A model generated the notes under the pieces. That model was not told the DNA's origin. It saw only the letters and a program-made list of their open reading frames with translations, and ran no database searches. From contig VGHK01000006.1 in the NCBI GenBank assembly GCA_016868305.1, positions 2,573-66,572 of the forward strand: a stretch of DNA of 64,000 nucleotides. The letters run 5' to 3'. Position 1 is the first letter of the stretch; each line of letters opens with the position of its first letter. Position numbers and translations under genes: made by a program. This DNA is from Betaproteobacteria bacterium. GTDB taxonomy: Bacteria > Pseudomonadota > Gammaproteobacteria > Burkholderiales > Burkholderiaceae_A. Positions 1 through 64,000 of this stretch are shown in pieces.

Positions 1-152
1 GTGTGTAAGTGGGCTCTCCACTTGCGCTTCCTACGCGATTTCACCAATGATCAGTCGCTCATTTTTAGCATACTGTTTCAAAAAAAATTAACTTTACTTC
101 CTGTCAATCTGGCCTGCTATCTTGTCTCACAACCTAATTACGAGATCGTTGA

Positions 153-461
153 ATGCTTTTCGCCTTTATCCTATTAGATAAGCCTGATTCCAAGGTTCTT
201 CGCCAACAGCACCGCCCCGCCCATAAGCTCTACCTCGGGCAGGTAGCCCAGCAGATTGCATTTGCGGGCCCGTTGCATGCAGACGATGGCCAGTCCATGA
301 TCGGTAGCCTTCTAGTCATCGACTTTCCTTCTGTCGCGCATGCGCGCAACTGGTTGTCCCAAGAGCCCTTTACCCAGGCTGGCATCTATGGCCGCACCGA
401 GATATTTCCCTTTTCTAACCTATGGCCTCAGAAGGCTGGATTTCCCAAGGAGACCGCATGA
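153..461 (+). CDS. YciI family protein
   Basis: 102 aa; MLFAFILLDKP...RQQHRPAH, AGPL, GSLLVIDF and EPF motifs typical of YciI; its TGA overlaps the next ATG (ATGA at 458-461). Confidence 0.85.
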   Translation: MLFAFILLDKPDSKVLRQQHRPAHKLYLGQVAQQIAFAGPLHADDGQSMIGSLLVIDFPSVAHARNWLSQEPFTQAGIYGRTEIFPFSNLWPQKAGFPKETA

Positions 462-1336
462 CCAAAAAATATGCGCTGTTAAGCGATAGGGCGCCCTACA
501 GCCCTATTGTGGGTAGACCCGCTTTAAGACTTCCCAGTGGAAAAAAGCTGGCGGTCTGGGTAATCGTTAACGTGGAGCACTGGACTATCGCAGGGGCTAT
601 GCCACGCACCGTATTGCCGCCTCCTATGGGCCAGACGCTGCTACCCGACCTGGCCAACTGGTCCTGGCATGAATACGGCATGCGGGTAGGCTTTTGGCGC
701 ATATTCGACGCCCTGAAGCAGCGTGGCATTCGTCCGACCATGGCTGTCAATGGCATCGTCTGTTCTAGCTATCGCCCCATTGCCGAGGCTGCACATAAAG
801 AAAACTGGGAGTTCATGGGCCACGGCTATCTTCAGGGCCCTATGCACCGGCTCGAAGACCAGTACCGCGAAATTGAAAAGACCGTTACTGCAATCAAAGA
901 GATTACCGGTAAAGGGCCGGTGGGCTGGGAGAGTCCGGGTCTCACCGAAACCGATACGACCCTCGACTATCTCTCTGCCAACGGCATTCGGTATCTGGCC
1001 GACTGGGTCATTGACGACCAACCGTGTTGGATAGAGGCAGAGCCCCAAAAGATGGTCTCGGTACCATATACGGTTGAGCTTAACGACATTCCGGTATTTG
1101 CCCTCCAGAACCACAGTTCTGATGAGTTCTACAAGCGCGGGGTACTCCAACTCGAGCGCATGGTAAAGGACAGCCAGACATCTACCCGTGTTATGGCAAT
1201 CAGCGTACACCCTTACCTCACGGGTGTTCCTCACCGTATCGCTGCGTTCGAAAAGTTCTTAGACCTAGTGATGCAAGAGAAAGATGCCGAGATCATGACC
1301 GGAGAAGAGATCTATCGCTGGTTTATCGGCCAGTAA
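458..1336 (+). CDS. Polysaccharide deacetylase-fold hydrolase (PuuE allantoinase-like)
   Basis: AVWVIVNVEHW, WHEYGMRVGFWRI, HGY, GWESPG and SVHPYLTG motifs. Start moved from 422 to the ATG at 458 (AAGGAGA upstream, ATGA coupling to yciI). Confidence 0.8.
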   Translation: MTKKYALLSDRAPYSPIVGRPALRLPSGKKLAVWVIVNVEHWTIAGAMPRTVLPPPMGQTLLPDLANWSWHEYGMRVGFWRIFDALKQRGIRPTMAVNGIVCSSYRPIAEAAHKENWEFMGHGYLQGPMHRLEDQYREIEKTVTAIKEITGKGPVGWESPGLTETDTTLDYLSANGIRYLADWVIDDQPCWIEAEPQKMVSVPYTVELNDIPVFALQNHSSDEFYKRGVLQLERMVKDSQTSTRVMAISVHPYLTGVPHRIAAFEKFLDLVMQEKDAEIMTGEEIYRWFIGQ

Positions 1337-1352
1337 AAGCGTCTGTCGGAAT

Positions 1353-1388
1353 AAAAAAACAGGGCCCCCGCGCGCAGGCGAGGGCCCC
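1353..1388 (-). terminator. Probable intrinsic terminator of the LLM gene
   Basis: GGGCCC..CGC/GCG..GGGCCC stem (1362-1387) preceded by A7 on +, which reads as a U-tract on -; lies between convergent genes. Confidence 0.6.
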
Positions 1389-1413
1389 AATTTGAGGTGA
1401 GAAAACAGTCAAA

Positions 1414-2541
1414 TTAAGCTGCGACAGCAACCGGTGCCTTCTTCTCTTTGGCAATTGCGGCATTGACGCGTGGCATAACCTGTTCTGCCATCAGTTGCAT
1501 CGACTTCTTGCCGAGCACTGGGTCTTGCCAATCGTGGCACGGATAAAGCAGCGTACCGAAGTCACCGACCTGTTCGCGAAAGGCCAGAATCTGGTCAACA
1601 ACACTGTTGACCGAACCCGCGAAAACCAGCTCTTTGGTCATGCGGTCGGGTGTGATTGCCTCATCAGGCTCGTTCTGGTCCCGCTTAAACAGGTTAGACC
1701 GCCCACCAAACCCTACGAGCTTACGAATAAGTTGCTTGAAGTAGAAGTGATAGGGGCCGTCAGAGGAATGCCCATAGCGTTGGGCAAGCTTGTCATCGCT
1801 TTCGGTAACAAAAATACTACGCGCCACGCGCCAATTCGCGGGATCCGCGGGGCGACCGCCCTCGGCACACCCTTGCACATAGCTGGGCCAATGAGACTTT
1901 ACCCAGTCAGATAGTAAGAAGTTGGCCGATATGGGCTCCCACCCGCGCGCGGCTGCACTGGCAACACCCTTAGAGAAAGGGGCCACAGCGGTAACTACGA
2001 TAAGGGGGTGCGGCTTCTGATATGGGCGCAGGATGATCCCTTGACCAATCTCTGGAATCATCGTCCTTGCGGTGGTTACCTTGAAATACTTACCTTCGAT
2101 GTTATACGGCGCCTCAGACTCCCAGATCTTTAGAACCGTGTTTATGCCCTCGACGAACATCTCAAGCCGGTTCTCGACATCGAGGTTGCCAAAGACCTCC
2201 ATGTCAGACTTCAGCCCGCCAGGGCTGATGCCCATAATGAATCGCCCTTTGAGCATATGGTCGAGCATGGCTACCTGGGCCGCAATTGCCGCAGGGTGGC
2301 TGTTTGGTACGTTGATCGTGCCGCTACCAAGCATGATCTGCTTGGTACTAAAGGCTAGACTACTAAGAAACATTAGGCAGGACGTTACGTTTTCGGCTAG
2401 GTCGGTGACATGTTCGCCGACATAGGCCTCTGAATAGCCCAGTTCGTCGGCGAGGATGATCGCCTCCCGATCCTCTGCAAGGGTCTCAAAAGGCTTTCGA
2501 GTGGGGGGATGCAGAGGCATCATGAAAGTTCCAAGCTTCAT
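1414..2541 (-). CDS. Luciferase-like (LLM class) flavin-dependent monooxygenase
   Basis: MKLGTFMMPLHP, ADELGYSEAYVGEH, HPAAIAAQVAMLDHMLKGRFIMGISPG: bacterial luciferase-fold motifs. Confidence 0.9.
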   Translation of the reverse strand: MKLGTFMMPLHPPTRKPFETLAEDREAIILADELGYSEAYVGEHVTDLAENVTSCLMFLSSLAFSTKQIMLGSGTINVPNSHPAAIAAQVAMLDHMLKGRFIMGISPGGLKSDMEVFGNLDVENRLEMFVEGINTVLKIWESEAPYNIEGKYFKVTTARTMIPEIGQGIILRPYQKPHPLIVVTAVAPFSKGVASAAARGWEPISANFLLSDWVKSHWPSYVQGCAEGGRPADPANWRVARSIFVTESDDKLAQRYGHSSDGPYHFYFKQLIRKLVGFGGRSNLFKRDQNEPDEAITPDRMTKELVFAGSVNSVVDQILAFREQVGDFGTLLYPCHDWQDPVLGKKSMQLMAEQVMPRVNAAIAKEKKAPVAVAA

Positions 2542-2634
2542 TGTTTACCGCTCCTGTACAAGATTTTTGGGCGTGAGACTTACCAACCTAACGAAATCCC
2601 GATATACAACAACTAAAAACCATCGTATTCTCTG

Positions 2635-2654
2635 TTGATCTAAAGATCAATAAC
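2635..2654. promoter_or_regulatory. Putative operator, site A (TTGATC-TAAA-GATCAA-TAAC)
   Basis: Perfect inverted repeat in the divergent LLM / dehydrogenase intergenic region; near-copies in four other promoter regions. Confidence 0.6.
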
Positions 2655-2684
2655 AGATTTCCCTTAGACAGAAGGCATATTCTA

Positions 2685-3677
2685 ATGCAGCGCAACAAAT
2701 CAACCGTCGGCGTCGTGGGTCTGGGTATTATGGGGTCTGCCATAGCCTCAAACCTTCAAAAGGCTGGATTTTCAGTCATGGGCAGTGACCCACGGGCTAG
2801 CCAGCGCAAACTCATGGCCTCCAAGATTTCTGTGGTCACGGGCATCAACGCAGAGGTACTGGCCCATAGTCGGCTTCTTATTACCTCGTTGCCGTCGGCA
2901 AAGTCGCTCTTTGCTGTCGCCGAAGAGCTCATAGCAGCGGTCTCTGCGGGGAAACAAAAGTCGAAGGGTCCAGCTGCCATCGTTGCAGAGACAAGCACCC
3001 TGAGCCTGGAAGACAAGGTTTATGCCCGGGATATCTTTGCCAAAGGCAATATTGAGATGCTCGACTGTCCGCTTTCGGGAACGGGTGCCCAGGCTCAGAA
3101 CCGAGACCTAACCGTGTTCGCCAGCGGCTCAGCCACGGGTATCAGGGCATTTATGCCGGTATTTAAGGGCTTCTCAAAGACCCAGTTCAACGTAGGTGAA
3201 TTCGGCAGCGGGATTAAGACTAAATGGGTGGCAAACCTTCTGGTTGCAATTCACAACATCTCCACCGCCGAGGCGCTTTTGTTTGCCCGTGAGCTTGGGC
3301 TCGATATGTCCACGATTGTTGATGTCCTGGCCGATGGGGCCGGGTCTTCGCGCATGCTGCAGATCCGAGGTCCTTCAATGGTGCGTCATAACTGGCAGCC
3401 CGCCGCCATGAAGGTGGGAATATGGAAGAAGGACATGACGATTATCCAGACCGTTTTACAGTCTCTTGATATACCGGCGCCGCTCTTTCAGGCGAGCCTT
3501 CCCATATATGCCGCCGCCATGTCTCAGGGCCTTGAGGCCGACGATACCGCAGCGGTCTTTGAGGTGCTCGAAAGGCTTGCTGGAAAGGTCGCCACCGAAA
3601 AATCTGGCAAGACCGACGGCAAGAGAAGTCCCGCGGGCACGGCTAAGGCCTCCAAGACCAGAAAGTCTTCGACATGA
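2685..3677 (+). CDS. NAD(P)-dependent oxidoreductase, 3-hydroxyisobutyrate/6-phosphogluconate dehydrogenase family
   Basis: GVVGLGIMG Rossmann motif, DCPLSGTG, K..ANLLVA; Lys/Ser-rich C-terminal tail. Confidence 0.88.
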   Translation: MQRNKSTVGVVGLGIMGSAIASNLQKAGFSVMGSDPRASQRKLMASKISVVTGINAEVLAHSRLLITSLPSAKSLFAVAEELIAAVSAGKQKSKGPAAIVAETSTLSLEDKVYARDIFAKGNIEMLDCPLSGTGAQAQNRDLTVFASGSATGIRAFMPVFKGFSKTQFNVGEFGSGIKTKWVANLLVAIHNISTAEALLFARELGLDMSTIVDVLADGAGSSRMLQIRGPSMVRHNWQPAAMKVGIWKKDMTIIQTVLQSLDIPAPLFQASLPIYAAAMSQGLEADDTAAVFEVLERLAGKVATEKSGKTDGKRSPAGTAKASKTRKSST

Positions 3678-4201
3678 AGTATTCCGACTCTATGGCGAAT
3701 CCCTCTGATACAAAAGCCTTTCGAGCCGCGCTGGGACGATTCCCCACTGGGGTTACCATTATTACGGGCAGAGATCCAGATTCTGACGCTGCTGTTGGTC
3801 TTACCGTAAGCAGCTTTAACTCGCTGTCTCTAACGCCTCCGCTGGTACTCTGGTCTATCTCGGTAAAATCGCCAAGTATCAGCGCCTTCACCGTTGGCCG
3901 CGCGCATCTTATTCATGTGCTGCACGCAGGGCAGTCTGAGCTCGCGCGACACTTTGCAACCCCAAAGCCCGATAAGTTTGAGGGTGTGTCTCTTAAGCCC
4001 ACCACCGACCCATCACGTTCGCCTGAGCTATCAGAGAGCTGTGTCGTTTTTGACTGTGTAACCGACAAATTTATCGAGGCCGGCGACCATTTTCTGGTGA
4101 TTGCGTCTGTGCGCCAGTACCGGGGTTGTGATGCCGACTCTTTGCTGTTTTGCAACAGTCAGTTTTTGTCGGTTGATGCACTTTCCAGGATTACCGAATA
4201 G
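3674..4201 (+). CDS. Flavin reductase family protein
   Basis: FRAALGRFPTGVTIIT, GLTVSSFNSLSLTPPLVLWS, AGDHFLVI motifs. Confidence 0.92.
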   Translation: MKYSDSMANPSDTKAFRAALGRFPTGVTIITGRDPDSDAAVGLTVSSFNSLSLTPPLVLWSISVKSPSISAFTVGRAHLIHVLHAGQSELARHFATPKPDKFEGVSLKPTTDPSRSPELSESCVVFDCVTDKFIEAGDHFLVIASVRQYRGCDADSLLFCNSQFLSVDALSRITE

Positions 4202-4378
4202 ACGATTTGGCTCCAGCAATAAATAGCGCCACCGCATCTTCCACTTTTTGGTAAAACCGAGGAAGACTACCGGATTTAAAGATGTTAGACCGGACTGCCC
4301 AATAAAACATGATTCCATGAAGATTCCAGGCTACCTCGATCTCCCGTGGAAGAACTGACTGTAAGTTAGAAAGTCATA

Positions 4379-5614
4379 ATGAAAAGAGCAATCGTGGTTG
4401 GAGGTTCCATGGCTGGACTATTTGCTGCGAATCTGCTTCATCGCAGTGGCTGGCATGTGGATGTCTTTGAGCGGTCAAAGGCTGCGCTATCCGGTCGTGG
4501 TGCAGGAATAGTTACCCACGACGGCCTTTTGTACGCCCTGCAGGCAGCCGGTGCTCAGGTCGATGATGCTCTGGGTGTGGGGATTCATAAGCGACTAGCT
4601 ATATCCAAAGCCGGAGACCCTTTCGCCTACTGCGATTTCGAGCAGGTTCTTACTTCTTGGTCACGTCTTTTAGGCTATCTGAAAGAGGCCTTGCCTGATC
4701 CGCACTACCATTTGGATGAAGAGGTTGTAGAAGTGCAGCCCGGTACTTCTGAGGCATTAGCGCGGGTTACCTTTGCGAGCGGCGAGTCTCTGACTGCCGA
4801 CCTAGTAGTGGCCGCCGATGGCCTGAAGTCGTCTCTTAGGCGTCAGCTTCAGGTCCCGTTTCGCCAGGTCTATGCTGGATATGTTGCCTGGAGGGCCGTC
4901 TGCGACCTGTCGGTGCTCTCGGACAACACGCGGCGGCTTATGGGGGATACCTTTCTCTTCTCCCAGCTTCCCGGAGAGCAGATTCTTGCCTACCCGATCG
5001 CAGGTCCTCAGCGAGCGGATCAGATTCTGGTGAATATGGTCTGGTATCGGCGCACCCCAGAAGACCAGCTCCGAGATCTTCTTACCGATGAACAGGGGGT
5101 CTGGCATAGCGAGGGAATACCTCCCCATAAAATTCGACATTCCCATATCGACAAAATGCGTACCAATGCGGTCGCGCTTTTCCATGCCTCTTGGGCGGAA
5201 CATCTGGAGAAGTCTGATTCCATCATTCTGCAGCCGATATTCGATAGCGAAGTGGAGACGATGGCCACGGGCCGTGTTGCCTTTATTGGTGATGCAGCCT
5301 TTGTAGCCCGGCCCCATGTTGGACAGGGCGTTACGAAGGCAGCAGGAGATGCCCTGTGTCTCGCCAAGACCCTGCGCGACGCAGCCATGGGGGATATTCC
5401 GAAGGCGCTCACGGCCTTCTCCGAGGCGCGTATGCAAGTTGGCCGTATGGCGGTAAACCATGCGAGGCAGATGGGGGCCCCCGTCGTTATCAGTCCTCTG
5501 TTAGAAGATGGATCGCACTGGCAGGCTTATTACTCAGACCCCGAGAACCTTATCCGAGATACCGCTGTAGAGCTTGAGGGTGTGGTGCGCAAAGATGAGG
5601 GAATCCTGCATTGA
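4379..5614 (+). CDS. FAD-dependent monooxygenase, 2,6-dihydroxypyridine 3-hydroxylase (DHPH)-like
   Basis: VVGGSMAG, ERS..LSGRGAGIV, ADG, YAGYVAWR, AYPIAG, NMVWY, GRVAFIGDAAFVARPHVGQG: pattern of the DHPH family. Confidence 0.8.
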   Translation: MKRAIVVGGSMAGLFAANLLHRSGWHVDVFERSKAALSGRGAGIVTHDGLLYALQAAGAQVDDALGVGIHKRLAISKAGDPFAYCDFEQVLTSWSRLLGYLKEALPDPHYHLDEEVVEVQPGTSEALARVTFASGESLTADLVVAADGLKSSLRRQLQVPFRQVYAGYVAWRAVCDLSVLSDNTRRLMGDTFLFSQLPGEQILAYPIAGPQRADQILVNMVWYRRTPEDQLRDLLTDEQGVWHSEGIPPHKIRHSHIDKMRTNAVALFHASWAEHLEKSDSIILQPIFDSEVETMATGRVAFIGDAAFVARPHVGQGVTKAAGDALCLAKTLRDAAMGDIPKALTAFSEARMQVGRMAVNHARQMGAPVVISPLLEDGSHWQAYYSDPENLIRDTAVELEGVVRKDEGILH

Positions 5615-5686
5615 AGCCCCCTTCCGAGTCCATTCTGTATGAAACTGCTTTAAATCAAACCTATCTATTTTTATAAAGGGAAACCT

Positions 5687-7810
5687 ATGACGGGATTGCA
5701 TGTTGGCGTCGATATTGGAGGCACCTTCACCGATTGTGTCGTGATCACAGAGAAAGGATCGGTGGTGACAACAAAGTCACCCTCGACCCCGCCGCACTTT
5801 GCCGATGGCATGGTGTCGGCCATGGAACTTGCAAGTGCAGAGCTTGGGCTTGTCTTTAAGGATTTCTGCCAGAAGATATCCGTCCTGACTCATGGCACAA
5901 CGGTGGGTACCAACGCCTTGATTCAGCGCAGGGGGGCCAAGGTCGGCCTGATTACTACCAAAGGCCATGAGGATGCCATTCATATCATGCGTGGCTCGCG
6001 GGGTGTTACCTCGCGGAACCTCAACCAGGTAGTGCACTTCCCTGAGAGCCAGAAGCCGGTTCCTATCGTGCCAAAGAAGTGGGTGCGTGGCGTCTCAGAG
6101 CGGGTCGACTGCATGGGGGAAGTGATCGTCCCCATCAACAAGGACGATGTAGAGCAAGCAATTACCGAGTTATTAGACCAAGGCGTTGAGGCTATCGCGG
6201 TCTGTCTCTTGTGGTCATTTAAGACGCCTGCCCACGAGCGTTACATTAAGGAACGCATTCTCAAGCGGGCCCCCGACATGTTTGTTTCGTGCTCGGTCGA
6301 TCTGGCGCCTAAGTGGGGGGAGTATGAGCGTATGACTGCAACGGCACTAAACGCCTACATTGGCCCAGTGACCTCGGACTATCTGAAAAAGCTCGACCTG
6401 CGACTGAAGTCGGCGGGCTATACCAAGCCGCTACAGATTACGCAGTGCGGTGGCGGCTCTATTTCAGTAGAGAGGGCAATCGAAGCCCCACTGCTTACGC
6501 TCGACTCTGGCCCCGTATCTGGCGTCACCGGGTCGCAGTTCTTGGGGCGCATACTGAACATCGACAACGTGATTACCACCGACATGGGGGGCACTTCGTT
6601 TGACGTGGGAATTATTCATGCTGGCCAGCCCTCGTTCAGCTTCATGGCTAATGTGGCCCAGTATGAGTACTTTATTCCTAAGGTGGATATCCAGGCGATC
6701 GGCTCGGGTGGCGGGTCTTTGGCAGTGGTCGATCGTCTTACAAAGACGCTACGGGTCGGTCCAGAGTCCGCGGGTGCCAATCCAGGGCCTGCATGCTATG
6801 GCAAAGGTAACGAGACGCCTACAGTGACCGATGCTGATCTCGTGCTTGGCTATATTGACCCCGATAATTTTCTGGGCGGAAAGATTGTTCTCGATAAGGG
6901 GAAGTCTGTCGCCGCGGTACAGCGGGTTGCCGACCAGCTCGGTCTGAGTCTGTACGAGACTGCGGCGGGAATCGCAAAGATCGCCGAGTTTAAGATGGCC
7001 GATATCATTCGCAAGACTACGGTCGAAAAAGGCTTAGACCCGCGCGACTTTTCGCTTTTCGCCTTCGGAGGTGCAGGCCCGGTGCATGCGGGTATTTTTG
7101 CCCGTGAACTGGGCGCCCAGAAGGTTCTGGTTCCCCTGAACCGTGTTGCCTCAACCTGGTGTGCCTTTGGTGCGGCAACCGCAAGCCTGTTGCATATTCA
7201 CGAGCGGGTTGAGATCCTATCTTCACCATTTCAGATCAAGCAGGTCAATGCCGTGCTGGCAGAGCTCTACGCTGCTGCCAGCAAGCAGATGGGCGCCGAC
7301 GGTATTCCCGCCTCGGGCCGCCGGTTTCAGTTCTCGGTGGATATGCGGCACCGGGGCCAGATTAATGAGGTGGAAGTGCCTCTGTCCGATGACGCGGTGA
7401 AGGCCGGTATGAAGCTCGCCGACAAAGACCTTGCTGCATTAATCGAGCGGTTCTATGGTCGCTATGAGGCCATTTATGGCCGGGGGTCTTCGTACCGTGA
7501 CTCTCGACTCGAGATGGTGACCTTCCGCCTGCGTGCCATGGGTGCCTCGCGCACGGTCACCCTGCCAATGGCTAAGCGAAGCGCGGCAGCCATTAAGGAG
7601 AAGGCCAAGACCGGAAAGCGGAAGGTCTATTGGACGGACCTTGGCAAGCAGATGATTACACAAGTTTATAACGGCGAGCTGCTTGATTATGGCAATACTG
7701 TTGCTGGTCCTGCCATTGTAGAAACTAGCCACACTACCATTGTTGTCCATCCCCAGCAGAAGCTGCTCGTGGATGCCTACGGAAACTTTGAACTGAAGCT
7801 CGGGAGATAG
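5687..7810 (+). CDS. Hydantoinase/oxoprolinase subunit A (ATP-binding)
   Basis: GVDIGGTFTD, THGTTVGTNAL, DMGGTSFDV, GSGGGS, GPESAGANPGPACY, FGGAGPVH. Confidence 0.93.
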   Translation: MTGLHVGVDIGGTFTDCVVITEKGSVVTTKSPSTPPHFADGMVSAMELASAELGLVFKDFCQKISVLTHGTTVGTNALIQRRGAKVGLITTKGHEDAIHIMRGSRGVTSRNLNQVVHFPESQKPVPIVPKKWVRGVSERVDCMGEVIVPINKDDVEQAITELLDQGVEAIAVCLLWSFKTPAHERYIKERILKRAPDMFVSCSVDLAPKWGEYERMTATALNAYIGPVTSDYLKKLDLRLKSAGYTKPLQITQCGGGSISVERAIEAPLLTLDSGPVSGVTGSQFLGRILNIDNVITTDMGGTSFDVGIIHAGQPSFSFMANVAQYEYFIPKVDIQAIGSGGGSLAVVDRLTKTLRVGPESAGANPGPACYGKGNETPTVTDADLVLGYIDPDNFLGGKIVLDKGKSVAAVQRVADQLGLSLYETAAGIAKIAEFKMADIIRKTTVEKGLDPRDFSLFAFGGAGPVHAGIFARELGAQKVLVPLNRVASTWCAFGAATASLLHIHERVEILSSPFQIKQVNAVLAELYAAASKQMGADGIPASGRRFQFSVDMRHRGQINEVEVPLSDDAVKAGMKLADKDLAALIERFYGRYEAIYGRGSSYRDSRLEMVTFRLRAMGASRTVTLPMAKRSAAAIKEKAKTGKRKVYWTDLGKQMITQVYNGELLDYGNTVAGPAIVETSHTTIVVHPQQKLLVDAYGNFELKLGR

Positions 7811-7812
7811 TC

Positions 7813-10131
7813 ATGCTTAAAGTCAGTGAAATGAAGGGTGTTGCATTTAATGGTCGGGAGATGGGCTATGTGCCGCCTGAAAAGCTTCGGATCTCCAAGA
7901 AGCTCAAACTGCATACCAAGTCGAGCAAGAAGCTCGATCCAATCACCTACGAGGTAATTCGCCATAGCCTGTGGAATGTCAACGAGGAGCACGGCGCAAC
8001 AATTCAGCGCCTCTCAGGCTCCCCAGTGGCTATGTATGCGCTCGACCTCAACCCGTCCATCCTTACCGAAGACGGTGAGTTTGTGTATTTCGGGCCTTAT
8101 ATGCAGTACATGTCCGGGGTCACCGATACCCAGGTGAAGTGGATTCTTGAGAACCGATCAGAGAACCCTGGCATTAAAGATGGCGATATGTTTCTGGCCA
8201 ATGACCCCTGGGTGGGCGCAGCCCACCAGCAAGACGTGATGCTGATCTGTCCGGTGTTTCACGAGGGTGAGCTCTTCTGCTGGGTTACCAACTGCCTGCA
8301 CCAATACGATATCGGAGGCATCACGCCCTCGAGCTTCTGCATGTCTGCGAAGGATGCCTTCGAAGAGGGCATCCTTATTCCGCCAGTAAAAATTGTGGAA
8401 GGCGGCGAGATCCGTAAAGATATCGAAGACCTGTACCTGCGCTCCTCTCGTAAGCCCGCGTCTGTGGCCCTCGACTTTCGGGCACAGCTTGCCGGAAACA
8501 CCACGGCCAAAGAACGTATCGAGAGCCTTCTGCGTAAATACGGCGGCGATACCGTAAAGGCGGTTATGCGCAAAATCCTCAATGACAGCGAGGCAGCCTT
8601 CTTAGACAAGATGTCGCGTCTTCCCGATGGTGTCTGGCGTGACCGCACCTACGTAGAGTGCTCGCGCCCGGGCGACCGACGAAGCCACCAGGTCCAGCTC
8701 ACGCTTCGCAAGGCAGGCAATACGCTTATCTTTGAGAACGACGGCACCGCAGACCAGGAAGGCGCAATGAATGCCACGTTTTCTGGGTGGCGGGGCTCCA
8801 TCATGGTGGCGCTTAATCAGCTGCTCTGCTGGGACCAGTATTTTGCAATTGGCGGGGCCCTTCGGCATGTCAAGTTTGACCCCACCCCAGGCACCATGAA
8901 CTGCGCAAATTTTCCTGCATCCGTATCGACCGCGCCGGTGCAGGCCATGGAGATCTCTTTGTATCCTGCCTATAACGTGCTGGCAAAGATGATCTATGCC
9001 GATGACCAGATGCGCAAAGATATTATGTGCATTGGGGGCACCAGTCAGTGGCCTGCCACTATATTTCGTGGCAAAGACCAATGGGGTGAAAATTTTGGGT
9101 ACATCCTAGTCGATCCCATTGGGGGAGCGATTGGTGCCTTCTCCACTGGCGATGGAATCTCAACCGGGGGGCAGTCGCGCACGCCCATTTGTAAGCTGCC
9201 CAACATTGAGCATACCGAGCAGACTTTTCCGGTGCTTTTTCTGTATCGCAAAGAACTTGTCGACTCGGGTGGTGCGGGCCTGAACCGAGGCGGTATGTCA
9301 GCGGAAACCTGTTTTGTGCCGCACAACACGCCTACCATCACGCACGACACCTTATCCTCTGGTAATGCGGTGCCAACCTCTACCGGAATGATGGGGGGCT
9401 ACCCTGCCACGGTGAATATCTACAAGTTCAAAAAAGACACCGATATTCTTAAGCGGCTTAAGGCCTCTAACCTGCCCTCGGACATTTCTGAAGTGCCGGG
9501 TCGGGGGGTTACGCTGGAACTGCGCCAGCAAAACTTTCAGCAAGATCCCTCCGATGTCTATTCGGTTGTCTGGACCGGAGGCGGTGGCTATGGAGACCCC
9601 CTTGCCCGGGATCCACAAAGGGTTGCCGAAGATGTCAACGACCATCGTGCGGTTTCGTTGGCTGCTGCACGCGATATCTACGGCGTTGTGCTTAAGCCCA
9701 ATGGAACTGTCGACGACCCCGCTACACAGGCCTTGCGTGCAGAAGTCTTTGCAAGACGGAAGCGCTATCCAGTAAATGGAAAGTCTGGATCGGTACCCCA
9801 GAAGCTTACGGGTAAGGTGTTTAAGGAGATCACAGAAAACCTGACACTACAGTACCCTGAAGCCGGAAAAACCAATAAAACAGGGCTGCGCTGGTCTTGT
9901 AGGCACTGTCATACCGACCTTGGTTCCGCAAAGGAAAACTACAAGCATGGCTGCGCGCGCCATGATGCGCCGATTACCGCCGCGAACCCCAATATTGGCG
10001 ACTGGAAGCGCTATGTAGATGAAGAGCCCAGCTTTCGGCAGTTCTTCTGTCCGGGGTGTGGGCACCTTATTGAGAACGAGATTGCCCGCACGATAGATCC
10101 ATTGCTGGAGGATATTCAGATTAAGCTCTAA
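7813..10131 (+). CDS. Hydantoinase B/oxoprolinase subunit with C-terminal acetone carboxylase gamma-like Zn-binding domain
   Basis: DPITYEVI, NDPWVGAAHQQD, HQYDIGG, EEGILIPP, GGGGYGDPLARDP; the last ~90 aa contain WSCRHC..LG..KENYK and FRQFFCPGCG.LIENE. Confidence 0.88.
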   Translation: MLKVSEMKGVAFNGREMGYVPPEKLRISKKLKLHTKSSKKLDPITYEVIRHSLWNVNEEHGATIQRLSGSPVAMYALDLNPSILTEDGEFVYFGPYMQYMSGVTDTQVKWILENRSENPGIKDGDMFLANDPWVGAAHQQDVMLICPVFHEGELFCWVTNCLHQYDIGGITPSSFCMSAKDAFEEGILIPPVKIVEGGEIRKDIEDLYLRSSRKPASVALDFRAQLAGNTTAKERIESLLRKYGGDTVKAVMRKILNDSEAAFLDKMSRLPDGVWRDRTYVECSRPGDRRSHQVQLTLRKAGNTLIFENDGTADQEGAMNATFSGWRGSIMVALNQLLCWDQYFAIGGALRHVKFDPTPGTMNCANFPASVSTAPVQAMEISLYPAYNVLAKMIYADDQMRKDIMCIGGTSQWPATIFRGKDQWGENFGYILVDPIGGAIGAFSTGDGISTGGQSRTPICKLPNIEHTEQTFPVLFLYRKELVDSGGAGLNRGGMSAETCFVPHNTPTITHDTLSSGNAVPTSTGMMGGYPATVNIYKFKKDTDILKRLKASNLPSDISEVPGRGVTLELRQQNFQQDPSDVYSVVWTGGGGYGDPLARDPQRVAEDVNDHRAVSLAAARDIYGVVLKPNGTVDDPATQALRAEVFARRKRYPVNGKSGSVPQKLTGKVFKEITENLTLQYPEAGKTNKTGLRWSCRHCHTDLGSAKENYKHGCARHDAPITAANPNIGDWKRYVDEEPSFRQFFCPGCGHLIENEIARTIDPLLEDIQIKL

Positions 10132-10165
10132 ACAGTCCCGGCTTTTTCCGTAAGCCTGGCTCTGG

Positions 10166-10202
10166 CCCCTGCCGCCGAAAACGATGGCAGGGGGTTTTTT
10201 TT
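10166..10202 (+). terminator. Intrinsic terminator after the hydantoinase operon
   Basis: CCCCTGCC/GGCAGGGG stem followed by T8. Confidence 0.8.
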
Positions 10203-10240
10203 ATTCGCTGGGGTATACGCCGTATGCGCCAGGCGCCTGA

Positions 10241-11053
10241 CTACAGGCCGAAGTGGTCTCGCAGTATCTGATTGAACTCCGCCGGGTTTTGAATGTTGGG
10301 TAGATGCCCGGCCTTGCTGACAGACCGGTACTGCGCCTGGGGGAGTTGCCCTGCGAGCTCGGACAGGGCCTTTGGAAAGGGACCGTCATTCTCGCCTGAG
10401 ACCAGACTGGTCTTCATGGTGATTGCCGACACCTTGGGTGCGTAATCAAGCCTCTGAATTGCCTGCGCGCAGCCCACAAAACCATTGACTGACGTCGCAC
10501 CGATCTGCACCTTAAACTCCTGCATCACGGCGGCGTTGGCGGGATCTTTCGCGTAGTCAACCCCAAACCAACGCTCTACCGTGGCATCTGCCATTGCGGC
10601 ACATCCTTGTGCCTGAGCCAGCGCAATACGGGGGTTCCAGGACTCGGCCATTTCCTGGGGCATGTCGGCACGGGTGTCACAGATCACCAGGCTTTCAAAT
10701 CGGGCCGTATGATGAATACCCAGACCAATACCAATCATGCCACCAAGAGACAGCCCGATAAAATGAGCGCGCTTGTGGCCAAGGGCGTCGAGCACGCCGA
10801 TGCAGTCGTTGCCGAGATCATTGAGGCTAAACCCAAGCTCTGTGGGGCCAGAGGCGCCATGCCCACGGGTGTCCATGGCCAGTATTCGGTAGCCCCCTTG
10901 ATGTAACAGCGCTGCCTGGGACTCCCACATTTTGGAAGCTGAGAGAATCGAGTGCGATAGTAAAATCACTCCACGCGATCCGGTCTCGCTGTCGTATACA
11001 CACAGCTGTTGGCCGTTGGCCGTGACCATCTTTTTAGTCCATCCATTATTCAT
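10241..11053 (-). CDS. Alpha/beta hydrolase (3-oxoadipate enol-lactonase-like)
   Basis: DTRGHG, GLSLGG nucleophile elbow, GEND, AGHLPNIQNP. Confidence 0.85.
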   Translation of the reverse strand: MNNGWTKKMVTANGQQLCVYDSETGSRGVILLSHSILSASKMWESQAALLHQGGYRILAMDTRGHGASGPTELGFSLNDLGNDCIGVLDALGHKRAHFIGLSLGGMIGIGLGIHHTARFESLVICDTRADMPQEMAESWNPRIALAQAQGCAAMADATVERWFGVDYAKDPANAAVMQEFKVQIGATSVNGFVGCAQAIQRLDYAPKVSAITMKTSLVSGENDGPFPKALSELAGQLPQAQYRSVSKAGHLPNIQNPAEFNQILRDHFGL

Positions 11054-11120
11054 GGGCCAGTCTCCTCAAAAAAAAGGGGGGATTAAATGCCTGCAGGCAT
11101 AGGGCAGAGTAAAGCGATCG

Positions 11121-13421
11121 TCACAGGGGGCCAAAAGCCGGAGGCGGGATCCTTCGAGATGAGATCTTTTCATAGGCTGAGGCGAGTGCAAATACCTGGG
11201 CCTCGCGGCCTATCTCAGACCGAAACACCAAAGAAAAGGGCAGCCCTGGAGCCGCCAGAGAGGTCATCTTGGTTCCTGACTTGGCCTGGTAAGAACGGCG
11301 GTCTTCGGACAAGCAAAAATCTGCGTCGTAGGCCTCCCGTACAAATCCCGCTGGTACCAAAATCTCGGTTAACCCGGCGTTGGGCCCATGGAAGGATTCG
11401 AAAAAATAGTGCCTGGCAAGCCCCGGCTCTTCGGGGTATCCAATTCTTGCAGGCGGAAGGACAGTATGCACACGCACCAGAGCCTCGAGAGCATTTTCGT
11501 GCAGCACCATCATATCTACCCGCCGAAGCAGTTCACGCAGCATGATCCGCTCGTCGACGCCCTGACGCCCACCGAGAGGATTTCTTGGATCGGTAATCTC
11601 CTCCCAGTTCAAGAAGGCTGCCCTCTGGTCGTCTCCCCAGAAGCTTGAGCGTGCGTTGAGCTGGCGCCAGTCAGAGAGTGTTTCAGAGATGCCCCATCGC
11701 TGCCAGTCTTCTGCTCTACGCCGCAGATACTGGCTGATATGAAGACGAAAGGCGTTGGCCAGAACCTGCTCCTGGACGGTTGCTAGGTCTAAGTTCGACG
11801 GGGGGGCAATCTTGAGATCCGACAGGGCAACCATATAGTCGATGGGGGCCAGATCTCCTGAACCAAAAATCTTTCCAGGCTGGAATTCGGTCGGACGAAT
11901 CGCCTCGGCGAACTCCGGAAAAACCGGTTCTCCGCTGCCGTTAAGCCGGAAGAGAATGTCGGGCATGAAGACAGGAATAAGACGGGCAAGCGCGTCTGTA
12001 AACGAGGTTTGCATCTGCTCTAGGTCAGCATCCGCGCGCCAATGTCTGTGCCAAGACTCTACGAGGTGAAGCCCCAATGTGGTTCCCAGTACCTGTTTAA
12101 TCTCTTGGGAAGCTGCCTGAATGATGGGCCTTACGGCAAGGGTATTCTCAGGGTCAAGCATGGATTCTCGAATAACACCTATGCGCATCCCCCGAATCCC
12201 AGCCATGGTGCTTGGGCTGGCAATAAAAGCCCGAAGCCCCTTCGCGGGGGGGTAGCTGCTCCTCGGAACCGTTGTATAGGGATCGCGCGGATCGTAGTAG
12301 CCCCCAGAGGCATCACGCAAGGCATCGAGAATAACGGCACAGTCATCGAGCGTCTTAGCCATAATGCCGGTTCGGTCACAGTAGATGTCGGCACCGATAG
12401 CGCCGCCATCAAAACCGAGCATGGCCTTGTGTGGCAGGATAAGCGCCGTACTGTTGTGGTTTGAAGGTCCGCGCGTCGACATGCGCGTCTCTTCACCAAG
12501 GCTCGCCATGACCATGTTGGTTGACACAGATACAGCCGACCCAGCACTTGATCCAAGCGATGCGGACCGCGCGGTGTCATAGGGGTTGGCAGGATTGCCT
12601 CCCCAGGTAGACCGTTGATAGCCCGAAACCGATGGAAGTACTTTCTGGGGTCTGTGTGCACCCCCAGGATCTCCGGCACGGCCGTTGTACTCGGTCATCA
12701 CAGCCTTGGCGAAGATGATGGCACCCTTCTCGCGTAGCCGCTCCACCAGTTGGTGGTCCCGCGCGGGAAAGTCGACATCGAACCGTGCGTCGGCGCCGCC
12801 TGTCGACCGCATGTCCTTGGTATCGAAGGCATCCTTGAAAGAAAAGACAACCCCGTACAAGGGCATTTTCTCGAGGTCGGGATTCTGGCCGTAGGTCTCG
12901 TCGAGGGCCTGTGCCTGCTCCAGGGCATCGGGATAGCGTCGAAAGATCTCGCACACCGCCGGTGCCCCCTCGGGCAAAGGCCCCGCATCTGAGTGCCGAT
13001 CAAAATCGCCTCTGCAGACGACAGACCGTTCCCCTCGGATATTGAGGGTCGAAAGCGCGTTTACCTGCCCACTGGCTGGGTCTCCAACCATCATTCCGTA
13101 CTGCTGCACGACCGACGGGTCTGCTGCCGTCGGCCGCATCTCGCCAAACTCGATGTTGGGGCCGAGATATTCATCGAGAGATGGAAGCACAGATCGGGCA
13201 CTGACCGTTTGCTTGGGGAAACGTAAAGGTCTACCGGCCCTGACCGTTCCTTGGACCTGATCTACGGGTGCGCCATCGCTAGTAACCAATAGACCCGACG
13301 GGCCATTAAAGGCCCGAACCCGATCGATATATTCGCGGACCACCGCGACACAGCTTGTTTCGCCCCGCTGTATCGCGGCATGGAGGTCTTTAATCGAAGA
13401 CTCAAAAACAGAAAACGCCAT
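11121..13421 (-). CDS. Amidase-signature family protein, unusually long (766 aa)
   Basis: FSFKDAFD (catalytic Lys), GSSAGS (cis-Ser), GEETRMSTRGP (nucleophile Ser); C-terminal PFSLVF...VFALASAYE. Confidence 0.85.
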   Translation of the reverse strand: MAFSVFESSIKDLHAAIQRGETSCVAVVREYIDRVRAFNGPSGLLVTSDGAPVDQVQGTVRAGRPLRFPKQTVSARSVLPSLDEYLGPNIEFGEMRPTAADPSVVQQYGMMVGDPASGQVNALSTLNIRGERSVVCRGDFDRHSDAGPLPEGAPAVCEIFRRYPDALEQAQALDETYGQNPDLEKMPLYGVVFSFKDAFDTKDMRSTGGADARFDVDFPARDHQLVERLREKGAIIFAKAVMTEYNGRAGDPGGAHRPQKVLPSVSGYQRSTWGGNPANPYDTARSASLGSSAGSAVSVSTNMVMASLGEETRMSTRGPSNHNSTALILPHKAMLGFDGGAIGADIYCDRTGIMAKTLDDCAVILDALRDASGGYYDPRDPYTTVPRSSYPPAKGLRAFIASPSTMAGIRGMRIGVIRESMLDPENTLAVRPIIQAASQEIKQVLGTTLGLHLVESWHRHWRADADLEQMQTSFTDALARLIPVFMPDILFRLNGSGEPVFPEFAEAIRPTEFQPGKIFGSGDLAPIDYMVALSDLKIAPPSNLDLATVQEQVLANAFRLHISQYLRRRAEDWQRWGISETLSDWRQLNARSSFWGDDQRAAFLNWEEITDPRNPLGGRQGVDERIMLRELLRRVDMMVLHENALEALVRVHTVLPPARIGYPEEPGLARHYFFESFHGPNAGLTEILVPAGFVREAYDADFCLSEDRRSYQAKSGTKMTSLAAPGLPFSLVFRSEIGREAQVFALASAYEKISSRRIPPPAFGPL

Positions 13422-13548
13422 AGTGCATAATTTCCTTAGTGATTAAATGATAAACAGCATTTCTGGGTTTGCAAGTAAGAAATTCACCAATAGCAGTTCG
13501 CCGACGGGTGTGGTTCACTAGTCTCATCTCACAGGAGGGTTTACGCGA

Positions 13549-14319
13549 ATGCCTACCATTACACATGCCTTAGGAACAACCGACTACGAGCGCGCGGGAC
13601 CAGCAGGGCAGCGCCCGCTTGTCTTGTTTCATACGCTACTGGCAGACCGGAGCGTCTACGATGGAATCTTTCCGGTGCTTGCCAAGAGTCGTGACGTGGT
13701 CCGTTTCCAGTTTCCAGGGTTTGGAGACTCGGTGGGATCCTGCCAGTCTGTTGATGACTATGCGCTGTGGACTATTTCTTTTCTGCGAGCTCTCAATCTG
13801 GGCCAGCCAGCCGAGGTCTTTTCGAACGGTTTTGGCGGCTTTGTTTCGGTGGGGGTTACTAGCAAGACGCCCGAGTTGGTTTCGCGGCTCACCATTGCCA
13901 ATAGTGGGGCGGCTTTTCCTGAAGAACGCAAGCCCCCTTTGCTGAAAATGGCAGAGGCGGTCGAGACCAAGGGGGTCGCTGCCGTGTTGGATACGGCAAT
14001 TTCGAGGATGTTTCCCGAGGACTTTGCGAAGTCGCATCCCGAGATCGTCGCCCAGCGCAAGGCGGCCCTTGCAAAGACCAATCCAAAGCAGTTTGCGGCG
14101 GCCTGTCGGGCCCTTTCGCAGCTTGACTATCGTGAGGCGGCCAAGAGCATTACGCGGCCAGTGCGTGTGGTTGCTGGGCTTGACGATGCCACCACGCCTC
14201 CTGCTATGTCGCAAGAGTTACATGCGCTTGTTGCGGGCTCCAGTTATTCCGAGATCGCCGACTGTGGGCATTGTCCGCAGATTCAGCAGCCCGATAAAGT
14301 ACTTGCACTTCTCGCCTAG
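13549..14319 (+). CDS. Alpha/beta hydrolase (enol-lactonase-like)
   Basis: FPGFGDS, SNGFGG at the elbow position, GLDDATTPP, CGHCPQIQQP. Confidence 0.8.
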   Translation: MPTITHALGTTDYERAGPAGQRPLVLFHTLLADRSVYDGIFPVLAKSRDVVRFQFPGFGDSVGSCQSVDDYALWTISFLRALNLGQPAEVFSNGFGGFVSVGVTSKTPELVSRLTIANSGAAFPEERKPPLLKMAEAVETKGVAAVLDTAISRMFPEDFAKSHPEIVAQRKAALAKTNPKQFAAACRALSQLDYREAAKSITRPVRVVAGLDDATTPPAMSQELHALVAGSSYSEIADCGHCPQIQQPDKVLALLA

Positions 14320-14413
14320 AAGCATCGCGCCTAAAAGCCTGCCTCTTACGCATGGCATTTTATTTATCAGCTAGCCAACAACCTGAACCCTCTTTTCTTT
14401 GTTAAGGACTTTC

Positions 14414-15643
14414 ATGACCCAGGACAACCTTATCGAGGTAATCACCGAAAACAAGCTCCCGCATTACGAGCCCTATGGCTGGCATCACTGGCCGGAGCAC
14501 CCTTGGCTGGCGTATCAGTTTCGCCGGGGGCTCGGCGAGACGCAGGAGGGAGGTGGTGCTGTCAGCGAGGTGTTTCAGGCAGCAAGCCGTATGATCCCTG
14601 GCGATCTAGAGAGCTGGCACAAAGAATGGAAGTACATTGCCGACAGGAACTGGAACCGAGGCGTGGAGGCCGAGGGCCGTGGCCATATACGCACCGCCAT
14701 GAACTGTTTTTTAAGAGCGGCAGACTACTACCGACAGGCGGAGTTCTATCTCAAGCCAGACGATCCTCGCAGGCTGCCCACCTTCGAAAAGATGGAGGCC
14801 TGTAGCCATCGGTTCATTGGGCACTTAAATCCTGCTGGTCAGGTGGTAGATATTCCCTATGAAAACGGTGTGCCGCTATGCGCGTATTTCGTCCGTTCGC
14901 CATACCCTACTGCGAAACAACCCGTTCTGATCTGCATGGGTGGGCTTGATTCGATTAAGGACGAGATGTGGTTTATGCAGGCAAGGGGAGCGCTCCAGCG
15001 CGGAATCGCTGTGCTCATGATTGATGGTCCAGGACAGGGGGGTACGCTCCGCAGGCATAAGGTTCCCAACCGAGTAGACACAGAGGTACCTATCGGAAAG
15101 TGTATCGACTGGCTTGCGTCTCGGCCAGACATAGATGCCAGTCGTATCGCGGTCTGTGGATCGAGCCTTGGGGGCTATTATGCGGCGCGGGCGGGGTGCT
15201 ATGAGCATCGCCTCGCGGCCTGTATCGCCCACGGAGCCATCTGGGCGATTACCGACCTATGGGGGGAGGCCTCTGAAGACCACGGACTAGCCGAGCACAT
15301 TAAATGGGTCTTCGGGTGTGATTCGATGAAGTCCGCGATGGTGAAAGCCAAAGCCTTCACCCTGGAAGGGCACTTAGACCACATGCGCTGCCCGTTTCTT
15401 GTCATGCATGGTGGCCACGACGTGCTTACGGTGTCTCAGGCCCAAAAAGTCTACGACTACGGAAGGGCCAAGGGTAAAGATGTCACGCTTCGGCTTTTAA
15501 GCGAGGAGGAGACCGGGGCGGAGCACTGTCAGCATGACAACCCAACCATCGGCCAGGAGATTCTAGGAGACTGGCTCGCTGATCGATTCGGTATCGATCA
15601 GCGAGCCCTGCTTCAGTCGGGCCAAACGCCCTTTGCTCTCTAG
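14414..15643 (+). CDS. Alpha/beta hydrolase, FrsA / 2,6-dihydroxypseudooxynicotine hydrolase family
   Basis: GGLDSIKDE, IDGPGQG, GSSLGGYYA, GAEHCQ. Start set at ATG 14414 with AAGGA upstream. Confidence 0.8.
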   Translation: MTQDNLIEVITENKLPHYEPYGWHHWPEHPWLAYQFRRGLGETQEGGGAVSEVFQAASRMIPGDLESWHKEWKYIADRNWNRGVEAEGRGHIRTAMNCFLRAADYYRQAEFYLKPDDPRRLPTFEKMEACSHRFIGHLNPAGQVVDIPYENGVPLCAYFVRSPYPTAKQPVLICMGGLDSIKDEMWFMQARGALQRGIAVLMIDGPGQGGTLRRHKVPNRVDTEVPIGKCIDWLASRPDIDASRIAVCGSSLGGYYAARAGCYEHRLAACIAHGAIWAITDLWGEASEDHGLAEHIKWVFGCDSMKSAMVKAKAFTLEGHLDHMRCPFLVMHGGHDVLTVSQAQKVYDYGRAKGKDVTLRLLSEEETGAEHCQHDNPTIGQEILGDWLADRFGIDQRALLQSGQTPFAL

Positions 15644-16776
15644 AGCTTGATCTTAAAGAGCTTCTGCGCGTTTCCACCCGTGATGAGCTTCTTATCTGCT
15701 TGAGAAAGCTTCGGCACGGCGGAGATTAGTCCTAAGGGATCAAACTCCGCCATGTCGTACGGATAGTCGGTGCCAAGCATGACGTGATCAGCGCCAAACC
15801 GCCGGATAAGGCTTTGCAGCATATACGGATCAAAGGTGATGGTGTCGAAGTAAAACTTCTCAAGGTACTTCGATGGCTTGACTGTAATTACAGAGCGAAC
15901 GTCGGGGCGTTTGTGGCCATGGTCCATGCGCGCCCAATAGTGAGCGAGATAACCCCCTGCGTGGGCAAGAATGATTTTTAATCGGGGATAGCGCTTCATT
16001 ACGCCATCAAAGATGAGATGGCTCACGGCTACCGTGGTTTCTAAGGGATTGCCAATAATGTTATTGAGGTAGTGGTCGGTAAGGCGTTGGCCGTGGCTAA
16101 ACCCATTCGGGTGCATGAAGAGCACCACACCAAGTTCCTGTACCTTGGCGAAAAAAGCCTCAAGCTTAAGGCTCGGGTCCGTCAAGTCTTTGCCGTTCAC
16201 ATTGGTGCCGATTTCGATACCTTTGAAACCCAGGACTTTGACCGCACGCTCTAGTTCCTTAACTGCAAGGTCGCTGTTTTGCAGCGGCACTGTGCCCATA
16301 GCCATAAGACGCTTTGGGTGATCAGCAACGATCTTTGCGATGCCGTCATTCACGCTTTTTGCGAGTTCAAGTCCGAAGTCCGGTTCGGCAAAGTAGTAGT
16401 ATTGAAAAGGGGCGGGCGCGACCACCTGCAGGTCCACTCCCATCTTGTCCATTTCCTTGAGCCGGGTGGGGATGTCAGAGAGCATAGGTCCCCGTTCACG
16501 CATCTGCTTGACGTTCACATCACGGGTGAAATCATTCGAGAAAATATTGGTGAACTCCTTTTGGGCCGGATCAATGGCCGCCGCCTTTGCCGCAACGGCC
16601 GGATTGAAGTAGTGGCAGTGGATGTCGATGACGGGAGAACCAGACCCTTTAGCCTTTGCGGATTTGGGTCGGGCCGCTGCATCCGCCCTTGCGCCACTTT
16701 TTGTTGCCAGCGGCATCGATGCGCGTCTGTGGCGGTGACGGGGGTTATTGCAGCCAATGGAACAGGTAAAAAGCAT
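15640..16776 (-). CDS. Amidohydrolase-2 family (ACMSD/LigW-like decarboxylase or hydratase)
   Basis: IDIHCH, FMHP, AHAGG, GTDYP metal-binding motifs; AAGGAGA SD before the ATG at 16776. Confidence 0.88.
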   Translation of the reverse strand: MLFTCSIGCNNPRHRHRRASMPLATKSGARADAAARPKSAKAKGSGSPVIDIHCHYFNPAVAAKAAAIDPAQKEFTNIFSNDFTRDVNVKQMRERGPMLSDIPTRLKEMDKMGVDLQVVAPAPFQYYYFAEPDFGLELAKSVNDGIAKIVADHPKRLMAMGTVPLQNSDLAVKELERAVKVLGFKGIEIGTNVNGKDLTDPSLKLEAFFAKVQELGVVLFMHPNGFSHGQRLTDHYLNNIIGNPLETTVAVSHLIFDGVMKRYPRLKIILAHAGGYLAHYWARMDHGHKRPDVRSVITVKPSKYLEKFYFDTITFDPYMLQSLIRRFGADHVMLGTDYPYDMAEFDPLGLISAVPKLSQADKKLITGGNAQKLFKIKL

Positions 16777-16830
16777 CGCTTCGTCTCCTTGGAAAATAAT
16801 CTGTACCGACTGTACCTGAAGCCCATCTTC

Positions 16831-16850
16831 TTAATCAATCGATTAATAAG
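16831..16850. promoter_or_regulatory. Putative operator, site B (TTAATC-AATC-GATTAA-TAAG)
   Basis: Perfect inverted repeat with the same spacing as site A, in the divergent amidohydrolase / CocE region. Confidence 0.5.
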
Positions 16851-16976
16851 CAAGGGTTTCTACCACTCCAAGATTAGCCCAAGACCGTGTTTACTAGCCT
16901 GTAAATAAATAACAAAAAACGTCGTATTAAGAATCAGATTCGATGATGACGATTTTCAGAGGAGCGTTGGTCATTT

Positions 16977-18728
16977 ATGAGTTATCCCACACGTACTGAG
17001 ACCCGCGATGGAATGCGAATTGACTGGCACATGCGAATCCCTGCGCGCGATGGCCTTGAGCTAATAGCCGATGTATTCCGCCCAACAAAGCCGGGAAAGT
17101 ACCCTGTCATCATGAGCTATGGTCCCTATGGCAAGGGTCTCGCTTTCCAAGAGGGCTACAAAACCGCCTGGGACCGTATGGCTGAAACCTTTCCAGACGT
17201 AACAGCCAACTCAACCAATAAGTACCAAAACTGGGAGGTGGTCGATCCCGAAAAATGGGTGCCAGAGGGGTATGTCTGTATCCGGGTGGATTCCCGTGGT
17301 GCGGGAGCTTCCCCTGGCTACATGGCGCTGTGGAGCCCCCAAGAGGCGCAAGATTTCTACGACTGTGTTGAGTGGGCTGGCGTTCAGTCATGGAGTAACG
17401 GCAAAGTTGGGCTAAATGGGATTTCATACTACGGCATGAACCAGTGGCAGGTTGCGCAACTTCAACCGCCGCACCTTGCCGCAATATGTATCTGGGAGGG
17501 CGCTTCCGATTTCTACCGTGACCTCAGCCATCACGGCGGTATCTTGTGCGACTTTCTCAAGAACTGGTATGACATGCAGGTTAAGACGGTGCAGCATGGC
17601 CTAGGCTCGAAGGGACCCAAAAGCCGCGTTACCGGCGAGCCTGTCTGCGGCATGAAAAAACTTCCTGATGACCAGCTGGAGCAAAACCGCGAGAATCTTG
17701 CAAAGGCCGCTCTCAAGCACGCGCTCGACGACGATTATTGGCGTGCCCGTACGCCCGATTTCAGCAAGATCAAAGTGCCGTTGTTATCGGCCGCCAACTG
17801 GGGCGGTCAGGGGCTTCACCCCCGCGGAAACTTCGAGGGCTTTGTCCGGTCTGGGTCCAAAGAAAAATGGCTTGAGGTGCACGGAATCGAGCACTGGACG
17901 CATTTCTACACAGACTACGGCCGTGAGATTCAGCTCCGATTCTTCGACTACTTCCTCAAGGGCAAGAAAAATGGCTGGAACAATCAGCCCAAGGTCCAGT
18001 TGCAGGTTCGGCATGTTGATAAGTTTGTTCCCCGAATGGAGAAGTCGTGGCCGCTGCCTGGTACAAAGTGGACAAAGTTCTATCTTGATAACACCACCCA
18101 GAACCTAGGCCAAAAGCCTTCAGAGCGTGTCACGAAGACGACATATCAAGGGTTCTCCGATGGCCTGACCTACATGCTTCCGCCCCAGCCTGAGGACATG
18201 GAGATTACCGGGCCGATCGCTGTGAAGCTCTTTGCATCGTCTTCCACCATTGATACGGACTTCTTTGTGGTGCTGCGTGTCTTCACGTCCGACCTGAAAG
18301 AAGTCGTGTTTCAGGGGGCACTCGACCCCCACACCCCGATCGGTCAGGGCTGGCTCCGAGCCTCCCATCGTAAGTTAGAACCGAAGCTCTCTAAGCATTA
18401 TCGACCCTACCATCCCCACGACGAGGTTGAGCCGCTCAAGCCTGGGCGTATTTACGAATTTGATATTGAGGTAGTGCCTACCTGTATCGTGGTTCCGGCT
18501 GGTCATCGAGTGGCGCTAAGTATTCGCGGTAAAGACTATGTTTATCCAGGTCCCGCGGGCCATCTGTCGAACATGAAGTATCCAATGACCGGCTGCGGCC
18601 CATTCACGCATACAGATCCAAAAGACCGGCCCGAACGGATTTTCAACGGCAACGTAACTGTCTATTCCGGTGGTGGTCGTGCTTCTTATGTCCAGCTTCC
18701 AATCATTCCCAAAGGAAGAAGAAAGTAG
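16977..18728 (+). CDS. CocE/NonD family serine hydrolase (paralog 1)
   Basis: PVIMSYGPYGK, DSRGAG.S, GISYYG nucleophile motif, WEGASD, C-terminal jelly-roll (ITGPI, GWLRASHR); no signal peptide. Confidence 0.92.
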   Translation: MSYPTRTETRDGMRIDWHMRIPARDGLELIADVFRPTKPGKYPVIMSYGPYGKGLAFQEGYKTAWDRMAETFPDVTANSTNKYQNWEVVDPEKWVPEGYVCIRVDSRGAGASPGYMALWSPQEAQDFYDCVEWAGVQSWSNGKVGLNGISYYGMNQWQVAQLQPPHLAAICIWEGASDFYRDLSHHGGILCDFLKNWYDMQVKTVQHGLGSKGPKSRVTGEPVCGMKKLPDDQLEQNRENLAKAALKHALDDDYWRARTPDFSKIKVPLLSAANWGGQGLHPRGNFEGFVRSGSKEKWLEVHGIEHWTHFYTDYGREIQLRFFDYFLKGKKNGWNNQPKVQLQVRHVDKFVPRMEKSWPLPGTKWTKFYLDNTTQNLGQKPSERVTKTTYQGFSDGLTYMLPPQPEDMEITGPIAVKLFASSSTIDTDFFVVLRVFTSDLKEVVFQGALDPHTPIGQGWLRASHRKLEPKLSKHYRPYHPHDEVEPLKPGRIYEFDIEVVPTCIVVPAGHRVALSIRGKDYVYPGPAGHLSNMKYPMTGCGPFTHTDPKDRPERIFNGNVTVYSGGGRASYVQLPIIPKGRRK

Positions 18729-18736
18729 ATCTTGCT

Positions 18737-19396
18737 ATGAAAATGTATGGTTTCTGGAGGTCGCTCGCGGCGTATCGCGTACGTGTTGCCTTAAAGCTCA
18801 AGGGCATCGACTATGAGGAAGAAGGGGTCAACCTACTTGCTGGCGAGCAGCATGACCCTGCCTATCTCAAGATAAATCCTCAGGGTGCCGTGCCGGCCCT
18901 AATCCTCGACGACGGAACTATCCTTTCCCAGTCGATGGCTATATTGGAATGGCTTGAGGAGACTTATCCGCGGCAAAACCCATTGCTTCCCACAACGCCT
19001 AACAATCGCGCCAGAGTGCGGTCCTTGTGTCACATCGCAGTATCCGATAGTCACCCACTGGTAGTGCCTCGCATTCGAAGCTATCTCAGCAAAGATCTTG
19101 CATTGGGAGATGCCACGACCGCCAAGTGGCTAAACCACTGGTCGGATCGGTCGCTCGCAATTTTCAACGATCGGCTAACTCAGGAATCCCAGACGGGGAG
19201 GTATTGCCATGGAGACGCTGTCTCTATTGCCGATATCTGCCTCGCGTCTCAGGTGGTTGGCGCCACGGGGTTCTTCGGCTGCTCCTTAGAGCCCTATCCA
19301 AAGGTGAAGCAGATTTTTGAGTCCCTGATGCAGATAGCCGCTTTCGAAAAGTCTCTGCCTAAGCACCAGCCGGGTGCGCCCGCGCCTGCTGCTTAG
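18737..19396 (+). CDS. maiA: Maleylacetoacetate/maleylpyruvate isomerase (GST zeta)
   Basis: MYGFWRSLAAYRVRVALKLKG, NPQGAVP, SQSMAILEWLEE, ADICL. Confidence 0.88.
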   Translation: MKMYGFWRSLAAYRVRVALKLKGIDYEEEGVNLLAGEQHDPAYLKINPQGAVPALILDDGTILSQSMAILEWLEETYPRQNPLLPTTPNNRARVRSLCHIAVSDSHPLVVPRIRSYLSKDLALGDATTAKWLNHWSDRSLAIFNDRLTQESQTGRYCHGDAVSIADICLASQVVGATGFFGCSLEPYPKVKQIFESLMQIAAFEKSLPKHQPGAPAPAA

Positions 19397-19446
19397 AACT
19401 CTCTCTTCAGTGTTCGCCCATCAATTTTTATCGTGAGAGGTCAAGC

Positions 19447-20349
19447 TTGAGAATCGGAGTCATAGGAACGGGACGCATGGGCAAGGCCATTGTGCTGAGG
19501 CTCATAGACAAAGGCCACCGGGTCACGGTCTGGAATCGGAGCCTAGACAAACTCAAAGACCTGCAGGCGGTCGGGGCGCTTGTGGCAAAGAGTCCCTCCG
19601 ATCTTGCAAAAGATGTCGATGTGATCATTTCCATTCTAACCAATGCAGAGGCGCAGAATGCGGTCTTTGGCAGCCCAGGATCTGGGGTACTGTCCACCGA
19701 TCTTCGTGGGAAGCTCATCTTGGAGATGAGTACCGTTCGTCCAGAGTCCTCTCAGGCCTTGGCAAAGAAGGTAGAGGCTGCGGGCGGTCGTTTCGTGGAA
19801 AGCCCAGTTGGGGGTACTACGGGTCCAGCCAGAGAAGGTAAGCTTTTTGCGTTTGTAGGGGCGAAGCCAGAGGACTTTGAGGCGGTGCAGCCCTTGCTGG
19901 CCGACCTCTGCCGAAGGGTCGAGCATATCGGCCCTGTGGGCGCAGGATCGAGTCTTAAGCTTGCGGTCAATCTTCCGCTACTGGTCTTCTGGCAGGCCTT
20001 TGGGGAGGCGCTTTCTCTGGTCTCTCATCTCAATATCCCCCCGGAGCGACTCATCGATATCCTTGCGGATACGCCAGGAGCCTCGGGAGGCTTCAAGGCC
20101 CGCTCCCCGCAGTTTGTGGCACGCCTTCAGGGGCAGCCCCCATTTAGTGCGTCCTTCAATCTCTACTCCATCCGAAAAGACCTTCAAACGATGAAGACAG
20201 AGGCCGAGAGTCTCGGGCGCTCGGTGCCCGTTGTGACTGCTGCAATAGGGGCCTATGACGAGGCCATCGCATCTGGATTGGAGGATGCGGACAGTATCGA
20301 GCAGACTCTTTACTGGCAGTCTCGGTCTCAGGCTAAGCCTTCTCGGTAG
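19447..20349 (+). CDS. NAD(P)-dependent oxidoreductase, 3-hydroxyisobutyrate dehydrogenase family
   Basis: GVIGTGRMG, WNRS, EMSTV, ESPVGG, KLAVN; TTG start with GAGAGG SD. Confidence 0.88.
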   Translation: MRIGVIGTGRMGKAIVLRLIDKGHRVTVWNRSLDKLKDLQAVGALVAKSPSDLAKDVDVIISILTNAEAQNAVFGSPGSGVLSTDLRGKLILEMSTVRPESSQALAKKVEAAGGRFVESPVGGTTGPAREGKLFAFVGAKPEDFEAVQPLLADLCRRVEHIGPVGAGSSLKLAVNLPLLVFWQAFGEALSLVSHLNIPPERLIDILADTPGASGGFKARSPQFVARLQGQPPFSASFNLYSIRKDLQTMKTEAESLGRSVPVVTAAIGAYDEAIASGLEDADSIEQTLYWQSRSQAKPSR

Positions 20350-20371
20350 CCACACTCAAGGGAGACTGCCT

Positions 20372-21691
20372 GTGGATCCAATAGATATTGGCCTTCTTGG
20401 CTCCTTAGTTTTTGTTCTTATAACCTTTCTCAGGGTGCCCATCGCCTATGGCATGTTTATCGTCGGTCTTGGGGGGCTGATGCTTATCTACCCCCCAGGT
20501 AGCTCATTTCAGTTTCTTCCGACAGGTCTTTTCTCATACACATCAAACTTTTCTCTAGCCGCCTTACCCCTATTCATTCTCATGGGCCACCTCGCATTTC
20601 ATGCGGAGATTGGAAAAGACGCCTATGACGCAGCAAAGGCCTGGGTTGGCAGGGTTCCCGGTGGCCTGGGCGTCGGAACTGTTTACTCGTCTGCGGTCTT
20701 TGGGGCGTGTTCTGGCTCGAGCCTCTCCGAGGTTGCAGTGTTCTCTAAGATTGCGGTGCCCGAAATGGTAAAAGCGGGCTACAGCAAGAGGCTAGCCACA
20801 GGAATTGTGGCCTCTGCGGGATGTCTCGGGGTCTTGATCCCGCCGAGTATTCTTCTTATTTTCTACGGAATTCTTACTGAAACTTCGATTGGTCAGTTAT
20901 TCATTGCCGGAATTGTTCCCGGAATTATCTATGCGGTAATTATGGCCACGGTTCTGATGGTTGTTTGTGCCATATTTCCCAATATTGCCCCGAAATCGAG
21001 CGCCTTTGACACCTCATGGAAGGCCAAGATTCTTTCGCTGAAAAACCTGTGGGCTGCCTTATTGCTATTTGTGATTGTCTTAGGCGCTATTTACACCGGA
21101 TGGGCCACCCCAGATGAGGCTGCTGCTGTAGGGGTTATGGGATCGCTCTTGATCGTATTCTTAAGGGGTAAACTCTCGGTCTACGTTTTAAAAGAGTCAG
21201 CGATCGACAGTGCGAAGGGAAGCGCTATGATCTTTCTTCTGCTTGGCGCCGGATCGATTTTTGCAACGTTTCTCTCCTCCACTGGCGTTGTTGGTGCCTC
21301 TACCTCGTTTATCACAGGACTAGATGTTCCTTTCTGGGCGCTGATGTTCGGAATCGTGATTCTCTACCTGGTCCTAGGATGCTTCTTAGACGCTATTTCG
21401 ATGATGGTTCTGACCATGCCCTTAATCATTCCTCTCATCGAGGCGCATGACATGAGCCTAGTATGGTTTGGGGTTGTGGTGACTATGATGATGGCCGTTG
21501 GTGCTATTACGCCTCCCATGGGCCTAAACTGCTTTGTCATGAAAGGGGCCTTAGGAGACCAGGTCGAGCTTAAAGACATTTTTATAGGGTCCTTACCTTT
21601 TGTTGTCTTGATGTTGCTCACGGTTGGGCTCTTTGTGGCCTTCCCGCAGATCATCCTGTGGCTTCCCGAGCTTATGCGGTCTATGCGGTAG
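20372..21691 (+). CDS. dctM: TRAP transporter large permease
   Basis: Hydrophobic; ALPLFILMG, GACSGSS, LGVLIPPS, ITPPMGLNCF. Start set at GTG 20372 behind AAGGGAGA. Confidence 0.92.
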   Translation: MDPIDIGLLGSLVFVLITFLRVPIAYGMFIVGLGGLMLIYPPGSSFQFLPTGLFSYTSNFSLAALPLFILMGHLAFHAEIGKDAYDAAKAWVGRVPGGLGVGTVYSSAVFGACSGSSLSEVAVFSKIAVPEMVKAGYSKRLATGIVASAGCLGVLIPPSILLIFYGILTETSIGQLFIAGIVPGIIYAVIMATVLMVVCAIFPNIAPKSSAFDTSWKAKILSLKNLWAALLLFVIVLGAIYTGWATPDEAAAVGVMGSLLIVFLRGKLSVYVLKESAIDSAKGSAMIFLLLGAGSIFATFLSSTGVVGASTSFITGLDVPFWALMFGIVILYLVLGCFLDAISMMVLTMPLIIPLIEAHDMSLVWFGVVVTMMMAVGAITPPMGLNCFVMKGALGDQVELKDIFIGSLPFVVLMLLTVGLFVAFPQIILWLPELMRSMR

Positions 21692-21706
21692 AAAGGAGCC
21701 TATCTC

Positions 21707-22219
21707 ATGGAAAAACTTATCGAATCCTATGAGCGCCTATATCGGCGGATTATCCCAGTGGTAATCGCTACGCCCCTCGCCCTGATGACACTGATCGTTT
21801 TCTTCAATGCGATTGGCAGAAAGGCAGGCTTTCCCTTCCCGTTAACAGTAGAGTCTGTTGAGGCGCTGATCGTTGTCTCGGTTTATTTTGGCGTCGCCCT
21901 TGTCGCTCTTGAACATGGGCATGTAAACGTTACCTTTGCTACCCAACGGCTCAGCCCACGCGTCAATAGCTACCTCGATGGCATAGGGCATCTATTGGCC
22001 TTTGCAACCTTTGCGTTTCTTTCGGTGGCAGCCTGGGCGATAGCCCTGGAGTCGATAAAAATTCTCGAGTACCGACTTGCAGTAGCCCGCTTCCCTTTGT
22101 GGCCGTTCAAAACGCTTTTTGCGCTTGGTCTTACCTTCATGTCAATCCAATTGTTCTTTAATGCCTACAAGTATCTTTTTATCAACAAAGACCCTCCATC
22201 GAATGTGTCCCAGTCCTGA
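21707..22219 (+). CDS. dctQ: TRAP transporter small permease
   Basis: Four hydrophobic helices, HGHVNV motif, P.WP.K near the C-terminus. Confidence 0.85.
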   Translation: MEKLIESYERLYRRIIPVVIATPLALMTLIVFFNAIGRKAGFPFPLTVESVEALIVVSVYFGVALVALEHGHVNVTFATQRLSPRVNSYLDGIGHLLAFATFAFLSVAAWAIALESIKILEYRLAVARFPLWPFKTLFALGLTFMSIQLFFNAYKYLFINKDPPSNVSQS

Positions 22220-22261
22220 TTCTTCGTCTTTGTTCCAATACATCGAAAGACCACGTAGCGA

Positions 22262-22870
22262 ATGAATCTCTTGAATGAATTCACCCTTCAGGCATCCCGT
22301 CAGGCTGTCTGGGCGGGGCTCACGAATCCAGAGCTAGCCGTTCCCTGTATGCCCGGTACAGAGCTAAGTGAGCGTGTCGGAGACCATGGGTTTAAGGCAA
22401 GGGTCACGCTGAAGGTGGGTCCTGTGAAGCTCCAGTTCCTAGGGGCGGGGGAGCTACGTAACCTGTCCTCTGACGGCAGTTACGGTGAACTTACGGCAAA
22501 GGGCAACGACAGCAAAGGCCGTGGTGGTTTCAAGGCAGACATGCGCTTTACGCTCACCGAGAATGGTACCGAGCAATGCCATGTGAAGGTCGAGACAGAC
22601 CTCTCTCTTACCGGCTCAGTTGCTCAGTATGGAAGAGGTGTGGGCATCGTAAAAGAGGTAGCAGGTCAGTTGACCAGCGACTTTACGAAGAACCTCGAAT
22701 TAAAGGTATTGACTGCCAACATCGTTCAGCATCCACCGCAGGCCAGTGCAGCGGCGGGCTCAGAGAGATCATCCGTTACCAGCAGTGAGGCCTCGTCGAT
22801 TAACCTATTTCAGTTGTTGTTCTCTAGTGTCTTTCGTTGGGTGAAGTCTCTTTTTGTCCGTAGATCCTGA
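22262..22870 (+). CDS. CoxG/SRPBCC family accessory protein
   Basis: VW..L.NPE..VPCMPG, KVGPVKLQF, G.VAQYGRG, hydrophobic C-terminal tail. Confidence 0.85.
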   Translation: MNLLNEFTLQASRQAVWAGLTNPELAVPCMPGTELSERVGDHGFKARVTLKVGPVKLQFLGAGELRNLSSDGSYGELTAKGNDSKGRGGFKADMRFTLTENGTEQCHVKVETDLSLTGSVAQYGRGVGIVKEVAGQLTSDFTKNLELKVLTANIVQHPPQASAAAGSERSSVTSSEASSINLFQLLFSSVFRWVKSLFVRRS

Positions 22871-22924
22871 GTAGCCCCGAAGACTTTTTGTTCATCTCAG
22901 CATCTTGACTCCATAGCCTCAAGA

Positions 22925-23803
22925 ATGAAACCAGCCGCATTTGAATACCACAGGCCAGAGAACCTGACCGAAGCAACCGAGATGCTTGCGAGCCTTTCTG
23001 ATGCAAAGATTCTCGCCGGTGGCCAGTCTCTTGGGCCGATGCTCAATTTTCGTTATCTCATGCCGGAGAATCTGATTGATCTCAATCGGGTCCCAGAACT
23101 CCAGGGTATCGCACACACGGAGGGTGTTATCCGAATAGGGGCCATGACCCGCCAGTATCAACTTGAGCGAGATGAGATCCTGCATAAGAAGCTTCCCATC
23201 TTTCGGGAGGCACTGCGCTGGGTAGGCCACTATGCAACCCGTAATCGCGGCACGATTGGTGGCAGCCTCTCGCACCTTGATCCCGCCGCCGAGTTACCTG
23301 GCCTGTGCGCGCTCTTAGATGCCGAGTTGGTCATTCGAAAGAAGGGCTCTGAGAGCAGGACGGTCAGCATTCATGACTGGCCAGTGGGTTTTATGCAGCC
23401 CAATATCTCAGAGGATGAGCTGCTCACCGAAATTGTGATCCGCCCGTGGTCTGTGCCCCATGGTTTTTCTTTTCTTGAGATGAGCCGAAGGCATGGGGAT
23501 TTTGCGATCGCAGGGGTTGCATGCCTGGTCTCGGTGGATAGCCAGTTAAAGATCCAGAAGGCGGCGGTCTCTCTCATTGGCGTCGCCAATGGGGCAACCC
23601 GGTTACGCGGGGCAGAGGCGGCGCTGGTGGGGTCCGCCGTCACAGAAAATCTTATAGAGACCGCAGGCCAAGAGATAGATCAACTCGAAGCGCCCGCCGA
23701 TGCACATCATTCTGGCGCCTTTCGTAAACGTACCGCCAAGACCTTGTTTTTTCGGGCTGTACATAATGCATATCAAGATGCCGTGGCAAGGAGGACAGCC
23801 TAA
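22925..23803 (+). CDS. Molybdenum hydroxylase FAD-binding subunit (CoxM/CutM-like)
   Basis: MKPAAFEYHRP, LAGGQSL, RNRGTIGGS, HLDPAAE, RRHGDFA. Confidence 0.92.
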   Translation: MKPAAFEYHRPENLTEATEMLASLSDAKILAGGQSLGPMLNFRYLMPENLIDLNRVPELQGIAHTEGVIRIGAMTRQYQLERDEILHKKLPIFREALRWVGHYATRNRGTIGGSLSHLDPAAELPGLCALLDAELVIRKKGSESRTVSIHDWPVGFMQPNISEDELLTEIVIRPWSVPHGFSFLEMSRRHGDFAIAGVACLVSVDSQLKIQKAAVSLIGVANGATRLRGAEAALVGSAVTENLIETAGQEIDQLEAPADAHHSGAFRKRTAKTLFFRAVHNAYQDAVARRTA

Positions 23804-24288
23804 TGACGACCCTTCATTCGGTAGAAATGACAATTAATGGTAAGACCTATCGCGTTAACATTGAAGCGAGAACCACGCTAGCCGATTTTATTCGTCATTC
23901 CTGTGGTCTAACCGGAACTCACGTTGGCTGTGAGCACGGAGTCTGCGGTGCCTGCACTCTTCAGGTCGATGGCCGCGCCGTTCGTTCTTGCACCATGTAT
24001 GCGGTTCAGGCCGATGGCGCTTCCGTAACTACAGTTGAAGGCTTGGCCCGGGAGGATGGGGAATTACACCCCGTGCAACAGGCCTTCTCAGACTGTAACG
24101 GGCTTCAGTGTGGCTTTTGTACCCCAGGGATGCAGATGACAATTGCATCCTATCTTGAAGAGAACCCCAACCCATCCGAAGCCGATATTCGTGAACTGAT
24201 CTCTGGGAATATCTGCCGCTGTACGGGATATCAGGGAATTGTGCGCGCTGCCCTTTTGGCGGCGGAGAAGATGCGGGAGGCTCGGTAA
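23803..24288 (+). CDS. Molybdenum hydroxylase 2Fe-2S subunit (CoxS-like)
   Basis: GCEHGVCGACT, QCGFCTPG, GNICRCTGY. Confidence 0.95.
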   Translation: MTTLHSVEMTINGKTYRVNIEARTTLADFIRHSCGLTGTHVGCEHGVCGACTLQVDGRAVRSCTMYAVQADGASVTTVEGLAREDGELHPVQQAFSDCNGLQCGFCTPGMQMTIASYLEENPNPSEADIRELISGNICRCTGYQGIVRAALLAAEKMREAR

Positions 24289-26630
24289 TGGGGGTGAGAA
24301 ACCTTGGTGCTGCGGTCCATCGAATTGAAGATGGCCGTTTTATTACAGGCAAGGGAAAGTACGTCGATGATATTAGACTCCCGGGTACGCTCTCTGCTGC
24401 CTTTCTGCGCTCGTCAGAGGCGCATGCGCGTATTACAGCCCTAGACCTCAGCGCGGCACGCAATATTCCGGGGGTAGTCGCTGCCTTTAGCCTTCGAGAC
24501 TTTGGTCCTCAGGCGATGCAACGCATGGTGCAGGCTTATCCTAACCCTGCGATTAAAACCGACATTACGCCTTATCCGCTGGCGCTAGACGAAGTCTGCT
24601 ATGTAGGCGAGCCCATTGCCATCGTCATTGCCGAAAATCGCTACCTGGCAGAAGACGGGGTGCAGGCAATCGTCCTTGAACTCGAGTCTCTGCCCTGTGT
24701 CATTGATGCCCGCGAGGCCTTAAAGCCGGGCGCACCGAAGGTGCAGCTTGCCTTCGAGTCAAATCTCTCGGCTACGCTGAACTGGAAGTTTGGCGATATC
24801 GACAAGGCCTTTACCGATGCAGACCACGTTTTTAGTGAAGAGTACTTTCAGCACAGGGGTTCCCCCCACTTTATGGAATGCCGAGGAGTCTTGGCCCAGT
24901 CAGATCTCGTCTCTGACAGGCTTACCCTATGGAGTTCCACCCAGTCACCTTTTCTCGTACGGCGCTACCTTGCTGTCTATCTTGGGCGTGACGAGTCGAG
25001 TATTCGCGTTGTTGCGCCGGATGTTGGAGGGGGATTTGGTCCTAAGGCGGTTCATTACGCAGAGGAGCTGGTTGTCGCCATGGCAGCCGAGAGACTCGGC
25101 CGGCCTGTTAAGTGGATCGAAGACCGCCGTGAAAATTTTGTCAGTACCAATCAGCAGAGAGACCAGTGGTGGCAGGTATCGGTTGCCTGTAAAGCCGATG
25201 GGAGGATTTTGGGAATTCGGGCGCAGTGTATTCACGATAACGGAGCCTATGTGCCCTATGGCCTGCTGCTTCCCAACACCTCAGTGGTCCCGTTTCCTGG
25301 GCCCTACGCGATAGCTGCGGTGGATATTCAGCTGCACTCAGCACTTACCAACGCCGTACCCACCACCCCTATACGAGGAGCCGGAAGACCAAACGCTACC
25401 TTTGTAATGGAGCGAACCGCGGACACCGTTGCGCGGGAATTGGGCCTTGATCGGGCTGAGGTTCGTCGTCTGAACTTCATTCGCAAGGAGCAGTTCCCTT
25501 ACGAAACAGGGGCAAAGTTACCGTCTGGCGTTACGGTGCAGTACGACTCCGGTGACTACCATCAGACACTCGACATGGCGCTCACGGCGAGTCAGAAAGA
25601 CACCTTCGAGTCTCGCCGACAGGAGGCCGCAAAACGAGGGAAATGGCGTGGCCTAGGCATTGCGAGTTACAACGAGGACTCTGGGCTCCCTCCGTATGAG
25701 GGTGCTACGGTAAAGGTCTTGCCCAACGGGAGAGTGGTCGTCGAGGTGGGATCCTGCGCGCAAGGACAGGGTCTGGAGACTATCGTCGCCCAGATAGCGG
25801 CGGATTACTTTGGCCTTCAGACCCACGACGTTCTGGTGCGCACGGGCGATACTGATCTCTCAGCAATTGCCTTGTCTACGGTCGGGAGTCGGGTGGCAGC
25901 GACTGTCGGCCCAAGCGTCCATCTCGCCGCCCAACAGGTGAAGGAAAAGGCTATCAGGCTGGCTGCAAGAGACTTTGAGGCATCTGAAAATGATCTCGAA
26001 ATGATTGACGGGCGTGTCTGCATTAAAGGTGTGCCGGGTAAGTCTGTTGGCCTTGGGGACTTAAGCCGCCGTCTTATTGCTAACGTCAACCTCCCAGTGC
26101 CAGAGGGGTTCTCTCCTGGGCTCGAGGCCACTGCGTATCACACGACGTCTCGACCTGTCTACGCAAATGGCTCCAATGTCTGCGAGGTTGAGGTTGATAT
26201 CGACACCGGCGAGGTCCACCTCCTCGACTATTGGGTCGCCCATGACTGCGGCACGATTATTAATCCTAGGCTGGTCGATGGCCAGATCATCGGAGGCGTC
26301 GTTCATGGCATCGGCAATGCGCTTTTTGAGCACATGAAATATGACCGTGAAACGGGTCAGCCTCTCTGTAACAACCTGGGCGAATACCTGTTGCCCCTCG
26401 CCACAGAGATGCCGCAGATACATCTGCAGCACATGGAAAGTCCGACCCCAGTCAACCCATTGGGCATTAAGGGCGCTGGAGAAGGGGGAACCATCCCGGG
26501 TATTGCCTGCGTTATTTCCGCAATAGAAGATGCCCTTAAACCTCTGGGTGTTAAGATCAATGAGTACCCCCTTTCGCCTGAGCGTTTGTTGGAATTGATC
26601 GACGAGAGGCGTTATCACAAGGCGTCTTAG
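24288..26630 (+). CDS. Molybdenum hydroxylase large (Moco) subunit, xanthine dehydrogenase family; not form I CODH
   Basis: EDGRFITGKGKY, VGGGFGPK, active-site loop PIRGAGR (not AYxCSFR), QGQG, IKGAGEGG. Confidence 0.9.
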   Translation: MGVRNLGAAVHRIEDGRFITGKGKYVDDIRLPGTLSAAFLRSSEAHARITALDLSAARNIPGVVAAFSLRDFGPQAMQRMVQAYPNPAIKTDITPYPLALDEVCYVGEPIAIVIAENRYLAEDGVQAIVLELESLPCVIDAREALKPGAPKVQLAFESNLSATLNWKFGDIDKAFTDADHVFSEEYFQHRGSPHFMECRGVLAQSDLVSDRLTLWSSTQSPFLVRRYLAVYLGRDESSIRVVAPDVGGGFGPKAVHYAEELVVAMAAERLGRPVKWIEDRRENFVSTNQQRDQWWQVSVACKADGRILGIRAQCIHDNGAYVPYGLLLPNTSVVPFPGPYAIAAVDIQLHSALTNAVPTTPIRGAGRPNATFVMERTADTVARELGLDRAEVRRLNFIRKEQFPYETGAKLPSGVTVQYDSGDYHQTLDMALTASQKDTFESRRQEAAKRGKWRGLGIASYNEDSGLPPYEGATVKVLPNGRVVVEVGSCAQGQGLETIVAQIAADYFGLQTHDVLVRTGDTDLSAIALSTVGSRVAATVGPSVHLAAQQVKEKAIRLAARDFEASENDLEMIDGRVCIKGVPGKSVGLGDLSRRLIANVNLPVPEGFSPGLEATAYHTTSRPVYANGSNVCEVEVDIDTGEVHLLDYWVAHDCGTIINPRLVDGQIIGGVVHGIGNALFEHMKYDRETGQPLCNNLGEYLLPLATEMPQIHLQHMESPTPVNPLGIKGAGEGGTIPGIACVISAIEDALKPLGVKINEYPLSPERLLELIDERRYHKAS

Positions 26631-26666
26631 TTGTCCGTTGTTTTTTAATTAAAGGAGAGTTTAAAA

Positions 26667-27743
26667 ATGAAGCGATCATTTGTAAAAACGATAGTTGCAA
26701 CTGGAATTGGCCTGATGCTGGGGGGGTCTGTCCTCGCGCAGACCACGCTGAAGGTAGCCACCCCTACGCCTGAGAGGGGGTGGTTTGGAGATATCCACAA
26801 GTGGTGGGGCCAGGAAGTAGAAAAGCGCTCCAATGGCGAGATCAAGGTCCAGTTCTTCTGGGCAAACTCGCTTGTTAAATGGGCCGACTGCCTTCCCGCG
26901 CTTCAGTCAGGCATTACAGATCTGTGCTGGGTAAGCAGCAGCTACCACCCTGCAAATCTTCCGAACTACATGGTCCTGGATAACCTACTCAACTATGGCG
27001 ACGATTATGTTGCTGCAGTTAAGGCTGCAATCGACACGCTAGAGCAGCAGCCAGATATGTTAGATGAGATGAAGCGTGCCGATATCGTCAAGCTGATGTC
27101 TCATATTAGTGGTCATGGCCCAATTGGTACTAAGCGTCCCCTGAAATCCTTGGACGAAATGAAAGGTAAGTCTCTTCGCACCTATGGTGGCGCTCGAACC
27201 GACTTCTACCGAGATCTTGGCATGAACCCAATCTTCATGACCTTCCCCGAGATGTATAACGCGATGGATCGTGGTACGGTCGATGCCCTTGGAGAAAACG
27301 TGCTGATGCTCGCCAATTCATTTAAGCTCAATGAGGTGATCGGCAATGTACACATGGCTAACCCCCCTGGAGCCAACGGCAATGGTGGGGTTATCGGCTC
27401 TGCCATTTTTATACGGGGTGAGAGATGGCGCACTCTTAAGCCTGAGCATCAAAAGATGCTTCGCGAACTGCGACTGGAGTACGGCATCCGCTATGCGTCT
27501 AGCCTCATGGAAATGGAGAAGTCAATTCGTACCGACTGGGCTTCGAAGAATAAGATCAATTTCCAGCAGTCTAGTCCTGAGGATGCCCAGAAGATCTTCA
27601 AAGCGGCAAACACCGCCAATGACATCTTCTTTAAGAAGCAAGAGGCCGCTGGCGCCAAGAATGTTCGTGCAGTTTATGATTACTATCTGAAGGCGCGTCA
27701 GAGGTATGAGGAGCAGCACAAGAAAAACGGCCACTTCAATTAA
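26667..27743 (+). CDS. dctP: TRAP substrate-binding protein (paralog 1)
   Basis: Signal peptide; KGKSLR (conserved Arg), EMYNAMDRGTVDA. Confidence 0.88.
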   Translation: MKRSFVKTIVATGIGLMLGGSVLAQTTLKVATPTPERGWFGDIHKWWGQEVEKRSNGEIKVQFFWANSLVKWADCLPALQSGITDLCWVSSSYHPANLPNYMVLDNLLNYGDDYVAAVKAAIDTLEQQPDMLDEMKRADIVKLMSHISGHGPIGTKRPLKSLDEMKGKSLRTYGGARTDFYRDLGMNPIFMTFPEMYNAMDRGTVDALGENVLMLANSFKLNEVIGNVHMANPPGANGNGGVIGSAIFIRGERWRTLKPEHQKMLRELRLEYGIRYASSLMEMEKSIRTDWASKNKINFQQSSPEDAQKIFKAANTANDIFFKKQEAAGAKNVRAVYDYYLKARQRYEEQHKKNGHFN

Positions 27744-27756
27744 TTGAAGCCACCTC

Positions 27757-27785
27757 AAAAAAAGCCCGCGGTTGCGGGCTTTTTT
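27757..27785. terminator. Bidirectional intrinsic terminator
   Basis: A-tract, AGCCCGC-GGTT-GCGGGCT stem-loop, T-tract, between convergent dctP and OYE genes. Confidence 0.88.
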
Positions 27786-28890
27786 AGCTATGTTGAGACC
27801 GCCAGTCGTAGTAGTTGTCTAATGTTGCATAGGGGCTAATCATGTCTGGCACGAAAGATCTCGTCGACTGTCCGCTGCGCACCTTGTTTGGCCAGTCAGG
27901 ATCTGCAAGTGCCCCCTTTCCGATAGAGCAAAAATCTCCCTCTCCAATGGCAATTGCCTGCTCTGCCAACGCCGGCTCATGCAGCTTCCCATTTGCGATT
28001 ACTGGAAGAGAGGTATAGCGTTTCGCAAGGCCGCTTAATGATCTATCGGTGCCAAACACAGGGGTTACGCCAAGGTGAGCTGCCACATGAATATAATCTG
28101 CGCCCGCCTTCTCAAGGGTAGGAAAAATAACCTTCGCGTCTTCATCACCCCCTGGCCACTGATACTCAAGGTCATTTACTTTGGTCTGAGAAATACGCAC
28201 CCCAATGGTGAAATCAGGAAGGGCCTTTCGGAGCGTCTCTAAGATTAATATATGAAATCGAAGGCGATTCTTGAGGCTTCCACCGAACTCGTCGGTGCGC
28301 TGGTTGGTATAACTCGTAAGAAACTGGTCTGGCAGATAGCCATTAGCTCCGTGCAACTCGACCCCATCAAAGCCGGCAGCTTTGGCATTTTGGGCGGCCT
28401 TCACATAGCTCTCAATGACCTCAAATATCTCGTCTCGGCTAATTTCTTGAGGCATCTGAAACGGACCATTGTTTCCGCGGTATCGGGAGATCTGAACTCC
28501 TTTGGGCACTATTGCAGATGGTGCAATAGACCCGCTTACCCAGAAGTTGCCTTGATTGACCGCACCGCCGTGAAATAACTGAGCAATAAATTTCGCTCCT
28601 GCAGCATGCATGGCTTCCACCAACCCAGCCCAGTGCTCGGTCTGGGATACGTTGGCAAGCCCAGGCTGGAAGCTATACCCCTGGCTGTACTTCTCATCAA
28701 TATAAATGGCCTCGGACAGCACGCCTCCCCAGCCTCCAGCCGCGAACTCCAGGTAATACTGCTTCATCTGCTCAGTAACCAGGCCAGACTCGGTAGCGGA
28801 CGCACGTGTCAGTGATGAGACGAGGCAACGGTTGGAGAGTGGGATCCTCCCTAGCCGTCCTGGCGAAAAAAGTTGTGGGAACTGCGCCAT
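27784..28890 (-). CDS. NADH:flavin oxidoreductase (Old Yellow Enzyme family)
   Basis: FSPGRLG, QLFHGG, AGFDGVELHGANGYL.DQFL, NQRTDEFGGS..NR. Confidence 0.92.
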   Translation of the reverse strand: MAQFPQLFSPGRLGRIPLSNRCLVSSLTRASATESGLVTEQMKQYYLEFAAGGWGGVLSEAIYIDEKYSQGYSFQPGLANVSQTEHWAGLVEAMHAAGAKFIAQLFHGGAVNQGNFWVSGSIAPSAIVPKGVQISRYRGNNGPFQMPQEISRDEIFEVIESYVKAAQNAKAAGFDGVELHGANGYLPDQFLTSYTNQRTDEFGGSLKNRLRFHILILETLRKALPDFTIGVRISQTKVNDLEYQWPGGDEDAKVIFPTLEKAGADYIHVAAHLGVTPVFGTDRSLSGLAKRYTSLPVIANGKLHEPALAEQAIAIGEGDFCSIGKGALADPDWPNKVRSGQSTRSFVPDMISPYATLDNYYDWRSQHS

Positions 28891-28893
28891 ATT

Positions 28894-30648
28894 TCACCCT
28901 TTTGGAATTACCGGTAAGAGCAGGTAAGCTTGGCGGTCTACTCCCGCATGGAGACGGACATCTCCCCCAAACACCTCGGCCGGCCTATCTCTGGGATCGT
29001 TATGCACAAACGGCCCACATCCATGCCATTGGGTCCCTAGTGTCTCAAGCCCCTTACTGGGGCCCCCAGGATACTCGTAATCCTTTCCACGTATTGTTAG
29101 GGCAAGTCGGTAGCCTTTTGGTAGGTCGATACAGGTTGGCCATATCTCGACATCCACCGCATAGACCTCACCGGGCTTAAGCTTTTGTTCCTCGTCATGG
29201 GTATGGTAAGGCCGGTAGGGCAGGCTTAGGCTGGGGTCGGTCTTTCGATGGGACACCCGCAGCCAGCCTTGGGCAATAGGCGTGTGGGGGTCCAGTGCCC
29301 CCTGGAACACCACTTCTTTCATATTGGGATCAAACGCCCGTACGATGAGAAACAGGTCTGCATCATTGGTGCTTGAGGATACCCAAAGCTTGGCAGCGAT
29401 GGGTCCGGTAATCTCGGTAGATGCCTCTAGGGGCGGTGTCATAAGTGTCACGCCATCGCTCAATCCCCCGTAGGTTACCGAGGAACTCGTTGACTGCGGG
29501 GACTGTGAGATTTCTAGCCTGTCATAGTCAAGAAAATACCTGGTCCACTGGGTCCGGACGAGAGGCCATTCGTTTTCGTGCCGCTCAACAAACTTTTCTC
29601 CCGGATGGCGAACCTGGAGCAATACCCGCGGCATCTCTTGCCAACCGGACTTTTCTCCCTTGAGAAAGTGCCCCATGAATTTTTTTTGCAGACTAAGACC
29701 ATAATTTGTGTAGAAATGGGTCCAGTGCTCAATGCCATGCACCTCCAACCACTTCTCTGATGCGGCCGCGCGCGTAAATGCCTCGAAGTTACCGCGAGGA
29801 TGCAGCCCTTGGCCACCCCAGTTTGCTGCGGACAGAAAAGGGGTCTTCACCTTGGACCAGTCTGGCATTCGTGACTGCCAGAACTCGTCGGTGTCGAGCT
29901 TTCGGGAGATGCAGTCTTGGTAGAAGTCGCGACGGTTTGCCCCAAGCTCTTCGTCTGTGAGAGTCTCTGGCCCTGATACCCAGTCGCCGGTGAGCCTGCT
30001 TCTAAAGCCTTTTTTCCCTCTGCCATTCTGAACAGAGTAGACCTGGGATTTGGACCAGTCTTGGACGAACCCGCGGTTAAAGATCCCACCGTGGTGCGCC
30101 ATGTCTCTATAGAAGTCTGCTGCGGCCTCCCATGGAATCATTGCCGCAAGATGCTTTGGCTGTAGTGCTGCGCACTGCCATTGGTTCTGCCCGAAATAAG
30201 AAATGCCATTGAGCCCCACTTTTCCGTTGGACCAGGACTGAACGCCCGCCCAGTCGACGCAGATGGCGAGGTCTTTGGCCTCGCGTAGAGACCAGATATC
30301 GATCACGCCCTCGGAACGGCCAGCGCCACGGCTATCTACGCGCACAATGACATAGCCATCGGGCACCCATTTTTCTGGGTCAACTACCTCCCAGACCTGG
30401 TACTTATTGGTCGAATCTGTGGGAACCTCGGGATGGGTTGTACACATCGTACGCCACTGCGCACCATAGAGGTCTTCGAAGTGGAGCCACTTTCCGTAGG
30501 GACCCATGGTAAGAATCACAGGGTACTTTCCCTCTGTGGTGGGCCTAAAAATATCGCACCGCAGGGTGATGCCGTCGTCCATAACAATCGGCATGTCCCA
30601 GTCGACTCTCATGCCATCTCTTGTCTCGCTAACCTCACGATAATCCAC
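28894..30648 (-). CDS. CocE/NonD family serine hydrolase (paralog 2)
   Basis: GISYFG; long stretches match paralog 1 (VVDPEKWVP.GY, AANWGGQGLHPRGNFE, EVHGIEHWTHFYT); GTG start with AAGGAGA. Confidence 0.92.
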   Translation of the reverse strand: MDYREVSETRDGMRVDWDMPIVMDDGITLRCDIFRPTTEGKYPVILTMGPYGKWLHFEDLYGAQWRTMCTTHPEVPTDSTNKYQVWEVVDPEKWVPDGYVIVRVDSRGAGRSEGVIDIWSLREAKDLAICVDWAGVQSWSNGKVGLNGISYFGQNQWQCAALQPKHLAAMIPWEAAADFYRDMAHHGGIFNRGFVQDWSKSQVYSVQNGRGKKGFRSRLTGDWVSGPETLTDEELGANRRDFYQDCISRKLDTDEFWQSRMPDWSKVKTPFLSAANWGGQGLHPRGNFEAFTRAAASEKWLEVHGIEHWTHFYTNYGLSLQKKFMGHFLKGEKSGWQEMPRVLLQVRHPGEKFVERHENEWPLVRTQWTRYFLDYDRLEISQSPQSTSSSVTYGGLSDGVTLMTPPLEASTEITGPIAAKLWVSSSTNDADLFLIVRAFDPNMKEVVFQGALDPHTPIAQGWLRVSHRKTDPSLSLPYRPYHTHDEEQKLKPGEVYAVDVEIWPTCIDLPKGYRLALTIRGKDYEYPGGPSKGLETLGTQWHGCGPFVHNDPRDRPAEVFGGDVRLHAGVDRQAYLLLPVIPKG

Positions 30649-30834
30649 GTTGTCTCCTTTTAGGGGTAATTGTCTACTGCATGCTGAAGCTCTAAATTAT
30701 CAATTCTTTAATAGCGATATGGCAACCCTTTTCTTGTGCAGATGGAGCGTACGCTGTCGTATGCCTATTCCAGACTGCAAACCTAGGGAAAATGCTAGTA
30801 ACGGTCTTGGGTAGTTCGGCCGTTAAATCACCTT

Positions 30835-30854
30835 GTTATTGATCAACTAATCAG
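30835..30854 (-). promoter_or_regulatory. Putative operator, site C (reads CTGATT-AGTT-GATCAA-TAAC on -)
   Basis: Shares GATCAATAAC exactly with site A; in the divergent CocE2 / dctP2 region. Confidence 0.45.
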
Positions 30855-30948
30855 CCAAAGATGGACCCTTCTTATCTGCAGGTAAATGTTCTTGCCCCGA
30901 TTGCACTAGAGGCCTTTTGCTCGCCTCGAGCGTAGGGATCGCAGTTCG

Positions 30949-30986
30949 GGCAATGTGTCGCTCACCGGGGGGGGCGATACATTGCC
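30949..30986 (+). other. Stem-loop in the 5' leader of dctP paralog 2
   Basis: GGCAATGTGTCGC / GCGATACATTGCC 13-bp stem (one G-U) with a G8 run in the loop and arm, 30 nt before the ATG. Confidence 0.55.
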
Positions 30987-31016
30987 ATTTCGTATAAACA
31001 CTAAAGGAGACTAGGC

Positions 31017-32102
31017 ATGAAACGTAAATTTCTAAAGCTCATGGGTGCAGGTGTGGCGATTGCTGCGCTGCAGTCGCAGTTGGCCTGGGCACAGCAAGAC
31101 CTACAGCCACAAGTATGGAAGATGGCCATTCCCGTGGGCGAGAAGTCTTGGTTTGGGGAGATGCACAAATGGTGGGGTACAGAGGTTGAAAAGCGCTCTG
31201 GCGGAAAGATCACAGTACGCTACTTTTGGAGCGACTCCCTCGTAAAGTGGGCAGACGCCCTGCCTGGAATTCAGTCGGGTATTGCCGATCTGGCCTGGGT
31301 AAGTAGCACCTACTTTCCGGCAAAGTTCCCCAATTACATGACCATAGACCAGATCTTCAATTTTGGGGACGACTATGTGGCAGCACTTAAAGCCGCGATC
31401 GACACCATGGAGAACCAGCCCGACCTTAAAGCGGAGATTGCGAAAGAAGATATTGTCTTTCTCATGCCGCACATCAGTGGGCACGCTCCTGTCGGCACCA
31501 GACAGCCATTGAAGTCTGTTAAAGATCTCAAGGGAAAGTCGCTGCGAACCTATGGGGGAGCCCGTGTGGACTTCTATAAGACGCTGGACGCTAATCCCAT
31601 TTTTATGCCCTTTGGCGACATGTATAACGCTATTGACCGCGGTACCATCGACGCCCTTGGGGACATGGCCATTCTTTTGAGTAATGCCTTTAAGTTAAAC
31701 GAGGTCGTTCGGCATGTGCACTTTCTCAATCCCCCGGGATCGAAAGGCAATGGAGGCGCTCTGGCCTCTGGCTTTTTTATGACCGGGGCAAAGTTTAGGT
31801 CCCTGCCAAAAGAAACCCAGACAATGCTCATGCAACTTCGTGCAGAGTATACTGAACGTTATGGGCAGTCTCTTATGGATCTTGAGGAGTCCATCAAGGC
31901 CAACTGGGTAAAGAACAGCAAAATCGTATTTCACCAGTCTTCGCCTGAAGACGAGGCCTTTATGCTAGAGAGGGGCAACGCAGCCAACGAACTCCTCTTT
32001 AAACGACAAGAGGCGGCCGGCCACAAAAATGTAAGAGCGGTCTGGGCGCATTTTCAGGGTGCCCGCAAAAAGTTTGAAGCCGAACGAGCAGCAAAGCGAT
32101 AA
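31017..32102 (+). CDS. dctP: TRAP substrate-binding protein (paralog 2, no adjacent permeases)
   Basis: Signal peptide; collinear with paralog 1 (SLVKWAD, GDDYVAA.KAAIDT, KGKSLRTYGGAR, NPPG..GNGG). Confidence 0.88.
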   Translation: MKRKFLKLMGAGVAIAALQSQLAWAQQDLQPQVWKMAIPVGEKSWFGEMHKWWGTEVEKRSGGKITVRYFWSDSLVKWADALPGIQSGIADLAWVSSTYFPAKFPNYMTIDQIFNFGDDYVAALKAAIDTMENQPDLKAEIAKEDIVFLMPHISGHAPVGTRQPLKSVKDLKGKSLRTYGGARVDFYKTLDANPIFMPFGDMYNAIDRGTIDALGDMAILLSNAFKLNEVVRHVHFLNPPGSKGNGGALASGFFMTGAKFRSLPKETQTMLMQLRAEYTERYGQSLMDLEESIKANWVKNSKIVFHQSSPEDEAFMLERGNAANELLFKRQEAAGHKNVRAVWAHFQGARKKFEAERAAKR

Positions 32103-32211
32103 CGCGGGGCATGGATAAAACCTGCCCTAACGCTGCAACCGGGAATGTGTCCGGAAGCAGCAGCTAGTCGCTGCAGAAATCGGCATGATGCTAATGACCT
32201 AGCCCTCCTGG

Positions 32212-33051
32212 CTAATCAAGGTGCAGTGTTTTGCCTAGCCAGGAGGCAACGACAGAAGAAACTTCTTCTTCAACGCCATTGTAAAAATGATCACAATTTT
32301 TAAGAATCCGAACCTCACAAGCACTGGGACACCGTGCCGCAAAAAGCTCGGCAGGATATAGGTCTCGTGGCTCCTGGTCACCACGAATGTATAAAACAGG
32401 GCATCGAATCTGCGATGCCAGCGCTAGTACGTCCGGTAGATTTTCTAACTGGTCTAGAAAGCTTTCAGCGGTAATGGCGTACCACCACCCGGGCAGAAGC
32501 ATTAGCTCCCCACCCTTACCCTTGGACACCATCGCCGTGGCTTTTTCGGTGAATTCAGCGACCCTATCCTGGGCAAGAAGCCCCGCTGCTGAGGCCCTTG
32601 GAACCATATCTCTTCCGCCGCAGTGAGCAGAGAGCAATACCAATGCACGGGTGTCTGGGTGATTGGCGACATGCTGCACGGCAAGCATGCCTCCGTTGCT
32701 ATGGCCAATAACAACCGGGCTGGAAAACCCGCGTTGTGCCAGCCAGCCCGCTGCGAGACGATTGTCTTCGATGGCCTGAGCCGCCGTCTGAAAGGCTGCC
32801 CCTTCAGCCAATCTGCTATTGCGTATCGCAAGGATATCGTGTCCTCTGCGATTGAATGCGAGGCTTGGCATTCCGATCGCAGACAATGCAGGCGGCAAGA
32901 ATCGCAGACTCCCTGTGTAAAAGTTCATGGTGTTTCCATGAAAAAGCAGCGCCGCAGGAAGAGACCTCTTGGCATCGTTATGTTCTACGCTGTAGAAAAG
33001 GCCATCTAGGGGGCTGGAATCGGTGGGAATACTGATGAGCTCTAGCTTCAT
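32212..33051 (-). CDS. Alpha/beta hydrolase
   Basis: LLFHG, FNRRGH, GHSNGG elbow, GDQE, CDHFY. Confidence 0.82.
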   Translation of the reverse strand: MKLELISIPTDSSPLDGLFYSVEHNDAKRSLPAALLFHGNTMNFYTGSLRFLPPALSAIGMPSLAFNRRGHDILAIRNSRLAEGAAFQTAAQAIEDNRLAAGWLAQRGFSSPVVIGHSNGGMLAVQHVANHPDTRALVLLSAHCGGRDMVPRASAAGLLAQDRVAEFTEKATAMVSKGKGGELMLLPGWWYAITAESFLDQLENLPDVLALASQIRCPVLYIRGDQEPRDLYPAELFAARCPSACEVRILKNCDHFYNGVEEEVSSVVASWLGKTLHLD

Positions 33052-33190
33052 GACAAGACCTTATGAGAGTGTGATTAAGCACTATCGTGAACGCAGGTAA
33101 GCCTGGGTACAGATGAGTGAAGCACTTGAGGAATGTGGGCTGTAGAGTTGCGAATCACATGTAATTTTTAACACACAGGAGAGTACATTA

Positions 33191-34180
33191 ATGGAACATA
33201 AACAACTCGGAAAATCCGGACCAGTCGTATCAGTGCAGGGTCTGGGATGTATGGGGATGAGCATCTTTTATGGCCAGCCCAATGATGAGGCCTCGATTGC
33301 CACGATTCACCGGGCGATCGATATGGGCGTCAACATGATCGTTACCTCTGATGCTTACGGGAATGGGGTGAATGAGACTCTTGTAGGAAAGGCACTGAGT
33401 GGCAAGAGAGATAAGGCAGTTGTCTGTACTAAGTTTGGGAATCTCGCTCTTGCAGGTGGAGGGGATACCGGGTACACAGGTGGTCATCCCAATCATGTGG
33501 CTATCTCCTGTGACCGCTCTTTAAAGAGATTAGGTGTCGAGGTCATTGACCTCTATGCACTACATCGTGTGGATCCCACGGTGCCCATCGAAGATACAGT
33601 AGGTGCAATGAAGCGTCTTATAGAGGCAGGCAAGGTACGATTCCTTGGCCTATCAGAGGCGGGGCCGTCAACCATTGAAAGGGCGCATAAGGTGCATCCG
33701 ATAAGCTCCCTGGAGACAGAGTATTCGTTGTGGTCGCGTGACATTGAGGGCGCAATCCTCGAAACCTGTCGCCGTTTAGGCATAGGGCTCATGGCCTATT
33801 CGCCCTTGGGGCGTGGGTTTCTTACGGGGACCATCCGCTCTGTGGATGCTCTCGTTGAGAAAGATGGCCGCAGAAATCAGCCTAGGTTTAAGCCAGAAAA
33901 CATCAGTCAAAACGTATCGCTTCTCGACAAAATGCAGAAGATGGCAGACAGCCTTGGCCTTACTACGGCGCAACTGTCTCTGGCATGGCTTCACGCACAA
34001 GGTCCCGATATTTTTCCAATTCCAGGTACCAAGCAGCCCAAGTATCTCGAGCAGAATGTGGCGGCAACCGCGGTTCGACTGACAGCCGAGCAGAGCGCGA
34101 GTCTGAGCGCGATGTTCCCCAAGGATTCCGCGGCCGGTACCCGCTATCCCGAGCCCGCACTCAAAGGATTGGGTATCTGA
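33191..34180 (+). CDS. Aldo/keto reductase
   Basis: GLGCMGMS, D.YG...NE..VGKAL, TKFG, IDLY.LHRVDP, YSPLGRGFL, PIPGT. Confidence 0.93.
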   Translation: MEHKQLGKSGPVVSVQGLGCMGMSIFYGQPNDEASIATIHRAIDMGVNMIVTSDAYGNGVNETLVGKALSGKRDKAVVCTKFGNLALAGGGDTGYTGGHPNHVAISCDRSLKRLGVEVIDLYALHRVDPTVPIEDTVGAMKRLIEAGKVRFLGLSEAGPSTIERAHKVHPISSLETEYSLWSRDIEGAILETCRRLGIGLMAYSPLGRGFLTGTIRSVDALVEKDGRRNQPRFKPENISQNVSLLDKMQKMADSLGLTTAQLSLAWLHAQGPDIFPIPGTKQPKYLEQNVAATAVRLTAEQSASLSAMFPKDSAAGTRYPEPALKGLGI

Positions 34181-34224
34181 ATTAGCCCCGACTGGGCGTC
34201 GCGTTTTCAAGAGGAGTTGGCAAG

Positions 34225-35253
34225 ATGAAGGCAGCTTGGTATGAGAGGCAGGGTCCCGCTAGTGAGGTTATTCGATATGGCGAGCAGCCCAGCCAGCCGC
34301 TTGGAGAACAGGATGTGCGACTTCGCCTTGCGTTTTCTGGACTCAATCCATCCGATCTAAAGCGTCGAATGGGGTTCAATGGCCAGCCGCATGCCTTTCC
34401 ACTCATCATTCCCAACAGCGACGGGTCCGGGACAGTTCTCGAGGTTGGCGCCAAGGTAAAAGACTTTCGCTTGGGCGACCGCGTCTGGGTTTTTAATGCC
34501 CAGTGGAAAAGGCCCTTTGGCACTAATGCAGAAGAGATCGTTCTGCCGTCGCATCTTGTAAGGCACTTGCCTGAAAACGTGAGCCTTGCTTATGGCGCCT
34601 GCGTTGGCATACCTGCCCTCACGGCCCATCGTGCACTTTTTGCCGATGGATCAATTGAGGGTAAGGTTATTCTGGTGCATGGGGGTGCTGGGTCGGTGGG
34701 GAACTGTGCAATTCAGCTGGCCCGGTGGGCCGGAGCCACTGTGGTCTCTACGGTGAGTTCTGACGAGAAGGCAGAGGCGGCATCAAAGGCGGGTGCAGAC
34801 CAGGTAATTAACTACAAGCGTGAAGACGTCTCTGAAAAGATTTTGTCAAGTACAGACGGCCAGGGAGTAGACCGAATTGTAGAAGTGGCCTTTGGTGAAA
34901 ACCTGCCAATTACGCTAAAAGTACTAAAACCGCATGGGGTTATTTCTTGCTATGCATCAGATCGTCAGCCGACCCCCGCGTTGCCTTTCTATCCTTTCAT
35001 GATGAAGAACCTGACGCTTCGCTGGGTCTTCATGTACGAACTGTTACCCCTAGATCTTCGCGCTGCATTGTCCGATATAAACCTCTGGCTCTCTGGTAAG
35101 TCGCCTGATACGGCGACGCCGCCTCCTATGACAAAGCCCGCCATCGTGTATGAACACATCGATCGAATATTTTCTCTCACTCAGACCGGCGAAGCTCACC
35201 AGTATCTCGGGTCTGGAATCGCAACGGGCAATGTCCTTATTGATGTTCAATAG
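34225..35253 (+). CDS. NADPH:quinone reductase (MDR / zeta-crystallin family)
   Basis: GLNPSD.K, PNSDGSG, VHGGAGSVG, DRIVEV. Confidence 0.88.
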   Translation: MKAAWYERQGPASEVIRYGEQPSQPLGEQDVRLRLAFSGLNPSDLKRRMGFNGQPHAFPLIIPNSDGSGTVLEVGAKVKDFRLGDRVWVFNAQWKRPFGTNAEEIVLPSHLVRHLPENVSLAYGACVGIPALTAHRALFADGSIEGKVILVHGGAGSVGNCAIQLARWAGATVVSTVSSDEKAEAASKAGADQVINYKREDVSEKILSSTDGQGVDRIVEVAFGENLPITLKVLKPHGVISCYASDRQPTPALPFYPFMMKNLTLRWVFMYELLPLDLRAALSDINLWLSGKSPDTATPPPMTKPAIVYEHIDRIFSLTQTGEAHQYLGSGIATGNVLIDVQ

Positions 35254-35271
35254 GCCGACTCTGCCAACCCT

Positions 35272-35928
35272 TCAACGCAAGGGGACCGCTACCCATCTTT
35301 TATAGTTGTCATCTTGGCTGAGGCGTTCTAGCCATCGTGTGAGACTAGTCAAGCGACTGTCGAACACCCCCAAGCAAGCACCCCGATAGGCAATCGGAGC
35401 GAGGGCAATGTCCGCTAGGCTAAGCTGATCTCCCGCCAAGAAAGTCGATCTCTCCAGATGCTGGCTTGCAATTGCAAAATGCTCTAGAGACTCCTGCTCC
35501 GCCTCGTGAATACGGGCAGGTTCACGCTTTTCGGGGGCAAGACGGACACGCTGGCGAAACACGGTCACCATAGGACCGCTTACGCCCCAGAGCGTCCAGT
35601 CGAGCCACTGGTCTACCTGTCCTCTCTGCTGTGGGTCCGCGGGGTAGAGCTCTTCGGCCACCTGCACCGCGCTTGCTGGCAGATGCAGCCTGCTGCAGAG
35701 ATAGCGGCAGATGCTATGTGACTCCCAGATTTGATAGTCGTCATCTTCAAGAAGAGGAACCCGACCATTGGGATTTTTGGCAAGAAAACTCGCAGACCTG
35801 TTTACCGAATGCTCCAAGCCCGCGTCTTCCCGGGTATAGGCCAGACCAAGGGCATCCAGCACCCAGAGCACTTTCTGAACATTGATTGAGGTAACCCGAC
35901 CCCAGACTTTAAGCATTGGGGTCGCCAT
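35272..35928 (-). CDS. Glutathione S-transferase (GstB-like)
   Basis: WGR.TSINVQKVLW, NPNGRVP, WESHSICRYL, SLADI. Confidence 0.9.
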   Translation of the reverse strand: MATPMLKVWGRVTSINVQKVLWVLDALGLAYTREDAGLEHSVNRSASFLAKNPNGRVPLLEDDDYQIWESHSICRYLCSRLHLPASAVQVAEELYPADPQQRGQVDQWLDWTLWGVSGPMVTVFRQRVRLAPEKREPARIHEAEQESLEHFAIASQHLERSTFLAGDQLSLADIALAPIAYRGACLGVFDSRLTSLTRWLERLSQDDNYKRWVAVPLR

Positions 35929-36367
35929 GATCAGGAATCAAGCCTGCTGCAACAATACCGTCTACCGCGCAGATCTCGTCATTCGGAGAGGTTTCGCCGC
36001 TAATGCCGACTGCCCCAAGCAGCGTTCCTTGCGCGTCGCGTATAAGAACTCCCCCCTGTACGGGAACCATATCCCCCTCACTGAGATGCTGAACGGCGTG
36101 TATAAAGAAAGGGGCTTTCTCCGCGCGCCGCTGTAGCTCGCGGTTACCAAATCCCAGGCCAAGGGCACCGCGCGCTTTACCCGTTGCAATCTTAAAGCGA
36201 TAGAGCGATGTTCCATCCTCCGCAAGGTGCACTTTCACCTCGCCTCGAATGTCGAGCACAGTGACGGCAAGCGGCAGAAACTTTCGGGTTCTGGCTGACT
36301 GGAGCGCTTTTTGCGCAATCACGGTTGCGGTTTCTAGAGAAATGGTTTTGAGAGTTACAACTGACAT
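35909..36367 (-). CDS. GlcG/HbpS family heme-binding protein
   Basis: AVTVLD..G, IA.GKA..A, GGVLIRD, GAVGISG, DE.CA..G. Confidence 0.9.
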   Translation of the reverse strand: MSVVTLKTISLETATVIAQKALQSARTRKFLPLAVTVLDIRGEVKVHLAEDGTSLYRFKIATGKARGALGLGFGNRELQRRAEKAPFFIHAVQHLSEGDMVPVQGGVLIRDAQGTLLGAVGISGETSPNDEICAVDGIVAAGLIPDHGDPNA

Positions 36368-36402
36368 TGTCTGGTCTCCGTATTGAAAAAATATCCCGTG
36401 GA

Positions 36403-37422
36403 TTAGAGGCGAATAGCCTCTACCTGCCCTGATGAAACGGCCTTTATAACAGCTTCTAGCGCGGCGACGGTAAAGCGCTTTTGCTGATTGTCCACAGGAT
36501 AAACAGACAGCCCGCGCACTGCAGAGGCAAACGACTCAAGGTTCGCGCGAACTGCCTGATGCGGCTCGAAGAAAGCGGTCTGCTTCTCTTTTCCCCGAAT
36601 GGTCTTTGTGATGTCCCAGCCAGTGGGATTCTCAGGGTGGGTCCGGTCTCGAATCTCACACCAGCCTTGGGAGCCATAGACTGCAAATCTGCCATCAAAT
36701 GGCGTGGCTAATATGGCGCTAATCAAGGAGACTGCCCCAGATTCAAACTCCAGAAATACCGCCAGCGTGTCGCCGTTTTCGAAGCCAGCTCCCCTTGCCC
36801 CCAAGCGCGCGGCTACGGCCCTGGGCTTACCAAAGAAGGAAACTGAGAGATCTAGCAGGTGAATCCCTGTGGCAGTGAGCGGCCCGACGGGTGCAACTGC
36901 ATTTGAGAGTCGCCAGTTGTCTTTTGGTAGCGCCAGAAATTTGTCTTGGCTGAAATTGGCCTCGATCTGCAGGGTGGTTCCATAAACACCCTGCGCAACC
37001 TCCTGCCGAAGCAGCTGCATGGCGGGCTCGAACCTTCGCTCATGGCCAATACCCAGAACCCGTTTCGTATCCTCACAGGCCTGAATGGCCCTCTCGGCAT
37101 CCGCAAGATTCATACACAGAGGCTTTTCGCAGAACACATGAAGCCCCGCGCGCGCCGCAGCAATGATCTGATCGGCATGCTGGGGGTGGGGTGTACAGAT
37201 GACAACTGCCTCCAAGCCAGGCTCGCTAATCAGGGCTTCATAGCTATTGAGGAACTTCACGGACTGAAGCCCAGCCGGCCGGGGACTAGGGTGCAGCGCC
37301 ACCACAGGCTCTGCAATGCAGCGAAGGTCAAAAAGCGGTGACTCAGACAGCAGCGCCGCAATAACCTTTCCCCACCAGCCATAGCCCGCGATGCCAATTA
37401 CCAGGGGTTTTTGTTCTATCAT
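36403..37422 (-). CDS. Gfo/Idh/MocA family oxidoreductase
   Basis: GIAGYGWWG, ICTPH..H, HVFCEKP, GHERRF, GIHLLD. Confidence 0.9.
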   Translation of the reverse strand: MIEQKPLVIGIAGYGWWGKVIAALLSESPLFDLRCIAEPVVALHPSPRPAGLQSVKFLNSYEALISEPGLEAVVICTPHPQHADQIIAAARAGLHVFCEKPLCMNLADAERAIQACEDTKRVLGIGHERRFEPAMQLLRQEVAQGVYGTTLQIEANFSQDKFLALPKDNWRLSNAVAPVGPLTATGIHLLDLSVSFFGKPRAVAARLGARGAGFENGDTLAVFLEFESGAVSLISAILATPFDGRFAVYGSQGWCEIRDRTHPENPTGWDITKTIRGKEKQTAFFEPHQAVRANLESFASAVRGLSVYPVDNQQKRFTVAALEAVIKAVSSGQVEAIRL

Positions 37423-37492
37423 TTTTTAAGAGGCCTCGTTGCTTTTACTGAAACATTGATTACTTAACAGAATCCTATTATCAAATCCTGAG

Positions 37493-37591
37493 ATGCCCGT
37501 TCCGCTAAGGGTTTTCCCTTCGTGCCGCCGGTCTTCGAAGTCCGTCTGCCTTCGAAACCTGAAACCATTTGGCAGCACATAGCGGAGGCAT
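37493..37591 (-). ncRNA. Candidate structured RNA (three-way junction), family not recognised
   Basis: Nested stems: ATGCC+TCCGCTA/TAGCGGA+GGCAT, GTGCTGCC/GGCGGCAC (G-U on -), GGT+TTCGAAG/CTTCGAA+ACC, AGGG-AAAA-CCCT. Confidence 0.4.
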
Positions 37592-37661
37592 GCTATGTTC
37601 TTTTTCTCTCGATCATTACAGGACAAATGGCAATTCTTCGTTCAACTAAGGTGAGACAACC

Positions 37662-38357
37662 ATGACTGCAGCTTCTCTTTTATTTCCCCCTTCTTTACAG
37701 ACTGTTCTTCCCGTGCGAGGCTGCAAAGAAGTAATGCCCGTGCATCGTATTTACTGCATTGGCCGTAACTACGAGGCCCATGCCGTTGAAATGGGCCACG
37801 ACCCCTCTAAAGAACCGCCGTTTTTCTTTCAGAAGAATCCGGATAGCCTGGTCGTTGGCGGCGACTTCCCCTACCCGCCGCAGAGCCAAGATGTGCATCA
37901 CGAGGTTGAGATGGTCGTAGCCATCGGAAAGTCAGGAAGCAATATTCCAGTAGACAAGGCGCTGGATTACGTCCTGGGATATGCGGTAGGTCTCGACATG
38001 ACCTGCCGAGACCTGCAGACTGAGGCAAAGAAGCTGGGGCGCCCCTGGGAACCTGGCAAGTCCTTTGAGTACTCTGCACCGTGCTCGGAACTGGTTCTGG
38101 CGGCCGACATTGGGCACCCCTCCGAAGGGGAAATTCATCTCAAAGTGAACGGAGAGATTCGCCAGAAGGGTGACCTGAACCAGCTAATCTGGAAGGTACC
38201 CGAACTGGTAAGTGTCATGTCAAATTTCTACCATTTACAGCCGGGAGACCTTATCTTCACCGGAACTCCTGCAGGGATTGGCCCGGTGCATAAGGGTGAT
38301 AGTCTCGAGTGCTTTCTGAAACCGGTGGGCAGTCTGACACTCAAGGTGGTGGGCTAG
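37662..38357 (+). CDS. Fumarylacetoacetate hydrolase family (fumarylpyruvate/acylpyruvase-like)
   Basis: RIYCIGRNYEAHAVEMG, PPFFFQK, HHEVE, GLDMT.RDLQ, GKSFE, GDLIFTGTPAG. Confidence 0.92.
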   Translation: MTAASLLFPPSLQTVLPVRGCKEVMPVHRIYCIGRNYEAHAVEMGHDPSKEPPFFFQKNPDSLVVGGDFPYPPQSQDVHHEVEMVVAIGKSGSNIPVDKALDYVLGYAVGLDMTCRDLQTEAKKLGRPWEPGKSFEYSAPCSELVLAADIGHPSEGEIHLKVNGEIRQKGDLNQLIWKVPELVSVMSNFYHLQPGDLIFTGTPAGIGPVHKGDSLECFLKPVGSLTLKVVG

Positions 38358-38390
38358 GCTGGGAAGTCCCCCCTAGCCGCAACTGCTCTT

Positions 38391-40106
38391 CTAGGGCGTT
38401 TTGCGCAGGAATCGAAAATCGCAGCCGTCTTCTGCCTGGAGCACCTCCTGGGCGTGCAGGCGGCCGTATCCGCGTTCTTGGGCCAACTGGGGAAGGTGTT
38501 CGTGCCACGACTCTTTCTCTCTGGCGGCAAGTGTTTCTGAATCTACAAGAAGGTTCAGACTTGCCTCTCGAACACTTAGCCGAATCTTGTCGCCGTTGCG
38601 CACGAGACTTAAAGGCCCTGCGGCGGCCGCCTCGGGGCTAATGTGTAGAACGATTGTTCCGTAGGCGGTGCCGCTCATGCGTCCGTCCGATAGGCGCACC
38701 ATGTCGCGAACGCCTTGGGAGGCGAGCTTCTTGGGAATCGGAATCAGGCCTGCCTCTGGCATCCCCGCACCTTTGGGACCTATTCCACGCAGCACAAGAA
38801 CATCGTCGGCGTTGACATCAAGAGCGGGGTCATCGAGTCGCCGGGCCATATCTTCAAGGCCATCGAAGACAACGGCCCTCCCGGTATGCTCCAGAAGGTT
38901 TTTGCTCGCTGCCACGGGCTTTATCACAGCACCGCTCGGGGCCAGATTTCCGGAAAGCCAACGCAGGCCCCCGCTTGGATAGATAGGGTTTGCCTGGCTG
39001 CGAATCACCTCGGCTGCTACCATCGCAGACAGGCCGTTCAGTCGCTGCTGCAGGGTGTCGCCAAACACGGTGGGCAGATCCAAAACCATTTTTTCCTGAA
39101 GCTCGGATACGACCCGAATAAGCCCCCCCGCCTCGTGAAAGTCGGGCATATAGCCCTCTCCCCCTGGTTTGAGGTCTACCAGCACGGGAACCTGATCCGC
39201 GAGGGCATTAAAAGCCTGCGGGTCAAGTCGTATCCCGATGCGTCCCATAATGGCGGCAAGGTGTACTAAGGCATTGGTAGACCCACCAATAGCCAATAGT
39301 GTGGCCAGAGCATTGTGTAGCTGTTTTTCTCCTAGGGGGGGCATTACCACCTCGCCCTTTGCCAGCCGTGCCGCCGCGTAGCCAGACCTCTCAGCAATCC
39401 GGATTCGGTCTGCCGATACGGCGGGGGCGCTTGCCGCGCCAGGCACGGTGAGACCCATGGCTTCAACCATGCATGCCATGGTGCTTGCTGTGCCCATCAC
39501 CGAGCAGGTACCTACCGAGGGAACCAGGTGATTGTTTGCATCATCAATCTGCGCCTGGGTCAGCCTGCCGGCGCGAAAGTCTGCCCAGAGACGCCGACAG
39601 TCTGTGCAGGCGCCTACCCGCTCTCCCTGCCAGCGGGAGGAGAGCATGGGTCCGGTAGGTAGAACGACAAAAGGCCTTCCTGCCGAGAGCGCGCCCATCA
39701 CCTGGGCAGGGATGGTCTTGTCGCAGCCGCCGATCACCACCACCGCGTCCATGGGCTGGGCCTTGATCATCTCCTCGGTATCTATCGACATGAGATTGCG
39801 CAGATACAGACTGGTTGGTGCGGCAAAGGACTCATGCAAAGAGATGGTGGGGAATACGACGGGAAGGGCGCCCTGCATCATGACCCCTCTTTTTACTGCC
39901 TCTATCAGTTGCGGCGCATTCCCATGACAGGGGTTGAAGTCACTTCCGGTGTCGATAATTCCAACGATGGGTTTGGCAAGGTCTTCATCGGAAAGACCCG
40001 CACCCTTAATGAACGCCCGACGCAGAAAAAGGGCAAACTCCCGGTCTCCATAGTTCACGGTGCCGGCCGAGAGCCCCGTGGAGGCTTGTACAGGTGACGC
40101 TGCCAT
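38391..40106 (-). CDS. IlvD/Edd family dehydratase (sugar-acid dehydratase-like)
   Basis: NPCH, GGCDKT, GTCSVMGTAST, GGSTNA, LSDGRMSGTAYG, HISPEAA. Confidence 0.92.
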   Translation of the reverse strand: MAASPVQASTGLSAGTVNYGDREFALFLRRAFIKGAGLSDEDLAKPIVGIIDTGSDFNPCHGNAPQLIEAVKRGVMMQGALPVVFPTISLHESFAAPTSLYLRNLMSIDTEEMIKAQPMDAVVVIGGCDKTIPAQVMGALSAGRPFVVLPTGPMLSSRWQGERVGACTDCRRLWADFRAGRLTQAQIDDANNHLVPSVGTCSVMGTASTMACMVEAMGLTVPGAASAPAVSADRIRIAERSGYAAARLAKGEVVMPPLGEKQLHNALATLLAIGGSTNALVHLAAIMGRIGIRLDPQAFNALADQVPVLVDLKPGGEGYMPDFHEAGGLIRVVSELQEKMVLDLPTVFGDTLQQRLNGLSAMVAAEVIRSQANPIYPSGGLRWLSGNLAPSGAVIKPVAASKNLLEHTGRAVVFDGLEDMARRLDDPALDVNADDVLVLRGIGPKGAGMPEAGLIPIPKKLASQGVRDMVRLSDGRMSGTAYGTIVLHISPEAAAAGPLSLVRNGDKIRLSVREASLNLLVDSETLAAREKESWHEHLPQLAQERGYGRLHAQEVLQAEDGCDFRFLRKTP

Positions 40107-40108
40107 GG

Positions 40109-40867
40109 CTAGCCTCTTCCCACAAAAGGCATGTTGGTTGCCATGAGGGTCATGTTGAGCACATTGGCTTCTAGGGGTAGGCCTGCAATGTAGGCGATGG
40201 CCTCACCGCAGTGGCGGGCATCAATAACAGGCTCCACCATAACCTGACCGTTTGCCTGAGGCACCCCTGCTTTAAATCGTTCGCCAATTGCTGTGTCCGC
40301 ATTACCGATATCGATCTGGGATGCCGCTATTTTGTATGGCCTGCCATCCAGCGCGAGTGACTTTGTCAGCCCGGTAATTGCGTGCTTGGTCGCGGTGTAG
40401 GCGATCGTATTGGGCCGCGGGGCATGGGCCGAGATGGATCCGTTATTGATAATGCGACCACCCTGTGGTGACTGCTTTTTCATGAGGCCAAAGGCAGCCT
40501 GCGCACAAAGAAAAGAGCCGGTAAGGTTTACGTCGACCACTTTACGCCAGTCTTCCTCGGTAAGGTCTTCCAGGGGTACGCGTGGGGCGCCCATTCCGGC
40601 ATTGTTAAAAAGCACATCGAGTCGGCCAAACCGGCTCTCAATCTCAGAGAAAAGCCGCTTCACCTCTTTGCCCTGGGCAACATCCGCTGCGATTCCCAGA
40701 ATACCGGGCTGCCCCACCTGGCCAAGCCGAGCAGTCTCCTCCAGGGGCTCCAACCGGCGTCCGGTAATGACCACCTGAAAGCCCGCCTTTTGGAGAGCTA
40801 GGGCGCTGGCCTGACCGATTCCTGTCCCCCCTCCGGTAACGAGGGCAACTTTTGTAGCTGAAGACAT
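40109..40867 (-). CDS. Short-chain dehydrogenase/reductase
   Basis: TGGGTGIG, FNNAG, NNGS, YTATK. Confidence 0.93.
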   Translation of the reverse strand: MSSATKVALVTGGGTGIGQASALALQKAGFQVVITGRRLEPLEETARLGQVGQPGILGIAADVAQGKEVKRLFSEIESRFGRLDVLFNNAGMGAPRVPLEDLTEEDWRKVVDVNLTGSFLCAQAAFGLMKKQSPQGGRIINNGSISAHAPRPNTIAYTATKHAITGLTKSLALDGRPYKIAASQIDIGNADTAIGERFKAGVPQANGQVMVEPVIDARHCGEAIAYIAGLPLEANVLNMTLMATNMPFVGRG

Positions 40868-40949
40868 GGCTCCGGCTCCTTTCGAAAATAACTGAAACGT
40901 TGATAAGAAATGTCGTAAAGTTTAGCGCTTCAGAATACAGGAGGTTCTT

Positions 40950-42017
40950 ATGGCTACGGGTCGGCGCGTCTGGCGCGAAGAGCTGGAAACGTTCATCTTC
41001 AATGCTTTTCAGACCCAGGGACTGCCTTCTGCTGATTCCCAGAGGATTGCGCGACTGATGTCTCAGGCCGATCTGCAGGGGTCAGATGGCCACGGCGTTA
41101 TTCGTCTCGGGCAATACCTCAAGCGGATTCAGTCAGGTGGAATGAATATCCGTCCAGAGATTCGCGTCGTGGCCGAGAGGGCCGGAACCGCCCTGGTGGA
41201 TGGGGACAATGGCATGGGGCATCTGGTGGTCTCCAGAGCCGTCGAAATCGCTGCTGACAAGGCGCGCACGGCAGGGGTGGCCTGGGTAGGAACCCGTATG
41301 AGTAACCATGCTGGGCCAGCCTCTTTGTATGTCCGAATGCTGGCTGAACAGAACCTTATTGGCATCTACTACGCTGTCGGTAATGCCAACCACCTGCCAC
41401 CCTGGGGCGGCATGGAGATGCTGCTTTCCACCAACCCAATTGCCATGGCATTTCCAAGAGGCCACGTTGAGCCCAGTGTCGTGCTGGATATGGCAACGAC
41501 CGTAGCAGCCTATGGCAAGGTAAAGGCGAAGGCGCGCAGGGGCGAAATGATGCCCGAGGGATGGATGATCGATCGACAGGGACGGCCTCTTCTAGATCCG
41601 AATCGTGCAGAAGAGGGCTTTCTTCTTCCAATCGGGGGACACAAAGGGTATGGTCTCGCCCTTTTGGTGGGCATGCTCGCAGGCAGCCTTAATGGGGCCG
41701 CTATGGGAAGGCAGGTAATCGACTTTAATGCGGACAGCAAGTCGGTTACTAATACCGGTCAGGCTGTCTGTGCCTTGGATCCCGGAACCTTTGGCGATCT
41801 TGATGCATTGCGGCATCGGATCGATATCTTGGTCGGTGAAATTCGAAACAGCACAAGGCTTCCTGGCACAGACCGTATCTGGCTGCCTGGAGAGCAGAGC
41901 CACTCTAAGATCGCGGAATACTCAGCTCAGGGTATTCCCTTGTCTGCCGGAATCGTGGGGGAGCTAGATCGCATCGCGGACCAACTGGGTATTCCTCCAG
42001 TCTCTGCGATCGCCTAG
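40950..42017 (+). CDS. Ldh_2 (malate/L-lactate/ureidoglycolate dehydrogenase-type) oxidoreductase
   Basis: ADL.G.DGHG..RL, DGDNGMG, SNHAG, TNPIA, LDMATT, GGHKGYGL, PGE. Confidence 0.92.
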   Translation: MATGRRVWREELETFIFNAFQTQGLPSADSQRIARLMSQADLQGSDGHGVIRLGQYLKRIQSGGMNIRPEIRVVAERAGTALVDGDNGMGHLVVSRAVEIAADKARTAGVAWVGTRMSNHAGPASLYVRMLAEQNLIGIYYAVGNANHLPPWGGMEMLLSTNPIAMAFPRGHVEPSVVLDMATTVAAYGKVKAKARRGEMMPEGWMIDRQGRPLLDPNRAEEGFLLPIGGHKGYGLALLVGMLAGSLNGAAMGRQVIDFNADSKSVTNTGQAVCALDPGTFGDLDALRHRIDILVGEIRNSTRLPGTDRIWLPGEQSHSKIAEYSAQGIPLSAGIVGELDRIADQLGIPPVSAIA

Positions 42018-42041
42018 GCAATGTTCGGGTTCTCTGGCTTT

Positions 42042-42060
42042 ATTATCAGATGATCAATAA
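42042..42060. promoter_or_regulatory. Putative operator, site D (ATTATC-AGAT-GATCAA-TAA)
   Basis: Same spacing and right half-site as site A; upstream of the VOC-qor pair. Confidence 0.5.
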
Positions 42061-42152
42061 AATAACAGGTTCATCATAGTGTTTAAGTCTTACGCACTGG
42101 TGTCTTGCCAGGGCAATATCCGTTCGTTAACTTTCTTGAAGGAGCTTTCATC

Positions 42153-42719
42153 ATGGGGCTAAAGTTTCTGGAGCATCTCCTCATTCTCACGCATGACCCT
42201 GAAGCCACTCGTGACTGGTTTTGCAAGAACCTCGGTTTTCGCGAGGGGGATCATCCCGACTTCGGGTTTCCTGTCCACTGGCTCTACATAGGCAATCAAG
42301 ACGTCATTCATATCGGCAAGGCGCGTCATTCAGAGCACCAGAACACCTATTTGAAGGCGCCAAACGATAAGGATGGCCAAGACTTTTCTGCTGCCGGAGC
42401 CTTGGGTTCTGGTCGTATCGATCATCTCTGCATTAACTGTGACGACCTTAAAGGATTTATTCAGCGACTAACCGATAACGGTGTTGAGTTCAATGAGCGT
42501 AAGGCGCACAACTCCAATCTCTATCAGTTGTTCATGCGCGAGCCCATTAACGGTATTAAGGTCGAACTGAACTTTGCCTGGCATGAGGCCGTGGCAATGG
42601 GCAGGGTGCCGGGCTGGACCGACGATGGTCAAAACGACAAGTCAGTTGCCGAAGTCTTTAAGGAGTCTCGGTTTAACGAAAAATATCTCAACAAGTCAGA
42701 AGAAAAGGTGACCGTATGA
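42153..42719 (+). CDS. VOC / glyoxalase family protein
   Basis: LEHLLI, LGF..G.HPDFGFP..WL, IDHLC, QLF..EP.NGIKVEL. Start set at ATG 42153 behind GAAGGAG. Confidence 0.85.
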   Translation: MGLKFLEHLLILTHDPEATRDWFCKNLGFREGDHPDFGFPVHWLYIGNQDVIHIGKARHSEHQNTYLKAPNDKDGQDFSAAGALGSGRIDHLCINCDDLKGFIQRLTDNGVEFNERKAHNSNLYQLFMREPINGIKVELNFAWHEAVAMGRVPGWTDDGQNDKSVAEVFKESRFNEKYLNKSEEKVTV

Positions 42720-43699
42720 CACAGGCAGTCGTAGCGCGCGTCCATCAACCGGGTGAGCCAGATGTCATAAAACTCCAAGAAATAAACCTTCCCGACCCCG
42801 GGCCGGGAGAGGTCACTATCCGCCACACGGCAATCGGCCTGAACTTTCAGGATGTCTATATGCGCAGTGGGCTCTATCCTGGGCAGCCCCCGTTTGGCCT
42901 GGGAAATGAGGCCGCTGGTGTCGTCGAAAAAGTGGGGTCGGGCGTTTCAGACTTCAAAGAGGGCGATCGGGTCTGCTATGCCAGTGGCCCGGTATTCGAT
43001 GCCTATTCCACCCGAAGAAACTTTCTCGCTGCGCGACTGCTGCACACTCCCGATGGCGTAAAAGACGAGCAGGCCGCGGCGATCTTGCTCAAGGGAATGA
43101 CGGTTGAGTACCTCATGCAGCGTTGCTTTCCTGTGCAGTCAGGAATGTCGGTCCTTTTTCATGCTGCTGCCGGTGGTGTAGGCCTCTTGGCCGGGCAATG
43201 GGGTAAAGATCTGGGCGCTCGCATGATCGGGGTCGCAGGAGGCCCAGAGAAATCCAAGATCGCCCTCGAAAATGGCTACGATGTCTGCCTTGACAGGAAG
43301 ACAGAAGATATTGCTGCTCGGGTTAAAGAGCTCACGGGGGGCAAGGGGGTTCCCGTCGTTTTCGATTCGGTGGGCAAGGACAGCTTCGATGCATCCCTGA
43401 ACAGTCTGGCCCCCCGAGGCTATTTCGTCTCTTTTGGCCAGACTACGGGTCTTCCGCCCCCCGTTACCGGGGCAATGCTACAGAAGCTTGGCTCTTTGTA
43501 TTTCACCCGCCCAACCCTAGTGACCTATACGGCAGATGCTCAGGAAATGCGCGATTCCGCAGCCCTGGTTTTTGACCGTTTGCAGCGGGGCGTACTGAGG
43601 CTGTCCATCAACCAACGGTATGCCCTAAAAGATGTTGTTCAGGCCCATCGGGACCTGCAGTCAGGCAAAACCTCAGGATCAACCATTATCACCCCTTAA
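42716..43699 (+). CDS. qor: Quinone oxidoreductase
   Basis: IGLNFQD.Y.RSG.Y, GNEAAG, LLKGMT, HAAAGGVG, VFDSVGKD, SLYFTRP. Confidence 0.9.
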   Translation: MTQAVVARVHQPGEPDVIKLQEINLPDPGPGEVTIRHTAIGLNFQDVYMRSGLYPGQPPFGLGNEAAGVVEKVGSGVSDFKEGDRVCYASGPVFDAYSTRRNFLAARLLHTPDGVKDEQAAAILLKGMTVEYLMQRCFPVQSGMSVLFHAAAGGVGLLAGQWGKDLGARMIGVAGGPEKSKIALENGYDVCLDRKTEDIAARVKELTGGKGVPVVFDSVGKDSFDASLNSLAPRGYFVSFGQTTGLPPPVTGAMLQKLGSLYFTRPTLVTYTADAQEMRDSAALVFDRLQRGVLRLSINQRYALKDVVQAHRDLQSGKTSGSTIITP

Positions 43700-43714
43700 G
43701 GGCTTCTAAGCTAG

Positions 43715-43754
43715 TCAAAAAGGGCCCTTTACACGAGTAAAGGCCTCTTTTTGA
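43715..43754. terminator. Probable bidirectional terminator
   Basis: TCAAAAAG-GGCC-CTTTAC / GTAAAG-GCC-T-CTTTTTGA imperfect hairpin between convergent genes. Confidence 0.7.
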
Positions 43755-43763
43755 TGGCTGTTC

Positions 43764-44075
43764 TCAGGTGGGGGTCGCATCTCCCCCCTCGACAATCACC
43801 AGCTCTACGACGCCGCCGCCATCGCGGCGAAACCCGGCAGCCTTTTGATACTCCTGCGACTCAAAGCAGCCCTTAGCGGCAGCAAGGCTCGGGAATTCAA
43901 TGACTACGAAGCGCGCGAAATTCTTGGGCCCTTCGAGAACTTCGTATTTTCCCCCTCGGGCCAGTACCTTGCCATGATGCTTTGCAATGATTGCTGGAAC
44001 AAGGTCTGTGTAGCGTTTATAACGCTCCCAGTCATCAATACGAGATCTGGCTACCCAGTAGGCAGGTGCAGTCAT
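43764..44075 (-). CDS. DUF1330 family protein
   Basis: Y.RY, GGKYEVLEG, VVIEFPS..AAK..F.S.EYQ. Confidence 0.9.
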   Translation of the reverse strand: MTAPAYWVARSRIDDWERYKRYTDLVPAIIAKHHGKVLARGGKYEVLEGPKNFARFVVIEFPSLAAAKGCFESQEYQKAAGFRRDGGGVVELVIVEGGDATPT

Positions 44076-44122
44076 GAGTCAGTCTCCTTTAGGGGTGTAT
44101 TGCTGTCAAAGAACGCCTGAGG

Positions 44123-45490
44123 CTACTTGTTTGAGAAGACATACTCTGGAAGCCAGGTTGCAATAGATGGAATAAACCAGATGGTAATGACCACAATAAG
44201 CAGGCATAACCAGTAAGGAATCGAGTATCGGAATATCTGACCTACAGTGATCTCGTTAGGGGGCAGGGAGGCCTTTACCGTGAATACAAGTATGCCGAAT
44301 GGGGGGGTAAGTAAGCCCGACTCGATTGCCAGAATGCCAATCATGGCAAAGGCTATGGGGTCCATGCCCGCTGCATGGGCCACCGGCGCAAACACCGGTA
44401 CCGTGATAAGGATAATTGAGATCGAATCGATGAGGCAGCCCAGGACAAACCAAATAGCTACCATAATCAAAATAATCGCCCAGAGATCGAGTCCCGAGTC
44501 AACAAAGATGGTCTGAATGGCACCGGTGATTCCTGTCATAGACAATACCCGAGAGTAAAGCTGGGCACAGAACAGGAGCAGTAGCAAAGGCGCTGAGGTG
44601 CGCCCAACCTGCAGCACGACTTCTCTGATCTCGGAAAATCGAACTCCGCGAATGATTGCGACTACCAGTGCAGAGGCGGCGCCAACGCCCGCGCCTTCGG
44701 TTGGCGTGAACGCACCCATCCATATGCCTCCGAGAATGAAGGCTACGAGCCCCAAGACCAGAACCGTGCCCACTATGGCGCGACCGAGGCTTTCATCCAA
44801 TTGCTCTGACGTAGACTCTTGCTTGGGCTCAGCAGTCTGCATTGGCTGAATCGTTCCAGGGCCTGCACCGACAATGTGGGGCTTAGTGACAGCGGTGAAA
44901 ACAATATAGACGCAGAACAAAAGCGCAAGGAGCAGCCCCGGGCCGACCCCTGCTAAAAACAGCTGGCCGATAGACTGCTCGGTAAGTACCCCCCATACGA
45001 TCATGAGCACGCTAGGGGGAATAAGCATCCCTAGGCACGAGCTACCGGCGATACATCCGGCCGAGAAGCCCTTGTCGTATCCGGCACGGCGCATTTCAGG
45101 ATAGGCGATTCTCGAGAAGGCGGCAGCAGCGGCAATACTGACACCCGTGACGAAGGCAAACAGGGCATTGGCGCCTACAGTGGCAAGACCAAGACGCCCC
45201 GGTAGGAATGCGAGCCCTTTGTTTATTAGGGTGAAAATATCCCGGGCGGCACCACTCTGGGCAAGAAACCCCCCCATGAGCAGGAACAGCGGAATAACCG
45301 CAAATACATAGTCGCGCAGCGCCTCATAGGCTGTACTTGAGATGAAGTTAAAGACAACTCCCCAGTCGCCGACCATAAGAAATGCGCCCAAGACCGCCGT
45401 TGTACCGAGCGCAACGGCGATATGCACTCCGGTGAGAGTAAGCAGTAGAACCGTGCCAATTACCACGACCACTTGAAAAGTACTGAACAT
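44123..45490 (-). CDS. dctM: TRAP transporter large permease
   Basis: VIPLFLLMG, GVSIAAAA, LGMLIPPS, LTPPFGILVF. Confidence 0.92.
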   Translation of the reverse strand: MFSTFQVVVVIGTVLLLTLTGVHIAVALGTTAVLGAFLMVGDWGVVFNFISSTAYEALRDYVFAVIPLFLLMGGFLAQSGAARDIFTLINKGLAFLPGRLGLATVGANALFAFVTGVSIAAAAAFSRIAYPEMRRAGYDKGFSAGCIAGSSCLGMLIPPSVLMIVWGVLTEQSIGQLFLAGVGPGLLLALLFCVYIVFTAVTKPHIVGAGPGTIQPMQTAEPKQESTSEQLDESLGRAIVGTVLVLGLVAFILGGIWMGAFTPTEGAGVGAASALVVAIIRGVRFSEIREVVLQVGRTSAPLLLLLFCAQLYSRVLSMTGITGAIQTIFVDSGLDLWAIILIMVAIWFVLGCLIDSISIILITVPVFAPVAHAAGMDPIAFAMIGILAIESGLLTPPFGILVFTVKASLPPNEITVGQIFRYSIPYWLCLLIVVITIWFIPSIATWLPEYVFSNK

Positions 45491-45523
45491 AGCAAGAGCC
45501 TTTAGCGGGAGGAGATTGCAGCG

Positions 45524-46048
45524 TTAGTGGCTTGACGCCTTGAAAAAGTCTTCTGAGTGCGTGGGGTTCACAAGAGCCCGCAGGGCATGCCATGACAAGA
45601 TAAGATATTGGGTAATGGCCAGGGCAGAACCGATGACCACCATAAATCGGGCGGGCCAGCTCGGGATGCGTAATGCCCCCTCTCCCTCAAACTCGCCAGA
45701 TACCCACGATCTTGCGGCGAGGTCTAGCCCGCCATAAAAAATAATGAAGAAAAATCCAACACCAAGCAATGACCCAAAGAGAGACACCAACGCCTTAGGC
45801 CGAGTAGAAAGGCGCGTTACAAAGACATCTACCGCGATCATGCCACCCGAGCGAATCGCATAGGCGGCCTGCAGGAAGCATATAAGGACGACCGACGCCT
45901 CTACCATCTCCTTGGTGCCCTTCACGGGGCTTAGAAAGATGCCGCGCCCAATGACGTCGGCCACAATTAGGAAAGAAATAAGCAGGGCCAATGATGCGCC
46001 AATGACGAGAAACGACTTTATGACCCAGTTGTTCGTTGCTTCAAACAT
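45524..46048 (-). CDS. dctQ: TRAP transporter small permease
   Basis: ADVIGR, G.I.VDV, P.WP.R; start set at ATG 46048 (AGGA upstream). Confidence 0.85.
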   Translation of the reverse strand: MFEATNNWVIKSFLVIGASLALLISFLIVADVIGRGIFLSPVKGTKEMVEASVVLICFLQAAYAIRSGGMIAVDVFVTRLSTRPKALVSLFGSLLGVGFFFIIFYGGLDLAARSWVSGEFEGEGALRIPSWPARFMVVIGSALAITQYLILSWHALRALVNPTHSEDFFKASSH

Positions 46049-46080
46049 CGGCGTAATCCTGTCTTGAGAAGAAAACAAAT

Positions 46081-46115
46081 GGGCCTTCAGGCAACCGGAA
46101 GCTGCATGAAGGCCC
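46081..46115 (-). terminator. Intercistronic hairpin between dctP and dctQ (stabiliser or partial terminator)
   Basis: GGGCCTTCA / TGAAGGCCC stem followed on - by ATTTGTTTTCTTCT. Confidence 0.55.
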
Positions 46116-46140
46116 AGGAGAAGATTCGTTACACCAAGAG

Positions 46141-47223
46141 CTACTGAATCTTATAGCGAACGGGCCACTTATGGCCGGCTTTTTCGGCCTCTTCCAGGGT
46201 GGCCTTCAAAACCTGGCTCGCAGGTAATCCCTGCTTGTCCAACGAGCTAGCCATTTCTTGGGGCCATCCGGCCAAAGAGTTGGCCCATTCGAGCCGAACC
46301 GATGGGGGCACTGCGGTTATCTGGGTTCCGAGTTCCTTTAGCTGAGCGATCTGCTTGGGGTAGTTCTCTTGGTTTACCTTACCCGTGCGAAGCTCGTATT
46401 CACGAGCAACTTCGGCAATGATAGCCTGCACGTCTTTGGGCAGTGCATCCCAGCGGCGCTTATTAATGGTGAGCCCGTGCCAGGTAATCGACCCGAAGCC
46501 AATCTCGGTGTAATACTTACCTTGTTCGTAGAGCTTAAAGTTTACCCATGCTGAAGGAAACATAATCCAGCCGTTGTAGACCCCGGTTTGCATACCCTGG
46601 TAGGCCTCGTTTAGGGTTCCTTGCACGGGGATGGCCCCAACATACTCAAGCCATTTCAGGTTTAGGCCTGCTCCAGCAAGCTTAACGCCCTTGAGATCGG
46701 AAACCGATTTCCAGGGCATTGTGGTTCCCAGGTTGTAGCCGTTGTCTGCGATGATTCCCAGAAGCTTCTGGTTCCATTTTTCCTCAAAGACATTCGACAG
46801 GTATGGCACCCTGTTGTATACCGCCCGCGCAACCTTCAGGCTCATTTCCGCATCCATGGTGCCAAAGGGCAGCATTACCTGGAAGGCATGCAGAGGCAGG
46901 TTGGAGGGCTCAAAGCAGAAACAGAATGCGCCCAGATCGATAATGCCGGACTGCACGCCCTCAAGGGTGTCGGGCAGCTTTACCATCGCACCACCATAGC
47001 CCTCGATAAAGTTAATGGTGTGGGGGGTACGCTCTTTCACCCTTTTGGTAACTTCCGGAACAAAGAAGGTATTTAAGAGGTTGACATAGGTGTTCACGAC
47101 AGGGTGACCCGACGCGATTCGCATTGTGATGTTCTCGGCCTTCTGGGCGTGAGCCGCGCCCGTACCGAGAAGCCCCACCATCGCGCTTATTGCGACAAAA
47201 AGGCCTAGTTTCTTAAATTTCAT
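46141..47223 (-). CDS. dctP: TRAP substrate-binding protein (third, unrelated to paralogs 1 and 2)
   Basis: Signal peptide; EAYQGMQTGVYNG; start set at ATG 47223 behind GGAGGAG. Confidence 0.85.
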   Translation of the reverse strand: MKFKKLGLFVAISAMVGLLGTGAAHAQKAENITMRIASGHPVVNTYVNLLNTFFVPEVTKRVKERTPHTINFIEGYGGAMVKLPDTLEGVQSGIIDLGAFCFCFEPSNLPLHAFQVMLPFGTMDAEMSLKVARAVYNRVPYLSNVFEEKWNQKLLGIIADNGYNLGTTMPWKSVSDLKGVKLAGAGLNLKWLEYVGAIPVQGTLNEAYQGMQTGVYNGWIMFPSAWVNFKLYEQGKYYTEIGFGSITWHGLTINKRRWDALPKDVQAIIAEVAREYELRTGKVNQENYPKQIAQLKELGTQITAVPPSVRLEWANSLAGWPQEMASSLDKQGLPASQVLKATLEEAEKAGHKWPVRYKIQ

Positions 47224-47349
47224 GGTTGGAACTCCTCCGTAAGAATAGACATCAAGATATGAAACGACACTGGAGAGTTTTTGCTTGACCGCTCTCTGCG
47301 TCAATTAGGGTTAGTAAGGGGAAAAGGGTTTGTCGCGCTGATCATTTGA

Positions 47350-48573
47350 TTAGCAGACTACCTGTCGTTCTCCATTGTGGGTGACCGCCACCTGTGCCGG
47401 AAGTTTCGAGCTAAGCGCGGCGTGCAAATAGCAGGTATTGGCAGAGATGGCGAGCAGTCGTTGCATCACTGAGTCGTCTTCTTCACCGTGCAGGAATAGA
47501 TGGGTATCCACAGGCGAGGCCTGCCCCGCAAGGCCACCGTGCGCGTCGCTATGGAGACCGAAGGGGTTGAACTGCACAAGTCGAATTGCCCGCACCTTGT
47601 ACTTCAGGTATTCGGCGTACCGAAGCAGCTGGGTCATGTAACAAAAAGCGATTCCCGCAGAGAGCAGGGCAAGACCAGAGGGCGCAGTGGGGCTGGCTAA
47701 CGCATTCTCGTGGCTAAGGAAAGAAAACTCGCTGCCCGGGGGAGCCTTCAAGGTGGTTTGAATTGTGGTCTGTCCTTTGCCAAGGGTAAGAGCCGACCGC
47801 CCAAGAACCTCCAGCCCAAATCGCGTAGAAGCGGAGGGCATTGCCTCGTTTGGCGGAATGTAGTCAGAGGTTTTCGAGATCAGATTTGTGGCATCTTGCC
47901 CATCTGCAACCGGCCGGGGCGGGCCCGCCCGCGACTTTAAGGGGTCTTGCGCATCTGGGGCCTCGGAGGCCTTGGCTCCGGTGACCTCACGACGTATGCC
48001 ATTGACATACAGCGCAAAGGTACAGTCCAGGGGGTGTGCCATTGCTGCAAGCGCGCACGATTGCCGCACTGCGTCATGGATGAGCGATGCGGCCAGCTTC
48101 GCGGTGCAGTTTCCCTGGCTGACGATTTCGATCTCAGCAGGTGCGGCCTCTCCCTGGCCTGTGCCAGCATAAAAGGACCCACTGAAGGCATATCGGTTGA
48201 TCAGGGTCTGACTTACGGAAGACAAAGGAGTTCCGCGCGAGAGGTTAAGCCGGTCTATGGCACCGAGAAGATCGGCCTGAAGCCCGGCGTTAAAAAACCC
48301 CAAAGGAAAGGGCGCAAGGTCAGAGCCTTTGAGCTGCGGGCCTTCGTCGCTCACGACCCGCCAGCGGGGGCCGTTGGTGCCCTCGGAGATAACCGCCTCT
48401 TTCTGATGGGCTCCCAAGGCACGCGCCTCGACCTTAAGACAAGCGGCATCGGGAGCCCCTTCGAAGAGCCTGGGGCGGTCGGACTGGCGATGCACGCAAA
48501 AAGCGAGAGGATGTCCAGAGGATTGGATGCTATCTTCCACTTCAATCAATGCGGGCTCCTTGCTGCGTTGCAT
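47350..48573 (-). CDS. Tandem two-domain OsmC/Ohr-like protein
   Basis: Two repeats of an SDE..L.G...AP.P..AG..C pattern; the C-terminal domain has AFCY and NTCY cysteines. Confidence 0.7.
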   Translation of the reverse strand: MQRSKEPALIEVEDSIQSSGHPLAFCVHRQSDRPRLFEGAPDAACLKVEARALGAHQKEAVISEGTNGPRWRVVSDEGPQLKGSDLAPFPLGFFNAGLQADLLGAIDRLNLSRGTPLSSVSQTLINRYAFSGSFYAGTGQGEAAPAEIEIVSQGNCTAKLAASLIHDAVRQSCALAAMAHPLDCTFALYVNGIRREVTGAKASEAPDAQDPLKSRAGPPRPVADGQDATNLISKTSDYIPPNEAMPSASTRFGLEVLGRSALTLGKGQTTIQTTLKAPPGSEFSFLSHENALASPTAPSGLALLSAGIAFCYMTQLLRYAEYLKYKVRAIRLVQFNPFGLHSDAHGGLAGQASPVDTHLFLHGEEDDSVMQRLLAISANTCYLHAALSSKLPAQVAVTHNGERQVVC

Positions 48574-48637
48574 ACCGTGAGGGTACTAGAGAAGGCACTA
48601 TTCAACCTGTTATGTTCGTCATATGATTACACCAGTA

Positions 48638-48655
48638 ATTATCAAAAGATCAATA
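48638..48655. promoter_or_regulatory. Putative operator, site E (ATTATC-AAAA-GATCAA-TA)
   Basis: Half-sites identical to site D; in the divergent OsmC-TRAP / cupin region, immediately before the cupin SD. Confidence 0.5.
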
Positions 48656-48665
48656 GGAGAAAACC

Positions 48666-49253
48666 ATGGCTTCTTGGAAAGAGATTCGGGTTATCAGTAA
48701 AAAAGAAATGATGGGCCGCGTGGCCCGGTTCAAAAAGCTAAAGGGCTCCGATGGGGGACTCCCCGATAGCCCACTTCCCGAGTCCCAGCGCAAGCTATTT
48801 GCGGTAATTGGGTTTCAGCCTCCCAAAAAAGGAAATAACGCCACGACATCGCCGGTGGGCGATGATGCGGCAACCAAGCCAGCCATTCCTATTGCCGAAG
48901 GTTTTAACCTCGGCTACTGCAAGGCTAAGCCTGGTCGGGGCCCTCTCATGCACAACCATGACACCAATGAGACCTTTATTGCCCTGACAGGGCAGTGGCG
49001 CTGCGAATGGAATGAAGGCAGCCATAAACAGCATATTGACTTGAACCCCTACGATGTCATCTCTTTCCCGCCAGGATGCGCCCGTCGGTTTATGAATATC
49101 ACCAAAGGCGAGCCAGAGACAGAGCACCTGTTAATGTTCGTCATCGGGGGCAATGCGCCGAAGGCTGAGTTCACCCCATTGGCCATGCAGCGTTGCATGG
49201 AGTTTGCGGCAGAGCAGAAAAAACAGTCTCGAAGACCTAAAGGTAGGGCTTAG
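48666..49253 (+). CDS. Cupin domain protein
   Basis: GPLMHNHDTNETF (H-x-H-x3-E), LNPYDVISFPPG..R.F.N. Confidence 0.85.
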   Translation: MASWKEIRVISKKEMMGRVARFKKLKGSDGGLPDSPLPESQRKLFAVIGFQPPKKGNNATTSPVGDDAATKPAIPIAEGFNLGYCKAKPGRGPLMHNHDTNETFIALTGQWRCEWNEGSHKQHIDLNPYDVISFPPGCARRFMNITKGEPETEHLLMFVIGGNAPKAEFTPLAMQRCMEFAAEQKKQSRRPKGRA

Positions 49254-50019
49254 CCCAGCCTATCCCAGCCTCGGGGGTCGAGGCGGGTCGATATTCGCAG
49301 CCCACGGTGCCGTTGTAGCCAAGCGACGTAAGTTCTTGGGCGATTCGTACGAAGTCTAGCTCGCCCCGGTCTGGCTCCGTCCGGTCGGGTACACCCGCCA
49401 CTTGAATATGGCCAATATCCTGCCTAAGCAAACGGAGATTCGTAATGATGTCGCCATGCAGAATCTGCTGGTGATAAAGATCAAACTGGATCTTAAGTGC
49501 CGGGTGGTTCACCCTGGCGAGGGTCTCTTTGGCATGGGGAAGACTTGCCATAAATGCGCCTGGTGCATCGCGAGGGCTTAATGGTTCAATGGTTACCAGA
49601 ATATTGCGTGGGTGGGCCGTTGCGCAGGCCCAGGCAAGGTTCTTCTCGTACGTTTCTTGTTGCGCTGCCTCAGAGCTCCCTCCTGCAGCCACAGGGCCGG
49701 CAGTCGCGTGAATCAGGGGAACATCCAGGGCCAAGGCATAGGTAAGGGCCTGATGAAACAGCTTTTGAAACTCAGTTTCTTTGCCGCTCCATGCGGCAAG
49801 TCCGCGCACTGCAGCATCCGCGCTGGATCCGGAGGGGGTATTGATAAGCGCAAGTGAGAGCTGGTTGTCCCTGAGCCCGCGCTTCCAGTCTTCAATCGAG
49901 GCTGCGTAGGGGTTAAGAGACTCCACGCAGCGAAAGCCAGCATTTGCTGCAGCCTTTAGGCGTTGGTCTAAAGGCAGTTCTTTCCAGAGCCAGTCAATAT
50001 TGGCAGAGAGTCGAATCAT
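49237..50019 (-). CDS. Hydroxypyruvate isomerase family (Hyi/OtnI-like) protein
   Basis: LSANI..L, GF..VE, TIEPL, QFDLYHQQ, HIQVAGVPDR.EPD.GE, GCEYRP. Confidence 0.9.
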   Translation of the reverse strand: MIRLSANIDWLWKELPLDQRLKAAANAGFRCVESLNPYAASIEDWKRGLRDNQLSLALINTPSGSSADAAVRGLAAWSGKETEFQKLFHQALTYALALDVPLIHATAGPVAAGGSSEAAQQETYEKNLAWACATAHPRNILVTIEPLSPRDAPGAFMASLPHAKETLARVNHPALKIQFDLYHQQILHGDIITNLRLLRQDIGHIQVAGVPDRTEPDRGELDFVRIAQELTSLGYNGTVGCEYRPASTPEAGIGWAKPYL

Positions 50020-50059
50020 TTTGTATCCCTTCGTTCCAATGGCATGCCCAAAAATATCT

Positions 50060-52150
50060 CTACTTCAGCACATCAAACAAATTGTGCCAGTCGTCGGTCC
50101 AAGGCCTTGTGAAAGACGGCAAGGGGATCGCAACCCGATGGGCCGCGATTATCGGGTTATTCAGAAGTCCCACATTACGAGTTACCAGTACCCAGTCGCT
50201 TCGCGCGATTGTCCATGGGTCGGATTCCTCGGGCTCATGCGAGATAAGTGCTGAGGCATAGCCAAGGGTATCGGCCAGCTGCTTTACTACCGGGGCTAGG
50301 GCAAGGTATCGATTGGTGACATGGATTGCCAGCACGCCAGTAGGAGACAGGTGGCGGGTGTAGACGGAAAGCGCCTCTTGGGTGAGCAGGTGTATCGGAA
50401 TAGCATCACTTGAGAAGGCATCGACTGCCAAAACATCAAAATTCTGAGGGTCTTCTCGCTCAAGCTGCAGCCGCGCATCTCCGAGTACCACCGTGGTCTG
50501 GGCGGGTGCGTTATCAAGGTAGAAAAACTGGCTTTGTGCGACATCGACCACCTGGGGATTGATCTCATAGATCCGGTAGCGGTCTCGTGGACGTGCATAG
50601 GTTACGAGCGTTCCCACCCCCAGCCCTACCAGCCCAACATGGATCTCGGGCAGGGAACGCTTTACCGCTATAACCCGCCCAATGCCGGAAGACGGACTGT
50701 AGTAGGTGGTTGCCTGGCCACGCTTGTCGGGATCCAAAACCTGCAGCCCGTGCAGGATCACGCCGTGGACGAGCCGCCGGTAGGGACCACTCTCGGCTGT
50801 GCTGACCTCCTGCACCCTTAAAGACCCGTAGAAGTTTCTGTTTGCATAAATGCTTCTGTCTTGGTAATCGTCCCAGTAAAGAGCGGAGAAATGGCCAACG
50901 GCAACCACAGCCGCGAAACTGCCAAATCCCAGGGTTGTCTTCAACAGGGGCGAAGCCTCACGCAGAGCAACCCATATGCCAACGAGACCAATAGCTAGCA
51001 GCGAGAGCGGCATCTCCCAATACCCCGAAAAAACACGTGGGGCGATGAGCGAAACAAAGGCGCCACCAGTGGCCCCGCCCAGGGCGATCATGAGGTAGAA
51101 ACGGGTGAGGAACTGAGGGGCAGGTCGTGACTGTGCGAGTTCACCATGACAAAAAAGACAGATCAGGAAAAGGCCAGCGCAATAGAGCGGTATTGCAATC
51201 TCAATATCGAGAATGCCGTCCTGGGCAGTCAATCCCCAGGCCATGATTGCTGCGACTGCCATGCTTGGCAGCATCATCGATTCCCGAAGGTAAAACCCCT
51301 TTCCGTTTCGTCCTTCAAAGGCAAGCACAAAGCTCAGCAGATACAGTGATAGCGGTAGTACCCACAGGAAGGGGACGGAGGCTATGTTCTGAGAAATGTG
51401 GCCAGAGGCAGACAACAGGAGGGCACTGGCGAACCCAGAAAGAATCAACCAGAACACCTGTACAGAAATCGTGGGCGACTTTGCCTGCGTTACCTCGTTG
51501 GCCGGATGCGCTGAGTTTGGGGCGGTCGGTTCCGCCAGTGCTGCGGCGGGGGTATTGGCGCCAGGGCGCTGGCCTGTCTGCCAGATGAGCAACAGCATAG
51601 AGGCAACAAAGAAGACAAATCCTGCGCTCCAGACCCAGGCTTGTGTCACCACTCCAAGGACACGCTCGACAATAAACGGGTAGCTCAGAAGCGCGACCAG
51701 CGACCCGAGGTTTGACAGGGCAAAAAGCCGATAGGCCCGCGCTGCCTTCTGAGGGCTTGGCTGGGATCTTGCAAACCAGGCCTGCACCAGCGGCCCCGTT
51801 GTGGAGAGCACGAAATAGGGAAGTCCGATGGTAACTGCCAAAAGCAGCAACACATGCAGAGAAGGATCTTCGAGCCCAGAAGGCTTTCGGGATTCTGCCG
51901 CAAGCACTGGCAGCCAGAGCAGACTTACCAGTAACAGTGCCGAATGGAGTCGATACTGCACCCTGGCGGAGAGTTTTTGAACAAGGTCTGCGTAGGCGTA
52001 ACCGGCCAGAAGCGTGACTTGAAAAAAGCTTAGGCAGACGGCCCAGACCCCGGCCGATCCGCCAAACCAGGGAACGATCTGTTTGGCGATAATCGGCTGA
52101 ATGAGAAAAAGCAGAAAGCTCGATAGCGCGATCGCTAGAGCGTAGATCAG
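50060..52150 (-). CDS. Membrane transporter / spermidine synthase-like methyltransferase fusion
   Basis: N-terminal multi-TM region (FLLFLIQPIIAKQIVPWFGG); C-terminal GLGVGT, YEINP, GDAR, DAFSSD. The frame stays open 63 codons upstream of the listed GTG (51961) to a CTG at 52150 behind a GAGGA SD. Confidence 0.85.
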   Translation of the reverse strand: MIYALAIALSSFLLFLIQPIIAKQIVPWFGGSAGVWAVCLSFFQVTLLAGYAYADLVQKLSARVQYRLHSALLLVSLLWLPVLAAESRKPSGLEDPSLHVLLLLAVTIGLPYFVLSTTGPLVQAWFARSQPSPQKAARAYRLFALSNLGSLVALLSYPFIVERVLGVVTQAWVWSAGFVFFVASMLLLIWQTGQRPGANTPAAALAEPTAPNSAHPANEVTQAKSPTISVQVFWLILSGFASALLLSASGHISQNIASVPFLWVLPLSLYLLSFVLAFEGRNGKGFYLRESMMLPSMAVAAIMAWGLTAQDGILDIEIAIPLYCAGLFLICLFCHGELAQSRPAPQFLTRFYLMIALGGATGGAFVSLIAPRVFSGYWEMPLSLLAIGLVGIWVALREASPLLKTTLGFGSFAAVVAVGHFSALYWDDYQDRSIYANRNFYGSLRVQEVSTAESGPYRRLVHGVILHGLQVLDPDKRGQATTYYSPSSGIGRVIAVKRSLPEIHVGLVGLGVGTLVTYARPRDRYRIYEINPQVVDVAQSQFFYLDNAPAQTTVVLGDARLQLEREDPQNFDVLAVDAFSSDAIPIHLLTQEALSVYTRHLSPTGVLAIHVTNRYLALAPVVKQLADTLGYASALISHEPEESDPWTIARSDWVLVTRNVGLLNNPIIAAHRVAIPLPSFTRPWTDDWHNLFDVLK

Positions 52151-52159
52151 AAAGGTCCT

Positions 52160-53149
52160 CTAGGCGGTTTCTTGTTTTGTGGGATCGTTCCCCAGCCCTC
52201 TGGGCAAGGGAAACCGAATATGCTCTTGTGCCCCGGGAAGTCTTCGTACGGCGCTGGCGCCCATTTCCTTTACGGCCGCAACCAGTCCCTGCACGAGGGC
52301 CTCGGGCGCAGAGGCCCCCGCGGTGATCCCCACGCGGGATTTGCCCGCCAGCCATTGCGATTGAAGATCTTCTGCACCATCCAGAAGATAGGCGGGCACC
52401 CCATACCTTTCTGCGACTTCGCGCAGCCTATTGCTATTGGAACTGGTGCGACTGCCAACGACCAGGACAACGTCAACCTGTCGGCTCATGAGCTTGACTG
52501 CGTCCTGGCGATTCTGGGTGGCATAGCAGATATCGCTGAATTTGGGCCCACGAATGGACGGGAACCTTTGTTTTAAGGCCTGAACGATGGCAGCGGTATC
52601 GTCGGTGGATAGGGTGGTCTGGGAGACATAGGCAAGCCGGTCTGGGCGCCGAACCGATATCTTGGCTACCTGCTGCTCGTCTTCCACCAGGTAGATGCCC
52701 GCATCGAGTTGTCCCATGGTGCCCTCAACCTCAGGATGGCCCTGATGTCCAATCATGACGATCTCGTAGCCTTCGGCCGCGAGTTTACGAACCTCTACGT
52801 GAACTTTTGTTACCAGCGGACAGGTGGCATCAAAGACCTCCAGGCTTCGCTCGGAGGCATGGGCACGCACGGTACGTGCTACCCCGTGGGCGCTCATGAT
52901 CAGCCGGGAACCTACTGGCACCTCATTAAGGTCTTCGACAAATACCGCGCCCTTGGCCCTGAGGTCGGCAACCACGTGATCGTTATGGACGATTTCGTGC
53001 CGAACGTACACTGGTGCGCCAAACCGTGTAAGGGCACGTTCCACGATTTCGATGGCGCGATCCACCCCTGCGCAGAACCCTCTGGGTTCAGCAAGTACGA
53101 TCTCGCTTGGAGAGATTTCGGTCGGAAGAGGCTTGGGCGTATGGCTCAT
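52160..53149 (-). CDS. ispH: 4-hydroxy-3-methylbut-2-enyl diphosphate reductase
   Basis: [55 protein letters not shown]. Confidence 0.97.
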
Positions 53150-53196
53150 GGGGAAGTTTTGTTAGGGACAGAGCTGGGCAATGCAGCGGCGGCGAA

Positions 53197-53643
53197 TTAA
53201 CTGGGCAGAACCCCAATGATTCTGACATGGAACAGGAGTGCCTGACCAGCCAGGGGGTGGTTGAAATCAAAGACTGCCGAATCGGCATCCCAGCCCTTGA
53301 AAATCCCTGCAAATCGCCCGCCCTCCGGGGCTGGAAACTCAAGCAGATCTCCCGGTTCGAGGGGGTCTGTTGCGTCGGTATGTTCGGCCAGAAGCTTGCG
53401 CGAAAGCTTCTGGATTAAAGCGGGGTTTCGCGGTCCGAAGGCATCATCGGGGCCCAGGGCATAGCTGCGTTCATCACCTTCTTGCAGAGCGAGCAGGCAG
53501 CGCTCCAGCCCGGGGGCAAACTGACCAGATCCCAGCTGCAGCGTGGCCGGTTTGTCATCAAAAGTGTCGAGCACCACCGGGCCGTCAGGCAAAGACAGGC
53601 GATAGTGCAAAGTGACATGACTTTCGGGCGTGATGAGCGGCAT
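53197..53643 (-). CDS. fkpB: FKBP-type peptidyl-prolyl isomerase (SlpA/FkpB)
   Basis: VTLHY.L, AFG, DFNHPLAG..L.F; directly upstream of ispH. Confidence 0.92.
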   Translation of the reverse strand: MPLITPESHVTLHYRLSLPDGPVVLDTFDDKPATLQLGSGQFAPGLERCLLALQEGDERSYALGPDDAFGPRNPALIQKLSRKLLAEHTDATDPLEPGDLLEFPAPEGGRFAGIFKGWDADSAVFDFNHPLAGQALLFHVRIIGVLPS

Positions 53644-53707
53644 GCCGCGCAGTCTACCCCGACTCCCCTAAAATCAGGTATCTCACTATTAACCGTTTTT
53701 TATCAGG

Positions 53708-54127
53708 ATGCCTATGACAAAGAAGATTATCCGCACCGCACACGCGCCAGCCGCAATTGGTACCTATTCCCAGGCAGTGCAGATGGGTCAAACGGTTTGG
53801 CTGTCCGGTCAGATTGCGCTTGACCCGGAAAAAATGGTCTTGGTAGGGGATGACTCACCAGAGGGCGTCAGTCAGCAGATCCACCGCGTGTTCCAGAATC
53901 TCTCGGCAGTGGCCCAGGCCGCTGGGGGGTCTCTGAATGACATAGTGAAGCTCAATCTCTTTCTCACCGACCTAAGCCATTTTGCCCGTGTCAATGAGAT
54001 CATGGCAGGTTACTTTACCGAGCCCTACCCTGCAAGGGCTGCTGTGGGCGTGGCGAGTCTGCCACGGGGGGCGGCGTTCGAGGCAGAGGCCGTAATGGTT
54101 CTGGGTAGCGCCTCTCGCGCCAATTGA
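53708..54127 (+). CDS. ridA: RidA/YjgF family enamine deaminase
   Basis: [42 protein letters not shown]. Confidence 0.92.
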
Positions 54128-56199
54128 CCACTAAGCCGCTCACTGACTGGCCAGAGGCCTTTAGCCGGCTTGCGCTGCACCGGCCCATAGACCTGCTCCT
54201 GCATTTTCCTCTGCGTTATGAGGATGAATCGCGGGTAATGCGCCTGGCGGATTTTCGCCTAGGGGATTCGGGCCAGGCCCAGGTGCGGGTGGTTGATCAC
54301 CGGGTTGTCTATAAACCCAGAAGGATGCTGGTAGTTCAGATAGAGGACGCCTCGGACACGGGTCTGTTGCGTTTTTTGTATTTCCAGGAGTCGATGCGTA
54401 AGACTTTTCTTGCAGGCCAGCAGATCAGAGTTATCGGTCAGGCCCGACTGTCTGGTGCCGGGGAACTGGAGTTTGTCCATCCGCGTGTTCGGCAAGGCTG
54501 GCTCAGCCCTGAGGCTCTGGTCGATCAGCCCTTGCTAGCGGTCTATCCGACCACCCAGGGGCTGGCGCAGCATGTGATTCGCCGCGCGGTGGCCCGTGTT
54601 CTGCGCAAGGAATCTCCGCCAGAGTGGCTTCCCGAGACCTGGCGGCGGCAGGTCGGCGTTGCCCCACTACCTGAGGCGATACATCGACTGCACCTGCCTC
54701 CATCCCCCTTACAACCGGCCCTGATGCAAGAGGCCTGGAATCGGATTCGGTTTGACGAACTGGTCGCCCAGCAGGTTGCACTGCGGCGCGCCAGGGCCCG
54801 TCGTTTCGCCCACAGGGCGCCCTGCCTGAGCGGTTCTGGCGAGCTTGTCTCTCGGCTGCTGCAGTCTTTCCCATTTCCGTTGACAGAAGGCCAGCAAGAG
54901 GCCTGGCGACAGGTCCGCACCGATCTGGTACAAGACCGCCCCGTTCATCGGCTCATTCAGGGCGATGTCGGCAGTGGCAAGACCGTGATTGCTGCTCTTG
55001 CGGCTGCCCAGTCGGTCTCTTCGGGATATCAGGCGGCAGTGATGGCGCCAACCGAACTGCTTGCGGCACAGCTTTTTGACAAGCTCTCCTCCTGGCTGGC
55101 GCCACTGGGAGTGGAGATCCTAGGTCTCTGGGCCGCCATTCCGAAAGCCCAGAAGAGGCGGATACTGGCGCGGGCGGCTAAGGATCAGCCCTGTCTGGTG
55201 GTGGGAACCCATGCGCTTATTCAAAAAGACGTGCGGTTTGGCCGGCTTGGTCTGGCCGTGATTGATGAGCAGCATCGTTTCGGTGTCGCCCAGCGGATTG
55301 CCTTGCGCGAGCGGCTCACCAGCCCCGAGGGTCTGCGCTGCCATATTCTTGGCATGTCGGCCACACCCATACCGCGCAGCCTTGCGATGACTTTTCTTGC
55401 AGACCTTGATATCTCTGTGATTCGAGACCGGCCTGCCGGGCGCAAGCCTGTTCAGACCCGGCTCATGTCTCAGTCGCGGCGAGAGGAACTGCTCACGCGC
55501 CTGACGCATTTCTTGGACCATGAAGGACAGGCCTATTGGGTATGCCCCGTTATTGAAGAGCAGGAAGACACCGACCGGCCGCTCAAGGCCTTGGAAGAGA
55601 CTCAGGCCTGGCTTGCACCGGTTCTGGGTGATCGACTGGCGGTGGTGCACGGTCGCATGCGGCCAGACGAAAAGACCGCGGCGATGGCCCGATTTGCATC
55701 GGGTGCCGCCCGGCTGCTGCTTGCCACGACCGTGATTGAGGTGGGGGTAGACGTTCCGTCAGCCAGGCTTATCGTGATCGACCATGCGGAACGATTTGGC
55801 CTGGCGCAGCTGCATCAGTTACGCGGCCGGGTTGGTCGCGGGGAAGGGCAGAGCACCTGTATTTTGTTCTATTCCCCACCCTTGTCAGAGACGGCCCAGG
55901 CACGGCTCAAAGCGCTCTATGAGTCTGATGACGGCTTTGAGCTGGCCAATCGAGACCTGGCGCTGCGGGGGCCCGGTGAAATTCTCGGCATGAGACAATC
56001 CGGCGATCCAGAACTGCGCTTTACCGATCTTGTTCGAGACCAGGCTTTGGTGAACGCCGCCGTTACCTTTGGCCAGCAGATTGCCATGTCCTATGACGAT
56101 TCGCGGGCCTTGCAGGCGGTTGGTGTATCTAAGGAGGCTATCGATAGCCTTCTGAGCCGATGGGCTCGCAGAGCCGACGACGTACTTACCAGTGTCTAG
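54124..56199 (+). CDS. recG: ATP-dependent DNA helicase RecG
   Basis: [55 protein letters not shown]; TTG start. Confidence 0.97.
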
Positions 56200-56205
56200 G
56201 AAACC

Positions 56206-57138
56206 ATGACTCTCACCGAACTTCGATATATCGTGGCTGTTGCCCGGGAGCGCCATTTTGGGCGTGCGGCAGAGGCATGTTTCGTAAGCCAGCCGACACT
56301 CTCGGTGAGCATTAAGAAGCTGGAATCCGAACTGGGAACACAGGTTTTCGAACGCGGTGGAACAGAGGTAACCATGACTCCGATTGGGGAACAACTGGTT
56401 GCCCAGGCGCAGCGGGTTTTAGACGAGACCAGCAAGATGAAGGGCATCGCCGAACAGGGCAAAGACCCGCTCACTGGGCCTCTGAAAGCGGGCGTGATCT
56501 ACACGATTGGCCCCTATTTGTTGCCCAAGATCGTCATGGCCCTTATTCGAGACCATCCTCAGATGCCGCTGATCCTTTCGGAGAATTACACCCTCAAGCT
56601 ACTCGAGCAACTCCGCACGGGGGAACTGGATGTGGCGATCCTTGCCGAGCCTTTTGACACCACCGGTCTAGAAGTCGTTCCGTTGTATGACGAGGAATTT
56701 CTGGTGGCTGTCCCCAAGGGTCACCCCTGGGGCAAGCGTAGGACCATTGCCTCTGTAGACCTGAAGCAGCAGACCATGCTACTGCTGGGCGTGGGGCATT
56801 GCTTTCGTGATCAGGTTTTAGAAGTCTGCCCCGAGGCCGCCCGGTTTGCCCAGAATACTGCCGGTATTCAGAAGACCTTTGAGGGGAGTTCTCTAGAGAC
56901 GATTCGACATATGGTTGCCTCTGGACTTGGCATCACCGTTCTTCCTCGCATGGCCATACCTTTTGATGGCAAGGACCCTATGCTTACATTCATCCCATTT
57001 GATGCCCCCGTTCCGATGCGCCGTGTGGTCATGGTCGCACGCAAGAGCTTTGCCCGGCAGACCGCCGCCCAATGCCTTAGCGAAGTCATTCTGAAGACCG
57101 ATCTCCCCGGTTGCATCAAGCTTCCTGTAAAGGCTTAG
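56206..57138 (+). CDS. oxyR: Hydrogen peroxide sensor OxyR (LysR family)
   Basis: MTLTELRYIVAVARERHFGRAA, GHCFRDQVLEVC redox Cys pair, GSSLETIRHMVASG. Confidence 0.95.
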   Translation: MTLTELRYIVAVARERHFGRAAEACFVSQPTLSVSIKKLESELGTQVFERGGTEVTMTPIGEQLVAQAQRVLDETSKMKGIAEQGKDPLTGPLKAGVIYTIGPYLLPKIVMALIRDHPQMPLILSENYTLKLLEQLRTGELDVAILAEPFDTTGLEVVPLYDEEFLVAVPKGHPWGKRRTIASVDLKQQTMLLLGVGHCFRDQVLEVCPEAARFAQNTAGIQKTFEGSSLETIRHMVASGLGITVLPRMAIPFDGKDPMLTFIPFDAPVPMRRVVMVARKSFARQTAAQCLSEVILKTDLPGCIKLPVKA

Positions 57139-57142
57139 AGAA

Positions 57143-58084
57143 ATGATGCAGAAATCTACACACCCATCCGCATCCAGCCCATCAGACTATCCATCCCTAG
57201 AGGCATCGGTAGGCAATACGCCGCTGGTTGCACTGCGTCGCATCGCCGGGCCGGAGCATGAGGCCCGAGGCAATATCATTCTCGGTAAGCTCGAAGGCAA
57301 CAATCCTGCCGGTTCCGTGAAGGATCGCCCCGCAGTCTCCATGATTGCCCGCGCCCAGGCGCGGGGCCAGATCCGCCCGGGTGATACGCTGATTGAGGCA
57401 ACGAGTGGTAACACCGGAATTGCCCTTGCTATGGCCGCAGCAATGCGGGGCTACCGAATGGTGCTGATCATGCCGGAGAACCTTTCGATTGAACGTCGTC
57501 AGACCATGAAGGCGTTTGGCGCGGAGCTCATTCTGGTGAGTCAGAAAGAAGGAATGGAGGGCGCCAGAGACCTCGCCGATGCCATGCAGGCCCGGGGTAA
57601 GGGTCTTGTGCTTAATCAGTTTTCAAACGATGACAACTGGCTCGCCCACTACGAAGGAACAGGCCCCGAAATATGGGCCCAGACGCAGGGGCGAGTTAGT
57701 CATTTTGTTTCGGCGATGGGCACCACGGGCACGATCACTGGGGTATCACGGTTTCTGAAAGAAAAGAACCCTCTTGTCCAAATTATCGGTGCCCAGCCAG
57801 CCGATGGGTCTTCCATTCCGGGTATTCGAAAGTGGTCGCCGGAGTATGTCCCCCCGATTCGCTCCAAGGCACATATCGACAGGATTGAAGAGGTGACCCA
57901 GGCGCAGGCCGAAGACATGGCTCGCCGCTTGGCCGCCACCGAGGGCCTCTTCTGTGGGCCATCGGCAGCCGGTGCCTGCCTTATTGCGCTGCGTGTTGCC
58001 GAACAGCTTACCGATGCCACAGTAGTCTTTGTCGTCTGTGACCGCGGAGACCGATATCTTACGACGGGGATATTTCCAGGCTAA
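57143..58084 (+). CDS. cysM: Cysteine synthase B
   Basis: KLEGNNPAGSVKDRPA, EATSGNTGIALA, MGTTGT, CDRGDRYL. Confidence 0.95.
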   Translation: MMQKSTHPSASSPSDYPSLEASVGNTPLVALRRIAGPEHEARGNIILGKLEGNNPAGSVKDRPAVSMIARAQARGQIRPGDTLIEATSGNTGIALAMAAAMRGYRMVLIMPENLSIERRQTMKAFGAELILVSQKEGMEGARDLADAMQARGKGLVLNQFSNDDNWLAHYEGTGPEIWAQTQGRVSHFVSAMGTTGTITGVSRFLKEKNPLVQIIGAQPADGSSIPGIRKWSPEYVPPIRSKAHIDRIEEVTQAQAEDMARRLAATEGLFCGPSAAGACLIALRVAEQLTDATVVFVVCDRGDRYLTTGIFPG

Positions 58085-58647
58085 CGCTTTTTCGCAGGTA
58101 GCTTTGTAGGCAATTTCACGGGCAACTTCGCGGGCAACCTCGCGGGCAACTTCGCGGGCAACTTCGCGGGCAACTTAGGCTGGGTCTTTTTCTGGGTGGC
58201 TTTCGTCGCATCAGGTTTTACCCGCCGGGTCGTTGGCTTCACCGCCGCTGTTCGGGCCTTTCTTGCCCTGGGCTTTTTGGCGGTGGGTGCCGGTTTGGGG
58301 GGCAGAATGGCGGCCATGGGAATCTGCTTTTCACCCCAGATATCTTCGAGCCGATAGTACTCCCGAACCGCCGGCTGCAGGATGTGAACCACCGCATCTC
58401 CACAGTCCACGAGAACCCATTCCCCGGTGTCCTCTCCTTCGGATCCGAAGACCTCCCCGCCATTTTGTTTGACCTTGTCGTGCACATTTTTTGCGAGTGC
58501 GCGCGTCTGGCGATTGGATGTTCCAGTGGCGATAATCACACGGTCGAACAGGTCGCTCAGCCCTGATGTGTCGCAGACCAGAATGGTCTGCCCTTTCATG
58601 TCTTCAAGGGCATCAACGATCACGTACTGCAGTGTTTCGATTTTCAG
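58081..58647 (-). CDS. rsfS: Ribosome silencing factor RsfS with basic repeat tail
   Basis: IVDALEDMKG, IIATGTSNRQ, EWVLVDCGD.VVHI, REYY.LEDIWG. Start inferred as CTG at 58647 behind AGGAGG. Confidence 0.92.
   Translation of the reverse strand: MKIETLQYVIVDALEDMKGQTILVCDTSGLSDLFDRVIIATGTSNRQTRALAKNVHDKVKQNGGEVFGSEGEDTGEWVLVDCGDAVVHILQPAVREYYRLEDIWGEKQIPMAAILPPKPAPTAKKPRARKARTAAVKPTTRRVKPDATKATQKKTQPKLPAKLPAKLPARLPAKLPVKLPTKLPAKKR
58097..58177. repeat. 12-bp tandem repeat (GGCAACTTCGCG consensus, ~7 units) encoding (K/R)LP(A/V/T) in the RsfS tail
   Basis: Units start at 58097, 58109, 58121, 58133, 58145, 58157 and 58169; the central four are near-identical. Confidence 0.95.
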
Positions 58648-58657
58648 AAGGCGCCTC

Positions 58658-59308
58658 CTAGGTGGGCTGGGAAGAGAAATAAACCTGATTTGATTGAATA
58701 TACCGCGCGACAGACGGGCTAACGGCCAAGGCAATGGGCAATCCCTGGGCAACGCGGCTTCGAATCTCTGTGGATGAGACCTGGTCTGCTGGAAACTTTA
58801 CCTTACGGATCTTGGCGCCAGCCTGCATCAGGAGTTCTCCCGCCTGACTATCGCCTTGCACTGGCTCGGGCCGCTGGCATACCGCGATGGTGAGTTGGCC
58901 AAGCAGCCAACGCCACTGCTGCCATTGGGTAAACGAAAGAAGCTGGTCTTCTCCAAGTATCCAGATGAGCGGCCGGCTGGGAAACTCTAACTGGAATGAC
59001 TGGACGGTTCTATAGCTGGGTGTTTCTTGGCCCATCTGCCCTGCCAACACCTCACGGTCATCCACGACCATGCGGCTATCTCCAAGGTCGCTTAGGGCAA
59101 GCCGCGTCATCGCAAGCCTGTCTGTGGCACTGGCGATGGCTGCTTTGTGCACCGCCCGCCCCGAGACGATCCAGCGTATTTCCGGCAGGCAAAGCTGTTC
59201 GGCCGCAGCCTGGGCCATCGCCGCGTGTGCCCGATGTACGGGATCGAATCGGCCCCCGAAAAGCCCGAGGGGCCGTTGATCGATACTCCGGGAGGCGGTC
59301 GCAGACAC
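58658..59308 (-). CDS. nadD: Nicotinate-nucleotide adenylyltransferase
   Basis: GLFGGRFDPVHRAH, WILGED, F..W..W, VSSTEIR; GTG start. Confidence 0.92.
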   Translation of the reverse strand: MSATASRSIDQRPLGLFGGRFDPVHRAHAAMAQAAAEQLCLPEIRWIVSGRAVHKAAIASATDRLAMTRLALSDLGDSRMVVDDREVLAGQMGQETPSYRTVQSFQLEFPSRPLIWILGEDQLLSFTQWQQWRWLLGQLTIAVCQRPEPVQGDSQAGELLMQAGAKIRKVKFPADQVSSTEIRSRVAQGLPIALAVSPSVARYIQSNQVYFSSQPT

Positions 59309-59340
59309 TGAGGTAAACGCGGGTAAACCGGGCGCCTGCC

Positions 59341-60819
59341 CTAAGGAAGCCCTAATGCGCTTGCGACGACGCCCAGTGATATGCAGATCAGCATGGTGAT
59401 GATCATTCCCATACGAAACTGCAGCATGAGAATAATTGCAAGTCCGGCAATAAGCCCGGCCACAAGGTCAAGCGTGCCTACAGAGCCCCACTCGCCAGTG
59501 GGCGTTGGCCACAAGATATAGCGAGAGAAGATAAGACTCAGGTCCGCCATGATTGCGACAACCGCCGCACTGATGGCGTGCAGCGGCAGAGACCAGCTGG
59601 GTATCTTTCTGGTTGCTTCAATGACTGGACCGCCTGCCATAACGAAAACAAATGAAGGAAAAAAGGTGGCTACTGCAACCACCAATGCCCCCAACGATCC
59701 CGCGACGATGATTGGGAAGGCGGTAAGGCTTGTGTGCTGTGCGGCCGCAATGAAACCCAGAAAGACGTTAACGATGGCAAGTGGGCCGGGTGTGACCTCT
59801 GCAAGCGCAATGCTGTCGATCAACTGCCCGGTTGTTAACCATTGTTTTTCGGTAACCATGGTGTCGAATAGGTAAGGCATAACGGAATAGGCGCCACTGA
59901 ATGTAAGGAGGCTCACCTTTATAAAGAAGCCAGCCATGTCAGCGAGGATGCCTGGGAGGTAGACGAGAATCGCACCGTAAAACGTGCTAAACAGGGCAAC
60001 GGCAATGCCCACGGTTATGCCAATCTGATTGCGAGAGTAACTCCCTTGGGACGGCGGGGGCGTGTCATCGGAGACAAAATAGCCATCGTCACTGGGGCCG
60101 AAAGCCTGTAGGGGGAAAGACGACCTGAGCCTGGAAATCCCGGGCTTTGCCATCAGAACTCGGGATAAGGCGGCCTGGAGTCGGCTACTTGGGCCTTGTA
60201 ACGCGGGTTGGGTGGTGAACAAAAACATGAGCCAGCCGATGAGCCCAGCCAGGGCCAGCGTAAACACGAACGATCCGCCAAGCTGCAATAGAAGAAAAGC
60301 GCCAACAGCAATAGCAATCCACACCCTCCCGACCAAGGCGCGGTTGGCAAGCCGCACCGTGGCTGCTAATACGATCGCGAGAACAGCGGGCTTGAGCCCG
60401 TAGAGCAGCGCCTGGATCTCGACCATATGACCATAGTGCACATATAGGCCTGCCAGTAGCATCGTGATGGCAAGAGAAGGAAGAATGACGAGAATCCCAG
60501 CGAAGAGTGCCCCTTTAACGCCATGCATCAGCCACCCAATGTAGGTCGCAAGCTGCTGTGACTCAGGCCCGGGCAGAATCATGCAGAAGTTCAGCGCATG
60601 ATTAAATCGTCCGGGCGATATCCACCTGCGCTTGATAACGAGTTCATGCTGCATGAGTGCTAGCTGCGCTAAAGGACTGCCGAAAGAAATCCAGCCGAGC
60701 GCGAACCAGAACTGAATGGCTCTGAATAAAGATACCGGCTGCGTGTTTTGTGCAGGAACCTCCGAGCGATCGCCTTGCTGCGGATGCCTAGACACAGAAA
60801 TGGAGCCGTCAGCGGCCAA
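59341..60819 (-). CDS. chrA: Chromate efflux transporter (long-chain CHR family)
   Basis: LGWISFG, LPGPESQQLA.YIG, FSGAYSV, AEVTPGP. Confidence 0.9.
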   Translation of the reverse strand: MAADGSISVSRHPQQGDRSEVPAQNTQPVSLFRAIQFWFALGWISFGSPLAQLALMQHELVIKRRWISPGRFNHALNFCMILPGPESQQLATYIGWLMHGVKGALFAGILVILPSLAITMLLAGLYVHYGHMVEIQALLYGLKPAVLAIVLAATVRLANRALVGRVWIAIAVGAFLLLQLGGSFVFTLALAGLIGWLMFLFTTQPALQGPSSRLQAALSRVLMAKPGISRLRSSFPLQAFGPSDDGYFVSDDTPPPSQGSYSRNQIGITVGIAVALFSTFYGAILVYLPGILADMAGFFIKVSLLTFSGAYSVMPYLFDTMVTEKQWLTTGQLIDSIALAEVTPGPLAIVNVFLGFIAAAQHTSLTAFPIIVAGSLGALVVAVATFFPSFVFVMAGGPVIEATRKIPSWSLPLHAISAAVVAIMADLSLIFSRYILWPTPTGEWGSVGTLDLVAGLIAGLAIILMLQFRMGMIITMLICISLGVVASALGLP

Positions 60820-61432
60820 GAAGATTCTCGATGTCTTGGCTGAGCTTGTCTACCGGGATATCGTGGGGAGCGACGAGCCTTAACTTGCCCCGCGGGTCGA
60901 AGAGATAAGCAAAGGTGGTGTGATCGATCGTGTAGGCCATAGGATCTTTGGCAGCCGACGAAGAGGGAACCTTTTTAAAGTAGACCCGAAAGTCCTTTGC
61001 GACTGCCTGGGTCTGCTCTAGGCTAGCCCGAAGCCCGACAAAGTCCGGGTGAAACGCAGCGAGAAACGCGGCGAGTGCTTCTGGCTGATCACGTTCCGGA
61101 TCAAGCGTGATAAACACGACCGACAGTCTGTCTGCCGCACTCCCGAGCCGCTCTCTAACCTCTAGCATTTTTGAAAGGTGGCTCGGGCAGGCATCCGGGC
61201 AATAGAGGAAGCCGAAAAAAACTATAACGACCTTGTCCTGAAAGTCGGCCAGAGAGGTGGTTTGGCCCTGCAGGTTTGGCAGGGAGAAACCCTGCCCCCA
61301 TTGCGCCCCGGTAACGTCCATAGAATGGAACTGCACGGGCTTAGGCGAACAGCCAAGTAACGCAGCCATGCTAAAAAGCACCACGAATAGAGACAGGGAT
61401 CGCTGGCGGAGACAATTAAGGTAGATTTTCAT
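60809..61432 (-). CDS. SCO1/SenC family copper chaperone (probable lipoprotein)
   Basis: LLGC lipobox, FFGFLYCPDACP (CxxxC), DPERD, IDHT. Confidence 0.92.
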   Translation of the reverse strand: MKIYLNCLRQRSLSLFVVLFSMAALLGCSPKPVQFHSMDVTGAQWGQGFSLPNLQGQTTSLADFQDKVVIVFFGFLYCPDACPSHLSKMLEVRERLGSAADRLSVVFITLDPERDQPEALAAFLAAFHPDFVGLRASLEQTQAVAKDFRVYFKKVPSSSAAKDPMAYTIDHTTFAYLFDPRGKLRLVAPHDIPVDKLSQDIENLLGR

Positions 61433-61519
61433 AGATGTGGTTATTTTACGATCCTCAACTCACACTCTTTCAATGCATCGTATCGGAGATGACTTCCGAT
61501 GGTACCCCGCGATTGAGAT

Positions 61520-62659
61520 ATGCCTATTCGAGCCCCCCGTAGGATTGCCGTGATTGGGGCTGGGGTTGCTGGCGCCTGTGTCTTGCGGGCAGTTGCACGA
61601 ACATCTCATGCCCTAGGCTTTGCGGACCTTAGGCTTAGCCTGTTTGAGCGGGCCCCTGGTCCGGCCGCTTCCGCCTCTGCGGTGCCTGTGGCTGTCGTAC
61701 ACCCAATGACCTCAAGAGACCACAACCTTGCCAGCCAGTTCTTTCTTGAGGGTGTCACCACATTAACCCGCTGGCTCGACGATCTCCAGGGTTGTCAGCA
61801 GGGCTGGGCAGACATGTCTGGGGTTGACCATCGAGAACCCCATGCCGAACAGACCGAGCGGCAGCCTGGTGGCTGGGTGCTGCCGATCGGCCTTGCTCAG
61901 GCATGCCTTCGCGATGCGCATGCCCATATGGCCGATCGTCTGCAACTACATTTCAACTGCGCTATCTTGCCCGTGGATCTGTCTGTTTTATTACAAACAT
62001 ATGATGCCGTAGTAATCTGTGCCGCAACCGACCGGCTCTTGCCGGATGCGGGCCTGGCGCTGCAGCCATTGTCGGGTCAGGTTTCCTGGGTGTCAGTTGC
62101 CAAAGGGCAGGATGCTATCCATAGCCAGATACCGAGAGTGGTATCGGGAGAGGGTTTTCTCACCCCTTTGATTTCCGGAAGGGTACAGTTCGGAGCGACT
62201 TTTCATCGTTCGGATTCCCCACCTTTGGTGTCATTAGCCGATCATCAGCGCAATATCGCGCAGCTGCGGCGGCTGGCGCCTGAGGTCGATCAGCGGCTTG
62301 CACCGAAGCCCGAGCGCTGCGGAGGCTGGGCAGGTACACGGTATGCAACCAGAGACCGACTGCCGCACATTGGTCAGCCGGTCTGCCCCACCGTCTACAA
62401 GGGCAAGACAGACAGATGGCAGCTGGCGCCTTCTGTTTCACAGTTGCATCAATTACCGCGCCATGACGGCATTTATGTATTGCTGGGCCTAGGGGCAAGA
62501 GGTCTGTCGACAGCAGCCCTAGGAGCAGAGGCGATTGCTGCCGAGGTCTTGGGAATTCCGCCCATCCTTGCACCGCGCATCTGTCGGGCGGTGGATCCGG
62601 GCCGGTTTGTTCTGCGCGAGCATGCCCGCGTAAACGCATGTCTAAAGCGGGTAGACTAG
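61520..62659 (+). CDS. mnmC: FAD-dependent oxidoreductase domain of MnmC (stand-alone, no methyltransferase domain)
   Basis: IAVIGAGVAG, EGFLTP, GATF, GTRYATRDRLPHIG, GLGARGLSTAAL.AE, AVDPGRF; the protein begins directly at the Rossmann motif. Confidence 0.75.
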   Translation: MPIRAPRRIAVIGAGVAGACVLRAVARTSHALGFADLRLSLFERAPGPAASASAVPVAVVHPMTSRDHNLASQFFLEGVTTLTRWLDDLQGCQQGWADMSGVDHREPHAEQTERQPGGWVLPIGLAQACLRDAHAHMADRLQLHFNCAILPVDLSVLLQTYDAVVICAATDRLLPDAGLALQPLSGQVSWVSVAKGQDAIHSQIPRVVSGEGFLTPLISGRVQFGATFHRSDSPPLVSLADHQRNIAQLRRLAPEVDQRLAPKPERCGGWAGTRYATRDRLPHIGQPVCPTVYKGKTDRWQLAPSVSQLHQLPRHDGIYVLLGLGARGLSTAALGAEAIAAEVLGIPPILAPRICRAVDPGRFVLREHARVNACLKRVD

Positions 62660-62666
62660 GGAGGCT

Positions 62667-63605
62667 ATGAATCTCCAGCAGCTGCGCGTTCTTCGGGAAA
62701 CTGTGCGTAACGGGTTTAACCTTAGCGAGGTAGCCCTTGCGATAGTGGGCTCTCAGTCTGGGGTAAGTAAGGCAATTAAAGAGCTCGAAGACGAACTCGG
62801 CGTAAAGATCTTTGTCCGTAAGGGCAAACGTCTGCTTGGGCTTACCGAGGCCGGAGCGTCCATAGTATCGCATGCGGAGAAGGCACTGCAGGAGGTCGAC
62901 AATATCCGTCGCGTGGTCAGTCGACTCGAAGATGCCGATTCCGGGCGTCTTGTCTTAGCAACCACCCATACCCAGGCACGCTATTCCCTTCCTGAGATCG
63001 TGCGCGCCTTTCGAAACCGGTTTCCAAAGGTGCAGCTCGCATTGCGTCAGGCGAGCCCCCCCGAGATTGCCGGTCTGCTCGAAACAGGAGAGGCAGACAT
63101 CGCAATTGCCACGGAGTCTCTGAAGGCCAATGCGCTTTTCGTGTGCTTTCCATTCTTTAAGTGGTATCACGGTGTCGTTGTTCCGAAAGGCCACCGGCTG
63201 GCGGTCAAGGCCGCTAAAGGCGAGCACCTCGCGCTTGCAGACCTCGGCCAGGAGCCGATCATCACCTACCATGCGGGTTTTACGGGGCGGACCATGATTG
63301 ACGCCACGTTTGCCCGAGCCGGTATCACTCCGCAGGTGGTAATGGAGGCACTCGATGCGGACGTTATTAAGGCCTATGTGGCTTTGGGAATGGGTATCGG
63401 CATTATCGCCTCGGTGGCCTACGATGAGGAGTCGGATCGCGATCTTTCTCTACTTGATGCCAGTGAACTGTTTGCCGAAAACACCACGGTTCTCGCGGTA
63501 CGCAGGGGAAGGCTCTTACCTGGCTATGCCATGCGATTCGTTCAGCTTTGTATTCGCGGCCTTTCCGACCAAGCCCTTCAGAGGGCGGTTCAGTCTGAGG
63601 GCTAG
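62667..63605 (+). CDS. cysB: CysB/Cbl family LysR regulator
   Basis: MNLQQLR...FNL, SQSGVSKAI.ELEDELG, ATTHTQARY.LP, IATE, GFTGR, DADVIK.YV. Confidence 0.9.
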   Translation: MNLQQLRVLRETVRNGFNLSEVALAIVGSQSGVSKAIKELEDELGVKIFVRKGKRLLGLTEAGASIVSHAEKALQEVDNIRRVVSRLEDADSGRLVLATTHTQARYSLPEIVRAFRNRFPKVQLALRQASPPEIAGLLETGEADIAIATESLKANALFVCFPFFKWYHGVVVPKGHRLAVKAAKGEHLALADLGQEPIITYHAGFTGRTMIDATFARAGITPQVVMEALDADVIKAYVALGMGIGIIASVAYDEESDRDLSLLDASELFAENTTVLAVRRGRLLPGYAMRFVQLCIRGLSDQALQRAVQSEG

Positions 63606-63646
63606 AATATTCTGCGCTGTCGAACTCTTCTGAGAAGGAAGTCCCC

Positions 63647-63836
63647 ATGGCTGAGACCCCAGGCAAACCCTCTTCTGTGCAGCAGGCCGTTGAGCCTGTC
63701 TATGGAGCGGCGATAGACAAAAAACCGTTTTCCATTTTTGAGTCTTCAGTCTGCCAGGGCCCGCGGTGAGCGAATCGCTATAGTGACCTGTTACGACGCC
63801 TCATTTGCTCAAGTGCTGATGCCCAAGCCAGGCTAG
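63647..63836 (+). pseudogene. panB: 5' remnant of panB (ketopantoate hydroxymethyltransferase), frameshifted and truncated
   Basis: SD plus ATG at 63647. Removing one T from the T5 run (63735-63739) gives KKPFSILSLQSARARGERIAIVTCYDASFAQVL, matching the PanB N-terminus; similarity ends near 63820. Confidence 0.72.
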
Positions 63837-64000
63837 GTGTTCTGCGCGAACTTAAATACGCCTTGTGCCTGCAGTCGGTCTACGATGCCCCTGTGCCATA
63901 GATGGTTCATATGGGCAATGGTCTCTCCCATGGCGAATGTGAACTGATGAAAGTCGAGGGCCCTTGGAAAGAGTATCGGCAGCATCTCTGCGCAGGTTTT
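63833..64000 (-). CDS. C-terminal end of a probable MBL-fold metallo-hydrolase (starts beyond the window)
   Basis: Open frame KTCAEMLPILFPRALDFHQFTFAMGETIAHMNHLWHRG...FKFAQNT*; resembles the winged-helix tail of proteobacterial MBL hydrolases. Confidence 0.6.
   Translation of the reverse strand, partial: KTCAEMLPILFPRALDFHQFTFAMGETIAHMNHLWHRGIVDRLQAQGVFKFAQNT

Follow-up and report, generated by a model that had tools for sequence, protein, structure and literature searches.

How a small-genome freshwater member of the Burkholderiales came to carry some 50 kb of uninterrupted catabolic genes, apparently free of regulators, and whether these genes serve a single pathway, are the questions raised by this locus. 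Within the 64,000-nucleotide stretch analyzed here (the window), ORF listing and Pfam scans bear out the original prediction of about 45 consecutive enzyme or transporter genes without a housekeeping gene: at positions 153–50019, 45 genes for enzymes, TRAP transporters and small accessory proteins lie back to back in 18 strand blocks, with a coding share of 94.4% (2,800 bp non-coding), and the first housekeeping genes (IspH, FKBP, RidA and RecG) follow from position 52160. Pfam scans recovered every family that had been named, including the three oxygenating systems (LLM plus reductase, DHPH-like and Mo-hydroxylase), the three TRAP binding proteins (against only two DctQM pairs) and the roughly ten C–N, C–O or C–C hydrolases, although the Amidohydro_2 protein is ACMSD-like, of decarboxylase type, and not an obvious C–N hydrolase (Table 1). 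The same scans detected neither an HTH regulator nor a transposase or integrase domain in 153–50019.

Table 1 Features of the island and its right border, in window positions
Feature	Position	Strand	Sequence	Content, context or basis
Whole accessory island	153..51961			45 catabolic/transport genes and one membrane/spermidine-synthase-like gene
Module A, conserved core	153..10131			YCII, PuuE-like, LLM (−), 3HIBDH-like dehydrogenase, flavin reductase, TetR remnant, FAD monooxygenase, HydA, HydB with gamma-type zinc domain; Pfam, NCBIfam and PDB comparisons
PuuE-like polysaccharide deacetylase	422–1336			Pfam
LLM	1414–2541	−		Pfam
Operator 1	2635..2650		TTGATCTAAAGATCAA	Between LLM and 3HIBDH-like genes
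Flavin reductase	3674–4201			Pfam
TetR-family repressor gene remnant, 3′ end only	about 4126..4373	−		Deletion junction between 4359 and 4360
FAD monooxygenase	4379–5614			Best PDB match 2,6-dihydroxypyridine hydroxylase 2VOU, 1.7e-42
Hydantoinase A (HydA)	5687–7810			Pfam
Hydantoinase B (HydB)	7813–10131			Fused Acetone_carb_G domain; Pfam
Module B	10241..16776			Alpha/beta hydrolase, 766-aa amidase, alpha/beta hydrolase, FrsA-like hydrolase, ACMSD-like decarboxylase; Pfam, PDB
Alpha/beta hydrolases, four	at 10241, 13549, 14399, 32212			Pfam
Amidase, 766 aa	11121–13421			Pfam
Amidohydro_2 (ACMSD-like)	15640–16776			Pfam; PDB match to ACMSD 1.5e-57
Operator 2	16831..16846		TTAATCAATCGATTAA	Between ACMSD-like gene and CocE1 operon
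Module C	16977..28890			CocE1, GST1, 3HIBDH-like 2, DctM/Q, CoxG/M/S/L-type Mo-hydroxylase and DctP1 as one 10-gene + block, then OYE (−); Pfam
CocE/NonD hydrolases, two	16977–18728 and 28894–30648			Pfam
CoxG/M/S/L-type Mo-hydroxylase	22262–26630			Pfam
DctP, three	at 26667, 31017, 46141			Pfam
Module D, variable	28894..35253			CocE2, DctP2, alpha/beta hydrolase, aldo-keto reductase, Zn-ADH
Operator 3, weaker	30839..30854		TTGATCAACTAATCAG	Between CocE2-OYE and DctP2; intergenic match, 2 mismatches
Module E	35272..43699			GST2, GlcG, Gfo/Idh/MocA, FAH, IlvD/EDD dehydratase, SDR, Ldh_2, glyoxalase, Zn-ADH; Pfam, NCBIfam
Operator 4	42042..42057		ATTATCAGATGATCAA	Upstream of glyoxalase-ADH operon
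Module F	43764..50019			DUF1330, DctM/Q/P-3, 407-aa two-domain OsmC-like protein, cupin, xylose-isomerase-fold isomerase; Pfam, NCBIfam
Operator 5	48638..48653		ATTATCAAAAGATCAA	Between OsmC-like/TRAP-3 operon and cupin gene
ispH	52160..53149	−		First housekeeping gene, right border of variable slot; Pfam and synteny with G004, G007, G008, G009, G003

The island is lineage-specific and modular, with a widespread enzyme core as its basis. It occupies the slot between ispH and tRNA-Thr(CGT), the latter about 65–140 bp to the left of the first position of the window, and makes up ~2.3% of a 2.26-Mb genome (a MAG in 97 contigs); in congeners without the block, this slot measures 18 bp (G009, ispH to tRNA-Thr) to 4.2 kb (G003). 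GC content of the island is 54.4%, lower than in the flank (57.6%) and in the genome as a whole (58.4%), and follows host GC species by species at ~2–4 points lower. Of 30 genomes in the genus, 7 carry the block, and its modules have been gained, lost or relocated among them. Next to ispH, G004, G007 and G008 have colinear clusters in which some modules are absent or have been exchanged, while that of G012 lies in a different context. Module D is missing from G004 and G007, G012 carries a different 16.5-kb insert, and homologues of ABH3, AKR and DctP2 occupy another position within the G012 cluster. Such modularity contradicts the notion of one fixed pathway.

Outside the genus, the core recurring beside HydA and HydB-gamma comprises the PuuE-like, LLM, flavin reductase, FAD monooxygenase, ACMSD-like, CocE and GST genes. 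Across 80 loci, the neighbors were 3HIBDH-like (37), PuuE-like (33), LLM (15), flavin reductase (13), ACMSD-like (13), FAD monooxygenase (12) and GST1 (11). Orthologues of GlcG, GFO and cupin, like those of CocE1, GST1 and the ACMSD-like, PuuE-like, LLM and FAD monooxygenase genes, adjoin HydA/HydB-gamma in distant Burkholderiales, and glyoxalase orthologues also recur beside HydAB elsewhere. At least 11 loci, several from Casimicrobiaceae, carry a compact cluster on a single strand, CocE-GST-[ABC]-ACMSD-like-HydA-HydB-PuuE. The module A gene set with an intact TetR gene is found in G004, G012, isolate LSUCC0117 (L049) and other Burkholderiales. In genomes outside the genus, no linkage to the core was seen for the amidase, TRAP systems, OYE, IlvD/SDR/FAH/Ldh2, OsmC-like protein and isomerase, nor for modules C–F as such. 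OsmC-like homologues elsewhere sit in unrelated gene contexts, and the amidase orthologue is confined to cluster-bearing congeners and one genome of another family.

The missing regulator of the island is explained by deletion of its TetR repressor gene, which is gone from this genome and from its nearest relative. In the sister species G004 and G012, an intact TetR gene lies between the flavin reductase and FAD monooxygenase genes (TetR_N, 52.6 bits in the intact orthologue). Here, the 177-bp gap at 4202–4378 holds part of a remnant that matches residues 163–213 of the G004 protein at 71% identity and residues 211–239 in another frame, and alignment to G004 and G012 reveals a clean 493-bp deletion that took the HTH and start codon; G008 likewise has no in-cluster TetR gene. 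The claim that the block contains no regulator, transposase or integrase is accurate for intact genes but misses this remnant, and the absence of a regulator is a lineage-specific loss rather than part of the island's design. Nor is a regulator-free run improbable here, since only ~5 LysR-type and 2 TetR-type regulators were found among the ~2,080 ORFs of the genome. A TetR paralogue survives on contig C12, with 60% identity overall and an identical recognition helix (SQPLLYRYF). TetR genes occur in only 7 of the 30 genus genomes, including every genome where cluster genes were found: G012 has type 1 only (G012 is 92% complete, so a second type may be missed) and G000 and G008 have type 2 only, and operator 1 is identical in these three genomes. 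Most likely, the operators are now served by the C12 paralogue.

These operators are copies of a 16-bp palindrome, TTGATC-N4-GATCAA, found at five of the island's promoter regions, with phylogenetic footprints in four intergenic regions. Operator 1 is identical in G004, G008, G012, L025, L027 and L028 amid otherwise diverged intergenic sequence; operator 2 is kept in G004, G007 and L028, operator 4 in G004 and G008, and operator 5 in G004, G007 and G008, while for operator 3 there is no orthologous region in G004, which is missing module D. A genome-wide search for intergenic matches (≤2 mismatches) yielded 15, with 5 in the 2.8 kb of non-coding island DNA compared with ~0.3 expected (~18-fold enrichment) and two others adjoining genes that in G012 belong to the cluster. 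At the module-A promoter, the palindrome is present in 12 of 13 TetR-positive loci examined and 0 of 28 TetR-negative loci; this co-occurrence extends to other, distant Burkholderiales and is confounded with module A itself, as the TetR-positive loci are also those with the full module. From this pattern we infer that TetR proteins bind the palindrome, although no copy separates the TetR gene from its divergently oriented neighbor, so that classical autoregulation is not evident. Because many promoters carry the same palindrome, ~28 of the 45 genes and two loci elsewhere (C5 and C12) probably form one regulon. The ~16 island genes without it are the amidase operon, ABH2-FrsA, ABH3, AKR-ADH and the GFO...Ldh2 genes, and a different motif is common to the GFO and SDR promoters (at 37448 and 40892). 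One conserved operator common to five promoter regions makes the block more than a random neighborhood, which supports the original interpretation in part.

The strongest competing explanation, which we nevertheless consider unlikely, is a patchwork without functional unity, in which independent small catabolic operons accumulated at a site that tolerates recombination, the AT-rich palindrome being either a feature of promoter regions in general or the binding site of a global factor. The 18 strand blocks, the turnover of modules from species to species, the second promoter motif, the many module C–F genes (most of them) that are unlinked to the core outside the genus and a paralogous FAH, IlvD, SDR and Ldh2 set on contig C27 of the same genome are all consistent with this. 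However, it does not readily account for the enrichment of the palindrome in the island and its matches next to G012 cluster genes, for the co-occurrence of palindrome and TetR in distant lineages, or for the CocE1, GST1, ACMSD-like, GlcG, GFO, glyoxalase and cupin orthologues that adjoin HydAB elsewhere.

Consistent with the orphan status originally proposed, no island enzyme reaches its NCBIfam equivalog cut-off and hence no substrate is assigned; the chemical readings draw on distant, family-level similarities, all below these cut-offs. One such reading makes essentially all 45 genes a dedicated funnel for cyclic amides and N-heterocycles (pyridones, lactams or alkaloid-like compounds) with no local regulator intended. 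The FAD monooxygenase is nearest in the PDB to 2,6-dihydroxypyridine hydroxylase and 6-hydroxynicotinate monooxygenase; CoxL, in which no CO-dehydrogenase signature was found, is near form-II CoxL, quinoline 2-oxidoreductase and 6-hydroxypseudooxynicotine dehydrogenase; and the ACMSD-like decarboxylase, PuuE-like hydrolase, amidase and HydA (nearest to caprolactamase alpha, 557 bits) point the same way. In contrast, the best structural match of the LLM is the Baeyer–Villiger diketocamphane monooxygenase and that of HydB-gamma is acetophenone carboxylase, with HydB and its fused domain nearest to the delta and beta subunits, a trait of ketone carboxylases and not of lactamases, so ketone or lactone chemistry would fit equally well. 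The N-heterocycle funnel originally proposed is thus plausible as one of two equally good chemical readings, but as a dedicated pathway of the whole block it appears improbable, given that all the matches lie far below the equivalog cut-offs, that module E enzymes look to be of sugar-acid or keto-acid type, that the block is modular and that a regulator was once present and then deleted.

An assembly or binning artifact, either a low-GC 50-kb block from another organism or a chimeric join, is very improbable even for a MAG in this many contigs, as the island shares a contig with ispH, recG and other housekeeping genes, related species show the same junction in three assemblies made independently (G004, G007 and G008) and the lower GC of the island tracks that of each host.

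On balance, we favor stepwise construction of an accessory island in the ispH/tRNA-Thr slot as the somewhat probable explanation. The island would have grown around an older operon, widespread in Burkholderiales, this core encoding an ATP-dependent hydantoinase/ketone-carboxylase-type enzyme (HydA, and HydB fused to a small zinc 'gamma' domain) together with a PuuE-like hydrolase, a two-component LLM oxygenase and flavin reductase, a DHPH-like FAD monooxygenase, a 3-hydroxyacid-dehydrogenase-like enzyme and a TetR repressor. Hydrolases, the ACMSD-like decarboxylase, the Mo-hydroxylase, the three TRAP binding proteins and enzymes that process keto-acids would have been added in the genus, many of their promoters carrying the same palindrome, to give a predicted single regulon. 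The in-cluster TetR gene was deleted while the operators stayed perfectly conserved, and the C12 paralogue, as putative substitute, would have taken them over. The island may process one family of carboxylated cyclic compounds, either hydroxylated N-heteroaromatic acids or cyclic ketones/lactones, which would be hydroxylated on the ring, decarboxylated, activated or ring-opened at the expense of ATP, and hydrolyzed to keto-acids.

Among known systems, HydA and HydB share their ATP-dependent hydantoinase/carboxylase superfamily with acetophenone carboxylase Apc (PDB 5L9W) and acetone carboxylase Acx, and the C-terminal domain of HydB matches the small zinc subunit (ApcB/Acetone_carb_G) otherwise found in the carboxylases. 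However, the island has two genes with the zinc subunit fused, compared with three to five genes for Apc/Acx, and scores 437 and 200 bits against equivalog cut-offs of 1500. The two-subunit architecture is common to caprolactamase CapAB and ATP-dependent lactamases (PDB 6YRA; PMC8453981), and caprolactamase alpha is the best NCBIfam match of HydA, but the island proteins score 557 and 154 bits where the cut-offs are 1000, and CapB has no gamma-type domain. Enzyme types also match those of nicotine, nicotinate and picolinate pyridine-ring pathways (DHPH 2VOU, NicC, Kdh, quinoline 2-oxidoreductase and PicC-type decarboxylases), with a Mo-hydroxylase, class-A FAD monooxygenase, ACMSD-family decarboxylase and amidase/hydrolases in common. 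This similarity is at the family level only, with no orthologue-level matches, and no ring-cleavage dioxygenase of NicX or Hpo type was recognized in the island.

In the Rut pathway of Escherichia coli, the TetR-family repressor RutR, with an operator of 6-N4-6 palindromic architecture, controls an LLM-type oxygenase with flavin reductase, hydrolases and a semialdehyde-reducing step, and an amide ring is opened. The island likewise combines TetR and a predicted 6-N4-6 operator with an LLM, flavin reductase and hydrolases, but its operator sequence is different and its regulon far larger, its LLM is without a RutA model among the NCBIfam matches (nearest structure, diketocamphane monooxygenase) and no equivalents of RutB, RutC or RutG were identified in it. 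Streamlined freshwater Burkholderiales such as Polynucleobacter have flexible genomic islands that hold accessory catabolic and transport genes in a few variable slots, are present in only some congeners, have GC below that of the core genome and do not always include mobility genes. The present island resembles these in its variable slot, patchy presence, low GC and lack of obligatory mobility genes, and differs in being unusually large for its genome, in consisting almost only of enzymes and in having at least five promoters with one operator.

The stretch from 153 to 50019 carries 45 genes in an unbroken series, identified from the ORF list and Pfam scans, and is 94.4% coding, with a non-coding total of 2,800 bases and 18 strand blocks. 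Every enzyme and transporter family named in the original prediction was recovered here (ORF list and six Pfam scans), and the gene block was confirmed as a whole. Its interpretation as a single orphan catabolic supercluster found partial support: a conserved orphan operon and a shared TetR-type operator speak for it, while a modular island structure and the deletion of the block's own repressor speak against it. Overall, the block is best described as an accessory island made of modules that surround a conserved orphan operon; it is largely wired to a predicted TetR-type operator, and its own repressor has been deleted. Pfam scans identified no intact HTH regulator, transposase or integrase domain in 153-50019, an Rfam scan of the whole window matched no family and the largest gaps held no plausible candidate for a small hidden gene. 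The first housekeeping genes, including IspH, an FKBP-type isomerase, RidA, RecG and LysR, begin at 52160. A 195-aa cupin (48666-49253) was considered as an XRE-cupin regulator and rejected, with no HTH in its sequence, Pfam or NCBIfam matches. The longest-ORF starts of DctM1 (19447-21691) and RsfS (58081-59308) overlap the upstream gene and NadD, respectively, by 95 bp each; because the DctM domain begins only at residue 52, the true starts of both genes probably lie further downstream.

The host genome (2.26 Mb in 97 contigs, 97% complete, 58.4% GC; window at C6:2573-66572) has its nearest public loci in freshwater Burkholderiales/Burkholderiaceae MAGs, and the cultured BAL58 isolate LSUCC0117 carries a more distantly related core operon. 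A tRNA-Thr(CGT) lies 65-140 bp to the left of window position 1, and the island is on the 5' side of this tRNA. The interval between ispH and tRNA-Thr spans 18 bp in congener G009 and 4.2 kb of unrelated genes in congener G003, both complete genomes without the island, so the ~52 kb found here fills a variable slot. The gene at 50060-51961 is also part of this slot and is missing between ispH and tRNA-Thr in both congeners. Identical core flanks with variable or empty content in congeners, as seen here, characterize a flexible genomic island. Signs of an integrase-mediated, tRNA-linked island were absent: Pfam scans contained no integrase or transposase domains, and att-like direct repeats of tRNA-Thr or its flank did not exceed 12 nt. 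GC content is 54.4% in the island versus 57.6% in the flank, and island GC is 2-4 points below that of the host in related species as well; the equal offset indicates that the island has aged together with its hosts. To the left of tRNA-Thr, outside the window, C6:1-2400 is a low-GC (51%) stretch encoding a SET-domain protein, a GNAT/Acetyltransf_6-like protein and a Cys-rich ORF without a family, and it looks like a second variable region across the tRNA from the island.

Comparison with other genomes of the genus revealed the modular structure. Of 24 congeners, just four or five have an orthologue of the unusual 766-aa amidase. In G004 and G007 the cluster is colinear and adjoins ispH but lacks 28894-35253 (module D: CocE2, DctP2, ABH3, AKR and ADH). 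In the nearest relative, G008, which shares 90-98% amino-acid identity in modules E and F, the right-hand part adjoins ispH and module A is found on a separate contig. The cluster of G012 lies in another chromosomal context, and a different 16.5-kb insert splits its modules A and B; this insert carries genes for a second Mo-hydroxylase, FAH-like, VOC and nitroreductase-like proteins and a Liv-type ABC transporter, together with a 3HIBDH paralogue, a 2OG-oxygenase and homologues of ABH3, AKR and DctP2. Several of these genes sit on contigs C5 and C12 in the present genome. About 5 kb from the G012 cluster (L018, G012:C263, 4875-6267), a gene with a tyrosine-recombinase/integrase-like N-terminus was seen by eye, as was a RelE/ParE-type toxin-like gene; the present locus (G000) has no mobility-related genes. 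The 3HIBDH-like, flavin reductase and FAD monooxygenase genes (2685-5614), which flank the TetR position, share 60-81% amino-acid identity between species versus 88-97% for the neighbouring LLM and HydA/HydB, a contrast that persists even against G008.

To determine linkage outside the genus, as the original prediction had proposed, we surveyed ±10 kb around 80 homologues (70-92% identity) of HydB-gamma, the HydB fused to a carboxylase gamma-type zinc domain. HydA was found at 69 of these loci, a 3HIBDH-like gene at 37, a PuuE-like gene at 33, LLM at 15, flavin reductase and an ACMSD-like gene at 13 each, FAD monooxygenase at 12 and GST1 at 11. At least 11 loci, several from Casimicrobiaceae, display a compact same-strand arrangement of CocE, GST, ABC transporter, ACMSD-like, HydA, HydB-gamma and PuuE-like genes, and orthologues of GlcG, GFO, glyoxalase and cupin were also found near HydAB. 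Linkage elsewhere thus extends to genes of modules A, B, C, E and F and speaks against a pure patchwork. Outside the genus, the 80-locus survey never found the amidase, ABH1/2, the FrsA-like gene, any TRAP gene, OYE, IlvD/SDR/FAH/Ldh2, the OsmC-like protein or the isomerase linked to the core. The OsmC-like family has >1,200 homologues and no name, and its members are found in catabolic settings of various kinds (once beside TetR and a Rieske dioxygenase); given this heterogeneity, it lends no support to module F as a conserved unit. The two-gene HydA/HydB-gamma form is present in >400 species genomes, and a literature search returned no description of the core gene combination.

Five intergenic sites of the island share the palindrome TTGATC-N4-GATCAA, often with TTA and TAA on its flanks. 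Across the whole genome, 15 intergenic matches with ≤2 mismatches were counted, and the 2.8 kb of non-coding island DNA holds five of them versus ~0.3 expected. Two further palindromes (C5:38113 and C12:55833) adjoin genes that G012 has within its cluster. At C5:37108-39262, divergent genes for a 3HIBDH-like paralogue and for a 2OG-Fe(II) oxygenase lie on either side of the one-mismatch palindrome at C5:38113; in G012 this pair belongs to the cluster. At four of the island sites, the motif stays conserved where the surrounding intergenic sequence has diverged, in alignments covering three to six species. Among loci drawn from the 80 HydB-gamma loci of other species, the module-A promoter palindrome was found in 12 of 13 TetR-positive loci examined and in 0 of 28 TetR-negative loci, and from this co-occurrence in sequence we infer that proteins of this TetR family use the palindrome as their operator. 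Recurrence of such a palindrome across promoters, here with enrichment, footprint conservation and TetR co-occurrence, is the pattern of a TetR regulon. The candidate sites could control ~28 of the 45 genes; none was found at the amidase, ABH2-FrsA, ABH3, AKR-ADH and GFO...Ldh2 units.

Coordinates of modules, candidate operators and selected features in the window
Feature	Position	Strand	Remark
Module A (core)	153-10131
Module B	10241-16776
Module C	16977-28890
Module D	28894-35253
Module E	35272-43699
Module F	43764-50019
Operator 1 (candidate)	2635		Between LLM and 3HIBDH-like
Operator 2 (candidate)	16831		Between ACMSD-like and CocE1 operon
Operator 3 (candidate)	30839		Between CocE2-OYE and DctP2
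Operator 4 (candidate)	42042		Upstream of glyoxalase-ADH
Operator 5 (candidate)	48638		Between OsmC/TRAP-3 operon and cupin
TetR 3' remnant	~4126-4373	minus	Residues 163-213 at 71% identity; rest in another frame
OsmC-like protein, two-domain, 407 aa	47350-48573		Reaches NCBIfam 'OsmC-related (seleno)protein' domain model
Membrane protein, 633 aa, polytopic	50060-51961		Spermidine-synthase-like C-terminal domain; no Pfam match at 1e-3

Other intergenic motifs were also observed. A second motif, CTGAAACRTTGATWA, is common to two palindrome-free promoters (37448 and 40892) and is also found at C34:13537. Its consensus CTGAAAC[A/G]TTGAT[T/A]A at 37448-37462 and 40892-40906 immediately precedes the GFO-GlcG-GST2 and SDR-IlvD operons, both on the minus strand. 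The two copies are kept in G008, and a search allowing one mismatch found them in neither G004 nor G007; a further regulator, acting on module E, may bind there. Lastly, CGAAATCCCGATATACAAC upstream of the LLM gene (2590-2610) is conserved in six species and GATAAACAGCAT between the amidase and ABH2 genes (13439-13460) is conserved in G004 and G012; these boxes may serve as promoter elements or as additional binding sites.

The block had been described as free of regulators, but this state proved to be secondary. In LSUCC0117, a TetR-family gene lies between the flavin reductase and FAD monooxygenase genes, and G004 and G012 encode TetR proteins of 240 and 230 aa at the same position (TetR_N domain, 52.6 bits). 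A TetR_N repressor is encoded together with its predicted target genes in G004, G012, G007, G022 and G043, and is absent as such from the present locus, where a 177-bp gap marks its position and the minus strand keeps the C-terminal part. Alignment revealed a clean 493-bp deletion (junction 4359/4360) that removed the HTH domain and start codon. In G008 the gene has been lost still more completely, leaving a 61-bp gap, which rules out an assembly error and indicates a real event in this lineage. We found only some five regulators of LysR type and two of TetR type across ~2,080 ORFs of the genome, and with so few regulators a 45-gene run without one is unsurprising. For the TetR protein itself, there was no characterized close structural relative, the best match being Mce3R (1e-10, HTH only). 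The locus documents a case in which a regulator has been lost and its predicted operators retained.

A second TetR gene (type 2; C12:55951-56580) shares 60% identity with the in-cluster protein (type 1) overall and ~80% in the HTH, with an identical helix SQPLLYRYF, and adjoins Liv-type ABC, VOC and FAH-like genes. TetR paralogues of either or both types occur in seven of 30 genus genomes, including all those in which cluster genes were found: both types in G004, G007, G022 and G043, type 1 only in G012 and type 2 only in G000 and G008. Operator 1 is identical across genomes with both types, type 1 only or type 2 only, which suggests that either paralogue may be able to serve the candidate sites.

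Streamlined freshwater Burkholderiales are abundant, and little is known of their diet. The enzyme island occupies ~2.3% of the 2.26-Mb genome, and this expenditure suggests that its substrate matters to the organism. As a tentative and rather doubtful extension, the island, the C5 genes (3HIBDH-like/2OG-oxygenase) and the C12 genes (TetR paralogue/Liv-type ABC/VOC/FAH) might constitute a ~35-40-gene regulon for one class of abundant freshwater organics. Under this proposal, HydA/HydB-gamma would represent a functionally new branch of the ATP-dependent hydantoinase/ketone-carboxylase superfamily and perform the key step, its partners (PuuE-like, ACMSD-like, GST and CocE) would define an undescribed pathway and loss of the in-cluster TetR would have rewired the regulon to the paralogue. 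The main value of the analysis is to resolve the 'supercluster' into testable units: a defined core gene set around HydA/HydB-gamma, a candidate operator and two candidate TetR sensors. Knowing the ligands of these sensors would show what the inducer is and, from it, the substrate. The core is also present in the cultured LSUCC0117, which provides a strain for testing.

Finally, we compared the enzymes to characterized systems. No enzyme of the island reached an NCBIfam equivalog cut-off, and the models whose cut-offs were reached are all broad ones at subfamily or domain level (PRK07236, PRK06131, CocE/NonD and OsmC-Se). The alpha and beta caprolactamase (CapAB) models scored 557 and 154 bits versus cut-offs of 1000, PuuE allantoinase (TIGR03212) scored 103.5 bits versus 424.6 and aerobic CO dehydrogenase (form I or II) was rejected for CoxL (761 versus 950 bits and 514 versus 991 bits), with neither active-site loop (AYxCSFR or AYRGAGR) found. 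The enzymes expected for a non-phosphorylative sugar-acid route (IlvD/EDD dehydratase, SDR and FAH hydrolase) likewise fell short of equivalog level, with 595 versus 882 bits for L-arabinonate dehydratase, 114 versus 500 bits for the L-rhamnonate-route hydrolase and a match only to the broad PRK06131 subfamily. Module E looks like a set for processing keto acids or sugar acids, and paralogues of this set lie on C27. Pfam scans of the window detected no nicotine-specific genes. PDB look-ups for DctP1 and DctP3 returned only distant matches, none under 1e-15, so no TRAP ligand could be inferred.

The nearest characterized relatives point to two substrate classes. N-heteroaromatic acids are indicated by the FAD monooxygenase (2,6-dihydroxypyridine hydroxylase and 6-hydroxynicotinate monooxygenase; best PDB match 2VOU, 1.7e-42; PRK07236 cut-off reached at 399 bits), CoxL (quinoline 2-oxidoreductase and 6-hydroxypseudooxynicotine dehydrogenase), the Amidohydro_2 protein (ACMSD) and the PuuE-like hydrolase (PuuE). 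Cyclic ketones or lactones are indicated by LLM (3,6-diketocamphane monooxygenase), by the many esterase-type hydrolases, OYE, AKR and ADHs and by HydB-gamma, which is nearest to acetophenone carboxylase delta plus beta. The acetophenone/acetone carboxylase models scored 437 and 200 bits versus 1500; those enzymes have a separate small zinc subunit, whereas here the zinc domain is fused and there are no further subunits.

What the first reader, a model, noticed from the sequence alone, without database searches (positions are those of the whole stretch)
2635..48655. One inverted-repeat operator recurs in five promoter regions: a cluster-wide regulon whose regulator is absent from the window
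Seen: TTGATC-TAAA-GATCAA-TAAC (2635), TTAATC-AATC-GATTAA-TAAG (16831), CTGATT-AGTT-GATCAA-TAAC (minus strand, 30835-30854), ATTATC-AGAT-GATCAA-TAA (42042) and ATTATC-AAAA-GATCAA-TA (48638). All are intergenic, four in divergent promoter regions, with the same 4-nt spacer and TA 3' flank. Weaker candidates are ATGATC-AGTC-GCTCAT (47-62) and GTGATT-AAAT-GATAAA (13439). Established: the FNR box is TTGAT-N4-ATCAA, whereas this motif is TTGAT-N6-ATCAA, so it is not an FNR site. Inference: one dimeric transcription factor encoded outside 0-50 kb coordinates at least eight transcription units. This is the best sequence evidence that the cluster is a single system.
Basis: partly seen in the sequence, partly recalled or inferred. 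Interest (0 to 1): 0.75.

Follow-up and report, generated by a model that had tools for sequence, protein, structure and literature searches.

The report
TetR-type operator regulon on catabolic island
A 22-bp palindromic DNA site recurs in six promoter regions of a 50-kb breakdown-gene island in a freshwater Burkholderiales genome. It is most likely the binding site of an uncharacterised TetR-family repressor, whose in-island gene survives here only as a broken relic, so this is an ordinary kind of regulation in a new family.

Summary
Five of the seven intergenic hits of at least 14 bits lie in the island, which holds 1.9% of intergenic DNA (p = 5e-8).

The full element is a 22-bp palindrome, TTATTkATC-N4-GATmAATAA. 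It is conserved in the orthologous promoters of six congeners while the flanks diverge. In about a dozen other Burkholderiales lineages the same palindrome lies between a luciferase-like monooxygenase gene and a 3-hydroxyisobutyrate-dehydrogenase-like gene, next to one particular TetR-family gene. That gene is the only recurrent regulator there.

In five congeners this gene (TetR-A) is intact inside the island. In this window only a relic remains at 4126-4355 (minus strand), with the DNA-binding part deleted. A 60%-identical paralogue (TetR-B) with an identical recognition helix lies on another contig. The sites are still under selection, so TetR-B probably controls them now.

"Regulator absent" is only half right, and the motif does not prove a single pathway. 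This is a new member of a known kind, of modest interest.

The parts
2632..2653 (.). Operator S1, CTGTTGATCTAAAGATCAATAA. It lies between the luciferase-like monooxygenase gene (1414-2541, minus strand) and the operon of the 3-hydroxyisobutyrate-dehydrogenase-like and flavin reductase genes (2685-4201, plus strand).
   Evidence: Best hit in the whole genome with the matrix trained on other genera, 29.9 bits. It is 100% identical in 7 species while the flanks vary. The same position is occupied by the palindrome in other genera.
4126..4355 (-). Relic of the in-island TetR-family regulator gene (TetR-A). It covers residues ~161-239 only and carries a frameshift and an in-frame stop. The N-terminal DNA-binding domain is deleted.
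   Evidence: tblastn with congener TetR-A gives 70% identity over 51 aa plus a second piece. The intact 240-aa gene sits at the same position in G004, G007, G012 and G026 and in G022.
4362..4383 (.). Decayed counterpart (TAAGTTAGAAAGTCATAATGAA) of the strong operator TAATTTAGAAAATGATAAATAA. In congeners that operator fills the 25-nt gap between TetR-A and the FAD monooxygenase gene. Here it overlaps the ATG at 4379.
   Evidence: The G004 site scores 26.4 bits. Sequences are compared. The own version scores below 9 bits.
13436..13457 (.). Operator TTAGTGATTAAATGATAAACAG, between the amidase gene (11121-13421, minus strand) and an alpha/beta hydrolase gene (13549-14319, plus strand).
   Evidence: 21.3 bits, third-best intergenic hit in the genome. 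Orthologous sites in G004 (17.8 bits) and G012 (24.6 bits) keep the half-sites while the spacer differs.
16828..16849 (.). Operator S2, TTCTTAATCAATCGATTAATAA. It lies between the amidohydrolase_2 gene (15640-16776, minus strand) and the long operon that starts with CocE/S15 hydrolase a (16977 onward, plus strand).
   Evidence: Conserved in five congeners inside a ~47-nt conserved block. Only 11 bits with the foreign matrix.
30836..30857 (.). Operator S3, TTATTGATCAACTAATCAGCCA. It lies between the operon of CocE/S15 hydrolase b and the OYE-type reductase (27784-30648, minus strand) and the DctP2 gene (31017, plus strand).
   Evidence: 15.7 bits. G004 has a site (16.0 bits) directly upstream of the OYE gene, although it lacks hydrolase b.
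30693..30714 (.). Possible weak second site, TAAATTATCAATTCTTTAATAG, in the same intergenic region. It overlaps a promoter-like TTGCCA-18-GATAAT on the minus strand.
   Evidence: 9.9 bits; promoter scan. Weak, and may be chance.
42039..42060 (.). Operator S4, TTTATTATCAGATGATCAATAA. It starts 22 nt after the stop of the Ldh_2 gene and ends 93 nt before the ATG of the operon of the glyoxalase-fold and Zn-dehydrogenase genes (42153 onward, plus strand).
   Evidence: 20.2 bits. 21 of 22 positions identical in G008. An orthologous site occurs in G004.
48635..48656 (.). Operator S5, GTAATTATCAAAAGATCAATAG. It lies between the operon of the hydrolase-OsmC fusion and a TRAP transporter (44123-48573, minus strand) and the cupin gene (48666, plus strand). 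It overlaps the cupin gene's ribosome-binding site.
   Evidence: 23.7 bits, second-best hit in the genome. 22 of 22 positions identical in G008 despite indels in the flank.

Best explanation
**What it is.** The recurring element is the operator of an uncharacterised clade of TetR-family transcription factors. It is a 22-bp palindrome, TTATTkATC-N4-GATmAATAA. Most copies have one strong and one weaker half-site.

**Shown.**
- The sites are real and statistically exceptional.
- They are restricted to promoter regions and conserved in orthologous promoters.
- Across many Burkholderiales lineages they lie beside this TetR gene and its core gene set: a luciferase-like monooxygenase, a 3-hydroxyisobutyrate-dehydrogenase-like enzyme, a flavin reductase, an FAD monooxygenase and a PuuE-like deacetylase, often with a Liv-type ABC transporter.
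- In this genus the regulon has grown to six sites on the island, plus one on contig C5 and a weaker one beside TetR-B on C12.
- The in-island regulator gene is a relic in this genome, and a paralogue with an identical recognition helix exists on contig C12.
- The operators have stayed conserved since the relic lineage split.

**Inferred.**
- A TetR dimer sits on each operator in the short divergent promoter regions. It blocks RNA polymerase in both directions.
- A catabolic substrate or intermediate binds the C-terminal domain and releases the repressor. The ligand is unknown; an N-heterocycle, lactam or amide is suggested by the enzymes.
- In this genome the paralogue TetR-B has taken over the sites.
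For: **Statistics.**

**Conservation within the genus.** In orthologous promoters of G004, G007, G008, G012, G022 and G026, conservation drops outside the site. This is clearest at the C5 site.

**Link to the TetR gene.**
- In the genus, TetR-A/B genes and the motif occur in the same 7 of 30 genomes.
- The candidate proteins carry a TetR_N domain (E = 4e-14).
- In 80 loci found with the TetR alignment, 27 of 38 intergenic regions that hold the start of a core gene carry TTNATC-N4-GATNAA at 9/10 or better. Only 21 of 369 other intergenic regions do.
- No other regulator family recurs in those loci.
- In congeners a 26-bit site fills the gap between TetR-A and the FAD monooxygenase gene.

**Relic and paralogue.**
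- The relic is documented.
- The recognition helix SQPLLYRYF is identical in TetR-A and TetR-B.
- G000 and G008 both lack an intact TetR-A. Between them the sites are identical at 107 of 110 positions, against 79% in the 60-nt flanks (p = 1.5e-8).

**Architecture.** The geometry matches the verified RutR consensus TTGACCAnnTGGTCAA (PMC2475637).
Against: - No binding or expression data exist.
- The 80 loci were chosen by TetR homology. Motif-with-TetR therefore cannot be separated from motif-with-core-enzymes.
- Within the genus, the island, the motif and the TetR genes all share one phyletic pattern.
- A strong site directly upstream of the TetR gene itself is seen in only 5 of 71 loci. Four of these are the own genus's TetR-A and the fifth is a single other lineage (L180).
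- TetR-B has no ATG, GTG or TTG start before its DNA-binding domain. It would need a CTG start, although that codon is conserved in six species.
- S2 fits the foreign matrix poorly, at 11 bits.
- No consensus sigma-70 promoter could be placed at the sites. The occlusion geometry is therefore inferred.
Confidence: 0.75

Rival explanations
1. The palindrome is the operator of a different, unidentified dimeric transcription factor encoded elsewhere in the genome. The TetR gene travels with the enzyme genes but binds something else.
For: The link between regulator and motif rests on co-localisation only. Most TetR homologues lack the site in their own upstream region. Phyletic patterns cannot separate the regulator from the island.
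Against: No other regulator family recurs near the motif in 80 loci. None lies in the island or its left flank. A 26-bit site sits exactly at the TetR-A start in congeners. The 16-22-bp even palindrome with TTGA-N8-TCAA geometry is that of the TetR-family regulator RutR.
Confidence: 0.13
2. In this genome the regulon is orphaned. After TetR-A was lost no protein binds the sites, the island is expressed constitutively, and the operators are recent leftovers.
For: TetR-A is a relic. The operator in the TetR-A/FAD-monooxygenase gap has decayed. TetR-B lacks a canonical start codon. Its adjacent site is weak in this genome.
Against: G000 and G008 both lack TetR-A, yet they keep 107 of 110 site positions against 79% in the flanks. 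TetR-B is an open frame without stops. It is 77-94% identical across six species, and its CTG and Shine-Dalgarno sequence are conserved.
Confidence: 0.1
3. The element is not a protein operator. It is a chance recurrence, a leftover of promoter duplication between paralogous genes, or an RNA hairpin in the leaders.
For: S2 and S3 precede paralogous CocE hydrolase genes, and S1 and the C5 site precede paralogous dehydrogenase genes. The perfect palindromes S1 and S2 fold modestly as RNA (z = -2.8 and -3.5).
Against: Chance is excluded. S4, S5 and 13436 have unrelated flanks. Conservation across genera is confined to the motif. S3, S4, S5 and 13436 do not fold (z = -1.2 to +0.7). The variable third position of the two arms shows no covariation: 12 mixed against 11 matched pairs. 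There is no Rfam match. Sites occur in both orientations.
Confidence: 0.02

Closest known systems
RutR and the rut (pyrimidine utilisation) operon of Escherichia coli
   Same: RutR is a TetR-family regulator with a 16-bp even palindrome of the same geometry, TTGACCAnnTGGTCAA (TTGA-N8-TCAA; PMC2475637). It controls a catabolic gene set that also contains a luciferase-like monooxygenase (RutA) and a flavin reductase (RutF). One regulator has many sites.
   Different: This is not an orthologue. The NCBIfam RutR models score 24-29 bits against cut-offs of 230-368. The half-site is TTkATC, not TTGACC, and the palindrome extends to 22 bp. The partner enzymes differ (dehydrogenase, FAD monooxygenase, PuuE-like deacetylase, hydantoinase-type pair). 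The ligand is unknown.
TetR/tetO and QacR-type local repressors
   Same: The gene for an N-terminal helix-turn-helix repressor sits beside its targets. Palindromic operators lie inside short divergent promoter regions. The expected mode of action is release of the repressor by a ligand.
   Different: Those systems control one or two promoters of an efflux gene. Here six or more operators are spread over a 50-kb catabolic island, with others elsewhere. In this genome the local regulator gene is destroyed, and a paralogue acting from another locus is the likely regulator.
FNR/CRP-family boxes (TTGAT-N4-ATCAA; TGTGA-N6-TCACA)
   Same: The half-site letters TTGAT/ATCAA resemble the FNR box, and the site is dyad-symmetric.
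   Different: The spacing is two bases longer (TTGAT-N6-ATCAA). In other genera the half-site is often TTTATC, and the flanking TTA/TAA is conserved. No CRP/FNR gene travels with the motif.

Membership tests
TetR-family repressor/operator system | The candidate regulator has the N-terminal TetR-type helix-turn-helix domain. | tested here: met
   Pfam TetR_N matches TetR-A (E = 4e-14) and TetR-B (E = 7e-14). PDB hits are TetR-family proteins, matched over the N-terminal domain only.
TetR-family repressor/operator system | The operator is a short (about 15-30 bp) dyad-symmetric sequence in the promoter regions of the target genes. | tested here: met
   The operator is a 16-bp core / 22-bp palindrome, and all strong sites are intergenic and next to gene starts.
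TetR-family repressor/operator system | The regulator gene is encoded next to its target genes. | tested here: met
   This holds in five congeners and about a dozen other lineages. In the window itself only a relic of the gene remains.
TetR-family repressor/operator system | The protein binds the operator directly and is released by a small-molecule ligand. | not testable with these tools
   This needs gel-shift or footprinting assays and ligand assays.
RutR (pyrimidine utilisation regulator) equivalog | Full-length match above the curated cut-off, and the TTGACCAnnTGGTCAA box. | tested here: not met
   TIGR03613 scores 24.7 and 29.4 bits against a cut-off of 368. PRK15008 scores 25.9 bits against 230. 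The half-site differs from RutR's at positions 5-6.
FNR/CRP box | TTGAT-N4-ATCAA (FNR) or TGTGA-N6-TCACA (CRP) spacing and half-sites. | tested here: not met
   The sequence shows TTGAT-N6-ATCAA, and TTTAT variants are common in other genera.
LysR-type regulator box (the two LysR genes at 56206 and 62667) | T-N11-A dyad of odd length, usually next to the LysR gene. | tested here: not met
   The dyad has even length and is centred between two bases. The LysR genes lie in the core-genome part of the window without sites nearby. LysR genes occur in only 2 of the 80 motif-bearing loci.

The most novel reading that the evidence does not exclude
This could be a case of regulator replacement. The island's own repressor gene was deleted in the ancestor of this species and G008. 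A paralogue encoded elsewhere, translated from a conserved non-canonical CTG start, then took over a regulon of at least eight operators. In congeners that keep both paralogues, the same operators may integrate two different ligand signals.
Probability: 0.4. Interest if true: 0.45.

Novelty: new member of a known kind. Interest (0 to 1): 0.35.

Why it matters
This work gives a testable regulon, an operator consensus and a named candidate regulator for a large catabolic island of unknown substrate. The island occurs in streamlined freshwater Burkholderiales that are known only from metagenomes.

The operator map shows which of the roughly 45 island genes are co-controlled and which are not. It also links the island to two loci on other contigs: a dehydrogenase/2-oxoglutarate oxygenase pair, and a Liv-type ABC transporter next to TetR-B.

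The conserved core gene set next to the TetR gene in other genera narrows the search for the substrate. A ligand screen on the TetR protein could identify it.

The principle itself, a TetR repressor with palindromic operators on catabolic genes, is textbook.

Tried and rejected
- **Cyanobacterial origin or Dam-site explanation.** GCGATCGC is not enriched (72 copies against about 50 expected). GATC is not the conserved feature, because other genera use GATAAA.
- **A regulator among the window's genes or in the left flank.** About 55 ORFs were scanned against Pfam. Only two LysR genes turned up, both in the core-genome part at 56-64 kb, and nothing at C6:1-2572.
- **High-scoring hits at C13:12951, C31:21987 and C15:41343.** These lie inside long genes and are coding or chance matches.
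- **Hits in other genus members** (G010, G013, G024, G028). These are also coding.
- **Strict pattern scan of 400 genomes of the order.** It gave only scattered hits, mostly inside long open frames. The strict pattern misses the TTTATC/GATAAA variants.
- **Sigma-70 promoter scan at the five sites.** Nothing reached the threshold, apart from one promoter-like match 110 nt from S3. A TTGATC-N17-TACGAT promoter for the monooxygenase gene that overlaps S1 is my own reading, at 8 of 12 matches.
- **Autoregulatory site upstream of TetR homologues in general.** Found in only 5 of 71 loci.
- **Reciprocal loss of the flavin reductase and TetR-A genes.** This was my own error, caused by a crude ORF caller, and was corrected. 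The reductase gene is present in all congeners.
- **Candidate site at 47-62.** It scores -0.8 bits.
- **C9:55106.** It lies between convergent gene ends and is probably chance.
- **Literature search.** No paper with this operator or gene set was found.
- **Earlier notes of this scan.** None bear on the regulator.
Full report
**1. The observation**

ORF and Pfam scans give the layout of the window.
- Positions 1-50 kb form a catabolic island of about 45 genes. It holds a luciferase-like monooxygenase (LLM), a 3-hydroxyisobutyrate-dehydrogenase-like gene (3HIBDH), a flavin reductase and an FAD monooxygenase. It also holds a hydantoinase A/B pair, an amidase, several alpha/beta hydrolases, two CocE/S15 hydrolases and GSTs. 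Further genes are three TRAP systems, a CoxSML-type molybdenum hydroxylase, an OYE reductase, Ldh_2, a glyoxalase-fold protein and a cupin.
- The island contains no intact transcription factor gene.
- Positions 50-64 kb are core genes (ispH, recG, two LysR regulators).
- The island has about 54% G+C, against 58.4% for the 2.26-Mb, 97-contig genome.
- Four sites lie between divergent genes. The fifth (42042) lies between co-directional genes.

**2. More than chance**

- In the window the pattern with up to 2 mismatches occurs 7 times against 2.3 expected, and no shuffle reaches 7.
- Genome-wide, 5 of the 20 intergenic matches are in the island.
- In leave-one-out scans each site ranks directly behind the four training sites among all intergenic positions.
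- The scan found a sixth full site at C5:38110, TTAATCTTTCGATCAATAAG. It lies between a paralogous 3HIBDH-like gene and a 2-oxoglutarate/Fe(II) oxygenase gene.

The strongest test uses a matrix that owes nothing to this genome. It is a 22-nt matrix built from 23 sites of other genera (see section 4). Scanned over the whole genome, its six best intergenic hits are five island sites and the C5 site:

| Position | Score (bits) |
|---|---|
| window 2632 | 29.9 |
| window 48635 | 23.7 |
| window 13436 | 21.3 |
| window 42039 | 20.2 |
| window 30836 | 15.7 |
| C5:38110 | 14.4 |

Five of the seven intergenic hits of at least 14 bits lie in the island, which holds 1.9% of intergenic DNA (binomial p = 5e-8). 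Shuffled island intergenic DNA gives 0.02 hits on average. The candidate at 47-62 scores -0.8 bits and is dropped.

**3. Conservation in the genus**

A pattern scan of 60 relatives found the same sites in six of the 29 other species of the genus: G004, G007, G008, G012, G022 and G026. Hits in other genus members lie inside genes.

Alignments of the orthologous intergenic regions show the following.
- S1 is identical in seven species, inside a 34-nt conserved block.
- S2 is conserved inside a roughly 47-nt block.
- At the C5 site, conservation is confined to about 22 nt while the flanks have diverged into two groups.
- S4 and S5 are conserved between this genome and G008 despite indels next to them.

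The island of G004 is syntenic with the window and carries sites at the corresponding places. One sits directly upstream of the OYE gene, although the second CocE gene is absent there. The 28.9-35.3 kb segment of the window is missing from G004, so the island is mosaic.

**4. The regulator**

I screened all ORFs of the genome and of the congeners' island contigs with seed sequences of common regulator families. This found a TetR-family gene about 1.5 kb from S1 in G004, G007, G012 and G026; one search adds G022. The gene, here called TetR-A, is 240 aa long. It lies between the flavin reductase gene, which it overlaps convergently, and the FAD monooxygenase gene.

In this genome tblastn finds only its C-terminal third, at window 4126-4355 on the minus strand. 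That piece is 70% identical over 51 aa, then carries a frameshift and an in-frame stop. The part encoding the DNA-binding domain is deleted. In G008 the gap is only 65 nt.

A 60%-identical paralogue, TetR-B, lies at C12:55951-56634. It sits between a BKACE-family gene and a Liv-type ABC transporter operon. It is 77-94% identical in G008, G007, G004, G022 and G026. Both proteins match Pfam TetR_N. Their predicted recognition helix, SQPLLYRYF, is identical. Neither reaches any NCBIfam equivalog cut-off, including RutR and BetI, and PDB hits cover only the N-terminal domain.

A scan of one genome per species with the A/B alignment returned 80 loci. They come from freshwater Burkholderiales MAGs labelled Polaromonas, Rhodoferax, Limnohabitans, Ramlibacter, Rubrivivax and others, plus a few Alphaproteobacteria. 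This also identifies the window's organism as a freshwater Burkholderiaceae MAG.

These loci share a common neighbourhood:
- FAD monooxygenase (leftward);
- TetR (rightward);
- flavin reductase (leftward);
- 3HIBDH (leftward);
- the palindrome;
- LLM (rightward);
- a PuuE-like deacetylase.

In several loci a further site precedes a Liv-type ABC operon.

Of 38 intergenic regions that hold the start of an LLM, 3HIBDH or flavin reductase gene, 27 carry TTNATC-N4-GATNAA at 9/10 or better. Of 369 other intergenic regions, 21 do. Those 21 include recurrent sequences that look like further sites. The consensus is the 22-bp palindrome TTATTkATC-N4-GATmAATAA. No other regulator family recurs in the 80 loci: LysR appears in 2, AsnC in 1 and LuxR in 1.

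In the congeners a 26-bit site, TAATTTAGAAAATGATAAATAA, fills the 25-nt gap between TetR-A and the FAD monooxygenase gene. This is consistent with autoregulation. In this genome and in G008 that site has decayed.

**5. Is the regulon still alive here?**

This genome and G008 both lack an intact TetR-A. Over S1, S2, S4, S5 and the C5 site they are identical at 107 of 110 positions. The 60-nt flanks are 79% identical (481 of 612; p = 1.5e-8). The sites have therefore stayed under purifying selection since these species split, which calls for a regulator acting from another locus.

TetR-B is the obvious candidate. It has the same recognition helix and an intact reading frame. A site lies next to it, between its stop and the ABC operon. 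That site is strong in congeners (19 bits in L111) and weaker here (C12:55833, TTTATCGCCTGATCAC, 9/10).

One oddity is that TetR-B has no ATG, GTG or TTG before its DNA-binding domain in any of six species. A CTG preceded by a Shine-Dalgarno-like AAGRGG is conserved instead.

**6. Mechanism**

Shown: the position and symmetry of the sites.
- The sites sit in short divergent promoter regions. S1 lies 91 nt from the LLM start and 32 nt from the 3HIBDH start. In other genera the whole region is about 70-140 nt long.
- Some sites lie right at a gene start. The 13436 site is 15 nt from the amidase start. S5 overlaps the cupin gene's ribosome-binding site.

Inferred from what is established for the TetR family: a dimer on each operator blocks initiation or elongation in both directions, and a small-molecule ligand releases it.

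At S1 the minus strand reads TTGATC-N17-TACGAT, and the TACGAT is invariant in seven species. This could be the LLM promoter, with its -35 box and spacer inside the operator. It scores only 8 of 12 and did not pass the promoter scan. No consensus promoters were found at the other sites.

**7. Rivals**

- *RNA hairpin.* Not supported. Only the two perfect palindromes fold (z = -2.8 and -3.5). S3, S4, S5 and 13436 do not. The variable third position of the two arms is mixed in 12 foreign sites and matched in 11, so there is no covariation. There is no Rfam match.
- *Promoter duplication.* This could explain S2/S3 and S1/C5, which precede paralogous genes. It does not explain S4, S5 or 13436, nor the motif-only conservation across genera.
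- *A different regulator.* This cannot be excluded. The loci were picked by TetR homology. In the genus the island, the motif and the TetR genes share one phyletic pattern: LLM orthologues occur in the same seven genomes, plus a fragment in G013. Only 5 of 71 TetR homologues have a strong site at their own upstream end.
- *An orphaned, constitutive regulon.* This is contradicted by the conservation.

**8. Comparison and novelty**

The closest characterised system is RutR of E. coli. It is a TetR-family regulator with a 16-bp box of the same geometry, TTGACCAnnTGGTCAA (PMC2475637). It controls a gene set that also has an LLM and a flavin reductase. The present proteins are not RutR orthologues, and the box differs.

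Full-text searches found no paper describing this operator or gene set.

This is a new member of a well-known kind. The points of some interest are the size of the regulon in a streamlined genome, the relic of the local regulator gene, the probable takeover by a paralogue, and that paralogue's conserved CTG start.

**9. Verdict**

- Confidence that the sites are a selected DNA operator is about 0.9.
- Confidence that the TetR clade binds it is about 0.75.
- Confidence that TetR-B is the acting regulator in this genome is about 0.55.
- Interest is 0.35.

Noticed in passing
G000 contig C12:55951-56634 (minus strand); orthologues in L097-L101: In six species the TetR-B paralogue has no ATG, GTG or TTG before its helix-turn-helix domain. 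A CTG codon 6-7 nt after an AAGRGG Shine-Dalgarno-like sequence is conserved instead. This suggests non-canonical CTG initiation.
   Followed up: partly
Just left of the window: contig C6:2433-2508 (window -139 to -64), minus strand: A tRNA-Thr(CGT) gene flanks the left end of the island. The island has about 54% G+C against 58.4% for the genome. This is compatible with an island acquired at a tRNA gene. No integrase or direct repeats were looked for.
   Followed up: no
window 30949-30986: A 15-bp perfect stem with a G-rich loop, GGCAATGTGTCGCTCACCGGGGGGGGCGATACATTGCC, followed by a T-rich tail. It lies in the 370-nt intergenic region upstream of DctP2, oriented as a terminator-like element on the plus strand ahead of the gene.
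   Followed up: no
window 50060-51961 (minus strand): A 633-aa ORF at the right edge of the island has no Pfam match, even at E = 0.01.
   Followed up: partly
window 2586-2611 and 16850-16875: Further blocks conserved across the genus lie next to S1 (CCTARCGAAATCCCGRTATACAAC) and S2 (GCAAGGGTTTCTACCACTCCAAGA). They are not part of the palindrome. S3 shares CAAGG...ACTMCCAAGA with S2. They could be promoter or leader elements of the paralogous CocE operons.
   Followed up: partly
window 28894-35253, compared with G004 contig C73: The segment holding the second CocE hydrolase, DctP2, a hydrolase, an aldo-keto reductase and a Zn-dehydrogenase is absent from the otherwise syntenic island of G004. 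In G012 the island is rearranged and includes the 3HIBDH/2-oxoglutarate oxygenase pair that lies on contig C5 here.
   Followed up: partly
L112-L116 and G000 C12:50600-55756: A Liv-type ABC transporter operon (Peripla_BP_6 binding protein, two permeases, ATPase) follows a palindrome site both in the core clusters of other genera and next to TetR-B in this genus. It may be the uptake system for the unknown substrate.
   Followed up: partly
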